DNA from: Piromyces finnis finn
Taxonomy: Eukaryota > Fungi > Neocallimastigomycota
Direction of reading: 5' to 3'
Assembly: GCA_002104945.1 (NCBI GenBank)
Contig: MCFH01000052.1
Location: 248,001 to 312,000 of the forward strand
DNA length: 64,000 nt
The notes below the pieces were generated by a model. It worked only from the letters and a program-made list of their open reading frames with translations, made no database searches and was not told the DNA's origin. Positions 1 through 64,000 of this stretch are shown one piece after another. A program made the position numbers and the translations under genes. Positions within the stretch are counted from its first letter, which is position 1. Each line of letters begins with the position of its first letter.

Positions 1-1
1 A

Positions 2-1102
2 CTTAAAAAATATTTAAAGCCAATCGGTTTCTATTCAAGAAAACTTAACTCTACCGAAAGAAAATATTCAACCTTTGATAGGGAATTACTCGCTCTATCA
101 GAAACCCTTCTCCATTATAGATTATTATTACAACAAGGACAGAAGATTTATTGCGCTACAGATCACAAGAACCTTGTAATATACATTAACTCAGGATCTA
201 AAGTAGAAACAAATAGAAAACTCCGCCTATTCGAAAATATCTGTAACTTTAATATTATTCCGTGCTACATAGAGGGAAAGGATAATAAAATTGCCGATCT
301 CTTATCAAGATTCATAAGGATGGAACACAATAACGAAGAAAGTAACAATCCTAATGATAACCCTCAACAGATGAATAATATCGAAGAAGTCAATTCATTA
401 GATTTCATTATAAACGCAATTGAGTTAAAAGATAAAGAATATTCAAACAAACAAGACATCAACGACGAAGACACTGATTTTAAAGTCTTCAAGGCTACCA
501 TTAATTCATTAATTCAGAGTAATAAACAAAACGAATTAAAAGAATACCTATTTAAATGGTACCAAAATCAGAATACTCTATTCGAAAGTTTAAAAGAACA
601 AATTGTAAATTTACTCGAGGAAAATACCTACTTCGAAAAACAATATCGAAAACAAGTAAATCTTAGATGTGAAGATTTAAAGGAAGTTCTAAATCGAAAG
701 GAACAATTTAATCAGGAAATAAATAAATTAAAGGAAGAAATACACTCCATACAAACAGGCAAAACACAAATCGAAACAAAAAGAAAACTTGATAAATTAA
801 ATCAAAAGATAAACGATCTCAGATACGATTTAAATCCCAAAGCCGAGCGCATTGAACTTACCAAAAAAGTAAATACATCGGAAAAACAATTAGAATCCTT
901 ATGGAAAACCATGGAAGAATTAAAAAATAAAATTGAGAACACGAACAAAAGAATAAATGCGTTAATAATAGACAACGAACTAAAGGAAATATTTCCCACT
1001 TCCGACACCGCCATTAGTAATGAACTAAAGAAAAGAAAACTTTCGAACTTTCAAATTGAAATAGATTTGACTAAAGAACAACATGGAAAAACATGTGAAT
1101 AA
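2..1102 (+). CDS. 3' part of a retroelement pol-like ORF: Ty3/Gypsy-type RNase H fused in frame to a ~260-aa coiled-coil region (5' end outside window)
   Basis: Frame +2 is open from base 2 to TAA at 1100-1102. It reads PIGFYSRKLNSTERKYSTFDRELLAL...TDHKNL...YIEGKDNKIADLLSR and continues directly into track ORF 320..1102. No integrase motifs follow. Confidence 0.8.
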   Translation, partial: LKKYLKPIGFYSRKLNSTERKYSTFDRELLALSETLLHYRLLLQQGQKIYCATDHKNLVIYINSGSKVETNRKLRLFENICNFNIIPCYIEGKDNKIADLLSRFIRMEHNNEESNNPNDNPQQMNNIEEVNSLDFIINAIELKDKEYSNKQDINDEDTDFKVFKATINSLIQSNKQNELKEYLFKWYQNQNTLFESLKEQIVNLLEENTYFEKQYRKQVNLRCEDLKEVLNRKEQFNQEINKLKEEIHSIQTGKTQIETKRKLDKLNQKINDLRYDLNPKAERIELTKKVNTSEKQLESLWKTMEELKNKIENTNKRINALIIDNELKEIFPTSDTAISNELKKRKLSNFQIEIDLTKEQHGKTCE

Positions 1103-1639
1103 TTGATTAGTCTAGATATGCTTAATTAATTAATATTTAATATATTTAATAAAATTTAAAAAACCTTATTAGTAATAGTTATTAGTTATTTCATTATAGT
1201 TAATTTTTATAATTCATATAAATAGTTAAAAAATGTATTATTTGAAAAACTAGTTTTTTCTAGTTTTTATTCGTTAATATATTCGTTAACCACTAAGTTT
1301 ATCAATTATTAAATTTGTTAAAAAACATTAATCACTAGTTATAGTCATTAATAGATTAACTTAGTTATAATTCTCAGAAAAACCCGCAGTTGAGGATTTA
1401 AGTATTAATGTGAAAACAAGTTTTTTAACAAATAAAATATAAAAACATTTAAATAAAATTATCTTAAATAAAATTTAATCTTAAAAACGAACAAATACAT
1501 TCATTAAAAGAATTAGTGTAAATACAATTATATTTACAAATTAACGTAAAGAGCTTAGTTTGATACGTAATATAACTAAAATTAACGTGAAAACTTCTTG
1601 TAAAAAGATTTATTACTTCAATATATACATTGGTTAATT

Positions 1640-1911
1640 ATGCACATATTCAATATAATTATACAAAACTAAATACTAATTTTTATAAATATTAAAATAA
1701 TAAAACTATATAAAAACTAATTAAATACATTTTTGATTCAATTTGAGTAAACTACAAATTGAATACATTCCATTTATTACCCATATATTAGTTAAATATT
1801 AATAATACTGTTTATTATATATTTATTATTAAAAATACTAATTAAAACTATTCTAAGTTATTAAACTAATTTTAATTAAAAACTTTTTAAGCTTTAAATA
1901 TTTAAATTAAT
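1640..1911. repeat. Partial copy of LTR family K
   Basis: Shares TTTTGATTCAATTTGAGTAAACTACAAATTGAATAC and flanks with 2779-3500 and, inverted, with 27583-28272. Confidence 0.6.
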
Positions 1912-2505
1912 GGATAATTCTAATGGAAAACAGCCCTATATGCTGGTTATCCAAGAAGCAAACTTGTGTAGCTACATCTACTGTTGAGACTGAGTACATT
2001 AGTACGTCAATGAATACAAAGAAAATCTTATGGATCAAAAACATGGTAGATGAAATTTTTAATTATAACAAAAATATAACTTTACCGACAACAAAGCAAG
2101 CAAAAAGATAATAGAAAATGGTGAAATAAATATGAAGTTAAAACATATCAACATACATTATCACTTCGTAATCGACAATATAATAAAAACAAAATTAAAA
2201 TTATAAAAACACCAAGGAAATGTTAACCGACCGTGAACATTTATGGACACATAATTTTATTTATCCATATCATATATTCATGAATACACGTGACTAACTT
2301 AAAAACATAAACACTAAAAGTGTTGTAAACGTAATGTCTACGTATTATAGAGATAGTTATTTTTTATTTATTTTATTTTATATGATCACATGACCTTGCA
2401 TCTTATAAATTGTAACGATGTAAGAAATAATAATTATTCATAATTGAATAATTATTATTTCTTATTATTTAATAAAAATTTATTTAAATTATTATTTTCT
2501 ATACA
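1912..2505 (+). mobile_element. Copia-1 relic: RNase H fragment plus decayed 3' LTR, PPT deleted
   Basis: SPICWLSKKQTCVATST matches the end of the 50007-55166 ORF. LTR sequence GTGAACATTTATGGACAC starts at 2233, directly after ACCGACC. Confidence 0.85.
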
Positions 2506-2778
2506 TTCAATTATTACTAATAATATTCCATTCATTTGATTGATATTAATGATTTATTTAAAATATTAATTTTATATATACTTATATAAAATATAAAATA
2601 TAAAATATAAAATTTATTTATTTATCATATTTTTATATATTTAATTAATATTATAAATTTATTTAATTATTAATCTTTATGTACATTTAATTAATATAAA
2701 TTATTTATTTACTTATTATTTATCTGATACATTTAATTTTGACTATTTATACTCATTACATTTATTGTTTTAAATTAC

Positions 2779-3500
2779 TGTAAAATAATAATTTTAAAAC
2801 ATATTATTATTTTTTCAATAAAACACAAAAAATAAAAAAAAATTTAAACACTAAAATTAATAAATAAAAATTTTCAATTAATATTTCTTTTTAAAAGTTA
2901 TTAACTATATAATAGTCAATAACAACTATGTTTATTTAAAATTTGGAAAAAATACATGTATTTATATGTTTTTTCATTTACATTCATTTTATATATTTTT
3001 CATTCAATTATACATATATTTAATATAAAATAAACAAAACTAATTTAATACTAATTTAATTAAATAATAAAATAATAAAACTAAACTAAAACTAATTAAA
3101 TACACTTTTGATTCAATTTGAGTAAACTACAAATTGAATACAGTCCATGTATTACCTATATATTAATTAAATATTAATAATACTATTTATAATATATTTC
3201 TTATTAAAAAAACTTATTTTAAAACTACGCTAAAGTTATTAAACTAATTTTAATTAAATAAAAACTTTTTAAGATTTAATTTGAATATTTAAAATATTTA
3301 AATTTAATTATCCATTAATTTAAATATTTATCCAAATTTCATTTCCTAACCTTGATATTTTAAAATTAATTGTTATTTAATTATTCCATAAAATTTATTG
3401 AATAAATTTTATGAATAATTTCCATTAAAATATCAAGATTTTTATTTAACAATTATTAATTATTATTAAATAATTTAAAGATATATCTTATATCTTTACA
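2779..3500. mobile_element. Solo LTR, family K (722 bp)
   Basis: TGTAAAAT...TCTTTACA, flanked by 5-bp TSD ATTAC (2774-2778, 3501-3505). Confidence 0.75.
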
Positions 3501-4113
3501 ATTACGTATTAATTATGTTTTTATTATTGTATTAAGCACGAATAGAATAGGAATCGGTATTTTAAGGTTTTCCCGATTGTGCCTTAAGGAGGCATTCGGT
3601 TTTTCTTAAAATTACACGATGATCAATATGATTAGAATATTGATCGAAAATCATGTTTAGGTTTTTCTTCTAGTCTTTTCCTAAACATTTCATTTGTTAA
3701 GATTAGAACCCATTTTATTTAACCTTATTTTTTAATAAAATTATAAATAAAACACTCTTGAAATTCCTTAGAAATTCAAGAGTTATTATTATAAAGGAAT
3801 ACATTATAATAAATAACACAAATACATTTATTCTTTTTTTTAAAAAAAACATTCTTCTAATAAACCAATAATTAATAGATAATAAAAAATTAATTAAATA
3901 ACTTCCGCTCCATTTAACCCTTAGTGTTTATTTGTTTATTATAAATCTTTATAATTAACTCGATAAGTTTTTCATTCTCTATTTTCTATTTTAATTTTAT
4001 TCAATATTTCTTATTTTTGCATATTATATATATATTACTACAATATTAATAGTTAATATTATATTGTAGATAGTAATTTTTAATATTTAAAACAAATAAG
4101 AAATTACTACAAA

Positions 4114-5147
4114 TGTAAAAGGTTTATTATAAAATTAGTTGATAAGTTATCACTATTTAGTTAATTAAGTTAGTTATTACCTTTCTATACGAGATAATAA
4201 CTAAATAAAGTTTTATAAAAAATAATAAAAGAACTAAAATGAATATTATAACACAAAACTAAATATAAACAAATAAATATTATTATGAAATAAATTTACT
4301 TAAATTATTTTTAATTATATCTTTTATTTATTATTTATAATTATTATACATTAATTATTATTATAGTTATTAATTCACTTTAATACTAACGCTAAAGTAT
4401 TTAACGTTAGTTTATGCTATACTATTTAACTATAGTAGTTTATTTTCTTTACCACTTGATTGGGTAGAGCAAATAAACTTTCTATTTAATTAATAACCAT
4501 TAATATATGGTTATGCATATATCTAGCCACTAAATGGTAGCCAGAATATATGGTTTCAATTGTGTAAAAGTTTTACTAAACTTATAATTTAATATTAAAA
4601 TATTAAATTAAATAAAAGATTAAAAGATAACTAGGTTAGAAAATAATTTTAATTAAAACAATAATTTATATCCTTTTGAGTGAATGATTTATGTTTGATA
4701 CATCAGGGGTGATCATTCTCTGAATAAGCAATTAATCATTACTAACAAAATATCTTTAAATTGGAATGTCTCGTGAACCAGCAGAGATATTGACCTGATT
4801 TTAAGATATATTGTTTATCTCAAGCGTATTTCCCAAAACACATTTATCCAAAATCGCTATTCGTTGTCGAGTTACGATTGTTTTTCCTTATTAAATTATG
4901 ACGATAAGGGTTAAAGTTATTTATTATAAAATTATTAAAGGTTAAGGTCGTATCTTAACCTTTTCTAAATTTTTTAAATATTTCTTAATATAATTTTATA
5001 ATTTATTTGGAAATAAAATATTGTTGATTTTGAAATTTTATAAGTAATTTCACAATTTCAAGTGATCTTGAAATTGCAGATTTCACTAGTATTTGTGACA
5101 AATTAAAATATTTGTGGGCAAACTTATGGTCACTAATATTTCTGTAA
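4114..5147. mobile_element. Decayed LTR family E with nested LTR-B
   Basis: Collinear with 60373-60867. Right end degenerate, TSD not recoverable. Confidence 0.65.
4563..5100 (-). mobile_element. Solo LTR-B, internally deleted (538 bp)
   Basis: TGTAAAAGTTTTAC...GTGACA, TSD AATTG/AATTA. The empty site AATTG is visible at 60821-60825. Confidence 0.85.
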
Positions 5148-5322
5148 AATATTGTATTAATAGAATAATGTATTTAATATGTATTTAAAATAATGTATAA
5201 TGTATTAAATTAATGTACCGTAAATTTTACAAAATTTACATCACAATACATTAACATAAATTTATGAAAAATTTATTTTATGATAAGATAAAGTTTTTGA
5301 TGATAAAATAAAATTTTAAATT

Positions 5323-5598
5323 AAATAATTTTTAACCAATAAATATTTTAGATAATAAAAAAATTTTTTTATAAATTAAGCCTCAAAATTAGAAATAAAT
5401 AAATTAAATATATGTTTGAAATATAATCAACCATATAGTAAATAAATCAAAACTTTATTTAAATAATTTTTAACCAATAAATATTTTAGATAATAAAAAA
5501 ATTTTTTTATAAATTAAGCCTCAAAATTAGAAATAAATAAATTAAATATATGTTTGAAATATAATCAACCATATAGTAAATAAATCAAAACTTTATTT
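5323..5598. repeat. Perfect tandem duplication, 2 x 138 bp
   Basis: CCTCAAAATTAG at 5381 and 5519; the two units look identical by eye. Confidence 0.9.
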
Positions 5599-7319
5599 TA
5601 AGTTTAGAAAATTCTTTAGTAAATAAATTGAATTTAAATAGTTTACTACAAATAATTTCTTTTAATAAATGTATAAATGTAAACAATGTAAAACTATAAT
5701 ATTAAAACATGTATATTAGAATTTATTCAATTTATTTAAAAAGTATAAATAAAGAAAATTTTTCAACTATTAAACGATAGTTGGAAAATCGTATGGTTTA
5801 GTTTATATAGTTTAATTTAGTTTTTAATAATAAAAAAAATTATTTATTGATTACCTAGTGAGGGCTCTGGTCAAATAACCTTCACGTTAAAGTAATCAAC
5901 GGTTGTTTTAGTTTAGTTTAATTTAAAATAATTTAATAAATAATAAATAAAAAATAATTTAAAGTTTAGTTTATTAAGTGTATACAAACCTGAACTGTAG
6001 TATAGAATATTTTACAATTTCTTACAAAAAACGAATCATAGAAAGTAGTAACTTGTCTTAGTAGTTAGTAACTAAGACCTTGGTTTGAACTACTCGAATT
6101 CAAAACCTCATTAATCTCTTTTTTATTAATTATTAAATATTTTTACAGCAAAGTTTTACCAAAAAAGGAAATTTCTGATTAGTCTAAAAAAATAAGTTGT
6201 AAAATTTTTATAAATTTAATTTTAAAAAATTTTATATAAATGAGTGAAATTTCTTTAAAAAATATTTTTTAATTCGAGTTTTTATTAATAAAAAATTTTA
6301 TAATAAAAATAAAATTATTAAACACTAACCTGTTATAATTTTGTTAAGTGTTCAATAATAAAATTTTTATTTGCTTTTATTATTTTCCTTTTTATATATT
6401 TGTGTTTTTATTTATTGAACACTAGTTCTTTACAATAAAAACTCCTAAAATATATAATAACACCTTAGTGTTTAAAAAAGGAAGAATTTTTAATTTATTA
6501 AAAAAATTAAGTCAGTGAAGCGTATTTTAACAATAAGGGTACTGAAAACAAAAGTAAAACCCACAGTTATTATAAGGGGAGCGCTAGGACGCTTAATTTA
6601 ATAAAGAATCTCATTTTTAAATGCTAGAGTTATTTAATAAAAAAATAATACGCTTTATTAAAAATAAAAAAAAAAGTAACAAAATAATAGAATTAAAAAT
6701 GGAAAAAAAAGTAACAAAATATAATAGAATTAAAAATAAAAAAAAAAACCAAATAAATAAATAAATAATAAATAAATACATAAAAATAAATAAATAAATA
6801 AATTCATTTTTTAATAAAACGTTTTCTACTTTTAATAAATAAAATTAAATTTTATTTATTATTTTTGAAAAAATATATTAAAATAACAAAGAAGTTAGGA
6901 TTCAATACCTCCCTTAGCGTGGATAGTTGGACACCTATACATAATACTTTGTTGTTTAGATATTATTAATAATCGGGGAATTAAACCTATTTTTTTCTTT
7001 CCGCTTAATTAAGCAAGTGACAATAAAGAAACTAATACCGTTAATTCCTTTTATTGAAAATTTTATATTTCCAATATTAACAATTGATAATATCTACATT
7101 ATCAACAAAGAGCTATGAGGGACCTAGTATTGAGTGCTAATAAAATTAAATATTTGATGGTCCAATACTATTTAATTTGACTCTTTGTCTTTATATAAAA
7201 TATTTTAATCAATAAATAATAATAAAGATTTAATTTTTTTCTTTATCAATTTCTTCAAATATAACTTTATCTTAATTTCATAATTTTTCTTTTCAACTAA
7301 TTTTATTTTCTAATTTTTA

Positions 7320-10300
7320 ATGGAAGGACAAATATTTGATAACGCTTCACTAAAAGACGGTTTCACAGGAGACAGAAAATATCTCAAAGGTTTCTTAGCC
7401 AAAATAGAACTTTTTTTTTCTTCTCTACCCCGAAAGATATCAGGATAAAGAAAGCAAGGTTATCTACCTGATTTTCTCGCCTTTATGGAAATGCATTAAA
7501 TTGGGCCGCTACGCATATTGATAATCATGATACATGCCTGACCAACTACCAAGCATTCAAAGAAAGACTAAAGGCATTCTATGGAAACAACGACGCAGTC
7601 TACGTAGCCAATCAAATGTTACGTACTCTCAAGCAACATCGTTTGGGTGGCATCAGAGGATACATCCTTGAATTCAACAAATATTCTGATGAATCCAACT
7701 GGAATGAAGAGGCTAAGATGAATGATTTTGTCGCTGGGCTCAACCAAGAAGTTGCAATGAAGATCTTAGAGATGTTCCCAGTACCAAAATATTTGTTTTC
7801 CCTCCAAACTATTGCAGCTAGAATAGATTCCAGACTTGCTACCAGGGGATTATTTTTTGATAAAAACTCTAAAGGACTTAGTTCTAATTTCAGCAATTGC
7901 TCCAGAAAAGCTACCACAAATCTAAAAGAACATCCCAAAAAGAAAAGATACTTTGGTCTGTTATCCAAGGAAGAAAAAGAAAGAAGAAAGTTTATGTGTC
8001 TATTGTGGATCTCCAGGACACCAACTGAAAAATTGTCCTAAAAGAAGAAATAAAAACTCAGCAGTCGAATCTTTAGTTTCTCTACCAAATAATTCTTCCG
8101 ATTCCAAGAAAAATCAACACGACAGGGTAACCTCAAATTTCAAATTATCGTTTGAACTAGACACCAAAATTCTTATAGACTCCGGTTCTACTCTTAATCT
8201 AATCGATATCGACTATTGCAACGATCACAATATTCCCTACCACTATGAAGAAGATTTACCCAACGTATTCGGTATTGGTGATAGCCAAAAACTGTTCGGA
8301 GTTACTCCACCTCTTAATCTTCGTTACATGGATCACTTATGCCGTACTGTCTTTTATGTTACTGATCTACCTGAATATCCTTGTATTCTCGGTCTACGTT
8401 GACTTAAGGAACACAATTCAAGTATTGACTTTGAAAATAACAAATTATCTTTTGGTTCTTCTTATTGCTTGGATCATTGTATGACTCTCCCTTCAAATGT
8501 TCCCGAATTCCATCAGGAAACTTCTGTTTTTCTACTGATTCTACTGATTGCAATCACTCTTCTTCCGTTTCTTTGCCTATTTTTATTGACAATCCCAAAT
8601 CTTCATTTTTAAATTCTAAGTTATCTCATTCTCGTAATTTCAAAGAAAATCGTTCTAAATCTGCCTCAATTAGCAATGAATATGTTACCGATCCTTCATC
8701 ACAAGAGTCTTGTCCTGTCATTACTTCTAATATTTCTCTTTCCAAAGTTGATTCTTACTCACCAAAAAACTCTCTTAAAAACTCAAATGTTATCACTAAA
8801 CTTCCGAAGGAATTAGAATCATATATGGATGTCTTAAGTGAATCCTCTGCTGATAAATTACCACCTCATAGTCCTTATGATTGTCAAATAAACTTAATCG
8901 AAAATGCCAAGCTTTTTTATGGACCAATCTACTCACTAACAGACGAGGAAACAAGAGTTTTGAAGGATTATATTGATGAAAATCTCAAAAAGGGTTTCAT
9001 TAGGAAATCCAAATCTCCTGCTGGTGCGCCTGTACTCTTCGTTCCTAAGAAAAATGGTGAACTCCGTCTTTGTCAAGATTATAGGGAACTCAACAAAATT
9101 ACCATTAGAGATTCCTGTCCTCTACCTCTGATTCAAGATATGCTAGAGCATCTTAGTAAAGCGAAAATTTTCTCAAAATTGGATTTACGATCAGCATACA
9201 ACTTGGTCCGAATCAAAAAGGGTGATGAATATAAAACAGTCTTCACCTGCAAATTCGGCCACTTTGAATACCTGGTAATGCCATTCGGACTAAAAAACGC
9301 CCCGGCTGTTTTTCAACATTTTATCAATGATGTTTTGGAAAATATTCTAGGAATTTTTGTTTATTCATATATTGACGATTTAATTATTTTTTCTGAAAAT
9401 CATAAATTTCACATCAAGCACGTTATCGAAGTCTTGGATCGCTTAAGAAATGCTGGTCTTTATGCTAAGCTTGAAAAGTGTGAATTCTTTGTTTCTTCTA
9501 TTGATTTTCTTGGTCATCGGATATTCTCTGAAGGCATACATATGGACCCCAATAAAGTTTCTGCTATTATCAATTTGCCAGTTCCGTCCAATGTCAAGGA
9601 AGTTCAATCTTTTATTGGCCTAGCCAACTACCATCGTCAGTTTATCCCTAATTTTGCCAAAGTTGCTCAACCCCTTCACAGACTACTTCATAAAAATGTT
9701 AAATTTGATTTTGCCTCTGAAGCTCTTGACGCATTTAACACTATTAAATCATTAATTTCGTCTGCTCCCATCCTGTCTCATCCAAATCGTGATCTTCCCT
9801 TTGTTGTTGAAACCGACTCTAGCAACTTTGCTATAAGAGCAGTTCTGTCCCAAAAATCTCCTGATGATAAAATGATCCATCCGCTCTTGAAACTTGGCGA
9901 CATTTTCTGAAAGGTGCTTTATCTCCGTATACTATTTATTCAGATCATCGAAACTTATATCAAAAGAAACCGGAAAAAATGTCACAACGTCTTGTTCGTT
10001 GGGCTCTTTTACTTTCCGAATTTAACTTTAAAATTCTCTACCGCTCTGGTTCATCTACTGGTAAACCTGATTCGCTTTCAAGAAGACCTGATTATATGGA
10101 TTCCTCTCTTCCTTCTGATGCTCCTTTTTCGGTTTTACGACCTGAGAATTTCTGTGCTTTGATTTGTTCCATTTCTTCTCTTAATGATGAAATATTATCT
10201 GAATATGTGAACAACTCTTTTTACATTGACATTTGCAATTTTCTTGAAAATAAGAATCTCCCAGCTCCACATCCACAAAGTAATAAATTCTCTTAGTAAT

Positions 10301-11596
10301 AGTTTTCTTCTTTTTGATAATAGAATCTATGTTCCTTTAAAATGCCGTCCCTCCGTTTTGAAGTTCTGTTATAATTCCCCTTCTGCCGGTCATTTTGGTA
10401 TCCGCAAAACTATTTCTTTGATCTCTCGTGACTTTTGGTGGCCATCCATTTCTATTGATGTTAAGAATTATAACCGATCTTGCTAGATTTATTGCCGCTC
10501 CAAGCCTTCTCGTCACAAACCATATTGCATACTTCAAGCCCTTGAGATTAGTGACCATCCTTGGGTTTCTATTTCCATGGATTTCATTACTGGCCTCCCT
10601 CCTTCTGAAGGATTTAATACTATTCTTGTTGTAGTTGACCGCCTTACAAAAATGTGATACCTCATTCCCTTTAAAGGTATTCCTTCTGCTTCTAATACTA
10701 CTTTTGCTTTTTTGAATTATATTTTCAGAATTCACGGTCTCCCCTCTGAAATTATTTCCGATAGAGGCGCGCAATTTACTTCGAGATTTTGGAAATCTAT
10801 TTTCCGAGCTTTGGACGTCAATGTTAAATATTCTTCGCCATATCATCATCAATCCAATAGCTAAACGGAGAGGGTAAACCCCGTTGTTGAACAATATTTA
10901 AGATGATTTTCTAATTATAAAGGAACAAACTGGATCAATTTCCTTCCATTGGCAGAATTCAGCTACAATAATGCTGTTCAAGACTCAACAAAATTCTCAC
11001 CATTCTTCCTAAATTATGGTTATCACCCAAAATACTCTCCGATAATTCCTGACCAAACGAATGTTTCAAGAGCTGAAGAATTTACAGGAGACTTTGAAGA
11101 CCTAATGGAGAAACTTAAAGAAAACCTAAAGAAGGCCATCCAAGTTCAAAAGAAATACGCCGACAAGTATAGACAAGAACCTCCGACATTCAAGACAGGT
11201 GACAAAGTATGGTTGGATAGCTCCTTGATAATTCATAATTGAAATAAAAAATTTAATCCTAGGAAACTTGGCCCGTTTAGGGTAATTAGTAAAATCTTTA
11301 ATCTCACTTATAAATTAGAATAACCAAAATCGCTGAAGATTTACCCAATTGTTCATGTTTCGAACCTAGAACCGTACTATGAAGATAGTTTTGGAAGAAT
11401 TAAAGATCCACCTCCACCTATTATAATAAATGAAGAAGAATACGAAGTAGAAGAAATACTTGATAAAAGAAAGCATTATGGGAAGATTCAATATCTTATA
11501 AAATGGAAAGGTTATCCGCTTTCAGAAGCATCTTGGGAACCTGAAAGCAATTTAAACTGCGATGAACTAATTAAAAATTTTAATAATTCACATTAG
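7320..11596 (+). pseudogene. gag-pol: Gypsy-1: decayed chromovirus gag-pol, sister family of Gypsy-3; LTRs not resolved
   Basis: Starts MEGQIFDNASLKDGF (cf. Gypsy-3 gag). Contains CVYCGSPGHQLKNC knuckle, LIDSGS protease, YIDD RT, RNase H, integrase and chromodomain [25 protein letters not shown]. Many frameshifts and stops. Confidence 0.92.
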
Positions 11597-11766
11597 GTAA
11601 TAGTTATTTAAAAAAAATTTAGTAATTGACAAGAGAAAAAGAGAATAGAAAATAAAAAATGAAAAAATATATTTATAATTTAATATTCATGTAAAAAAAA
11701 ATTTTTTATCAAAATGTATTCACTCATTTTAATTATTTATTTTTATAATAAAATAACAACTAAATT

Positions 11767-12786
11767 TATTAAGTTTTGGGGTTTGGTTATGTGGCCAGGT
11801 CAGAATGTTTTAATTATATAGTAAAAAATGTTTTTTTAAGAAATTAAATTTAAATATAAAATAACACTTTAAACTTCCAAATGAAAAATTAATATTTATT
11901 TTTTTAAAATAGCTTTTTATAAAATTTTATTTATTTAGTAATAATAATATAAATGATAATATATTTAATAACTATATAATTAAGATTATAACTATAATCT
12001 TTACAAAGGATTAAAATCGAATTCAATTCATTCTCTTTTATATTTTTTGTTCAGATTATTAAATTGATAAAAATAAAGTATTACATGTAATATATTAATA
12101 ATATAATTAAATAAGTAATAAGATTGTTTGTTTGTTTGTTTGTATGTTTGTTTGTCATGACATAAAAATAAAATAAACATAAATCATTTAAACCCTTGAT
12201 CCGTTAACCTATTTTATAATAATTAGAATTATTTAATTTATAGATGTTAACTGTTACACCTAAATGGTTTAGTTCTATTTTTAGTAATAGTCATTATCAT
12301 TAATTAAATTAATATAATTAAAATTTCTATTGATAAATTCTTAATTTTTGTAAAGTCATAAGAAATATTTATGATCCATACTTGATATTCTATTGATTTT
12401 AATATACCAATTAAAATCTTTGAATGATCATAACTTCTTTAAATGACCAGTTAGAAGGACCGCGATTGTACCAAAATATAGCTTTTCCTTTAAGCTTTCT
12501 AATAAACTTGGTTTCACAGCCAACGCTACGGCCGTAGTACATACAGCCGTAGCGTTCGTTTTTGGCGAGTTATGCCTTGTTTCATGTTTGTTTATTTTTG
12601 GCTAATGGTTAAAGTGTATTGATATTAAATTTTTGAAATCATAACCCTTTCACTGAATCAAAATTTAAAAGGTGACTTTTAAAGGTGTTTTAAAATAATT
12701 ATTGAAATTATTTAATTATAATTATTATGTTTAATTAATTATAGATATTATCTGAATTTGTTTTAAATCCAGTTAATATCTTCACA
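11767..12786 (-). repeat. Gypsy-2 3' LTR (family A)
   Basis: Plus strand reads TATTAAG (TG mutated to TA)...ATCTTCACA; PPT at 12787-12800. Confidence 0.9.
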
Positions 12787-13166
12787 ACGCCCTCCCTAGG
12801 AATTCGTATTCCAGACGAATTCTAGAAACTGGAGCGAGAAATAAAAATTTTTGATTTTAAAAAATTTTTACGAGAGGAAGTAATAATTTCAAAAGGTCAC
12901 TTGGTCATTGTGAGATTTTTTGAAATTTCACTTTTTGAAAAATTTTCTTGTTGATAAAATTTTAATAATAAAAATGATAATAGAAATAAAAAATAATTAA
13001 GTTTTAATATAATAATTGAAAAATATTAAGTGTAAAAATTTTGAAATTTCAACATTTCAAAATTTTGTGATGAGTTAAATTTCGAAATTTAGTTGTTATA
13101 AAAATCTTTTGTAAATGGCGTAAAAATTATTTTTTGAGAATCATTGACTTATTAATGTTGATTTAA

Positions 13167-16100
13167 TTAATTATATGCTATAGAAGCATAATGTCGTCCA
13201 CTTTTTAAATGTTTTTGATAAATGAATTGGTTACATGGATTGTCTTCTACTTCACTTGCTGGTACTCAATTGTAAGTGGGGCGGTATTTATATCGAATTT
13301 TATATTCATATCATTGTTGTTTATAATTTGTACGGAATCCAGATATTTCAACTATATCTTTTATTGATTCTGGATCAGCAATTATATTTAAAAATTCTTT
13401 TGGAGTTGGTTTATAAGGTTACAACTCAGATACATGAAATATTGGATAGTGTTTGGGGAAAGGTGATTTTTTGATATCAATTTCATAATTGTTATTTCTT
13501 AAAACTTGTGTTATTTTATATGGACCATATTTGCAAGGAGCTAATTTGGAACTATTTTCGATATTTAGAGAAGGTGGGGCTTGAATCCAAACTAGATAAT
13601 CAATTTTAAATTTTGGAGCTTCTAAACGACTTCTATCCACTCTTCTTTTATACAATTCTTTGGAGCGTAGTAACACTTCTTTTATGTGGTTGAATGCATC
13701 ATTAACGTTTTGAACTAGTTTATGATTAATATTACATTGTGGTAATAGGGTCATTTCATCCATCGGAGGATGAAAACCATAATTAATGAAGAATGGTGTT
13801 TCTTTGGTTGATTCATTAACAGCATTGTTATAAGCGAATTCTGCAAGTGGAAGCCAGTCAACCCAGTCGTCATGATAGAAAGACTTGGAATAACATCTAA
13901 GATACTGTTCAATAAAAGAATTTGATCTCTCAACCTGTCCAACAGTTTCATGGTGGTCAGTAGTAGCTATTCTTGGATGAATATATAATAAATCCAAAAA
14001 TTCGAGCCAAACATCACTTGTAAATTGCGAGCCTCTATCAGTATATAGGTCATAAGGGAGACCATGTAAACGATATACATTATTCAAAAAAGCTTTTACA
14101 GTCTGTGCTGCATTTGGAATTTGTTTAAACGGAACTAGGTGAATCATCTTGGAAAAGCGGTCAACCACTACCATAATAACGGAGTACCCTTTAGACTCAG
14201 GAAGGCCACAAATAAAGTCAATCTCTATAGATTTCCATGGACGTTCTGGAGTATCTAAAGGTTGCAATTTCCCATACTTACGATGTCTAGTTACTTTATT
14301 TCTTGCGCATGTTCCTCAAGAATTAACAAATTTAGTGACATCATCCTTAATTTTAGGCCACCAAAAATTTCGAGTTATCAATTCTAAAGTCCTTTTTATA
14401 CCAAGATGTCCAGCAGAGGGTTGTTCATGATATTTCATAAGAACATCTAAACGTAGTTTTTCAGGAATATAAACTAAATTATTATATAGAATAAGATTAT
14501 TTTTTAATTCAAACTTGTTCATTTTCCTAAATGGTTTATAAGCCTTTTGGTCATTATATGGGCTGAAATATAACATAATATCCTTAGCGGTTTCATCGTC
14601 CTTTAAGTATTGAATAACTTGTTCCAAGAAGTTACTCATGATACCTATGAAGCTTGGTATTAGTTTTACATTTTTTGAGTCTAAAATAAATTCTGGCTTT
14701 ACTTCATAAGTCTTATCCATGTAGTCAGGTCTGCGAGATAGACTATCAGGTTTACCATTCTTACGACCTTTTCTGTATATAAGTTCAGAATCGTATTCTT
14801 GAAAGAAAATGTGCCAACGATGTTGTCTTTGATTACCTACCTTTCCTCCAAGAGTATAAAGTAAGTTTCTATGATCAGTGTAAACTTTTATTTTGTACTT
14901 AGCACCAAGAAGAAGGTGCCTCCAAGTAGAGAAAGAATCCTTAATGGCTAATAATTCTTTATCTGTTATAGAATAGTTAACTTCAGAACTACTGAGACTT
15001 CTGGAGTAGTAAGCAACAGGATTTAAACGATTTTCTGAATCATATTGAGATAGTATAGAACCAATAGCAACATTACTTGCATCACATTCTAAAATATATT
15101 GTTTTTGAGGATCAGGATGTGATAAAATAGGTGCGGAAGTTAAACGAGTTTTTAAAATGTTAAATGAGGATTCACATTCTGTAGACCACTTGAACTTTGC
15201 ATTCTTTTTTGTTAAGTTGTGGAGGGGTTTAGCCAAGTCTGCAAAATTCATTACAAAGCGTCTATAGTAGTTGCAAAGACCTAAAAATCTTTGTACATCC
15301 TTAACTGTGGTAGGAGTAGGCCAATTTTTGATTAATTCTATCTTTTTTGGGTTGGTAGCAATTCCTGAACCTGAAATAACATACCCTAAGAATTCAACTT
15401 GTGGTTTGTCGAATTCACATTTAGTAAGCTTAGCATACAAATTATTTTCTAATAGTTTAGAAAGAACTTCACGTACATGTTAGTGGTGTTCTTCTATGGT
15501 TTTTGAAAATATAAGAATATCATCCAAATAGAGAATAACAGATTTTTCTAAGAAAGGTCTGAGAACAGAATTTATAAATGCCTGGAAAGTAGCAGGAGCA
15601 TTGCGTAAACCAAATGGCATCACTAAATATTCATAGTGAACAAATTTTGTGCGAAAAGCAGTTTTATATTCGTCACCATTTCTTATTCTAACTAAATTAT
15701 AAGCAGAGCGTAAGTCGAGCTTGGTGAAATAATTTGCACCTTTGACACGTTCGATAATGTCGGTAATAAGTGGTATTGGGTAGGAATTACGTATCGTTAC
15801 AGAATTGAGTTTTTATAATCAATACAAACTCTAAGAGTACCATCTTTCTTTTTCTGAAACACCACTGGATATCCTGCGGGTGATTCGGATGGTCTAATAA
15901 AGCCTTTTTTTAAATTTTCCTTGATATACTCTTCTAAAACTTTTGATTCTTCTTCTGAAAAAGGATAGATGGGACCATAATGAAGAGTAGCATCTTTTTC
16001 TAGTACTATTTTGCAATCTGTAATTCTATGTGGCGGTAGTTTATCAGCTTCTTGTTTGCTGAAAACTTTTGCCAAATCTCGATAGGGTTCTGGAATATCC

Positions 16101-17974
16101 TCAATAGTATGTTCTTCTAAATTGCTTACTTCTTCTGGTTTTTCGGACAAAAAAGTATGAATTAAATAATTATAATTATATCTATCATAATTATTTTTAT
16201 TTAATATAACTTTTTTAGAAAATTTGGAACGTTTAGATTTGAATTTGTGGAATCGACCATTTTTCTTCTTCTTAAAGGTTTTGGATCTGAAATAAAAATT
16301 ATGAATTTTATTTTTTAAATTATAAAAAGTAGCGGAATATTTTTTATTATTATTTACACCTGTAGAAGTGGTAGGTGTAGTATTCTTATCATTTCTATTA
16401 TGAGAAATAAATTTTTCTAAATTTAAAAACTTAGTAGTATGCTTCATATTGAATTTCTTTTTGTTAAAATCATTTTAAATTTGAATATAAATATTTTTAT
16501 TATAATTATAATGAATTTCATATTTGGACATGAATATATTTCCAAATAATAAATCTGTCGGAATATAATCCGCTAGTAAAAATTTTTCTTTGAAATGATG
16601 AAATGAAATTTATTGTTGATAAATAGTTTTAACTGGAAGTTTAGGTTGATATATTCATCAAGTTCAATTGAAGTACCACTGATACCTTGTACAGTGATAA
16701 CATTATTCATTTTATGAGAATGTAATTGTAATGTACGTAATAGTTTGTACGACATAAAATTACAATAAGATCCACTATCTAATAGTGATGTACATATAGT
16801 TTTATTATGTATTTTATTTGTACCTCCATTATTGGATAATATATATGTATTAAAAGTAAAAAATGTTGGAGGTAATGTATTATCTTTATTGATAATGGGA
16901 AAAGTGTAGTTTAATATTTTTATATTCGAGTGGTGATGGGACTTCAATGGAAGTCCTTTATTTAGTTTTTTGAACTAATTTTTTGAGCCTTATAATTGTT
17001 GTTATAGTAATTATTATTATGTTTTTGGAAGTTATTGTTATTGTTGTTATTGTATGGTCTGTGGTGGTTGAAATGTGAATTTCTTTTCTTGTTAGACTTG
17101 GAACTAGAAAACTGGTTAATCTTATTCTTTGTAGAAAGAGAACTTTCAATCAAAATACATCTAGTTATAATGGACTCCATAGTGGTTGGAAATACCTCCA
17201 TCTTTTCAATTTCTTCTGATATTTTGGATGTAACCCATTGTAAAAGATTAAAGATAATGCTTCTTCATTCCATTTAAATTGTTGTGAAAGAGAGCAGAAT
17301 TCTTCGATATAATCATTAATTTTACCATATTGTTGTTTTAAACACATTATTTTGATTTTAGCTATCTTGTAACTAACAGTATTGGAGAAAGCAATTCTTA
17401 ATCCATCCAATAATTCTTGCATGGTAGCTGGATAAATATTATCCATGTACTTGGCAAGATACCAATTTCTAGCAGCATCACGAAGACGGAATTGTACAAA
17501 ATTAATTTTTGTTTCTTCTGGTAAAGTTCGATTTGGTAGAGTTTTAAAAGTATCTTCACATAATTGACAAAATAGATCGGTATCACTAGTCTTACCGGAA
17601 AACATACCTGGATCTGGGACTTGAGTAATTGGAGTAGCAAAACGACCTCTCATGATAACATCATGATCTAAATCAAATCTTGAAGTAGATTCATCATCTC
17701 TAAAGGCATTAGGTCTTGGAGTAGCTATCCTATCATAATTGTTATGTAACAATGGTTGTTCATCTTCATTCCGAGTAGCTTGACTATTATTCATACTGGT
17801 TAATACTCCCATGATTTCATTTAAACGATTATTCACATCATTGGAAAAATTTTGAAAATCTTCACGGAAAACCAAATTTTCATTGATACCCTCAATGATA
17901 TCTTTGGCAGTCTGAGTAGCATCCTCTCTAAGTTGGTTTACCTCGTCTGGGAAGTTAGGAACTGGAGTAAACAT
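13167..17974 (-). pseudogene. gag-pol: Gypsy-2 gag-pol, disrupted
   Basis: Gag MFTPVPNF...RLRDAARNWY with no CCHC seen, LLDSGS protease, RT (SPAGYPVVFQKKKDG; YLDD), RNase H, integrase (EIDFI, TDRG, VERSN, GPY) and a divergent chromo-like tail. Confidence 0.92.
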
Positions 17975-17998
17975 TTTAAAGTAGCCACTAAACTGCGG

Positions 17999-18009
17999 GT
18001 AAAGATTAT
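17999..18009 (-). promoter_or_regulatory. Gypsy-2 primer-binding site ATAATCTTTAC (self-priming type)
   Basis: Abuts the 5' LTR. Perfectly complementary to GTAAAGATTAT inside LTR-A (11994-12004, minus). Confidence 0.75.
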
Positions 18010-18999
18010 TGTTAAGTTTGGGTTTGGTTATGTGGCCAGATCAGAATATTATTAATTATATAGTAAATATGTTTTTTAAGAAATTAAATTTAAATATAAA
18101 ATAACACTTTAAACTTCCAAATGAAAAATTAATATTTATTTTTTAGAATAACTTTTTTTTAAAATTTTATTTATTTAGTAATAATAATATAAATGATAAT
18201 ATATTTAATAACTATATAATTAAGATTATAACTATAATCTTTATAAAGAATTAAAATCGAATTCAATTCATTCTCTTTTATATTCTTTGTTCAGATTATT
18301 AAATTGATAAAAATAAAGTATTACATGTAATATATTAATAATATAATAAGATTGTTTGTTTGTTTGTTTATTTGTCATGACATAGAAATAAAATAAACAT
18401 ATGATTAATCATTTAAACACTTGATCCGTTAACCTATTTTATAATAATTAAAATTATTTAATTTATAGATGTTAACTGTTACACCTAAATGGTTTAGTTC
18501 TATTTTTAGTAATAGTCATTATCATTAATTAAATTAATATAATTAAAATTTCTATTGATATATTTTTAATTTTCGTCAAGTCATAAGAAATGTCTATGAT
18601 CCATACTTGATATCCTATTGATTTTAATATACCAATTAAAATCTTTAAATGACCATATCTTCCTTAAATGACCAGTTAGAAGGACCGCGATTGTACCAAA
18701 ATATAGCTTTTCCTTTAAGCTTTCTAATAAACTTGGTTTCACAGCCGTAGTACTTACAGCCGTAACGATCGTTTTTAGCGAGTTATGCCTAGTTTCGTGT
18801 TTGTTTATTTTTGGTTAAGGGTTAAAGTGTATTGATATTAAATTTTTGAAATCATAACCCTTTCACTGAATCAAAATTTAAAAGGTGACTTTTAAAGGTG
18901 TTTTAAAATAATTATTGAAATTATTTAACTATAATTTTTATGTTTAATTAATTATAGATATTATCTGAATTTGTTTTAAATCTAGTTAATATCTTCACA
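18010..18999 (-). repeat. Gypsy-2 5' LTR (family A)
   Basis: TGTTAAG...CTTCACA on plus, followed by TCGTG. Confidence 0.9.
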
Positions 19000-19050
19000 T
19001 CGTGTTTATTAAGCTAGTTTTTATTATGTTTTTATGTAAGTAGCGTATCA
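19000..19050. repeat. Terminal ~50 bp of LTR family H
   Basis: Matches 56274-56324; ends GCGTATCA, followed by AAAA. Confidence 0.7.
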
Positions 19051-21040
19051 AAAATGCTACGGTTCAAATAAGATATCACAATACACTTCAATAGTTATAA
19101 AAATAAAAATTTATTTAATTTTAATTTTTATTCATTTAATTTATTTTTGATTTTTCAAATTTTAAATTTTTCTCAAAATTCCTCCTACTTTTTCCAACTA
19201 TCCATCATTTGAAATTTAATAATTTTGGATAGCTAAGGATTTAAATTAATTTCATTCATAATATATGGATCATTCACTGTAACATATATTAATTAAATCC
19301 TTAATATATATTATGAATAATCTCTTAATATTTGAATAGAAAAATTTTTAATTTATAATTAATAAATTTTTAATTTATGATATGTGTAATATTTTTGCAT
19401 ATCATATATTATATATTCAATTATAGCATATAATAAAATTATATTATTCAATTAATTATGCCCTTTTTTAGACATAAATAATAATTTTTCTGTCGAGGTA
19501 TCTTCTGTTTTGTGTGTAATAGTTGCATTTTTTAGTAAAAATTATAATTAAATTCTATGTCATAATTTTAAATTATAAAATATTATACAATAAAGTTAAT
19601 TAATAAAATAAGCATTAAATAATAATAAAATACCTATAACTATTTTAATAATAAAATTTGGTAAAATTTTATAAGTATAAAATATTATAAGTAATTATAC
19701 TAATACTAGTAATAAAGGTCTTAAATAACTATATACAAATAATATAACTATATAATAAAAATATTAATAATTACTAGAAAAATGTATAAAAATTATATAT
19801 TATAATTTTTATATTTTAAAAATAGAGTTAAACACTAATAAGGAATATAAATAGTTGAAGGTTAAATCCTAAAATTCTAGCTAATTCAACTATTTATGTT
19901 CATTTATTAGCGAAAATAAGTGTTTAATATTATCTTAATTTATAATTAAATAGTTATAAAAGTGATAATATTCTTATCAATTAATAAAAAAAAGGATTTA
20001 AAATAAATTTTTATTATAAAGTTATTTGAAATATTTTAATTCAACATAACGATTATTAACAAAATATAAAAGTTATGTTTTAAAAACACAATTAAAAATA
20101 TATTTTTGAATCAACTCTTTATTTAATAAATTTATTAAAAGTATTGATTGATTTTTAAATTAGGAAATAATTACATGTATTTATAATTTTCTTTCTGTTT
20201 TAACTTTTTAAAATAAAATATTAATATGTGATATGAAATATTAAATAAAACTCTAATTATTAATAAAATTATTTTATTAATAATTACACAAAATAAATTA
20301 AAATAGTCATGTAATAACGTGACTAAAAGCAATTGAGGCGTAAATATATTCACACGATAAAATAAATTTAAGTGATAACATAAATTTATTTTATTAATTT
20401 AAATAATAAAAACATAAAATTATAACATAATTTTATGTTATGTAAATAATTTCTTTTATTTATTATTTTTATTTATAATATTTTATATTTTATATTTATA
20501 TTTATTATATTTTTATTATACTTTATTAAATATTTTTATACTTTTTATACTAGTTATTATATATTTATTAATTAAACAAACAAAACAGAGCTTATAATTA
20601 TTAAAAGATATATAAATGCATTATTATTTCTTATAATTAAATCTTTGCTTCTGTATTTCTAGCCAAAAATTTATATTTAATAAAATTAATTTTAAAAACA
20701 TTAATACATAAAGTTTCTCCCTAAAAAGGAAATAGAACCGAGTTATATCATATGTTTTTAAATAATAATGAATAATAAATAAAAGAAATAATTTATTTTA
20801 AAGTAATTAATTTAATTAATATAATACTATTTTACTATTTAAAATGTTATTTATACTATGTTTATTTTATAACAAAAATATAATTTAAACTGAGTTTTAA
20901 TAAATAATTTTTATACTTTTAATTAAACATTTAAATATTATTATTATTTATTATTTATTTTTAAGTTGTTTTGAGGGTTAGTTTATATCAAGATTATAAT
21001 TTCATATTTATTAATTCCAATTTATATAAAAATTTCTGAA

Positions 21041-21122
21041 GTCAGTTTGTCCGAGTGGTTAAGGAGTCAGACTTGAAATCTGATGGGCTTTGCCCGCGCA
21101 GGTTCAAACCCTGCAGCTGACG
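21041..21122 (+). tRNA. tRNA-Ser(TGA): tRNA-Ser, anticodon TGA, intronless, long variable arm
   Basis: Acceptor GTCAGTT/AGCTGAC+G, anticodon arm TCAGA-CTTGAAA-TCTGA, T-loop GGTTCAAACC, downstream T6 terminator. Confidence 0.96.
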
Positions 21123-23319
21123 AAAAAATTTTTTAAATGTAAAAATATATAATTTTTATCTATTAATTTTTATATTTTTAAATGCAATGTATATATAATA
21201 TTATTTATAAACATTAATTTTATTTAGGATTTTAATTAATAAATATATAATTATTACTAAATAAATAAAAAATTTCTTATGAATGATAAATGATTTTATA
21301 TTAAATTTTGTAAAAAAAATTAATAATTAAATCTCATTTAGCTATATTGTTAGAACATAATAGAATTGATCAATTACTTTGAAGTTTATTGAATTAATTT
21401 AAATAATACATTTCAAATATATTTTTTTTGTAACATTAAAGCGCATTCTTATGATCTAATTTAATACCTTTCATAATAATTGGCACAAGTCGCAGAATAA
21501 TACAAATGTAAGTGTAATCTTCTTAAATTGCTAATAAAACATTTTATTAATAAATAAAGTTTTATATTAAAACATAAAATTCATACACACTAAATATATA
21601 ATAATAAATGCTTATTTGCCTTTTTCTATTAATATAGATTATCCTTAACTATTTTTAATATAATTATTTATTATTAATTATTTATTATATTATTTTTCTT
21701 TAATACTAATGCTAAAGAATAAGCATTTATTTGTTCGTTTTCTTTTATAATATTATTAATCTATATTAACATTTGTTTAATATTTAATTGTATTTTTTAC
21801 TATTTAACTATAAAAATAATAAATATTAATTATTTAAATATAATGTTTTATTATATTGTATATAAGTTATTAATATTAAATTATTAAATCCTTATAATAT
21901 TACAATATTATTATATAATATGGGTTATTTTTATGTAAAAAAAAATTTAATTTTAAGTAATATATATTTTATTAATAACTTTATTATTTATATTTCAATA
22001 TTTTCTTCTCTCTAAATACAAAAGCGTTTATCCTGGCGCTTTTAACTAATTAAACTTAACTGAAACTATAAGCTCTTTTTAATAATCATTATTCTCTAGT
22101 TTATTTATATTAATGAGGAGTACTTAATAATTAGTTGTCCAATTATAGGACTGAAATTATATGAATTATACATTTGCATTATTCTTTTAATTTATAGAGA
22201 ATTATATAAATTTAATATTAATAATAATTTACTAATAATATGTTAAAGTCACATATTGGTTTTATATCAGAAATTCTCTCGCTAAAGTATAATTTGAGAT
22301 ATAAAAATTATATTAAGTGTATTAGATCATAATATTAATTTTCTAGCTATTTAACTAAATTCTAAAATTTTGAAAGTAAAAATGAATAAAAAATGTTAAT
22401 AAAGTTATTTTAATTTTTTGTTTACTAATTATTATTAGTATTATTAGTGTTATTTAATTTAATTTTAGTATTTTATTTATTAATTATTAATTGTAACGTA
22501 TAAAGGTTTTGCACCTTTTCCAAGAAATTGTTGATATAATTTGATAATAATCTTAATTTTGAAATTTATTTCAAAAAGTTATTATTATATTATATCTTTG
22601 ATTATAACTATATATAAGTTATATGGATTAGAATTTGAAATTGTTTTTATGAAAATTAATAAAATTGTTTTATTACAACACACTAAATTGTTTTATTAGA
22701 AGCACTCGCTTTTCTAATATTTAAATATTTAAAATTTTATTTATTAAATTATTAAAATGATTATTAAAATTATAAAAATATTAATTAACTATATAATATT
22801 TTCTTTATTAATAATAATTACAATGATTAAAATAAGAATATTTACATGTATTTATATTTTCTTTTAAATTTAAACTATTTACAATAAAAGTAATAAAAGT
22901 AATTAGAAATAACAATAAAAGAAATAATTAAAAGTTAAAGAATATAAAAAGTTGTTTATTTTACAATTAATTAAGTAATAATTATTTTTAGTATTTTAAT
23001 AAAAATGTTTAATTATATAATTTTATAACATGAATTATTATATTTGTTTACTTTTAAAGTGTAATTTACTAACGAAGTTATTAAATATTTAATTTAACAA
23101 TTAATTTAACAAAAGTTATATATTTTGATCTCGATTAATTAAAGTTTATTATTTTCTTTCAATAATCAAAATATATGCAGTGTTAAGGATTAATTTCATT
23201 TTAGAATTTTAGTAAAGTAATTAATTAAACTATAACTTGTTTTAGGTTACTTTTAGGGTTAACTTAAAAATCAAGTATAATAACAATTTATATTTATTAA
23301 TTTTATTATTTTTCATTGT

Positions 23320-23873
23320 TAATAAAAAATTAAATTTATAAATTAAATATTATTATAATAACATTATTTTAAACACAGATTAATATAAATTAAATTAGTA
23401 CTAAAATATTTATATAAATTATTAATTTTAAAATTATAAATGTAAACAAGAAATTACTTATTTATTTATTTGCTTATTAATTAAATAGTTAATTATTGTT
23501 TATTAATATAATACTTTAAAAATAATATAAATGTATAAATAGTGTTAGAATTACTTTATTTTAAAAATTGTTCCTAAAAATACTGTAAAATTAGATATTT
23601 ATATAATTTATATAAAATAATATTTGTAATTATAATAATATACATACGAGATGTATTGAATAATAATAACATATATATATTTAATAATACAAGAGTTATT
23701 AAATATTAAAACTTTATAATTAAATAAAATAATTTTATATTTTAAACTAACAAAGACAAATGAACAAGTATAAAAATCATTTATTTTTATTTTCTTATTT
23801 TTATTTTTTAGATACAAATATTATCACTTTCTATAGTAAAATATAGAATTAAGATAATATTTTCCTTGTATCA
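23320..23873 (+). mobile_element. Solo LTR-G (empty TCACT site at 23824-23828)
   Basis: Collinear with 60869-61445. Start TA (from TG), end GTATCA, 4-bp TSD TTGT. Confidence 0.75.
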
Positions 23874-24883
23874 TTGTATTTCGGGGTTCTATAAGCTGGC
23901 TTCGCCGTCAGGTTGTTGGACGCTGATCTACTTGTCATGTGTTTGACTCCTGATTCTCTATATTGTGGATTAAATATAGCAATCGCTATATTTAATCCAT
24001 AATATTTGTCTATTTCTATTTCTTCTTTTTTATTTAAATAATTGAAGTTACCAATCAATATGAATGATGTTTATTCATAATTATTAAATAAGAATATTTA
24101 TAAATAGTAAATATAAATAATTTATAAAATTCATGTAAATTTAGTCTTTAGAATTAATATTAAGATTAATTTGTATTAATAATATTAAATAATAAAATTA
24201 TTAATAAAATATACTATTAATACAAAAAATAGTTAATTAGTGTTGTGTTAACCTGAGTCTCTCGTGTTGTTATAATAAAATAAAATAGATGAAATTTATA
24301 TGACTTGATATAAAAATAATATGTGACTTGAACATATTATTATATTAGTAATTTTTCCTAATATTAAATTTATATAGTTTTATAAGAATATTAATTATTT
24401 CTATAATGTATATAAGAATTTAATGTAAATGTCTGACAAATATAATAGTATGTAATGTAACAGAATAATGTAGATGTATAATCCACATAATTCTAGCATT
24501 ATCATTGGACAATTAGTTATTAAGTAAGCCTCATTTGTATAAATACTAGGTAATAATTATTATTAATGGGGCTTCTTGTTTTTAGAAAAGTTTAATAGTT
24601 AAGTACTATAGAATTAACGTTGTAGTATTTAGACAGAATAATATTGAAAAGTAACAAATGAAGTTATTAATAAAATATATATTATTAAAGTTAAATTCTT
24701 TCTACATAAAATTTACCTGTATCAGACTGAATGTGCATACATTACATTAAATATATTATTTACATACATAAAACAATGCTATTAACATAAAAAATGAATT
24801 ATACATAGAAATATTTATTTACATAATATCATGCATGTATTAATTATTTTAACTATAGTTATTAATATTTAGATTATATAACA

Positions 24884-25727
24884 CTCCCCCTCAAATCAGT
24901 ATTTAATTATTAAATACTTAATTTGCAAAGTTTTTAATTTTATTACCATTAACATTTTTAGTTAATGTATCTGCTAACATTTTGTTAGTTTCAATATATT
25001 CTAATTTAATAATATTTTTATTAATGTTATCATTATTAAAATGATATTTAATTGAAATATGTTTTAATTTTGGATTTAAGTCTCCATTTTTCATTGAGGT
25101 TTTACTTGCCATATTGTCAGTAAAGATTTTTATTGGTTTGCTAAAATGAAATAATTCATATAAAATATATTTGTAATATAAAATCTTTTTAATACATAAT
25201 GAAGTGCTTACATATTCCGCTTCTGCTATAGACGTAGCTACATTATCTTGCTTTCTGGAATTCAAAGATATTGGATCATTTCTCATTAAGATAATGTTAC
25301 CAGAAGTAGATTTTCTATCCTTAACGTCGTTTGCGAAGTCTGAATCTGTGTAAGCTACTATGTCTCCTTTACTATGGTATGTAATTTTATAATTTCTATT
25401 GGAGTTTAAATATTTTAAGATATTTACAACTTTGACCCAGTATGAAACTGTTGGGTTTTCGGCATACCTAGTTGCTTCATTGACAACAAAAGAGATATCA
25501 AGTCTCGTACATCTAGCTAAAAAGGATAGCATTCCTATAGCACTCTTGTATTTTGTTTTATCGAAGGGCTTTCTTGTTTTCTGACAATACATTGTCTCCG
25601 ACACATGGCGTATTTACGGCTCTACTGATATTAATGTTGAACTTATTTAAAATATTATTAATCATACTAATTTAATAGTATAATTATTATTGTTGTTTTC
25701 AACTTTGATTCCTAAGATGCAATCTAC
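24884..25727 (-). pseudogene. Copia-3 fragment: RT C-terminus and RNase H with PPT; 3' LTR runs leftward from 24883 (far end unresolved)
   Basis: YTDSDFAND...KSTSG...IAEAEY...KHISIKYH on minus; PPT GAGGGGGAG followed by TGTTATA. Confidence 0.88.
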
Positions 25728-25732
25728 TGGGC

Positions 25733-27455
25733 GGTACTTCTAAAAAACTCAAAAACAAATACATTGCTACTGTATTTACCGATGCTCCCACTATGTACAA
25801 AGAAGCCATGTCTTGTATGTATTCTAAATACTGGAAAGCAACCATTCAAGATGAATTGAATAATTTATATTCTAATAAAATTATGACCCTGATAAAAAAT
25901 ACCCCTAAAAACAAAAATATTATATCTACTAAATGGGTTTTTGCTGATAGTAATAATAAAATTTTACGTTTTAAAGCCAGACTTGTCACTAGAGGTTTCC
26001 GTCAAAAACAAGGTATTGATTTTGACCTAACCTATTCTCCTACATTAAACATTGACAGTCTAAAATTTATTATTACTATTGCTGCAAAATTCAAGTAGGA
26101 TATATATCAACTTGATATAAAGCTGCCTACCTCAATTCTCCATTAGATACGACGTTTATACTACAATTCCACTTGGAGATAGCAACTTTGGGGAGGATAC
26201 TGGAAGCTGAATAAAGCTCTCTATGGTTTAAAACAATCAGGAAAACAATGGAATAAAACAATAGATAAATTCCTGAAAAATAATAACTTTAAACCATTAA
26301 AATCTGAGCCATGTATTTATACATTAAAAGAAAATAAATACGTAAAATGTATAATTGGTCTATACGTAGATGACATTGTTATAATTGGAAAAACAAAAAC
26401 AATAAAAAAGGTAATCGGCAAGATCAAGAATAAATTTAAAATATCAAATAGAGGCCCTATCAACTATATCCTAGGAATCAAGATTGAGAAGAAAGGACCA
26501 AAATACATTATTTCACAAGAAAATTACATTAATAATGTATTAATAATGTATTACAAATATTTCATATGGAAAACGTACGTAGAAGAAATACGCCATGTAC
26601 AATTATTGACAAAAGCACCTCAAATAATAATACATTTGATAATACAAAATATAAAAGTGCAATAGGTGTGCATTAATATACTTGTCAAAATGTACAAGAC
26701 CGGATATTGCGTTTGCAGTAAATAAAGCTACAAGAAAATCTGAAAATTCAATAGTATTTGACTAGAATACAATTGTAAACATATTCAGATACTTATCTAC
26801 TACGAATCATTACAAGATAGAATACAGTGGAGAAGGAAAAATCCAAGGATACACTGATTCTGACTACAGAGGCTCAGAAGATTATAAATCTACCTCTGGA
26901 GGGATAATCCTAATGGAAAACAGCCCTATATGCTGATTATCCAAGAAGCAAACTTGTGTAGCTACATCTACCACTGAGACTGAGTACATTAGTACGTCAA
27001 TGAATACGAAGAAAATCTTATTGATCAAAAACATGGTAGATGAAATTTTTAATTATAACAAAAATATAACTTTATTTACCGAAAACAAAGCAAGCAAAAA
27101 GATAATAGAAAACGGTGAAATAAATACGAAGTTAAAACATATCAACATACATTATCACTTCGTAATCGACAATATAATAAAAACAAAACTAAAATTAAAT
27201 ATAAAAACACCAAGGAAATGTTAACCGACCCTTTAACCAAATATCTACATGGTCCAGAAATGTCTGAATATACAAATATGATATTCTTAAAGAAAATCTA
27301 ATTTGAGGGGGAGTGTGAACATTTATGGACACATAATTTTATTTATCCATATCATATATTCATGAACACACGTATCCAATTAATAAAAACATAAACATGT
27401 ATTAAAAGTGTTGTAAACGCAACCTCTACGTGTTTTAGAAATAGTTTTTTTTATT
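25733..27455 (+). mobile_element. Copia-1 relic: RT, RNase H, PPT (27305-27313) and partial 3' LTR from 27314
   Basis: Collinear with 53600-55330, with stops and frameshifts. Confidence 0.9.
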
Positions 27456-27582
27456 ATAATTTATAAAAATATTTTAATTCTCATTATTTTATATATTATT
27501 TAAATATACTATATATTACGTATTTACTATGATATTATTTATTGATATAAAAGGCTGAAATTTTGAAGAAATTGAAAGTTTT

Positions 27583-29499
27583 TGTAAAGATACAATAATC
27601 TTTAGATTATTTAATAATTAATTATTAAATAATAAATTAATATTTAGTAAAATTAATTAAAGTCTTTAAAATAAATTTTATTGAATAATTTAATGATAAA
27701 TTATTTTATAATAATTCCGTTAAATTTAAATTAAGATAAATATTTAAATTTAAGGAATAACAGAATTTTAATTAAATTTAAATATTTCAAATATTTTAAA
27801 TAATCAAAATTTTTTTTAAATACTTTTTATTTAATTTTAGAATAGATTATACTTTTTTATTTAAATTTAGAATAGTTTAATAATTTTAACTTGGTTTTAA
27901 AAATAGATTTATTTATATTTCAATAGGAAATATATTAAGAATAGTATTGATAATATTAAATTAATTTATAGAAAATACATGGGCTTCATTCAATTTTGAG
28001 TTTACTCAAATTGAATTAAAAGTATAATGAATTAGTTTTAGTTTAGTTTTGTTATTTTATTATTTAATTAGATTAGTTTTATTTATTTTATATTAAGTAT
28101 ATGTTTATTTAAATAGAATAATATATTAGAATATAATTATGAAAAAATATTAATACATGTAGTTTTTGTTTGTTAAATCAATGTAATTGTTACTTTTAAT
28201 TTTTTAATTATTATATAGTTAATAATATTTTTAAGAGTTTTAAATAAAATGTTAATGTATAATTATATAATATGTAAAGTGGGCTTGGGTTGGTATGTAA
28301 CTTGGTCAGAATGTTTTATATAATATAACTTAATCTAGAATAAAATATTAAACTTGTTTATTATTAACCTTTTCTTTAAAACTTATTAAAGAATTTTAAA
28401 TAATACTAATTTAAAAATTAAATGGGTTTTTATATTTAAAATAAAAATTCTAATATAATTTAATTATGAAATTTATTTATTAATTATTTATTTATGAAAA
28501 TAATATTTAATAAGTTATATTATAGTTAATAATTAATTAATAATCTTACAAAGAATTTCAAAAATGATTTTAATTCTTTGTTTAAATACTTTTTCTTACA
28601 TATAATAAATTTACATTGATATTAATATTGATATTAATAAAGATAAAAATAAAATAATTTTAAATTAAAATATTAATAATTGATATTGATATTAATAATA
28701 TGAATTCATATGATAGATCTTAAGATTAATCTTTTAAATTACTTTTAAAATAAAAGTATTGTTTTAACCATTTTAAATTGTAAATATTTAATATTATAAA
28801 TTGAGAATAACAATTACTGATACTAATTATATATTCTCATGATCAATTAATTAATAATTATAACTAATAATTTTTGATCCAAAGGCTTTTTTGGTTTGAT
28901 TATGATTGAGGTTATTAATCCAAATTATTTGAAAAATTATTAATTAATTTTTATAATTGATTAGATTTGAAATCAAGAATACTTATTATCTAACTTTATT
29001 TAATAATAATGGAGAATTTTTAAATTGAATTATTTATAGAAAGTTAGATGACTTGAATAATGACTTTAACTATATAAATTAATATTGATCATTTTAATAT
29101 ATATTATATATTTATTGGAACTAATTAATTATTTAAATAGCTATATCTCAAAAACTAGTGGTCTAAATTAGCTGAAAATTTGTGAGAATATAGATCTCGA
29201 CTAGTACTTTCTATTAAAGTTGATTTGAGATTCAGAAGTTATCACTAGTTTCGTATAATATATTTTTTTCAAGGGTTAATTTATTGAAAATTAAATTTTT
29301 GTGATCCTTAACCCTTTTCAATATTAAATTTTTTCAAGTGATCTTTTAATTATTTTTAAAAGTATTTTATAATTTTTGAAATATAAATTTGATTTTTAAA
29401 TTGTTTATTTGAATATTTAATTTATTTTTTAATCGTCTTCTATTCTTGACATAATCTAACTAAGAATAAATATTAAGAAATTTAATATTAATTCTTACA
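27583..29499. mobile_element. LTR-K, inverted relative to 2779-3500, interrupted by LTR-C
   Basis: TGTAAAGATA is the reverse complement of the 3500 end. Resumes after 29451 and ends TTCTTACA at 29499. No TSD match, so the right end is less certain. Confidence 0.55.
28273..29451 (-). mobile_element. Solo LTR-C (1179 bp)
   Basis: TGTAAAGTGGGC...TCTTGACA, TSD TAATA/TAATC. Second copy at 39187-47331. Confidence 0.85.
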
Positions 29500-29506
29500 C
29501 AAAATT

Positions 29507-29991
29507 TGATGCGGTAAGAATATTATCTATAAATGAATATAGAAAGTAATAATATTTGTATCTAATATTTAATAAATAAAAATAAAGAAAATAAAAATAA
29601 ATGATTTTTATACTTGCTCATTTTGCAAGTGGTAGTTAGTTTTATAGAATAAAATTTATTTTATTTAATTATAAAATTGTATCATTATTTAATAACTCTA
29701 GTATTATTAAATAAAAAAAATATATGTTTTATATTCTAATTTTCAGGGATTATTAGTAACCCTTTTAAAAATAAGTTTTATTATAAAATCATTTTTTGAA
29801 TTTAATGTTTAAAAATATATATCTAATTTTTCGCTCTGGATTATTAGGAACCATTTAATAAGTTTAATATAATATATCTAATTTTACTGGATTATTAGGA
29901 ACAATTTTAAAAAGAACATTTTTCTATTACTATTTATACAAAATTATTATTTTAAAGTATAACTATAAACAAATATAAACTATTTAATTTA

Positions 29992-30022
<31 letters not shown>

Positions 30023-30098
30023 TTTACATTTATAATTTTTAATTTAATAATTTTATACATGTTAAATATTTTAATTTTTATCTGTGTTTTAATTATTG

Positions 30099-30130
<32 letters not shown>

Positions 30131-30151
30131 TATAAATATAATTATTTATCA
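29507..30151 (-). mobile_element. Solo LTR-G, reverse orientation
   Basis: Reverse complement of 62261-62775-type sequence; 4-bp TSD AATT; absent from unit 2. Confidence 0.85.
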
Positions 30152-30155
30152 AATT

Positions 30156-31620
30156 TGACACAAGTTTAAATATACCTTAATTCTAAATAAAATTAGAAAG
30201 TGGTATATTTGTGTGTAATTGAATGATTTATTTTTACTTGCTCATTCTACAAGTTTATATAATTATTAAATATAATTTAACGTTTTAAGAACATTTTGTT
30301 TTATAATATTAGTTTATTTATTTAAAATAAATGTATAATACATCTCGCTATGTATTATAAAAAAAATATATTAATTTATTATTTTTATTAATAAAATATT
30401 CTAATTTTCCTGACTAATTAGTAACAGTTTTTAAAATAATATTTTCTATTTCTATTTATACTATTTAATTATATTTAAGTTTGTTCATAAGCAAAAGTTA
30501 TTTATATTTTACATTTTTAAAATTTAATTAAATATTTATATTTTACATTATTTTAATTGTTTACTATTTGTTAAGTTTTTGGGTTTGGTTATGTGGCCAG
30601 GTCAGAATGTTTTAAATATATAGTAAAAATGTTTTTTAAGAAATTAAATTTAAATATAAAATAGCACTTTAAACTTCCAAATGAAAAATTAATATTTATT
30701 TTTTAAAATAACTTTTTATAAAATTTTATTTATCTAGTAATAATAATATAAATGATAATATATTTAATAACTATATAATTAAGATTATAACTATAATCTT
30801 TACAAAGGATTAAAATCGAATTCAATTCATTCTCTTTTATATTTTTTGTTCAGATTATTAAATTGATAAAAATAAAGTATTACATGTAATATATTAATAA
30901 TATAATTAAATAAGTAATAAGATTGTTTGTTTGTTTGTTTGTATGTTTGTTTGTCATGACATAAAAATAAAATAAACATATGATTAATCATTTAAACACT
31001 TGATCCGTTAACCTATTTTATAATAATTAAAATTATTTAATTTATAAATGTTAACTGTTACACCTAAATAGTTTAGTTCTATTTTTAGTAATAGTCATTA
31101 TCATTAATTAAATTAATATAATTAAAATTCCTATTGATATATTTTTAATTTTCGTAAATCATAAGAAGTGTTTATGATCCATACTTGGTATCATATTGAT
31201 TTTAATTTACCTATTAAAATCTTTGAATGATCATAGCTTCTTTAAATGATCAGTTAAAAGGACCGTGGTTGTACCAAAATGTAGCTTTTTCCTTAAGCTT
31301 TCTATTAAACTTGGTTTCACAGCCGTAGTACTTACAGCCGTAACGATCGTTTTTAGCGAGTTATGCCTTGTTTCGTATTTGTTTATTTTTGGCTAAGGTT
31401 ATAGTGTATTGATATTAAATTTTTGAAATCATAACTATTTCACTGAATCAAAATTTAAAAGGTGACTATTAAAGGTGTTTTACTGAAATTATTTAATTAT
31501 AATTTTTTATGTTTAATTGATTATAGATATTATCTGAATTTGTTTTAAATCCAGTTAATATCTTTACACTATTATTTTAATTTATATTAATTTATAATTT
31601 ATAAATTTCATTCTTTATCA
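30156..31620 (-). mobile_element. LTR-G2 (G-related), interrupted by LTR-A
   Basis: TGACAC...CTTTATCA. The right end read on minus (TGATAAAGAATGAAATTTATAAATT) matches the LTR-G start. Flanked by AATT/AATT. Confidence 0.7.
30569..31568 (-). mobile_element. Solo LTR-A (1000 bp)
   Basis: TG...CA, TSD CTATT. Empty site (single CTATT) near 47680 in unit 2. Confidence 0.92.
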
Positions 31621-31623
31621 AAT

Positions 31624-32207
31624 TTATACAGATTTTTTGTATATGAATAAATCAAGTATCAATATAATAAATAGGATAAGCAAGTTGGGAATTATAAAAT
31701 AATATATTCTAATATGAATAACACAATAATAAGGATAACTCAGATTAAAATATAAAGTAAATAAATAATATTTGAATTTTGTTTTATTATTTTAAATTCT
31801 TACTTTTTGTGTGTTATAATAATTTAATTTATTATAACTTTACAATTAGAATAATAAAAAACCTAATGTATTAATCAACTATATAAGATTATTTAAACCT
31901 ATTAAATAATTATACTAATTTACAGTATTATAATATAAATTCCTTTTTTATTTCTTCTTTTCCAAAAAAAACCCCCTCTACTATTTTTTTAAACTTTTCT
32001 TCTTTAAAATAATAGAATATCACATTAAAGTAATTTTATATTAACTATTTGATTGGAAATCTTATACTAAATTAATAGTCTAATAATTATTTAATTATAA
32101 CTATTTTTGTATATAATTAATTATATTATCCTAACCTATTGCTTTATGAATATAATATTTTATTGTAAAATACTAAATTATTATAATTTTATAGTGGTAA
32201 CGTATCA
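31624..32207. mobile_element. Probable solo LTR family I
   Basis: Absent from unit 2; ends CGTATCA like G/H; flanked by AAAT/AAAT; 5' dinucleotide is TT, not TG. Confidence 0.55.
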
Positions 32208-33460
32208 AAATTGATGCGTTGACCGATATATTTTTGAATAATATATGTTTTTTAATAAATAATAAATTCTATATTATTATGATGAAACAATAAATTTAAA
32301 ATAAAATAAAATATATTTTATAATTAACAAATAAATCACTCAAAACTCGAAAATAAACTCTTATTATGTTTTAAATTAAATCTTTATTATATTTTATTAT
32401 CTATTTATTATCTATTTATTGTCTTTTTATTCTCTATTTATTGTCCCCTTTTTATGAAGAAGAATTTTATCTTCCTTTTATACATTTTCATTTATTACAT
32501 GTATTATTATTTTTAACTATTAAATATTATTATTACTATTGTTATTATTTATTAAAATTAAAAGAATAAATTAAAATTATGTCTTAGTATTATAAAATAT
32601 TATAGAATATTACTTATTTGATTTTCTTATTATTTCAAAATGTTTAAATTTAGAAAAATTATTATAAATTACCATTGACTATCATTAAATGTATAATACC
32701 TTGAATAAAATAATTAAATTTAAAAATTAAAATAAAATTAAAATAAAATTATAACAAAATTAAAATAATAAAAGTATCAATTATTATAAACATTCATTTT
32801 ATACAGAAACATAAAAGAGTTCTGTATTTTATCTTTAGAATTGTTATTATTATTCTATTTCCAGGTTTTAAGTTTATCATTTTTAGTAATAATTACTCAA
32901 TTAGTTATTTATTAATTTATAAGTTTAAAAGAATTTCTAAAGAAAACTTGGATAAAACACTAGAATTAATAATTTGATGTATACCATTTTATTTTTAGTT
33001 TATTTATTCATTTTTATTTATTCATTATTATTTTATTATTTTAATACATTATTGGATTAAGTCGTTTTATTTTATTTAATAATTTATTTTATTATTATCA
33101 CTATTAGGTCGTTTTTACTCAGAATTTATTATATAATAAAGAGAATATTATTTATTTAAGAAAGGGTTATATCTTCATAAAATTATTATTCATTCATTTT
33201 TAAGTGTTATTATCATTTATTTTTGTAAAAATAAAATACATTCTAAAACAATATTTTATGTATTTTTTATGTATTTGTATTTTATAAAATTATAAATTAA
33301 TATTGTACTACATTTTTTATTCCTTGGTTACTTTTAAAAAGGTTTAAGAAAGTTACAATATTTATATTATAAAATAAATAAATATAAATAAATAAAAGAT
33401 TATAAAAACCCAAATAGTTTTATTAATAAATTTAAGTGTAAACTAAATTTATCCCTGACA

Positions 33461-33475
33461 GATTAAGAGTCTCAA
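33461..33475 (+). promoter_or_regulatory. Copia-2 PBS GATTAAGAGTCTCAA (complementary to tRNA-Lys(CUU) anticodon arm)
   Basis: Abuts the 5' LTR; identical to the Copia-1 PBS. Confidence 0.75.
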
Positions 33476-33505
33476 TTGCTATTATATCTAAGTTTTTTTT
33501 TTAAT

Positions 33506-36500
33506 GTGTCTGAAGGAAAATCTAACGGAGATACTAGATCAATTCCTATGTTTGATCCTACTGTTATGTTAGGAAAGATCACTTATGAACTAAACAATAA
33601 AAATTTCATAACGTGGCAAATGTTCATGAGGAACATTTTAAACTATTATAGTCTTGAAGATTGGGTCGACGAAAACAAAACCCCAAAAATTAAAAATGAT
33701 GAAGAAATGGATATCGATGGAGAGAAATACCTAAAAGCTCCTTTTGAAGCAAATACATACTATGATAAATCAGTAACAGAAAATGATTTGAAGACGGACA
33801 GAAATATACAATTCTTAATTAGATATACCTTAGGTCCAAACTGCCAACAAGATATCCAAGATAGGTCTTTAACAAGCTACGAAATGTGGAAATTGTTAGA
33901 AGACATTTATTTAGGGGACAAAATAGAAAGAAAGAATAGGCTCATTAAGGAAACTAACTCCTTAAAATATGACCCAAAAGAAAGTTTTTCAAGATTTGTA
34001 AACAAGTTAGAACAACTAAATGTGAAAATAGATGATAAAGAAAAAATAGGTCTATTATACCAGGCTTTACCAGAAAAATATAGGAAAGTTACAGTCCTTA
34101 AGCATGAAGACTGGGAGGAATGCAAAAAGAACACTGCTAAAATGATAAACAAGATGAATAAATTTGATCCAAAAGAAAAATCAGAAACTTTCGGAATTAG
34201 CCATATTTTTAATGTAGAAAGCAGTTATAAAAATGATAAAAGAAAGGAAAATTCAAAATTTTACCGCAATAAACAAAGTAAAAATACAAGTAAAGGAAAA
34301 GAAAAGTCCAATGAAGAAAGAAATTGGAAAAACAAAAATAAACAAAACGTTACATGTTATTTTTGTCATCAAAAAGGACACACTGTAAAACAATGACGTA
34401 TTCAAAAAGAACTTTCAGAAGAAGTTACAAGAAGGTTAAGAAAAGAGAAAACTAAAGGCAAGGAAGCATCTTTAACAACAAGCGAAAAGGTAAATAAACA
34501 AACCACTGAAGATTTTGAACCAGAAGTCGGATATCAAGATTTGTTTACAGTTGATTACAATACATTTTTTGACAATAATAATGATGAATGTAACAATAAA
34601 TCATGCAATTATGTATCTTGTGAAAATGTACCTACAAGTTTTACTACATGGACATTAGATTCTGGTGCTTCTAATCATATTACCAAAGACATAAGAATTC
34701 TTAAAAATGTTTTTGAACATGAAGAACCAATCAATTTCGCAAATGGAGTGACTACAAAGTCAACACATATGAGTGAAGTAAATGAATGAATCTGTTAATG
34801 AAGAGCCAATAAAATTAGAAGATGTAATGTACATTCCAGATGTAAAACAAAATTCAATTTCTGTTGCCAAATTAGTTAAGAGTGGCTACCAAATAATCTT
34901 TGATGAGAAGAACAATAATGTATTTGCATACATAATAGATAAGAAAACAGAAAATGTATACGAAGTCAAAGCAAATGAATATGATGTATTCAATTTGTAC
35001 ATCAAAGAAAGTAATGCAGTTAATAATTATTCAATGTGCAATAATGTACGAAACAATGGAGAATACTGGCATAGAAGAATTGGGCATTTGAATTTCAATA
35101 ATAATGATGAAAAGAACAACGTTCACAATTGTACAATATACATAAGAAGCAAAATGAAAGAAATCCCTCATAAAAGGTCATTTAGTAGAGCATCAAGTTT
35201 CTTGGAACTAGTACATATCGATTTGGTAGGTCTAATTACACCATCAATTCATGACAATACATACTTTTTAAGTATTTTAGATGATTACAGTCGATATGGA
35301 TGGGTAATCTTTGTCAAGAATAAAAGTGATGTATTCAAAGAATTTGGAAATTGGCTGAACAAAACAATTAATTAACTATCATCCAAAGTAAAATATCTTA
35401 GAAATGATAATGGAACTGAATTCACTTCAAACAACTTTAAGGAGTTATGTAATAAATATGGAATAACTCAACAATTCACAGTCCCTGGAAATCCGGAACA
35501 GAATGGAAGAGCAGAAAGATTTAATGGAAAGTTAATAAAAACTGCTACCGCAATGTTAATGGATGCAAAATTGTGCCGTCGCTTTTGGGAAGATGCTGTG
35601 AAAACAGCAAACTATGTCCATAATCGAGTTCCGCACAGTGGAATTAATGGTGAAATATCATTTGAATTAATGTACAACAGAAAAGTTGATTATGGAAATA
35701 TAAGAGTATTTGGATGTAAAGTATATTATTTAGATGACAGTAATATTCTGAAATTTCAAGACAAAACTAAGGAGGGAATCTTTATCGGATATGATGAATC
35801 CTCAGTAGGATACAGAATATTCGACATAAAATCAAGAAAAATTAAAGTGAAAAGAGTCGTAGGTTTTATAGAAGAAGAACCTGTTGACTACAATTATGAC
35901 TTAGAAAAGGAAAATAATAATGAAATATATAGTCAAGATACAGGAACTTTTCAAGTAAAGAATTTTAATTATCTGTATGAGAGAAAGAATGAAAATAAAG
36001 ATAAGAAGGAAAAAGATATTTTAAATGTAAACGACAATTCAATGAATGAAAACTTGGAAATACTTAATGATAAAACCAGTAATAAAGAAGACTTAAAAGA
36101 AGTTAATTATGAAGAAAAATTTAAAAATATTGAAGAAATGTTAGATAAACTTACATCATTATTAAATAAAGAAAAAACAATAGTTCTGAAAACTTTATGC
36201 AAGTTTATGAAGACACCAATGATAGTAGCATGAGTTTAGAAGAAGACAATATTATGAATAATAAAAATAGTGACTCTGAAGAAGACTTAAATCTCTTAGA
36301 TTATATTAAATTAAAAGAAAAGCAAAAAGGATACTTAAACAAAAATAATTACCAGGAAAGTGAAGAGATAGTAGAAGATAAAGAAATGGAAACAAGTATT
36401 TCAATGGAATCTATAAGTGAAACCATTAAAGAAGAAGAAAACAACAACGACATTCCAGAAAGCAACAATGATAATATAAGTAATAATAAAAAGAAATATA

Positions 36501-38886
36501 AATCTACCTTGGAAGGAAATAATTTAAATTATAATAATGTTGACGAAATTGAAAATTGAAAAATTGAAGAAGTAAATTTAAATATAAAGAAAAACAAGGA
36601 CAATAAAGATATAAATAATAAAGACAAAATAAATATATTAAAAGAACTTAAAAAGAATAATAAATACCTGAATCCAAATGGAAATGCTCATTTTACAAAA
36701 GAAAATTCAGACAATGTAAACAAAAATGAATTTATTGAAGAAGTATTGGAAACATCAACAGAAATGAAGATAGATAATCTAATTGGAGAAATTAAAAATA
36801 ATGACTTTTTAAATATCCTGAGTCCTGACATTGATTTAGAAATTCGAAAGAAAATTGATTTCGAAAACATTGATAATATCAAAAATAATATAAATGAAAA
36901 TAATACCAAAGAAATAGAAAATAATCATTCAAATTTAAATATAACTTATTATAATGAAGAACAATATAAAAAACATCACATACCTTTAAATGAAAATGAA
37001 GTAAAAAGAAAGCTGAGCAAAGAAAATATTAAAATTCCTGATGAAAATTTAAATTTAAAAATAATTCTGATGAAAAAGGAAGTAATTTGAATAATCAAAA
37101 TAAAAAGAAATATAATTTGCGAAATTTAAATAGAAATGAAATTAAAGATCCAATCAATGATAGATTTAAGGAAAAATTTTTTGATAAGAAAAAGTTAATA
37201 TCAAAGCAAAATTTTTTGAATAAAAGAAATTTAAATAGAAAGCTGAAATCCAATAAAAATTTTAAATTAAATGAAAATCATCCACCAAAGGAAGAAAATT
37301 TAAAAGGTGAATCAATAGAAGAAAATTTTTCAAGAAAGCGGAAATTTGTTTCAAGTGAAGATACTATAGAAGAAAAAGTTAGTAATCCACATGAACATGA
37401 ACCAGAAAAGAAGAAAATTAAGGAAGTGGCATTAACAATAGCACAAATTAAGGAACCAAATTCTTATGGTGATATCTTTAAAAGAAAAGAAAAGGATAAG
37501 TGGATAAAAGCAATAGAAGCCGAACTACTAAACATGAAAGAAAGAAAAGTGTTCAAAAGAATAGATGAAGTTCCAGAAGGCGCAAATATTATTGATTCAA
37601 GATGGGTATTTAAAATCAAAAGGAATAGCACTGGTGAGATAGAAAAATACAAAGCTAGACTTGTAGCCAGAGGTTTCACACAAGAATATGGAGAAGACTA
37701 CAATGAAACTTTTTCTCCCACCCTAAAACAAGACTCATTAAGAATTCTAATAGGAATAGCAGCAATTAACAATTACAAAATCCATCAATTAGACGTCAAG
37801 GCCGCATATTTATATGCAGATTTAAAAGAAGATATATATATGAAAGCACCTGAAGGAGATAAAATGTATAAAAAAGGTTTTTGGAAATTAGATAAAGCAT
37901 TATATGGCCTGAAACAAGCAGCAAGAGAATGGAATAACAACATCAGCAATACTCTCACGGAACTAGGATTTCAGAAATTAGTTATCGAACCATGCATATT
38001 TATAAAAATCAAAAACAATAAATTAATAAAAGAAAAATATGTTATCACGGATGTTGGTAATGCAAACTTTATTATAGGAATCAAAGTAGAAACGTTAAAA
38101 GATGGGTATTTGTTACATCAAGAAAGGTATCTAAAAGATATATTACACAAATTTGGTTTAGAAAACTGCAGAGGATCAAAGACAACTACACCAATCAAGA
38201 ATGATGAACAACTCAATCAGCCTTTTGACCCTACTACTTATAGAGCTGCAATAGGAAGTCTTTTATATTTAGCCATAGGCACTCGTCCAAATATTTTATT
38301 TTCAGTAACCAAAGCATCTAGGTTCTCACAGAATCCTACTATCCAAAATTGGAAGAATGTATTACAGATATTCAAATATCTGAAAGAAAACCCTCATTAT
38401 GGAATCCGTTTTGAAAGAAACTTAAATTTGAAGATTTTTGTAGATTCAGACGATGGGGGAGATGAAGAAACAAGAAAGTCTACCACTGGATTTGTATTGA
38501 GAAATGGACCAATTAACTGATACTCAAAACTGCAAAAATGTGTATCAACTTCAACCGCCGAAGCAGAATATTATGGGCTTTGTGAATGCTCAAAGCAAGC
38601 TTTGTGGTATAGAAATATCTTCAGTGAATTAAAAATAAAGAAAGAATGTTTAAAAATCAATATTGATAATCAAGCAACTATTTATAACGAAAATAATGAA
38701 ATAATTAATCCAAAGTCAAAACATATTGATATTAAGTATCATAAAGTAAGAGAATTAATTAAAGAAAATAAAATCAGTCCAGAATATATAAAATCAGAAG
38801 AAAATTTAGCAGATGCTTTTACTAAATACTTGAATAAAAATAAGATGAAAATATTTAGAGATAGTCTATTATATAAATACAAATAA
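33506..38886 (+). pseudogene. gag-pol: Copia-2 gag-pol, disrupted
   Basis: Gag, CYFCHQKGH knuckle, LDSGAS protease, WHRRIGH/HIDLVG/DDYSRY integrase, KARLVARGF/YGLKQAAREW RT (YVDD missing), RNase H. Confidence 0.93.
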
Positions 38887-39250
38887 TGAATTTATAACTT
38901 TGGGGAGTGTGAAAATAAAATACATTCCAAAATAATATTTTATGTATTTTTTATGTATTTGAATTTTATAAAATTATAAATTAATATTGTACTACATTTT
39001 TTATTCTTTGGTTACTTTTAAAAAAGGTTTAAGAAAGTTACAATATTATTTATTTATATTATAAAATAAATATAAATAAATAAATAAAAGATTATAAAAA
39101 CCCAAATAGTTTTATTAATAAATTTAAATGTAAACTAAATTTATCCCTGACAATTTTTATTATAAGTTACTATGGGTTAAGTCGTGTGTAAAGTGGGCTA
39201 GGGTTGATATGTAACTTGGTCAGTGTAACGAATCTATTAGATAATTAATA

Positions 39251-39305
39251 TTGTCTTAATGGTTAGTATTTAAGACATTAATCTGGATCACTCGGGTTCG
39301 ACTCA
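39251..39305 (+). promoter_or_regulatory. tRNA-like A-box/B-box module in Gypsy-3 U3 (also in the 3' LTR)
   Basis: TTGTCTTAATGG...GGTTCGACTCA with tRNA-like spacing. Confidence 0.5.
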
Positions 39306-39772
39306 CACCTTGATCCGAAATCTATTTTAGATTATTTATTTAACAATTTAATTTACGACTCATAGAAACTTATAGAACTTATTCGAAAAAGAATAAGTTC
39401 GAATATTCGAAAAATCAAATATTTTTTGTAATTTTATCACGGGATTCATCTTATGCAATTTTTAATTAATTTAAAGAACAATCTAGAAAGATAATTAAAA
39501 TTTTTGATTTAGCCACATCAGATTTAGAAAAAGTATAAATAGAAGTGGTTTGAATCGAAAATTAAAAAAATTGTGTTTTTATTAACTATTAACTTTTAAC
39601 TTTTAAATTTTAAAAAAAAAAAAAAATATTTATTATTAAAAAATAATTTAAATAGAAAATAATTAAAAATTTTAATAAATAAAATTAATTGACTTATTGG
39701 GATCAAAATTATTATCTATATAAAGTTTATTAATTACCACATTATTAAATACTTATATAGATACGCGTTACA

Positions 39773-39782
39773 ATAAAAACAC
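39773..39782 (+). promoter_or_regulatory. Gypsy-3 PBS ATAAAAACAC (self-priming type)
   Basis: Complementary to GTGTTTTTAT at 39573-39582, which lies 39 nt after TATAAATA (39534). Confidence 0.75.
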
Positions 39783-40094
39783 CAGTTGTAACATATTCCC
39801 TTTACCTTAATTAATTTGTTTATTTTTCCTACCTGTTATAGTGTCTACCCTTGGTTTAAATATCCACTTGTATATTAGTATCTACCTGACTTTTGTATTT
39901 TTCTGTTTTGCTACTTTAGATACTACTTCTGTTTACTCCTTTATTTTTTCTCTAGGCAATAGACACTACCTTTGTATATTGTTTTACAACTCTTTTGGAC
40001 TCTTTTGGACTCTTTTGGACTCTTTTGGACTCTCTTGGATATATTATACGATTAAATTGAATTAAAATTAGATATTTTCAATAAAATAAAGAAT

Positions 40095-43000
40095 ATGGAT
40101 GAAGAATTGATGAACCATGCTACGTTGAAGGATGGTTTCGCTGGAAATCGTCGTTTCTTTAAGGGTTTTCTCGCCAAAATAGAATTAATCTTTATGGTCT
40201 ACCCAGAGCGCTACGCGGATGACGAAGCAAAAATCGTCTATATTATTTCAAGACTATATGGTGAAGCCTTGAATTGGGCTGCATCATTAATTCACAACCA
40301 TGACGAATGCCTATTAAATTATGACTCATTTGTTGCAAAGCTTAAATCTGTGTTTGGCAACAACGACTCAACATTTGTGGCTAATCAAAAGCTTCGAACT
40401 ATAAAGCAAAGGAAAATCGGAGAAATTCAAAAATATATTCTTGAATTTAACCGATACTCTGATGACTCCTCTTGGAACGAAAGTGCAAAAATGGACGCCT
40501 TCTTAGCTGGACTACAAGATCAAGTCGCCAATAGAATTTTAGAAATGTTTCCCGGTCCACAAACGCTACTAAATTTACAAGTTATAGCATCAAGAATCGA
40601 TTCTAGAATCGATACTAATAGAAGATTTTTCAACAACAATCACTCTAATAGCACCAATCAAAACCGAAGAACTGAAGCAAATAGAAAACCTTTCACTTCG
40701 AGAAATAAGAAAACTTACGGACCGCTTACCTCAGAAGAAAAGGCTAGAAGAATTAAGGAGAATCTCTGTTTATATTGTGGTTCTCCAGATCACAAGTTAA
40801 ACAACTGTCCAAAAAGAAGTAAAAATGAAAAAACAGCTGGGACTCATATTTCTAATTCTATGCCTGAAAAGAAACCTAGAATAAGATTCTCCGATAATCC
40901 CCATTTGAAACAACCAGTTTTTGAGTTCCAACTCAATACTTCCGACGTCTCCGTTAACACTAAACTACTAATTGATTCAGGATCCCAACTTAACCTAATA
41001 GATGTGGTCTTTGCAGAAGAAAACAACATTCCTTTTGATAAATCCGTCTCTCTCGACAAAATCTCTGGTATTGGTGGGGAACAACAAGTCTTAGGTAAAT
41101 CCATCCCAATTTCAATTAAATACAAAAACCACCAATGTAAAACTATATTTTATATTGTAGACCTCCCGGGATATTGTGGTATCTTAGGTGCTGAATGGTT
41201 ACATCAGCACAACCCTATTATTAACTTCGTTGAAAAAGAATTATCTTTTAATTCAAATTTCTGTTTGTCACATTGCTCTGTCATTCCAAATGTTGCCCCT
41301 ACTTATGTTATTTCTTCTATTTCTAATGATTCCAAACCTTCTTGTAGCACTTCAACCAATTCTTATATCCATGATTCTGTAACAAATCTTCCAAAAAGTC
41401 AAGATTCCACCACTAACACTTCTAGTAATCAAGAAGTTATTCTACCCGCTGAACTTCAAGCCTTTGAAGATGTATTTAATGAAAAAGCCGCTGAACAATT
41501 GCCGCCACATAGGCAATACGATTGTGAAATCCGTCTTAAGCCGGACTCCAAACTTTTCTATGGACCAATTTATCCTTTAACGGATAAAGAATCAATGGTA
41601 TTGAAGGAATACATTGATGAAAATTTGCGAAAAGGTTTCATCAGACCTTCGAAGTCTCCGGCTGGTGCCCCAGTGCTTTTTGTCCCGAAGAAAAATGGTG
41701 AACTACGTCTATGTCAAGATTATAGGAAATTAAACGAAATCACAATCCGTGATTCATACCCTTTACCATTAATTAATGACATGTTGGAACATCTAGGTAA
41801 AAGCAACATCTTCTCCAAACTTGATTTAAGATCCGCTTATAATCTTGTGAGGATCAAAGAAGGTGATGAATTCAAAACTGCTTTTACTTGCAAATATGGA
41901 CACTTTGAATATACTGTAATGCCGTTTGGTTTGAAAAACGCACCTGCAGTATTTCAACATTTCATTAATGATGTGCTTGAGGGAATCTTGGGAATATTTG
42001 TCTTTAGTTATATTGATGACTTAATAATTTTCTCGGAAAATTTTAAAACCCATGTAATCCAGGTTAAAGAAGTACTTAAAAGACTTAGAAAAGCGGGACT
42101 TTACGCAAAACTTGAAAAATGTGAGTTCTTTGTCCCATTTATCGATTTCTTAGGTCATCGTATATCTTCTGAAGGTATTTTAATGGATCCAAAGAAAATT
42201 GCATCTATCTTGGAATGGCCAACTCCTAAAAGCGTTAAAGAGGTTCAAGCGTTTCTTGGGTTAGCTAATTATTATAGAAGATTCATTGCCGGTTTTGCTG
42301 AGATCGCACAACCACTGAATGCGTTACTTAAGAAGGATGTTAAATTCTGCTTCTCTCATCAGTGTGAAAATTCTTTTAGTTTAATCAAATCCAAATTTGC
42401 TTCTTCCCCTGTTCTTGCATACCCGAATCGTGATATACCTTTCATAGTTGAAACGGATGCAAGTAATTTCGCTATAGGAGCAATCCTTTCACAAACGAAT
42501 CCAAAAGACAAGTCGGTTCATCCAGTGGCATTTTTCTCTAGATCGCTTAGTTCTTCTGAAAGGAACTATCCGATCTACGATAAAGAACTTTTAGCAATTG
42601 TAGCTGCTTTAGAAACTTGGCGACATCTACTCAAAGGAACTACTCAGCCTTTCAAGATTTTCTCGGATCATAGAAATTTGCTCTACCAGAAGAAACCCGA
42701 AAAAATGACTCAAAGATTAGTTCGTTGGTCTCTGTTCCTTGCCGAGTTTAACTTTATCATCGTTTATCGGTCGGGTTCTGCTAATGGTAAACCTGACGCT
42801 TTATCTAGAAGACCAGATTACTTAAAAAATTTTAAGTATAACAATGACATTCCAAATTCCGTCCTTAGACCCGAAAACTTTTGTGCCATGGTTCTGGATA
42901 ACAATCCCCTTATGGATAAAATCATTTCAAATAGCAAAGATGATAAATTTTACTTTGAAGTATGCAAATATTTAGAAACTCAAATTCCCCCAGTCCCTCA

Positions 43001-44324
43001 TTCGCAAATCGAAAACTTTAAAATTCAAGATGGTGTATTATTATTCAATAATAGGATCTATGTCCCCCAAGATTGTCGTTTGGAAGTTCTTAAAATTTGC
43101 CATGACTCACCCTCCGCTGGACACTTCGGATTAAAGAAAACTACTTCCCTTATTGTTCGTGACTTTTGGTGGCCTTATCTCGATGTCAAAGAATATGTTA
43201 GATCTTGCGAAATATGTTGCCGATCAAAGGATTCTCGACACAAACCCTATGGATTTCTCTCCCCTTTGGAAATTGCTGAACGTCCTTGGTCTTCCTTATC
43301 TATGGACTTTATTACGGATCTCCCACCTTCCCAAAAGTATACTTGCATTCTTGTAGTCACCGATAGATTAACTAAATTATGCCACTTCATTCCTTTTGAG
43401 AACATCCCTTCTGCCTCCGATACTGCTGATGCTTTCATGATCAACGTTTTTCGTCTCCATGGATTACCAAATGAAATTCTTTCGGATAGAGGTACTCAAT
43501 TTACCTCTAAATTCTGGAATTCAATTTGCAAATCTTTTGATATAAACCTAAAATTTTCTTCTTCCTACCATCACCAAACAAACGGGCTGACGGAGAGGGT
43601 AAACTCCGTTGTAGAACAATACCTAAGGTGTTACTCAAATTATAAAGGCTCTAACTGGTACAAGTTCTTACATCTTACTGAATTTAGTTACAATAATGCC
43701 GTTCAAGAATCTACCAAAACTTCACCATTTTTTGCTAACTATGGCTATAATCCAAAACATTCTCCAATTTTACCAAGTCGTACCGAGATACCAACTGCGG
43801 ATGAATTCACAAGAAATTTCAAAGAAATAATTAAAACTCTTAAAGATAACTTGAAGAAATCCATTAATCAACAAGAAAAATTCGCAAACAAACACAGAAG
43901 TAAAGCCCCTGAACTCAAGGTAAATGATAAAGTATGGATCAACAGTTCTTTAATAATGCGTAATGGTAATAAGAAGTTAAAACCTAGAAAACTTGGTCCG
44001 TACAAAATAATTGAAAAAATTTCTCCAGTTTCTTTCAAATTGGAGTTACCAAAAGAAATTCGCATTCATCCAGTCATCCACGTTTCAGAATTGGAACCCT
44101 ACCATGAAGACAAGTTCAATAGAAAGCAACCGCCACCTCCGCCGGTTATTGTGGATAATAAGGAAGAATTTGAAGTCGAAGAGATATTGGATAAAAGAAG
44201 ATATTATGGTAAAGTCCAATATCTAATTAAATGGAAAGGATACCCAATATCTGAAGCATCTTGGGAGCCAGAAACAAATTTGAATTGTCCAGAACTACTT
44301 AAGGAATTCAACAAAAAGAAATGA
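40095..44324 (+). CDS. gag-pol: Gypsy-3 Gag-Pol polyprotein with C-terminal chromodomain (1409 aa)
   Basis: Single ORF: [24 protein letters not shown], RNase H, HDSPSAGH...CEIC, MDF/SDRG/TER integrase triad, [13 protein letters not shown]...YLIKWKGY...SWEPE. Confidence 0.98.
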
Positions 44325-45077
44325 TTTCAACAGAAACTTTATTTTTAATTTATTTTTAATTTTAATTTAAAAAAAAAAAATAACTTCTTTAAATTTTCTT
44401 AAATTATTATTGTAATAAAACATAAAATGAATCCAAAGATTCGTCTGGTATCCGAATCCTGGAGGAAGACCATGTAACGAATCTATTAGATAATTAATAT
44501 TGTCTTAATGGTTAGTATTTAAGACATTAATCTGGATCACTCGGGTTCGACTCACACCTTGATCCGAAATCTATTTTAGATTATTTATTTAACAATTTAA
44601 TTTACGACTCATAGAAACTTATAGAACTTATTCGAAAAAGAATAAGTTCGAATATTCGAAAAATCAAATATTTTTTGTAATTTTATCACGGGATTCATCT
44701 TATGCAATTTTTAATTAATTTAAAGAACAATCTAGAAAGATAATTAAAATTTTTGATTTAGCCACATCAGATTTAGAAAAAGTATAAATAGAAGTGGTTT
44801 GAATCGAAAATTAAAAAAATTGTGTTTTTATTAACTATTAACTTTTAACTTTTAAATTTTAAAAAAAAAAAAAAAAAATATTTATTATTAAAAAATAATT
44901 TAAATAGAAAATAATTAAAAATTTTAATAAATAAAATTAATTGACTTATTGGGATCAAAATTATTATCTATATAAAGTTTATTAATTACCACATTATTAA
45001 ATACTTATATAGATACGCGTTACAGTCAGAATGTTTTGATATAATACAACTTAATCTAAAATAAAATATTAAACTTG

Positions 45078-46233
45078 TGTATTACAGAAAAAGAAAATGA
45101 GACATAATTTATTTATTAATAATTAAAGTTTGAAACAAAATAAATTATTAATTTGTTTTTAATGTTTTACAAATAAATTAAATTTCTCAATTTAATTTCT
45201 TAGTTTTAGTATTGTTTTTGATAGAAAAAGATGAATAATATATAAATAATAAATGATTAATATATAAATAATACATGGGCACATATTCAAATTAAATAGT
45301 ATTTGATTTGAATTGTCTATTTAATTTTACTAAAATAATTATAGTTTAAATATTTTATTAATAATTAAGATTTTAGTGTAGGTTTTAAATAATAATATAT
45401 TTTAAATAAATAGTTATAATATAATATAAATATATTTAGGAAAAATATAAATATGTAAAGTCAGACACTAAACTGAATAGATTAGGATATCTAACCTATT
45501 ACAATAACAACACAAAATAAATATGTTTTATAAAGAATAGTTTATTTTTTATTAATTTATTGTATAAAATTGTTAATAACAATTACATCGATAAAATGAT
45601 AAAAAATATCTTCTATTTATATTTTTCCTAAATACATTTATATTATATTATAACTATTTATTTCATATATATTATTATTTAAAATCTACACTAAAATCTT
45701 AATTATTAATAAATATTTAAACTATAACTATTTTTAGTAAAATTCAATTGGCAATTCAAATTAAGTACTATTCAATTTGAATATGTGCCCATGTATTATT
45801 AATATATTAATCATTTATTATTTATATATTAGTTATCTATTTCTATGAAAAACAATACTAAAACTGGATTTAAATTGAGAATTTTAATTTACTTGTTAAA
45901 CATTAAAAATAAATTAATAATTTATTTTGTTTTAAACTTTAATTATTAATAAATAAATTATGTCTCATTTTCTTTTTCTGTAATATAATTTGTGTAATTT
46001 AAACAATAATACTTGTGGCTTAAGTTACATTAAAGATATCAAGTTGAGGTGTTTGATATCTTTACAAAATAGAAGATATTTTTCATCATTTTATCAATGT
46101 AATTGTTATTAATAAAATTTCTATTATAATAAAAGATATTTTTTAATAAAACAATTTTTATTTTTTATTTTAAATTTAGTGTTATTGTAATAGAATAGAT
46201 ATCATAATCTATTCTTTCTGTGTCGCCATTACA
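45078..46233. mobile_element. LTR-like insert F (1156 bp) with long internal inverted repeats
   Basis: TGTATT...ATTACA, TSD ACTTG; removing it restores the LTR-C sequence. Confidence 0.8.
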
Positions 46234-47387
46234 ACTTGTTTATTATTAACCTTTTCTTTAAAATTTATTAAAGAATTTTAAATAATACTAATTTAAAAAT
46301 TAAATAGATTTTTATATTTAAAATAAAAATTTTAATATAATTTAATTATGAAATTTATTTATTAATTATTTATTTATTAAGATAATATTTAATAAGTTAT
46401 ATTATAGTTAATAATTAATTAATAATCTTACAAAGAATTTCAAAAATGATTTTAATTCTTTGTTTAAATACTTTTTCTTACATATAATAAATTTACATTG
46501 ATATTAATATTGATATTAATAAAGATAAAAATAAAATAATTTTAAATTAAAATATTAATAATTGATATTGATATTAATATGAATTCATATGATAGATCTT
46601 AAGATTAATCTTTTAAATTACTTTTAAAATAAAAGTATTGTTTTAACCATTTTAAATTGTAAATATTTAATATTATAAATTGAGAATAACAATTGCTGAT
46701 ACTAATTATATATTCTCATGATTAATTAATTAATAATTATAACTAATGATTTTTGATCCAAAGGCTTTTTGGTTTGATTATGATTGAGGTTATTAATCAA
46801 AAATTATTTGAAAAATTATTAATTAATTTTTATAATTGATTAGATTTGAAATCAAGAATACTTATTATCTAACTTTATTTAATAATAATGGAGAATTTTT
46901 AAATTGAATTATTTATAGAAAGTTAGATGACTTGAATAATGACTTTAACTATATAAATTAATATTGATCATTTTAATATATATTATATATTTATTGGAAC
47001 TAATTAATTATTTAAATAGCTATATCTCAAAAACTAGTGGTCTAAATTAGCTGAAAATTTGTGAGAATATAGATCTCGACTAGTACTTTCTATTAAAGTT
47101 GATTTGAGATTCAGAAGTTATCACTAGTTTCGTATAATGTATTTTTTTCTCAAGGGTTAATTTATTGAAAATTAAATTTTTGTGATCCTTAACCCTTTTC
47201 AATATTAAATTTTTTCAAGTGATCTTTTAATTATTTTTAAAAGTATTTTATAATTTTTGAAATATAAATTTGATTTTTAAATTATTTATTTGAATATTTA
47301 ATTTATTTATAATCGTCTTCTATTCTTGACATTGTATATAATAATTATTATTATATAATATATATAATAATAATTATTACACAAAAT

Positions 47388-47765
47388 TGACACACGTTCA
47401 AATATACCTTAATTCTAAATTGAATGATTTATTTTTACTTGCTCATTCTACAAGTTTATATAATTATTAAATATAATTTAAAGTTTTAAAAACACATCTT
47501 GTTTTATAATATTAGTTTATTTATTTAAAATAAATGTATAATACATCTCGCTATGTATTATAAAAAAAAATATATTAATTTATTATAATTTTAAAATATT
47601 CTAATTTTCCTGACTAATTAGTAACAATCTTTAAAAATAATATTTTCTATTTCTATTTATAATAAATAATTATTATTTACTATTATTTTAATTTATATTA
47701 AGTTTATATAATTTTAAAATCAGCTATTCTATTAATTCATTATTTATGAATTTCATTCTTTATCA
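47388..47765 (-). mobile_element. LTR-G2 copy 2 (empty CTATT site, partly deleted)
   Basis: Collinear with 30156-31620 minus LTR-A. Confidence 0.65.
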
Positions 47766-48828
47766 AAATGATGCGTTGACCGATATATTTTTGAATAATA
47801 TATGTTTTTTAATAAATAATAAATTCTATATTATTATGATGAAACAATAAATTTAAAATAAAATAAAATATATTTTATAATTAACAAATAAATCACTCAA
47901 AACTCGAAAATAAACTCTTATTATGTTTTAAATTAAATCTTTATTATATTTTATTATCTATTTATTATCTATTTATTGTCTTTTTATTCTCTATTTATTG
48001 TCCCCTTTTTATGAAGAAGAATTTTATCTTCCTTTTATACATTTTCATTTATTACATGTATTATTATTTTTAACTATTAAATATTATTATTACTATTGTT
48101 ATTATTTATTAAAATTAAAAGAATAAATTAAAATTATGTCTTAGTATTATAAAATATTATAGAATATTACTTATTTGATTTTCTTATTACTTCAAAATGT
48201 TTAAATTTAGAAAAATTATTATAAATTATCATTGACTATCATTAAATGTATAATACCTTGAATAAAATAATTAAAATTTAAAATTAAAATAAAATTAAAA
48301 TAAAATTAAAATAAAATTAAAATAAAAATATAACAAAATTAAAATATTAAAAGTATCAATTATTATTAGCACACATTTTATACAGAAACATAAAAGAGTT
48401 CTGTATTTTATCTTTGGAATTGTTATTATTGTTCTATTTTCAGGTTTTAAGTTTATCATTTTAGTAATAATTACTCAATTAGTTATTTATTAATTTATAA
48501 GTTTAAAAGAATTTCTAAAGAACACTTGGATAAACACTAGAATTAATAATTTAATGAATACCATTTTATTTTTAGTTTATTTATTCATTTTTATTTATTT
48601 ATTATTATTTTATTATTTTAGTACATTATTGGATTAAGTCGTTTTATTTATTTAATAATTTATTTTATTATTATCACTATTAGGTCGTTTTTACTCAGAA
48701 TTTATTATATAATAAAGAGAATATTATTTATTTAAGAAAGGGTTATATTTTCATAAAATTATTATTCATTCATTTTTAAGTATTATTATCGTTTATTTTT
48801 ATTATAAGTTACTATGGGTTAAGTCGTG

Positions 48829-49456
48829 TGTTAAGGATCTAAGATGAATTTAGGTAAGTTAGGTCAGAATGCCCTAACCCTACTTATTAATTTGATATAA
48901 ATTATGTTTTATTATCATACTTTTATTTATTAATAAATTTATTAATACATCTTATTAATCAAACATTTTATTAATTCACTAAATAGAGTTATCAAACTTA
49001 ATGATTTTTCGAAAAGTTCAATTGTTGAATTAAATTCGAGTATTTATAATTTTTAAATTAATTAATAAATAATTAATCTATTTAATAAAGTTACATTAAT
49101 TATAAAATACATGATTTCAATTTTAATATAATTAACTATTCTATAAATTAAAATATATTAAATATTTATATAATGACTTTAAGCTTATGACTTTTCTTTA
49201 TTTAATTGCTTAAGTCATCTCAATCATTTGAGGGAGGAATGACTAACTATTTCATTTATTTAAATTTCCTTCCACATCAAATGAACAAAGAGATATTATT
49301 TAAACTTTAATAAATATAAAATCTTAATAATTATAATTAATAAATATCTCTAAAAATATTGTTTAATAATGTTTTATAAAATTATTACTCCTAATTAATT
49401 AAATGAATAAAACATTATTTAAATAAATTATCATGAATCCACTAATGTTCATGATA
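48829..49456 (-). mobile_element. Solo LTR-D (628 bp)
   Basis: TGTTAAGG...CATGATA (CA mutated to TA), flanked by TCGTG/TCGTG; shares GGTCAGAATG with A and C. Confidence 0.75.
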
Positions 49457-49922
49457 TCGTGTGTTAAATTTTGGGATTTGGTTATGCGGCCAGGTCAGAA
49501 TGTTATTAATTATATAGTAAATATGTTTTTTAAGAAATTAAATTTAAATATAAAATAACACTTTAAACTTCCAAATGAAAAATTAATATTTATTTTTTAG
49601 AATAACCTTTTATAAAATTTTATTTATTTAGTAATAATAATAATAATAATATTGTGAACATTTATGGACACATAATTTTATTTATCTATATCATATATTT
49701 ATTACACACGTGACTATTTTATAAAAACATAAACATGTATTAAAAGTGTTGTAAACGTAATGTCTACGTGTTGTAGAGAAAGTTATTTTTTATTTATTTT
49801 ATTTTATTTTTTATGGTCACATGACCTTACATCTCATTATATAACTGTAATATTTACAATGTAACTTTTTCTCTTTGTTAACCTTATTAATAAAATTATT
49901 TATTAATTAAATTTATTTCACA

Positions 49923-49937
49923 GATTAAGAGTCTCAA
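49923..49937 (+). promoter_or_regulatory. Copia-1 PBS GATTAAGAGTCTCAA
   Basis: Abuts the 5' LTR; reverse complement TGAGACTCTTAATC matches the tRNA-Lys(CUU) anticodon stem-loop. Confidence 0.75.
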
Positions 49938-50006
49938 ACTCTAATCAATAATAAAAATTTCTTAAGAAAAATTTAAAACAAAATTTTGTGTATTAAAAAT
50001 TTTAAT

Positions 50007-53000
50007 ATGTCCCAACAATTCATTTTAGCCAATGACCAACGTCTTCATGGAAAGTCCAACTTTGATACTTGGAGTCTTTTAATCAAGGCAGCCGCCACTA
50101 GACAGGGTCTAACTAGCTACCTTGAACAAGACATAGTTGGAACCATTAAAGACAACAACTTTGAGATAAACCTTAATCTCAAAGATGAATATAATATGGC
50201 TATTATGAGGATTATTGCTGAAGCCGCGGACTACCGTCCTAACAGCAATCTTGCGTCTGTTTATAAAACCCTCATTAAGACTACGGGGGAGGACGCCAAT
50301 ACAAGCAGCAACATTAATAACAATGTTGTAGCCGCCAATAAATTGGCAAACTTGTCAATTTATAAGGCCGAGATTATATCAGCGGCTGAAAAGCTAAATG
50401 CTGATACTTACCTTATGATCATTCAAAATGTGGATGAGAAGATCCTCAGAGAGATTGGTCATAGTTCCAATAGTTACCAAGTATTCAAAAAGTTGAATAC
50501 AAAATACGGTAACGCCAATGCAGACATTGAATACTGGCTAAAGAAGTTAAGAAAATTACATACAGAAGATGTAAGCAAAGTCAGTAAAACAATCGATAAA
50601 ATCAAGGAAATCTTCCTTGAGATGTCTGAATTAAAAATGTCCTTAAGTGAAAGGGAAAAACTAAAATATATGTACAATTCCCTTCCAAGAAGTGTCAAGA
50701 ACCAAGTAAGTGTAACCTTAGATGAAACTTATGATCAGCTCTATGAGAAGGTCAAAAGTTATATCAACGCCAAATCCTACTTCGAAGATTGGACCAACAA
50801 CGACCAAGATGAAGATGACGAAGTTGATGATCCAATGGATGTTGATTTTGTTAGTAGAGAAAACAAATCAACAAAGAATAAAAGCTACGGTAATAGAAGA
50901 AATATAAACAGAAGTCACCGTACCTACTGCCATATCTGTTGTGAACATGGACACTCTACCGAAATGTGTGAATACAACCAAAAGGCCAAAATGGAAAGGG
51001 ACCAAAGAAAAAACAACAACAGGGCCTTTAACCAAAGTAAACAAAAGAGAAATTCACAACAAGGGAGGCAAGTTCACAAGAAAAAACAACAAAAGAAATT
51101 CGAACAAGAAGTAGATTTCGTCGAAGACTATGACGATAATGAAAATTATGGAATTAACGTAGAATTCGAAGATATCAGACCTCTGACAGAAAGAAATATC
51201 TACCTAATTGAAAAGGATGAAGTTACAGAGGAAGACACTCCTAACACAAAGGATATAGATTATGTGTATGGAGAAAATAAATACGACGAATGGTTCTATG
51301 ATACTGGTGCCGCCGAACATATCGTTAATAATAAGGACATTCTAGAGAACTTCACAGAAGAGCACATTCAACTTAGATGTGCAAATGGAACTACATGTGA
51401 ATTTAGTGGTTATGGTTCATATGAGTTTAAGGTAAAAGACAAAACTTACAAGTTAGAAAAAGTTTTGTACTCAGACAAAGTTAGCAAGAATTTAATTAGT
51501 GGTGTAGGACTTGCTAAAGTTGGTTTAAGAAGCATTATAGATATTACTGATGATGGAAAAGTCAGGCTTATTTTCAAGGACTCTGAAAATAAAAATATAA
51601 TGCAAACGTATTCAAATGAATTAAACCAATTTAAAATTAAGCTCATAAACATTGATAAAAAGATAAATGAACCATTTATTGCAAATTTTGAAGATGATTT
51701 AGGTATATGGCATAAGAGATTAGGCCATTTCTACCAGAAGGATCTGAAGAAATACCTAAAACAACATAAAATTAAAGTAACTCCTTGCCTAGACTGTAAA
51801 ATATCTAAAATGAAGAAGTCTCCACATAACAAAACTGTACCCAAAGCCGGAAGAGTTCTAGAGACTATTCACTCCGATATTTCAGGCCCGTTTAATTCAT
51901 CCGTCAATAATAAGAAGTATTTTATGACTATGCTGGATGAATACTCAAGAAAACTCTGGATTTATACTCTCAAGTCAAGGTCTGAGGCACCGGACATTAT
52001 TAATGAATTCCTAAAGAATGCCAATAATACTTTTGACAAATATAAAGTCAAAACATTCAAGACAGATGGTGCAAAAGAGTATAATAGTAGTAAAGTTATA
52101 AAATATTGTAAGGAAAACGGTATATCTAAGATAAATTCACCTCCTTACATACATGAATTAAATGGTAAAGCAGAAAGAATAAACCAAACAATTCAAAATT
52201 CTGCTAAAACGCTTTTATATTGGGCTAAATTATCTGAAGACTTTTGGAGTTTTGCTGTTAAATATTCTTGTTATATTTACAACAAAATACCACACCAAGG
52301 AAACGATAACTTAATTCCTGATGAAGTGTTTACGAACGAGGAAGCCGATCTAAAATACCTAAAGGTATTTGGATGCATATGCTACTTTAAGGACTATTCT
52401 CTTAAAAAGTCAAAATTCGCGCCTAACTCGAAGGAAGGAATATTTCTTGGGCTCAGTGAAGCACATCACTCATATATCGTCATGGAGATATGTGGTGATA
52501 AACTTAAAATCCACTATTCTAGGGAAATAGAATGCTGTGAAGATAAGCCGGCACATTATAATTATAAAAATAAAAATATAAACGATCCGTATTTCTCTTT
52601 CAATGATTCATATAATATCAATAATTACGACAGAAAGGACCCCTCAGAATCATCAAAGAACAACAACAATACGGATACAAATTCAATCATAAATAAAGAA
52701 AATAATAACACAGAAAGGACTACTTCCAAGAAAATGGTGAATATCCACTCCAAATATAAAGACGAAGAGATAACTACCAAAGAAAAAGAAGAAACTAATA
52801 TAAGGACTAATATTAATTCCAAAATTGAAGAAAATTCAAAAAACAATTTAAACAGTAATTTAAAAAGCGACACTCAAACCAATAACAAAAATAATAATTC
52901 AAATTCGAAATTTAATAAAAATAAATTTACAAATGACATTTTAAAAGTTTTAGAAGAAATTGCAAATGACAATTGCAATTTCGAAAAGAAAAATTGCAAA

Positions 53001-55166
53001 ATTTCTAATAATATTGACGAAAATAATAAATACCAATATCCTGTAACTCCTGGTCCTGATTACGTTTGTTATGGTAATACTCTTGCCGACAAAAACAAAA
53101 ATGAAATCATTAAAAATCCTGAATATTATAAAAATTCTCCTACTGAATATTCTACCACCGAAAATATTTCCTATACCAAAAATACTGGTGAAAATACTAC
53201 TGAATATCCTAATACTGATCATAGTGAAAAAAATTTTATTAATAAAAATTTTTCAAAAATTCAAATTAAAAATGAAGACATTCTATTGGATGATAAACCA
53301 AATAATCCACGTCATAATTCTAGCAAAAATTCTAACGTTACACAGGATAATTCTACCTACTCTGATAATATTCACATTGATGATACTAAAAATTTAAATT
53401 CAAAAATTTCTGATTCTCCTGATATGACACGTGATTCCCATTCTTATATTTCAGATGACAATAAATCTATGGATGATCCTGATCCAAACTTGGAAGATGA
53501 AAATGATATCATGGATGATATCATGGCCGATAAATCTGATGATTCCTACCATCCTGAAAGAAAAAGGCCTTGCAGTCCTACCTCTCTGAATAATTCCAGT
53601 ACTCCTAAGAAGCACAAAAACAAATTTATAGCTACCGTTTTTACTGATGCTCCCACTACGTACAAAGAAGCTATGTCTTGTACGAATTCTAAATATTGGA
53701 AAGCAGCCATTCAAGATGAATTAAATAATTTATATTCTAACAAAATTATGTCCCTGGTTAAAAATATCCCAAAAAACAAGAATATTATATCTACCAAATG
53801 GGTTTTTGCTGTTAAAAGGGACAGCAATAATAATATTGTACGTTTTAAAGCTAGACTTGTCGCTAGAGGTTTCCGTCAAAAACAAGGTATTGATTTTGAC
53901 TTAACCTATTCCCCTACATTAAATATTGACAGCCTAAAATTTATTATTGCTATTGCTGCAAAATTTAAGTGGGATATATATCAGCTTGATATAAAAGCTG
54001 CCTACCTCAATGCTCCATTGGATACAGATATTTATACCACAATTCCGCTTGGAGATAGCACCTTTGGGGGAGGATACTGGAAGCTGAATAAAGCTCTCTA
54101 TGGTTTAAAACAATCAGGAAGACAATGGAATAAAACAATAGATAAATTCCTGAAAAATAATAACTTTAAACCATTAAAATCCGAACCATGTATTTATACG
54201 TTAAAAGAAAATAAATACGTAAAATGTATAATTGGTCTATATGTAGACGACATGGTTATAATTGGAAAAACAAATACAATAGAGAGAGTAATAAGCAAAA
54301 TTAAAAGTAGATTTAAAATATCAAATAGCGGCCCTATTAGTTACATTCTAGGAATAAAGATTGAAAAGAAAGGATCCAAATACATTATTTCCCAAGAGAA
54401 TTACATTAATAATGTATTACAAAGATTTCATATGGAAAACGTACGTAGAAGAAATACGCCATGTACAACAACCGACAAGAACACCTCAAATAATAACCAA
54501 TTTGATAAAACAAAATATAAAAGTGCAATAGGTGCATTAATATATCTGTCAAAATGTACAAGACCGGATATAGCGTTTGCAGTAAACAAAGCTGCAAGAA
54601 AATCTGAAAATCCAACAGTATCTGACTGGAATACAATTGTAAATATTTTCAGATACATATCTACTACCAAACATTACAAAATCGAATACAGTGGAGAAGG
54701 AAAAATACAAGGATACACTGATTCGGACTACGGAGGCGCAGAAGACTTTAAATCTACCTCTGGAGGGATAATCCTAATGGGAAATAGCCCAATATGCTGG
54801 TTATCCAAGAAACAAACTTGTGTGGCAACATCTACCGCTGAGGCTGAGTACATTAGTACGTCCATGAATACGAAGAAAATCTTATGGATCAAAAACATGG
54901 TGGACGAAATTTTTAATTACAACAAAAATATAACTTTATTCACCGACAACAAAGCAAGCAAGAAAATAATAGAAAACGGTGAAATAAACACAAAGTTAAA
55001 ACACATAAATATACACTACCACTTCATTATTGACAACATAGAAAAGAACAATATAAAAATCGAATATGTAAATACTAAAGAAATGTTAGCTGACCCTCTA
55101 ACTAAAGATCTACCTGGTCCAAGAATGTTTGATTATACAAATAAGATATTCTTAAAGAAAATCTAA
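50007..55166 (+). CDS. gag-pol: Copia-1 Gag-Pol polyprotein (first ATG at 50007; track ORF starts at TTG 49986)
   Basis: CHICCEHGHSTEMC, YDTGAA, WHKRLGH, HSDISG/TDGAKEY/AER integrase, KARLVARGF, YVDD, TDSDY...AEAEY...ADPLTK. Confidence 0.98.
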   Translation: MSQQFILANDQRLHGKSNFDTWSLLIKAAATRQGLTSYLEQDIVGTIKDNNFEINLNLKDEYNMAIMRIIAEAADYRPNSNLASVYKTLIKTTGEDANTSSNINNNVVAANKLANLSIYKAEIISAAEKLNADTYLMIIQNVDEKILREIGHSSNSYQVFKKLNTKYGNANADIEYWLKKLRKLHTEDVSKVSKTIDKIKEIFLEMSELKMSLSEREKLKYMYNSLPRSVKNQVSVTLDETYDQLYEKVKSYINAKSYFEDWTNNDQDEDDEVDDPMDVDFVSRENKSTKNKSYGNRRNINRSHRTYCHICCEHGHSTEMCEYNQKAKMERDQRKNNNRAFNQSKQKRNSQQGRQVHKKKQQKKFEQEVDFVEDYDDNENYGINVEFEDIRPLTERNIYLIEKDEVTEEDTPNTKDIDYVYGENKYDEWFYDTGAAEHIVNNKDILENFTEEHIQLRCANGTTCEFSGYGSYEFKVKDKTYKLEKVLYSDKVSKNLISGVGLAKVGLRSIIDITDDGKVRLIFKDSENKNIMQTYSNELNQFKIKLINIDKKINEPFIANFEDDLGIWHKRLGHFYQKDLKKYLKQHKIKVTPCLDCKISKMKKSPHNKTVPKAGRVLETIHSDISGPFNSSVNNKKYFMTMLDEYSRKLWIYTLKSRSEAPDIINEFLKNANNTFDKYKVKTFKTDGAKEYNSSKVIKYCKENGISKINSPPYIHELNGKAERINQTIQNSAKTLLYWAKLSEDFWSFAVKYSCYIYNKIPHQGNDNLIPDEVFTNEEADLKYLKVFGCICYFKDYSLKKSKFAPNSKEGIFLGLSEAHHSYIVMEICGDKLKIHYSREIECCEDKPAHYNYKNKNINDPYFSFNDSYNINNYDRKDPSESSKNNNNTDTNSIINKENNNTERTTSKKMVNIHSKYKDEEITTKEKEETNIRTNINSKIEENSKNNLNSNLKSDTQTNNKNNNSNSKFNKNKFTNDILKVLEEIANDNCNFEKKNCKISNNIDENNKYQYPVTPGPDYVCYGNTLADKNKNEIIKNPEYYKNSPTEYSTTENISYTKNTGENTTEYPNTDHSEKNFINKNFSKIQIKNEDILLDDKPNNPRHNSSKNSNVTQDNSTYSDNIHIDDTKNLNSKISDSPDMTRDSHSYISDDNKSMDDPDPNLEDENDIMDDIMADKSDDSYHPERKRPCSPTSLNNSSTPKKHKNKFIATVFTDAPTTYKEAMSCTNSKYWKAAIQDELNNLYSNKIMSLVKNIPKNKNIISTKWVFAVKRDSNNNIVRFKARLVARGFRQKQGIDFDLTYSPTLNIDSLKFIIAIAAKFKWDIYQLDIKAAYLNAPLDTDIYTTIPLGDSTFGGGYWKLNKALYGLKQSGRQWNKTIDKFLKNNNFKPLKSEPCIYTLKENKYVKCIIGLYVDDMVIIGKTNTIERVISKIKSRFKISNSGPISYILGIKIEKKGSKYIISQENYINNVLQRFHMENVRRRNTPCTTTDKNTSNNNQFDKTKYKSAIGALIYLSKCTRPDIAFAVNKAARKSENPTVSDWNTIVNIFRYISTTKHYKIEYSGEGKIQGYTDSDYGGAEDFKSTSGGIILMGNSPICWLSKKQTCVATSTAEAEYISTSMNTKKILWIKNMVDEIFNYNKNITLFTDNKASKKIIENGEINTKLKHINIHYHFIIDNIEKNNIKIEYVNTKEMLADPLTKDLPGPRMFDYTNKIFLKKI

Positions 55167-56361
55167 TTTGAGGGGGAGTGTGAACATTTATGGACACATA
55201 ATTTTATTTATCTATATCATATATTTATTACACACGTGACTATTTTATAAAAACATAAACATGTATTAAAAGTGTTGTAAACGTAATGTCTACGTGTTGT
55301 AGAGAAAGTTATTTTTTATTTATTTTATTTTATTTTTATGGTCACATGACCTTACATCTCATTATATAACTGTAATATTTACAATGTAACTTTTTCTCTT
55401 TGTTAACCTTATTAATAAAATTATTTATTAATTAAATTTATTTCACAAATATAAATGATAATATATTTAATAACTATATAATTAAGATTATAACTATAAT
55501 CTTTACAAAGGATTAAAATCGAATTCAATTCATTCTCTTCTATATTTTTTGTTCAGATTATTAAATTGATAAAAATAAAGTATTACATGTAATATATTAA
55601 TAATATAATTAAATAAGTAATAAGATTGTTTGTTTGTTTGTTTGTTTTGTCATGACATAAAATAAAATAAACATATGATTAATCATTTAAACACTTAATC
55701 CATTAACCTATTTTATAATAATTAAAATTATTTAATTTATAAATGTTAACTGTTACACCTAAATGGTTTAGTTCTATTTTTAGTAACAGTCACTATCATT
55801 AATTAAATTAATATAATTAAAATTTCTATTGATATCTTTTTAATTTTCGTCAAGTCATAAGAAATGTCTATGATCCATACTTGATATCATATTAATTTTA
55901 ATTTACTTATTAAAATCTTCAAATGACCATATCTTTCTTAAATGACCAGTTAGAAGGACCGCGATTATACCAAAATATAGCTTTTTCCTTAAGCTTTCTA
56001 ATAAACCCGGTTTCACAGCCGTAGTACTTATAGCCGTAGCGTTCGTTTTTGGCGAGTTATGCCTTGTTTCGTGTTTGTTTATTTTTGGTTAAGGGTTATA
56101 GTGTATTGATATTAAATTTTTGAAATCATAACCCTTTCACTGAATCAAAATTTAAAAGGTGACTTTTAAAGATGTTTTAAAATAATCATTGAAATTATTT
56201 AATTATAATTATTATGTTTAATTAATTATAGATATTATCTGAATTTGTTTTAAATCCAGTTAATATCTTCACATCGTGTTTATTCAGTTAGTTTTTATTA
56301 TGTTTTTATGTGAGTAGTGTTTCAAATAATGATAAATAATTAAATTTATAAATTATGAATT

Positions 56362-56407
<46 letters not shown>

Positions 56408-56878
56408 TTAAAACATAGATAGTTAAAAATTAAAATAATTAATATGTATAAAATTATTAAATTAAAAACTATAAATGTAAACTTTTTGTCTATTTAATTG
56501 TTTATTTATTTTTAAATTAAATAGTTTATATTTGTTTATAATTATACTTTAAAATAATAATTTTGTATAAATAGTAATAGAAAATGTTCTTTTTAAAAGA
56601 TGTTCCTATGTTCCTAATAATCCAGTAAAATTAGATAATAATATTAAATTTTATTAAAATAATAGTTGTGATTATATTTACATACATTCAAGATGTATTA
56701 AACCATATATTTAATAATACAAGAGTTATTAAATATTAAAACTTTATAATTAAATAAAATAATTTTATATTTTAAACTAACAAAGACTTGCAAATGAACA
56801 AGTATAAAAATCATTTATTCTATTTTTATTTTCTTATTTATTTTTATTTATTAAATTTTAGATACAAATATTATCACT

Positions 56879-58027
56879 TGTAAAAGTTTTACTAAACTTA
56901 TAATTTAATATTAAAATATTAAATTAAATAAAAGGTTAAAAGATAACTAGGTTAGAAAAAAAAATGTTTTATTAAAATAATCTTAATTGATTTATAAATG
57001 AATAATTAAATTATATATTATGGTTAAAATAATTTCTTTTATTTTATTTAATGATATATTGCTAAAATATATAATAATAAGATTATTTAGTAGTAATACT
57101 CATTAAGTATTAATTATTATTAATAGTTAATAATTTCTAGTTAATAATCTATAGCTAATAATTCATAGTTAATAATTTATAGTTAATAATTTATAGTTAA
57201 TAATTTATAGTTAATAATTTTTGGTTAATAATCTTTACAAAGATTTTAATTTCATAACTATTCTAAACTATTTATACTATTTGTAATTTTACATTTAATA
57301 ATAAAATAACTTTTCAATACATGATTATATTCATAATATATTTTATAATACTTAAACTAAACTTAAGACTTATTCCTAATTATTAAAAAATAACTATTGT
57401 TTATAATATTCATAATATTAATTATTTCTTAATTATGATATAATTCATTGAATATAATATTAATAATTATAATCCTCTAGTTCAAAGATTATAAATTATG
57501 TTATTGAAATAATTATTATAAAATAAAGTTAATTAGTTCCGGAAAATAATTTTAATTTAATTAAACAATAATTTTTATACTTTGAGTGAATGATTTATGT
57601 TTGATATATCAGGGGTGATCATTCTCTGAATAAACAATTAATCATTGCTAACAAAATATCTTTAAATTGGAATATCTCGTGAACCAGCAGAGATATTGAC
57701 CTGATTTTAAGATATGTTGTTTGTCTCGAGCGTGGCTTTCTAACGAATGTAATTATAACCAAAATATTTTTATTCAAAAATCGTCATTCGTTGAGGAGAT
57801 ACGCGTGTTTTTCCTTATTCCATTTTAACGATAAGGGTTAAAGTTATTTATTATAAAAATTATTAAGGGTTAAGGTCATATTTTAACCTTTTCTAAATTT
57901 TTAAATATTTCTTAATAAAATTTTATAATTTATTTGAAAATAAAATATTTGTTGATTTTGAAATTTCATAAGTGATTTCACAATTCCAAGTGATCTTGAA
58001 ATTGTATTTTCACTAGTATTCGTGACA
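56879..58027 (-). mobile_element. Solo LTR-B (1149 bp)
   Basis: TG...CA, flanked by TCACT/TCACT. Confidence 0.92.
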
Positions 58028-58032
58028 TCACT

Positions 58033-59164
58033 TGTTAAGTTTTTGGGTTTGGTTATGCGGCCAGGTCAGAATGTTATTAATTATATAGTAAAAATGTTTT
58101 TTAAGAAATTAAATTTAATTATAAAATAACACCTTAAACTCCCAAATGAAAAATGAAAAATTTATATTTACTTTAAAATAACTTTTTATAAATTTTTTAT
58201 TTATTTAATAATAATAATATAAATGATATTATAAGTAACTATATAATTAAGATTATAACTATAATCTTTACAAAGAATTAAAATCGAATTCAATTCATTC
58301 TCTTTTATATTCTTTGTTCAGATTATTAAATTGATATTAATAAGAATAAAGTATTACATGTAATATATTAGTAATATAATTAAATAAGTAATAAGATTGT
58401 TTGTTTGTTTGTTTGTTTGTCATGACATAAAATAAAATAAACATATGATTAATCATTTAAACAGTTGATCCTAATTAGTAATTATAAAAACTATTCAATT
58501 AATAATTCATCATTATTAATTGATATTACCATAACATATTTGTTATAATTAAATAATTATTATTTTCAAAATTATTTCTAATAAAACTTGCCGTTAACCT
58601 ATTTTATAATAATTAAGATTATTTAATTTATAGGTGTTAACTGTTACACCTAAATGGGTCTAGTTCTATTTTTAGTAACAATCGTTATCATTAATTAAAT
58701 TAATATAACTAAAATTCCTATTGATATATTTTTAATTTCATCAAGTCATAAGAAATATTTATGATCCATACTTGATATCATATTGATTTTAATTTACCTA
58801 ATAAAATCTTTAAATGATCATAACTTCCTTAAATGATCAGTTAGAAGGACCGCGATTGTACCAAATTGTAGCTTTCTTCCTAAGCTTTCCAATAAACCTA
58901 GTTTCATCACCGTAGCACTTACAGCCGTAGCGATCGTTTTTGGCGAGTTACACCTTATTTCGTACTTGCTTATTTTTGGTTAAGGGTTATAGTGTATTGA
59001 TATTAAATTTTTGAAATCATAACCCTTTCACTGAATCAAAATTTAAAAGGTGACTTTTAAAAGTGTTTTAAAATAATTATTGAAATTATTTAATTATAAT
59101 TATTATGTTTAATTAATTATAGATATTATCTGAATTTGTTTTAAATCCAGTTAATATCTTCACA
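58033..59164 (-). mobile_element. Solo LTR-A (1132 bp, with ~120-bp internal insert)
   Basis: TG...CA, flanked by TCACT/TCACT. Confidence 0.92.
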
Positions 59165-59169
59165 TCACT

Positions 59170-60315
59170 TGTCACGAATACTAGTGAAATTACAATTTCA
59201 AGATCACTTGGAATTGTGAAATCACTTATGAAAATTCAAAATCAACAAATATTTTATTTTCAAATAAATTATAAAATTTTATTAAGAAATATTTAAAAAT
59301 TTAGGAAAGGTTAAAATATGACCTTAACCCTTAATAATTTTTATAATAAATAACTTTAACCCTTATCGTTAAAATGGAATAAGGAAAAACACGCGTATCT
59401 CCTCAACGAATGACGATTTTTGAATAAAAATATTTTGGTTATAATTACATTCGTTAGAAAGCCACGCTCGAGACAAACAACATATCTTAAAATCAGGTCA
59501 ATATCTCTGCTGGTTCACGAGATATTCCAATTTAAAGATATTTTGTTAGCAATGATTAATTGTTTATTCAGAGAATGATCACCCCTGATATATCAAACAT
59601 AAATCATTCACTCAAAGTATAAAAATTATTGTTTAATTAAATCAAAATTATTTTCCGGAACTAATTAACTTTATTTTATAATAATTATTTCAATAACATA
59701 ATTTATAATCTTTGAACTAGAGGATTATAATTATTAATATTATATTCAATGAATTATATTATAATTAAGAAATAATTAATATTATGAATATTATAAACAA
59801 TAGTTATTTTTTAATAATTAGGAATAAGTCTTAAGTTTAGTTTAAGTATTATAAAATATATTATGAATATAATCATGTATTGAAAAGTTATTTTATTATT
59901 AAATGTAAAATTACAAATAGTATAAATAGTTTAGAATAGTTATGAAATTAAAATCTTTGTAAAGATTATTAACCAAAAATTATTAACTATAAATTATTAA
60001 CTATAAATTATTAACTATAAATTATTAACTATGAATTATTAGCTATAGATTATTAACTAGAAATTATTAACTATTAATAATAATTAATACTTAATGAGTA
60101 TTACTACTAAATAATCTTATTATTATATTTTAGTAATATATTATTAAATAAAATAAAAGAAATTATTTTAACCATAATATATAATTTAATTATTCATTTA
60201 TAAATCAATTAAGATTATTTTAATAAAACATTTTTTTTCTAACCTAGTTATCTTTTAACCTTTTATTTAATTTGATATTTTAATATTAAATTATAAGTTT
60301 AGTAAAACTTTTACA
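59170..60315 (+). mobile_element. Solo LTR-B (1146 bp), opposite orientation
   Basis: Near-perfect reverse complement of 56879-58027; flanked by TCACT/TCACT. Confidence 0.92.
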
Positions 60316-60372
60316 TCACTTTCTATATTCCTTTATAGAATTAAGATAATATCCTCTTCGTATCAATAAATT

Positions 60373-60867
60373 TGTAAAAGGTTTTTATATATATTAGTTA
60401 ATAGGTTAAGTATAACAAGTTAATTAAGTTAGTTATTACCTCTCTATACGAGTTAATAACTAAATAAAGTTTTATAAAAAATAATAAAAGAACTAAAATA
60501 AATATTATAACACAAAAATAAATATAAAACAAATAAATATTAATATGAAATATTATTTACTTAAATAATTATTATAATTATTATCTTTTATTTATTAGTT
60601 ATAATTATATACATTAATTATTATTATAGCTATTAATTTACTTTAATACTAACGCTAAAGTATTTAACGTTAGTTTTAACTATACTATTTAACTATATTA
60701 GTTTATTTTCTTTACCACTTGATTGGGTAAAGCAAATAAACTTCCTATTTAATTAATAACCATTAATATATGGTTATACATATATCTGGCCAATAAATGG
60801 TGACCAGAATATATGGTTTCAATTGAAATATTTGTGGGCAAACTTATGGCCACAAATATTTCTTACA
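60373..60867. mobile_element. Solo LTR-E (495 bp; empty AATTG site)
   Basis: TGTAAAAGG...TTCTTACA; homologous to 4114-5147. Confidence 0.75.
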
Positions 60868-61447
60868 ATGATAAATAATTAAATTTATAAATTATGAATT
60901 TATAATAATAATAATAATAATAATAATATTAAAACACAGATAGTTGAAAATTAAAATAATTAACATGTATAAAATTATTAAATTAAAAACTATAAATGTA
61001 AACTTTTTGTCTATTTAATTGTTTATTTAGTTTTAAATTAAATAGTTTATATTTGTTTATAATTATACTTTAAAATAATAATTTTGTATAAATAGTGATA
61101 GAATTATTTTATTTTAAAAGATGTTCCTAATAATCCAGTAAAATTAGATAATAATATTAAATTTTATTAAAATAATAGTTGTGATTATATTTACATACAT
61201 TCAAGATGTATTAAACCATAACATATATATATTTAATAATACAAGAGTTATTAAATATTAAAACTTTATAATTAAATAAAATAATTTTATATTTTAAACT
61301 AACAAAGACTTGCAAATGAACAAGTATAAAAATCATTCATTCTATTTTTATTTTCTTATTTATTTTTATTTATTAAATTTTAGATACAAATATTATCACT
61401 TTCTATATTCATTTATAGAATTAAGATAATATTTTCTACGTATCAAA

Positions 61448-61458
61448 TGGTGGAGAAT
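61448..61458 (+). promoter_or_regulatory. PBS TGGTGGAGAAT complementary to a tRNA-Ala 3' end
   Basis: Implies a primer ending AUUCUCCACCA, i.e. A73 and U70 (G3:U70 is the Ala identity pair). Confidence 0.75.
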
Positions 61459-62775
61459 CCAAAAATCTACTGAGTAGCTAGTCTTAAGGCCGGAGGGAAT
61501 TACGTGAACCTCTCTGTTCCCCATAGAAAACTACTACTACTGCATCAGTTTTAACAAAATTTAATTAATTTCAGAATTAATTAAAAATCGGAATTAACAA
61601 TACTTCAACAATATATATTAATATATTCCAATATATTATTAATATATATAAAAAAAAAATTTCACAAATATTTAATTCCAATAATTAAATAAATAACATT
61701 AATATCAAAATTTTAAATATTCAAATTATTTAAAATAAAATTAGTATTATAATACAAAAACATTATAATATAATTCAATTATAAATCCATAATCAATTAT
61801 AATATATACCAATTATATATTATAAAATAATAAAATTATAATGTATATTTCACTCATATAGAAAAACATTATATTCCAACTGCCCTGCTCTTCTGAAAGC
61901 CTTTAAAAATTTCAAAATAATCTGTGGATAATGGAATAAAAGTATCAGAAAATAAACTTTAAATAATAATAAACCTTAAGTAAGCTTTAATTAATGTGGA
62001 TATAAATGAAGAATAAAATTATTTGAAAAAGACACTGCAGCTACTATTAAAAACTATCCGGAAAATTATATATTAAAAATAAATTAATGGAGGACAATAA
62101 AAATTAAACATGCATATAAAGAAAGAAAAAAGAAAATCCTAAGAAGAAGAAGAAGTAATAAAATGAAGAACTTTAATTACTTATAAAATTTAATTCTTTA
62201 TCTATTATTTTTCCTTTCGTAACTTCAAGGGACGAAGTTATATCTTAAGGGCGAAGATATTGATAAATAATTAAATTTATAAATTATAAATTAATAATAA
62301 TAATAATAATAATTAAAATATAGATAAAAATTTAAAATATTTAACATGTATAAAATTATTAAATTAAAAATTATAAATGTAAACTTTTTGTTTATTTAAT
62401 TGTTTATTTCTTTTTAAATTAAATAGTTTATATTTGTTTATAATTATATCTTAAAATAATAATTTTGTATAAATAGTGATAGAATTACTTATTTTTAAAA
62501 AAATGTTCCTAATAATCCAGAAAAATTAGATAATAATATTAAATTTATTAAAATAATACTTATAATTATATTCACATACATACCGAGATGTATTCATAAT
62601 AAAATATATATTTAATAATACTAGAGTTATTAAATATCAAAATTTATAATTAAATAAACTATATTTTATAAAACTAACTAATACTTGAAAATGAACAAGT
62701 ATAAAAATCATTTATTTTTATTTTCTTTAAATTTTATTTATTAAATATTATTTTTTAGATACAAATATTATCACT

Positions 62776-64000
62776 TGTAAAAGTTTTACTAAACTTATAA
62801 TTTAATATTAAAATATCAAATTAAATAAAAGGTTAAAAGATAACTAGGTTAGAAAAAAAAAATGTTTTATTAAAATAATCTTAATTGATTTATAAATGAA
62901 TAATTAAATTATATATTATGGTTAAAATAATTTCTTTTATTTTATTTAATGATATATTGCTAAAATATATAATAATAAGATTATTTAGTAGTAATACTCA
63001 TTAAGTATTAATTATTATTAATAGTTAATAATCTATAGTTAATAATCTTTAGTTAATAATTTATAGTTAATAATTTTTGGTTAATAATTTATAGTTAATA
63101 ATTTATAGTTAATAATTTAATAATTTATGGTTAATAATTTTTGGTTAATAATTTATAGTTAATAATTTATAGTTAATAATTTAATAATTTATGGTTAATA
63201 ATTTTTGGTTAATAATTTATAGTTAATAATTTATAGTTAATAATTTAATAATTTATGGTTAATAATTTTTGGTTAATAATCTTTACAAAGATTTTAATTT
63301 CATAAACTATTCTAAACTATTTATACTATTTGTAATTTTACATTTAATAATAAAATAACTTTTCAATACATGATTATATTCATAATATATTTTATAATAC
63401 TTAAACTAAACTTAAGACTTATTCCTAATTATTAAAAAATAACTATTGTTTATATATTTATAATATTAATTATTTCTTAATTATAATATAATTCATTGAA
63501 TATAATATTAATAATTATAATCCTCTAGTTCAAAGATTATAAATTATGTTATTGAAATAATTATTATAAAATAAAGTTAATTAGTTCCGGAAAATAATTT
63601 TAATTTAATTAAACAATAATTTTTATACTTTGAGTGAATGATTTATGTTTGATATATCAGGGGTGATCATTCTCTGAATAAACAATTAATCATTGCTAAC
63701 AAAATATCTTTAAATTGGAATATCTCGTGAACCAGCAGAGATATTGACCTGATTTTAAGATATGTTGTTTGTCTCGAGCGTGGCTTTCTAACGAACGTAA
63801 TTATAACCAAAATATTTTTATTCAAAAATCGTCATTCGTTGAGGAGATACGCGTGTTTTTCCTTATTCCATTTTAACGATAAGGGTTAAAGTTATTTATT
63901 ATAAAAATTACTAAGGGTTAAGGTCATATTTTAACCTTTCCTAAATTTTTAAATATTTCTTAATAAAATTTTATAATTTATTTGAAAATAAAATATTTGT
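62776..64000 (-). mobile_element. LTR-B running off the window end
   Basis: Starts TGTAAAAGTTTTAC after TCACT (62771-62775); near-identical to 56879-58027. Confidence 0.9.
63021..63285. repeat. 14-bp minisatellite with 64-bp higher-order unit in LTR-B
   Basis: GTTAATAATTTATA units; TTTTTGG recurs every 64 bp; shorter arrays in the other LTR-B copies. Confidence 0.85.

Follow-up and report, generated by a model that had tools for sequence, protein, structure and literature searches.

Exact integration upstream of tRNA genes has been described for Ty3 of S. cerevisiae, Tj1 of S. japonicus and DGLT-A of Dictyostelium, which insert between a few nt and about 15 nt ahead of the mature tRNA coding sequence (PMC5911963 Table 1; PMC4600332; PMC5006619). 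All three are Ty3/gypsy LTR elements, and their solo LTRs accumulate at the target (PMC5911963; PMC4600332; PMC5006619). The dictyostelid non-LTR element TRE5-A is tethered via TFIIIB (PMC5911963; PMC5006619). The Dictyostelium chromoviruses Skipper-1 and Skipper-2 divide by chromodomain: elements with the canonical form are not targeted to tRNA genes, and those whose chromodomain has diverged are associated with them (PMC5006619). In a 2018 review, tRNA-targeted LTR elements insert at most about 33 nt upstream, at most about 23 nt downstream (Skipper-2) or within a broad window, and an upstream register of about 50 nt was previously known for non-LTR elements only.

The window analysed here is a stretch of 64,000 nucleotides from the anaerobic gut fungus Piromyces finnis (contig MCFH01000052.1, positions 248,001 to 312,000), in which LTRs of families A to D lie at a fixed offset, 42-49 nt inside older LTRs. 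The offset is real. It is most probably a by-product of two sets of elements, both aimed at tRNA genes, one about 14 nt and the other about 65 nt upstream, and not of LTR-end recognition. On this reading the window would comprise two one-sided stacks of LTR retrotransposons, grown by repeated integration upstream of tRNA genes and anchored by a tRNA-Ser gene at 21041 and by tRNA-Gly/Thr 6.8 kb past the window end. Two Ty3/gypsy groups would use two exact registers. Class 1 (families G, H, E, K, M, J1 and others) would place its LTR end 12-16 nt before tRNA position 1, and class 2 (families A-D) would insert 63-67 nt before it, with U3 almost always facing the tRNA gene. A class-1 LTR would already fill the 14-nt register nearly every time, so that a class-2 insertion would end up 42-49 nt inside that LTR, and every later class-1 insertion would shift the older composite farther from that gene, leaving a fossil pattern. 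The host end would lie on the right because the tRNA gene lies on the right. Positions, polarity and statistics form the observed part of this explanation. The Pol III initiation complex would presumably be the tether, class 2 being held at the upstream TFIIIB edge or at a phased neighbour, and the integrase tail is the likely contact-making part in class 2.

Junctions in the window

The original prediction listed 11 placeable insertions at 42-47 nt from a host LTR end. By direct reading all 11 junctions are present, with TG..CA termini, 5-bp duplications and the expected spacing (Table 1).

Table 1. Positions of LTRs, elements and the tRNA gene in the window, counted from its first letter
Feature	Position	Strand	Remarks
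Host LTR E (class 1) split by solo LTR-B	4114..5142; B 4563-5100	+	TSD AATTG/AATTA
Old full-length class-2 element A	11766..19002	-	LTRs 11766-12789 and 18009-18999/19002, ~92% alike
TSD TCGTG and 46-nt tail of host LTR H	19000..19050	+	Followed by AAAA, then LTR M
LTR M (TGCTACGG..CCTTAACA)	19055..19904	+	Class-1 LTR, element ~6.2 kb, uninterrupted here
tRNA-Ser(UGA), anchor of the first stack	21041..21122	+	
LTR-C (28273-29451) in host K	28273..29499	+	TSD TAATA/TAATC; 43-nt K tail 29457-29499
Solo LTR-A 30569-31569	30569..31621	+	TSD CTATT; 47-nt tail of x-like host LTR
Host LTR H copy 2, left part (32203-33224, 39153-39186)	32203..39186	+	Copia nested at 33224-39152
LTR-C copy 2 at TCGTG site of H	39187..47331	+	37 nt of C, Gypsy-3, remaining C with further insertion
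H copy 1, two class-2 LTRs at one nucleotide	47761..56324	+	H-left, D, A, 46-nt H tail
G solo LTR with triple class-2 stack	56330..60365	+	45-nt G tail 60321-60365
Solo LTR E (class 1), uninterrupted	60373..60866	+	Starts 7 nt past G tail
Non-autonomous G element	60869..64000	+	5' LTR 60869-61446; 3' LTR from 62257

For B in E at 4563, the distance of 42 nt is measured to the consensus E end, the actual end being clipped by the next LTR from 5143; the uninterrupted E copy at 60373 covers the site that B used. In H copy 1 the order is H-left, TCGTG, D (48829-49456), TCGTG, A, TCGTG and the 46-nt H tail, where A consists of 49462-49652 and 55448-56273 with a Copia (49653-55450) nested within it. 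The triple stack in G comprises B (56879-58027), A (58033-59164) and a reversed B' (59170-60315), with TCACT alone between the LTRs. The non-autonomous G element carries a PBS-like TGGTGGAGAATCC at 61449, after its 5' LTR, and its 3' LTR is split at TCACT by an LTR-B that runs from 62776 to 75 nt past the window end. Beyond it follow the G tail, a full J1 element and tRNA-Gly/Thr at 6836 and 6913 nt past the window end, the J1 end lying 14 nt upstream.

The full-length A element has broken ORFs, its U3 rightward and no matching left TSD. The insertion predicted at 39187 stands in part: C does start at the TCGTG of H, but just 37 nt there are LTR-C before a Gypsy-3 with a canonical chromodomain (39224-45024, TSD GTCAG), and the right flank differs, reading TTGTA and the tail of another host. 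This copy is therefore recombinant. With growing distance from tRNA-Gly, the A copies in the stack have best identities of 99.9%, 96% and 92.7%, and the solo LTR-A at 30569 is the stack's oldest A copy (at most 92.7% identity to other copies). An age paradox, with young B copies farther from the tRNA than old elements, was looked for and not found: for each of B62776, G60869, E60373 and J1 there are relatives of 99-100% identity.

We also considered a hidden tRNA or other Pol III gene within the stacks, and a search of the host tails and the rest of the window found no tRNA-like sequence other than tRNA-Ser. The AAAATGCTACGGTTCAAAT that follows the H tail was considered as a PBS or internal region, which would have made that H a tRNA-distal LTR; it is instead the start of LTR family M, of which pairs lie 6.17 kb apart.

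Distance to tRNA genes and the offset inside LTRs

A and B copies elsewhere in the genome, a sample skewed to young copies, carry the offset beyond the window: it is found at 34 of 41 placeable ends. Fifteen of the 41 adjoin a gene for a tRNA or a tRNA-like unit, and a further 19 are found inside a host tail of 43-50 nt (matched with BLAST) that is followed by the next LTR. About seven match neither pattern: their tails measure 31, 37 or 55 nt, or their flanks are unclassified. No other Rfam family was found near the unexplained flanks even at E up to 1. The offset recurs across at least eight host families. Within E tails there are 27 class-2 ends, 20 of them at a single shared nucleotide. 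The predicted preference for U3 pointing towards the host end is borne out (20 versus 2 locally, 19 versus 0 in E), as is the exclusion of Gypsy-3, a control family with a canonical chromodomain that showed no association with tRNA genes or host tails.

An offset that is constant over so many host families, and a nucleotide shared by most of the E hits, would also fit a class-2 integrase tethered at LTR termini or LTR-LTR junctions, by a protein or a nucleosome, and inserting 42-49 nt inside any older LTR regardless of nearby tRNA genes. We regard this explanation as very unlikely. The host ends share no sequence. The facing end is U3 in E and J1 and U5 in G, where the PBS follows the 5' LTR, and either end of one family can face the insertion: the opposite end does so for J1 at locus L038 and for an E-like LTR at L036. 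Hosts are found in both orientations. An integrated solo LTR end, moreover, bears no known physical mark. Placement at the transcription start of the host LTR was rejected, J1 and E facing the tRNA via U3 and G via U5.

Other genome copies give the distance to the tRNA gene directly. The outer end of class-2 A or B lies 63-67 nt from tRNA position 1 in 13 tRNA-adjacent events, beside genes for tRNA-Arg, Cys, Trp, Ser (two isoacceptors), Gly (two) and Glu, beside an intron-bearing tRNA and beside a tRNA-like unit with A-box-like and B-box-like motifs. Where class-1 host tails occur in these copies, the tRNA gene begins 12-16 nt after the LTR end. Two class-2 events have no LTR end at 12-16 nt from the tRNA, and they still lie at 66 nt (L034) and 65 nt (left end of L060), so the LTR end is not needed to set the distance. 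The claim that the LTR end is the recognised feature was not upheld by these distances. Host-tail length (43-49 nt) and spacer (10-16 nt) compensate for one another (r = -0.68, permutation p = 0.003; p = 0.035 without the two events placed by the A box), and the constrained quantity is their sum. Most events within the stacks cannot by themselves distinguish a tRNA rule from an LTR-end rule, and the B in E of the window would have been just about 60 nt from a tRNA.

tRNA-distal LTRs and same-site copies

The two rules differ for LTRs whose tail abuts the element's own internal region and which are therefore distal to a tRNA gene. The expectation that the offset would hold in such LTRs met with a divided outcome. 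Locally, distal tails make up 0 of 28 hit LTRs and 6 of 20 unhit ones (p = 0.003), which speaks against LTR ends as the target. In E, on the other hand, B sits at exactly the shared nucleotide in 2 of 50 distal LTRs, which is close to the overall rate, assuming some 490 LTRs for E. The two cases (C159:22849 and C99:2750) are 3' LTRs with the usual TGGTT site and are perhaps one event in duplicated contigs. How 2 of 27 hits compares with an LTR-end rule depends on the distal share of E LTRs. At roughly 10% (50 of 490 candidates) the rule predicts just this count; at the share seen among well-kept E copies (11 of 40) the count is a deficit (p = 0.01).

In view of the two distal cases, some LTR-directed targeting may exist. 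It is possible, though quite unlikely, that besides the Pol III tether class-2 integrases also recognise a feature of the outer 45-50 nt of class-1 LTRs, such as a factor or a chromatin state recruited by the LTR termini, and insert at the same nucleotide in tRNA-distal copies as well; if so, this would be a retrotransposon that targets the ends of other retrotransposons. Another way to account for these cases would be a Pol III tether that sets the main register together with a second route by which class-2 LTRs are copied or placed into further copies of the host LTR concerned. Candidate routes to such occasional tRNA-distal hits are cDNA or ectopic homologous recombination, gene conversion through the 49-nt tail, or a weak local sequence preference. 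Entry of Ty1 cDNA by homologous recombination is known (PMC5911963), and clear recombinant junctions occur in the window, at the C copy 39187-47331, the A element 11766-19002 and the tail of G62257. We think a contribution of this kind very unlikely, and if real it would be a minor addition to targeting at tRNA genes, not its replacement.

A further concern is whether same-site copies are independent, or instead represent one insertion multiplied by segmental duplication, gene conversion or retrotransposition of a composite LTR. Progeny would indeed inherit a class-2 LTR sitting in the U3 of a 3' LTR, the assembly contains duplicated contigs, and a single alignment at 93.8% spans the A/H junctions at 18186-19059 and 55448-56334. 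The suspicion that the A copies at 18999 and 49462 are one duplicated event may thus be correct, since this alignment crosses the junctions at 18999 and 56273. It does not extend to the other sites. The remaining same-site insertions are clearly independent: families A, B, C and D occupy the same nucleotide. The same host site is also filled beside different tRNA genes, no hit E LTRs are paired one element length apart, and G, H, E and M each also occur as empty copies. Multiplication of a single insertion is already largely refuted, and we consider it highly improbable.

Relation to known elements

Fragments of the A element encode gag, RT_RNaseH, Integrase_H2C2, rve and SH3_Tf2-1; the B integrase tail also carries SH3_Tf2-1, and J1 has the full domain set. 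With Gag, RT, RNase H and integrase in this order and an SH3 domain of the Tf2-1 type, class 2 belongs to the Ty3/gypsy elements (Metaviridae) and is Tf1-like. The B tail has no Pfam Chromo match at E up to 10, and so does not qualify as a canonical chromodomain. It aligns weakly to the chromodomain of Gypsy-3 (33% over 52 aa), which itself scores 2e-18.

With a narrow, fixed upstream window beside many different tRNA genes, the elements match in placement the Pol III-gene-targeted LTR kind of Ty3, Tj1 and DGLT-A. The class-1 hosts G, H, E, K, M and J1 resemble those three in ending 12-16 nt upstream. The system differs from them in its anaerobic gut fungus host, in stacks of about 50 kb and in the second register of class 2. 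That register resembles the one of TRE5-A and NLTR-B (about 50 nt upstream), with the same divergent orientation. However, TRE5-A and NLTR-B are L1-type elements with ORF1 and APE-RT that use target-primed reverse transcription, whereas class 2 has LTRs, an integrase and 5-bp duplications, and its window of 63-67 nt is narrower than theirs. Class 2 thus resembles TRE5 in position and orientation and is not a member of that type. The contrast between an untargeted Gypsy-3 with a canonical chromodomain and a targeted class 2 with a degenerate chromo-like tail parallels the Skipper split, although Skipper-2 inserts downstream of tRNA genes and class 2 upstream.

Two further systems offer partial parallels. 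Ty1 of S. cerevisiae integrates upstream of Pol III genes through contact of the integrase C-terminus with Pol III, often in older LTRs; unlike class 2 it is copia-type, and its window of about 1 kb shows an ~80-bp periodicity and no single position. In S. pombe a DNA-bound host protein, Sap1, fixes single-nucleotide positions for Tf1, and the class-2 integrase carries an SH3 domain of the Tf2-1 type; Tf1, unlike class 2, targets Pol II promoters, and the host tails here showed no common motif that might serve as a binding site.

The 63-67-nt register of class 2, with its near single-base precision and fixed orientation, is used by no LTR element in the list of the 2018 review, and literature searches found no report of such tRNA targeting in anaerobic gut fungi. 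The broader proposal of tethered, position-exact integration that builds self-reinforcing safe-haven stacks is supported by our results. They also carry a caution, namely that fixed-offset insertion of one transposable element in another can arise because both are drawn to one external anchor. Working side by side, class 1 (at about 14 nt) and class 2 would pile up insertions in chronological order over tens of kilobases beside a single tRNA gene, and such stacks could act as a time record that orders insertions. The two classes may offer a natural integrase pair for studying what determines position on the Pol III complex, and class 2 would be a further candidate for the re-purposing of a chromodomain, as proposed for Skipper-2.

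Insertions inside older LTRs

The P. finnis genome (56.5 Mb) is very AT-rich, and the window is a dense nest of Ty3/gypsy elements, Copia elements and solo LTRs. The original prediction held that LTR families A, B, C and D (here class 2) insert at a fixed offset inside older LTRs. The host LTRs are here called class 1 (G, H, E, K, M, J1, x and Q). All junctions were read, and the TGT..ACA termini, the 5-bp duplications and the host LTR remainders to the right of the insertions (tails) are as had been described. The fixed-offset pattern holds, and is stronger across the genome than inside the window. Uninterrupted copies of G, H, E and M run across the insertion sites.

Class-2 insertion sites within host LTRs of the window
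Duplication	Host LTR	Tail	Inserted LTRs
TCACT	G	45 nt	B, A and reversed B' in series; B also at this site in another G copy
TCGTG	H	46 nt	A (18999), C (39187), D (48829), A (49462)
CTATT		47 nt	
TAATA	K	43 nt	
AATTG	E	42 nt to consensus E end	

The LTR-C at 39187 runs for just 37 nt before a nested Gypsy-3 element (39224-45024, duplication GTCAG). The flanks of this C copy do not match, nor do those of the A element at 11766-19002, and both are recombinants; a single event, later duplicated, may account for both the 18999 and the 56273 junction. The H copy at 47761-48828 shares 99.6% identity with an uninterrupted H (L085:8604-9671, beyond the window end) downstream of a tRNA-Gly/Thr pair, which suggests that sequence was recently duplicated or converted between neighbouring stacks.

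Host LTR G, 578 bp long, belongs to a non-autonomous element of about 1.96 kb (window 60869-64000 and L085:1-126), with a PBS-like TGGTGGAGAATCC 2 nt past the 5' LTR; many LTR pairs lie 1.38-1.40 kb apart among its genome copies. The left part of the G LTR at 62257-62775 belongs to a different subfamily (89.7% identity to the G LTR at 60869), and its tail past the B insertion (L085:81-125) is identical to the 60869 tail at 45/45 positions. This LTR appears to have recombined across the B LTR. LTR-B itself (57113-57287, 63011-63349) contains a tandem array of 14-nt units; the number of units varies among copies, which lowers the apparent identity among LTRs that are otherwise 99-100% identical.

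Two registers upstream of tRNA genes

Flanked genome copies were fetched for LTR-A and LTR-B (30 of each), and 20 kb past the window end were also examined. The same host tails recur among the fetched copies, often with a tRNA gene 12-16 nt farther on. Past the window, J1 is a young full-length element (617-bp LTRs 100% identical, ORF on the minus strand) whose end lies 14 nt upstream of the tRNA-Gly/tRNA-Thr pair at window+6836. Within the window there is a tRNA-Ser at 21041, and a permissive Rfam scan of the window found no other tRNA-like sequence; every host tail in the window is therefore directed at either the tRNA-Ser or the tRNA-Gly/Thr anchor.

Class-1 LTRs stop 12-16 nt short of tRNA position 1. 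The outer ends of A and B lie 63-67 nt before it, a distance found in 11 events with called tRNAs and in two more at a 75-nt tRNA-like unit, aligned by its A box; C and D act like A and B in the window and in the fetched segments L002 and L046. One reversed B lies 65 nt from a tRNA-Glu. Leaving aside six A/B ends that share their duplication with an adjacent class-2 LTR, 41 could be placed: 15 adjoin a tRNA or tRNA-like gene, 19 are followed by a 43-50-nt host tail, a 4-10-nt spacer and then the next LTR start, and 7 are outliers or ambiguous. The 75-nt unit (ACTAAATTGTCTTAGTGGTTAGTAGC...AGTTCGAGACC...TTTT at L008:2698-2775, also in L026, L030, L038 and L082) has A-box-like and B-box-like motifs and a terminal T run, and was detected by neither ARAGORN nor Rfam. 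LTRs are positioned ahead of it just as they are ahead of a tRNA gene.

The table of a 2018 review places LTR elements 1-33 nt upstream of tRNA genes, 8-23 nt downstream (Skipper-2) or in broad windows, and reserves the register 40-64 nt upstream for non-LTR elements alone (PMC5911963); a study of Tj1 and a survey of dictyostelids concur (PMC4600332; PMC5006619). Among these non-LTR elements, TRE5-A of Dictyostelium lands at about the same place as class 2. A literature search found no published report of such tRNA-register targeting in Neocallimastigomycota or Piromyces.

In the second stack, the best identity of the three A copies to other copies falls from 99.9% to 96% and 92.7% with growing distance from tRNA-Gly, and every element between the young triple stack and the tRNA has relatives that are 99-100% identical. 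Both observations are consistent with a chronological stack.

tRNA gene or LTR end as the position setter

Two insertions, in L034 and at the left of L060, lie 66 and 65 nt from a tRNA without an LTR end at 12-16 nt; their flanks are low-copy sequences found together with tRNA loci. The host end facing the insertion also varies: E and J1 present U3 (the polypurine-tract reverse complement follows the other LTR), and G presents U5, judging from its PBS-like sequence. G directs U5 to the tRNA, which sets it apart from E, J1, A and B. In L038 the insertion is faced by the opposite end of J1, and in L036 by that of an E-like LTR. The host tails compared have no common sequence, and the longer the tail (range 43-49), the shorter the spacer (range 10-16; r = -0.68 over 13 events, p = 0.003 by permutation; with the 11 called-tRNA events alone, p = 0.035). 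The fixed offset of the original prediction is real, but the insertions lacking an LTR end, the variable facing end and the tail/spacer compensation argue against the LTR end as what sets it.

We consider it improbable that the class-2 integrase is truly directed to LTRs, even in part. In the sequences read, tails abutting the host's own internal region account for 0/28 hit and 6/20 unhit tails (Fisher p = 0.003). Pattern searches of the whole genome located 27 class-2 ends within E tails, with the duplication TGGTT in 20 and one base off in 6; by family, the 19 exact TGGTT ends comprise 13 of B, 4 of A and 2 C-like. Where an E tail meets the E internal region, the mark of a tRNA-distal 3' LTR, 48 of 50 junctions are uninterrupted. 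The other two (C159:22849 and C99:2750) hold a genuine B end at TGGTT, with the E tail abutting E's own polypurine-tract side, and are the sole data favouring direction to LTR ends. Two hits in 27 is the number this would predict if distal copies make up 50/490 E LTRs, but a deficit (p = 0.01) if their share is 11/40, as among the best-kept E copies.

Several small contigs (C15, C78, C230, C4; also C37 and C42) share identical junctions at corresponding positions. The assembly thus contains contigs that are duplicated or alternative, and the genome-wide counts exceed the number of independent events; the two distal hits may for this reason be one event. They could also have arisen by recombination: a crossover in the 49-nt tail would yield just this structure if a hit solo E LTR exchanged with an E cDNA circle or with a different E copy. 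Comparable reshuffling is visible in the window itself.

Integrase and proposed mechanism

The data demonstrate two exact tRNA-relative registers, stacking on one side and a strong orientation bias (20 to 2 class-2 insertions locally, 19 to 0 in E). We propose that class 1 would behave at the Pol III start site as Ty3 does, and that class 2 would use the same complex as a tether and land at its upstream edge. At its C-terminal end the class-2 integrase carries a Tf2-1-type SH3 domain followed by a tail of about 75 aa, which has no chromodomain match in Pfam and aligns at 33% with the Gypsy-3 chromodomain. This tail would be the natural candidate for the targeting contact, and Skipper-2 offers a parallel to its degenerate, chromo-like character.

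Gypsy-3 has a canonical chromodomain (2e-18) and no association with tRNAs or host tails, whereas tRNA-linked family B has only the degenerate tail (window 39224-45024 and L031:2538-3119 compared). At L065:1065 and L077:1070, a Gypsy-3-like LTR start minus its first TGTA is joined directly to the last bases of M and Q tails.

The apparent LTR-end-targeting system is thus most likely a by-product of a two-register system that targets tRNA genes.

Follow-up and report, generated by a model that had tools for sequence, protein, structure and literature searches.

Three solo LTRs of two Ty3/gypsy families stacked on one duplicated target inside another LTR of Piromyces finnis, and recurrent insertion at exact positions in other retrotransposons

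Introduction

By means of targeted integration, retrotransposons can survive in a compact genome without being lethal to their host. Such targeting is mediated by tethers such as TFIIIB for Ty3, Pol III for Ty1, Sir4 for Ty5 and Sap1 for Tf1, and to our knowledge few retrotransposon tethers are understood. Ty3 of Saccharomyces cerevisiae is targeted to Pol III start sites, within a few bases and in either orientation, and repeated hits there layer its LTRs. Tf1 with Sap1 is a self-priming Ty3/gypsy system whose hot spots are resolved to single nucleotides and whose targeting is sensitive to how the bound site is oriented (PMC5371812). According to that review's account of Hickey 2015, the LTRs of Tf1 carry the binding site, so that insertions gather at LTRs.

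Insertion at a place that is already occupied has been described as double insertion, in which the target duplication is kept in the junction; the examples are R1, P-element dimers and an inverted Rover LTR pair with ATATAT (McGurk and Barbash 2018, PMC5932611). Among plant LTR retrotransposons, nested elements favour certain regions of the resident elements, but this preference is weak and regional, and insertions into LTRs are rare (Jedlicka et al. 2019, PMC6911290). Here, we describe a stretch of 64,000 nucleotides of the Piromyces finnis genome (hereafter, the window), in which three solo LTRs are separated by nothing but copies of one 5-bp target, and compare this locus with the rest of the genome (56,455,805 bases in 232 contigs).

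Results

Architecture of the stack and its host

The window, from a eukaryotic genome of very high AT content, is a nest of LTR retrotransposons. Reading the sequence directly, we found the order TCACT/B(-)/TCACT/A(-)/TCACT/B(+)/TCACT (Table 1), in which A and B are LTR families and the signs give their orientation. Each of the three solo LTRs is complete and has TG..CA termini, namely TGTAAAAG...CGTGACA in B(-), TGTTAAG...CTTCACA in A(-) and TGTCACG...CTTTTACA (last letters TTTTACA) in B(+). The two B arms form an inverted pair with 99.0% identity. That four identical 5-mers adjoin six LTR termini exactly, without further host DNA in between, is not a matter of chance. Furthermore, TCACT is not a part of either LTR, as other A and B copies in the genome have different target duplications (CTATT, TCGTG, TTATT, ATGAC and more). 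The TG..CA ends, the 5-bp direct duplication and the homology to the LTRs of gag-pol elements identify the members of the stack as solo LTRs, while TCACT at 4/4 boundaries and B arms with different family polymorphisms identify a multiple insertion at one target.

Deleting the 3442-bp block rejoins ATTATCACTTTCTATA, which is found uninterrupted at 23820-23835 and 61392-61407. The sequence-only reading from which we started had proposed this arrangement and these two empty sites (TCACT at 23824 and 61396), and it proved correct to the base. Its orientation labels are also right: A is sense on the minus strand of the window, as its ORFs at 13419-17974 indicate, and the sense of B is that of 59170-60315, as in a full-length B element (L053).

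The host of the stack is an LTR of about 577 bp, named G, which has the termini TGATAAAT...CGTATCA and comes from a small, non-autonomous element. The target lies 45 bp before the G 3' end, immediately left of an inverted repeat with which the right G part starts: TTCTATA (60321-27), a 6-base spacer and TATAGAA (60334-40). Three G copies are packed in 6 kb and two of them are occupied. The intact one (copy 2) is followed by a PBS-like TGGTGGAGAATCC and then by an 810-bp internal region without an ORF. The occupied copy 3 holds a further solo B(-) at the same position, closed by TCACT and the right G part (C181:312062 ...GTGACA TCACT TTCTATA; L038 1075-1126). Conservation of this target region, which we call the G pad, is high within G (0.96), yet not above that of other G parts.

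Table 1. Components of the stack, G copies in the window and insertions at the G pad elsewhere in the genome
Feature	Position	Strand	Remarks
G copy 1, left part, up to target	56330..56873	+	TGATAAAT...ATATTA; BLAST vs empty G 60869-61445, positions 1-534
TCACT, target duplication copy 1	56874..56878	.	sequence read
Solo LTR, Ty3/gypsy family B, antisense	56879..58027	-	1149 bp, TG..CA
TCACT, copy 2	58028..58032	.	
Solo LTR, Ty3/gypsy family A, antisense	58033..59164	-	young 1132-bp subfamily
TCACT, copy 3	59165..59169	.	
Solo LTR, family B, sense	59170..60315	+	1146 bp
TCACT, copy 4	60316..60320	.	
G copy 1, right 45 bp	60321..60365	+	...CGTATCA; aligns to G positions 528-579
G copy 2, intact	60869..61445	+	empty TCACT at 61396-61400
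G copy 3, left part	62261..62775	+	ends in TCACT 62771-62775
Further solo B(-), same pad in G copy 3	62776..64000	-	extends 75 bases past window
Empty target in diverged G copy (23322-23873)	23824..23828	+	
Solo A-young	C190:109.5 kb		duplication TCACT/TCACT
Solo B(+)	C190:103.7 kb		duplication TCACT; G copy only 76% identical
Solo A-old	C8 / C128		duplication TCACT; probably one locus assembled twice
Solo A-old	C181:34 kb		duplication TCACT
640-bp LTR 'H'	C159:506 kb		duplication TCACT
A, then 1.9-kb LTR-like 'X' (double)	C159:236 kb		TATCA for A
A-young recombinants	C165 and C176		one G flank only
Offset hits	C46 (A) and C79 (B-)		duplication TATCA
Offset hits	C8 / C128, C56		duplication ATCAC
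Offset hit	C141		duplication CACTT

Families A and B

Both A and B are Ty3/gypsy elements with gag, RT, RNase H, H2C2, rve integrase and SH3 domains. Their integrases show 65% identity, and they are sister families. Directly after the 5' LTR, both have ATAATCTTTAC, a putative PBS, and its 11-nt complement, GTAAAGATTAT, is found inside the LTR of both. This is the layout of Tf1-type self-priming, in which the PBS is complementary to the element's own LTR transcript, and A and B are putatively self-priming. A Chromo domain was not found in A or B by Pfam at E up to 5; the C-terminal stretch of B Pol, approximately its last 50 residues, can nevertheless be aligned with the chromodomain that a chromovirus in the window (40095-44324) carries.

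A full-length A lies at 11767-18999 of the window, and A pairs are about 6.4 kb apart. The full-length B mentioned above contains gag, RT, RNase H and integrase, and a full-length B on contig C187 has a perfect AACCA duplication and LTRs that differ by 2 mismatches. The stacked A belongs to a subfamily (A-young) of at least 40 copies that are 98-100% identical. This identity and the near-identical LTRs of the C187 element indicate that both families are young, and they are probably active.

Independence of the three insertions

We compared the alleles of the two B arms in an alignment of 39 B LTRs. The arms differ by 8 substitutions and 3 indel columns, and at 11/11 differing columns both alleles occur in other B copies of the genome. 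The nearest relative of B(+) is a copy on contig C79, at 3 substitutions as against 8 to B(-), indicating that neither arm was copied from the other. The stacked A is 1 substitution away from at least 6 other genomic copies. As A and B are distinct families, as the alleles of the B arms are all shared with other copies and as B(+) is nearer to the C79 copy than to its partner, the three separate integrations postulated in the sequence-only reading can be accepted. None of the stacked LTRs has a private substitution (0 in each), and the order of insertion is therefore not datable. We rejected a mobile composite with long inverted ends: the junction of A end, TCACT and B(+) start occurs once in the genome, and a block with a unique junction is not a mobile composite.

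Each arm carries its own set of variants, and similar stacks exist on many contigs. This makes it very improbable that the stack is an assembly artefact, that is, a false join through a near-identical A or B repeat that fused two simpler loci, although A-young copies that are 99.6-100% identical make these repeats hard to place and two contigs (C8 and C128) resemble one locus assembled twice. None of the short assembled contigs of the source sample spans the stack or is assignable to the locus. However, these short contigs do contain LTR-5bp-LTR junctions from other loci (for example, A end, GGTTA, A start), and the genome agrees in size and contig number with a PacBio/Falcon assembly (56.46 Mb in 232 contigs; PMC5622200), the reads of which are normally longer than 3.4 kb. 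If the join were false, two double stacks at one pad would still remain.

The G pad as a hot spot

Approximately 15 of about 250 G copies hold an insertion within -2..+1 bp of the TCACT site, and these insertions comprise at least 5 LTR families in both orientations. They were collected from junction searches and fetched loci (Table 1). The left flank has about 233 copies in the genome, and an LTR start replaces TTCTATA in 8 of 100 among the matches listed. In loci that were not picked for this site, the interrupted G copies are all broken at the pad position. A second triple on the G pad is found on C228 and its duplicate C214, in the order A-old, AT-CACTT, B(-), CACTT, A-young, CACTT and right G part.

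The present stack and the A-young insertion at the G pad on C190 have left G flanks that are 92.6% identical (substitutions only) and right G flanks that are 97.6% identical over 289 bp, whereas their A LTRs are 99.7% identical. The flanks are thus far more diverged than the LTRs, indicating that the insertions have a history separate from that of the pads; by this divergence, the A insertions appear to be younger than the paralogy of the pads. The host G of 4/5 A-young insertions at the pad has a minority spacer variant, TTCCTT, and this bias could reflect paralogy or gene conversion instead of independent choice. The claim of the sequence-only reading that the stack documents site-specific targeting was strengthened, since the same G position was filled independently by A-young, A-old, B in both orientations and at least two further LTR families. 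Its claim of a single base was too narrow: the hits fall in a 7-bp window (TATCA, ATCAC, TCACT and CACTT).

Could separate G copies have been hit one by one, and the stack then assembled by unequal exchange or gene conversion through the 5-bp TCACT? The close packing of G copies around the stack would suit such a history, and ectopic recombination between such LTRs is real: on C176, two loci (L055 and L056) arose as reciprocal products when one A at the G pad and another at a TAAAA pad recombined and inverted 27 kb. The flanks on their G side (TATCA and CACTT) are mismatched, as expected from a collapsed double. For the present stack, however, two crossovers would have to fall inside 5 bp despite hundreds of homologous bases on each side, and a site-specific insertion into each G copy would still be required. 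Stacks with many different 5-bp spacers also exist. We therefore consider this history hardly credible.

Other pads, orientation and stacking in the genome

The G pad is one among several such pads. A TCGTG pad holds A twice in the window (18999 and 56273) and, elsewhere, B as well as an A-old/B(-)/A-young triple. The TAAAA, TATAT, ATTTT and TACAC/TATAC pads are each common to A and B, and an AACCA pad is reused by several B copies, including full-length ones. TCATT and GGTTA are homologous positions in diverged copies of one repeat, of which TCATT is reused by one family. By our own count, recurrent pads and stacks account for about three quarters of the A-young insertions sampled. No target sequence is common to the flanks of 37 B copies and 28 A-young copies, though sites recur. 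At shared pads, the sense orientation of the inserts is equal in about 24 of 28 cases (~24:4), and B(+) of the present stack is an exception to this bias.

Stacking was then quantified with an exact 14-mer of the A end, which occurs 225 times in the genome. An LTR start (TGTNAHR) follows within 12 bp in 37/225 occurrences, and the gap is exactly 5 bp in 21 of these 37, where about 1 is expected per gap length; a control pattern gave 0. The spacers in these 5-bp junctions are many different 5-mers. A stack on C193 (L058/L069) consists of an H LTR, GGTTA, a solo A, GGTTA, a full-length A and GGTTA. Its full-length A has a duplication of its own that matches the spacers, indicating that stacks grow through real integrations. 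Stacks of several LTRs look commoner than the 6-8% occupancy of pads predicts, and an occupied pad may therefore attract more insertions than an empty one.

This excess, which extends to triples, raises the alternative that the ends of resident LTRs themselves attract newcomers: integrase, or a factor bound where LTR and host DNA meet, would steer an incoming element to the target copy beside the resident, irrespective of the host sequence. It would account for the fact that about 1 in 10 A ends adjoins another LTR at exactly 5 bp, and some B insertions lie in, or overlap, the first 3-5 bases of another LTR (TGTGA in L024 and AATGT in L031). Nevertheless, empty G copies were first hit at the same bases with no LTR end nearby, and several pads are used singly by both families. 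In addition, the newcomer sits at the U3 or the U5 end of the resident, varying by stack, with no constant relation. As the explanation of the stack, attraction by LTR ends is thus unlikely.

Search for a mark of the pads

A k-mer search of eight pads in both orientations gave no convincing shared motif. The sequence GGGTTA adjoins three pads and was rejected as a motif, because these pads are homologous positions in related repeats. Palindromes are not enriched beside the target (7/23 sites vs 24% in controls, p = 0.3). Searches with ARAGORN and Rfam detected no tRNA and no further Rfam RNA, either at the pad or in its vicinity; the sole RNA gene that they found in the whole window is a tRNA-Ser at 21041-21122, 35 kb from the pad. 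Pol III targeting of the Ty3 type was therefore rejected, there being no Pol III gene start within about 20 bp of the insertion point. In two other triples, the member of the youngest-looking family adjoins the right-hand flank; these two stacks give a thin hint that the determinant may lie on the right side of the pad.

Discussion

From the structure of the stack, the independence of its three LTRs, the recurrence of G and other pads and the genome-wide excess of 5-bp junctions, we infer three independent integrations, position-specific and orientation-biased, that reused a duplicated target and were followed by LTR-LTR recombination. We assign this reading a probability of about 75%. The cause may be a tether or a DNA feature that is read by the integrase complex, and the formation of solo LTRs probably came after integration.

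The process would run as follows. A and B elements would be positioned on a few landing pads in other repeats, to within about 2 bp and preferentially in one orientation, and the choice of site would not be made via the 5 bp themselves. Each integration would duplicate the 5-bp target, yielding LTR-TCACT-LTR-TCACT-LTR. As a target copy thereby survives beside an unchanged flank, the pad could be hit again. Recombination between the two LTRs of each full-length insertion would later leave a solo LTR. Stacks of one family in one orientation should collapse by recombination, and the reciprocal loci on C176 fit this expectation. The B(-)/A/B(+) stack may have survived because no neighbouring pair in it consists of direct repeats of one family, and such neighbours cannot recombine and thereby collapse it.

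Tentatively, and at slightly less than even odds, we propose that A and B belong to a tRNA-independent system of Tf1-like Ty3/gypsy elements, tethered with a precision of about 2 bp and in a fixed orientation to a few pads inside other retrotransposons. The tether might be a host factor bound to the DNA, or the complex that starts transcription at the resident LTR. Occupied pads would stay active and record successive insertions as stacks.

Two very young families with most sampled copies at a few exact positions in repeats, with biased orientation and no tRNA gene, point to an additional tether, in a fungal phylum that has been little studied. A direct search for the responsible factor would be feasible, as the pads consist of short, defined sequences of which hundreds of copies exist. 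The stacks further illustrate how reinsertion at the same site and recombination shape repeat-rich regions, and same-site stacks of this kind can mislead automated repeat annotation.

By analogy, the system closest to the targeting of A and B is Tf1 with Sap1. Like Tf1, the two families carry a complement of the PBS (11 nt) within the LTR, insert at exact pads that lie in other LTRs and show an orientation bias. Unlike Tf1, they show no Sap1-like or shared motif (eight pads searched), their pads lie in LTRs of other families and not in gene promoters, no Pfam chromodomain is found in them and they live in an early-diverging fungus. A further difference is that the duplicated target is reused exactly, so that stacks form, which is not described for Tf1 in the review cited above (PMC5371812). 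As in Ty3, integration occurs within a few bases of one position and in either orientation, and LTRs become layered; unlike those of Ty3, the sites of A and B are inside LTRs and other repeats with no tRNA gene or tRNA-like RNA nearby. Compared with the nesting of plant elements (PMC6911290), the preference of A and B is exact to about 2 bp and is located in the LTR. The junctions preserve the target duplication as in double insertion (PMC5932611), whereas the present stacks combine different families, have up to three members, are made up mostly of solo LTRs and involve about a tenth of the ends of one family. The case is a variant both of targeted integration, with a non-tRNA target, and of double insertion.

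Recombination between LTRs and recurrent use of insertion pads

Two solo LTRs of A-young, the subfamily of the Ty3/gypsy family A with 1132-bp LTRs, lie 27 kb apart on contig C176 (L055 and L056 in the table). Their flanks are exchanged, with a TAAAA pad on the left and the G pad (TCACT) on the right versus the G pad on the left and the TAAAA pad on the right. These loci are reciprocal products of an inversion through LTR-LTR recombination. Their G-side flanks are mismatched (TATCA versus CACTT), as expected if a double insertion of the same family had collapsed beforehand.

Directly to the right of the G pad lies the inverted repeat TTCTATA-N6-TATAGAA (window 60321-60340). Across this site and G copies genome-wide, the spacer TTCCTT is a minority variant, present in about 15% of empty pads, and the G copies carrying it hold four of the five A-young insertions seen on the G pad. 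Either this variant or subfamily is favoured, or the TTCCTT copies are paralogues residing in a favoured context.

Other pads are also occupied repeatedly. GGTTA separates all members of the stack on C193, and the TCGTG context, which flanks an older A LTR, recurs at window 18999 as the end of a second A LTR and is occupied elsewhere by insertions of the sister family B (L014 and L030). Two further loci (L040 and L041) share an identical layout in reversed orientation, comprising an empty G, a G with a solo A and the adjoining repeats, and probably reflect either double assembly of one locus or a duplication that happened very recently.

Features located in the window and on other contigs
Feature	Location	Remarks
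A-young solo LTR (L055)	C176:254356-256087	strand opposite to L056
A-young solo LTR (L056)	C176:226670-228401	strand opposite to L055
Stack L058/L069	C193:208304-216977	H-type LTR end, solo A, full-length A
Older A LTR	window 49462-56273	duplication TCGTG/TCGTG; interrupted by Ty1/copia element
Complete Ty1/copia element inside older A LTR	ORF 49986-55166	LTRs about 49653-49811 and 55179-55337
L040	C8:31001-39500	
L041	C128:1-8000	
14-bp tandem repeat (TTAATAATTTATAG-like) within B LTR	window 57113-57287, 59961-60105, 63011-63349	
Internally deleted B(-) LTR, 538 bp	window 4114-5143	(-); duplication AATTG/AATTA, near match
Full-length B element (L053), about 8 kb	C187:214001-223200	
Chromovirus gag-pol ORF, intact, 1409 aa	window 40095-44324	

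Variation and probable activity of B, and a chromovirus in the window

Most length variation among B LTRs is due to the 14-bp repeat, whose copy number differs between them. The internally deleted B LTR lies 7 bp from an AACCA pad, in a host that is a copy of the sequence at 60373-60863, upstream of the intact G copy G2. A perfect AACCA duplication flanks the full-length B element, in which both the gag ORF (303 aa) and the pol ORF (1201 aa) are intact and the LTR pair differs by two mismatches and a 27-bp indel; this element looks recently active. The chromovirus ORF in the window shares 44% identity with B Pol and ends in a canonical C-terminal chromodomain.
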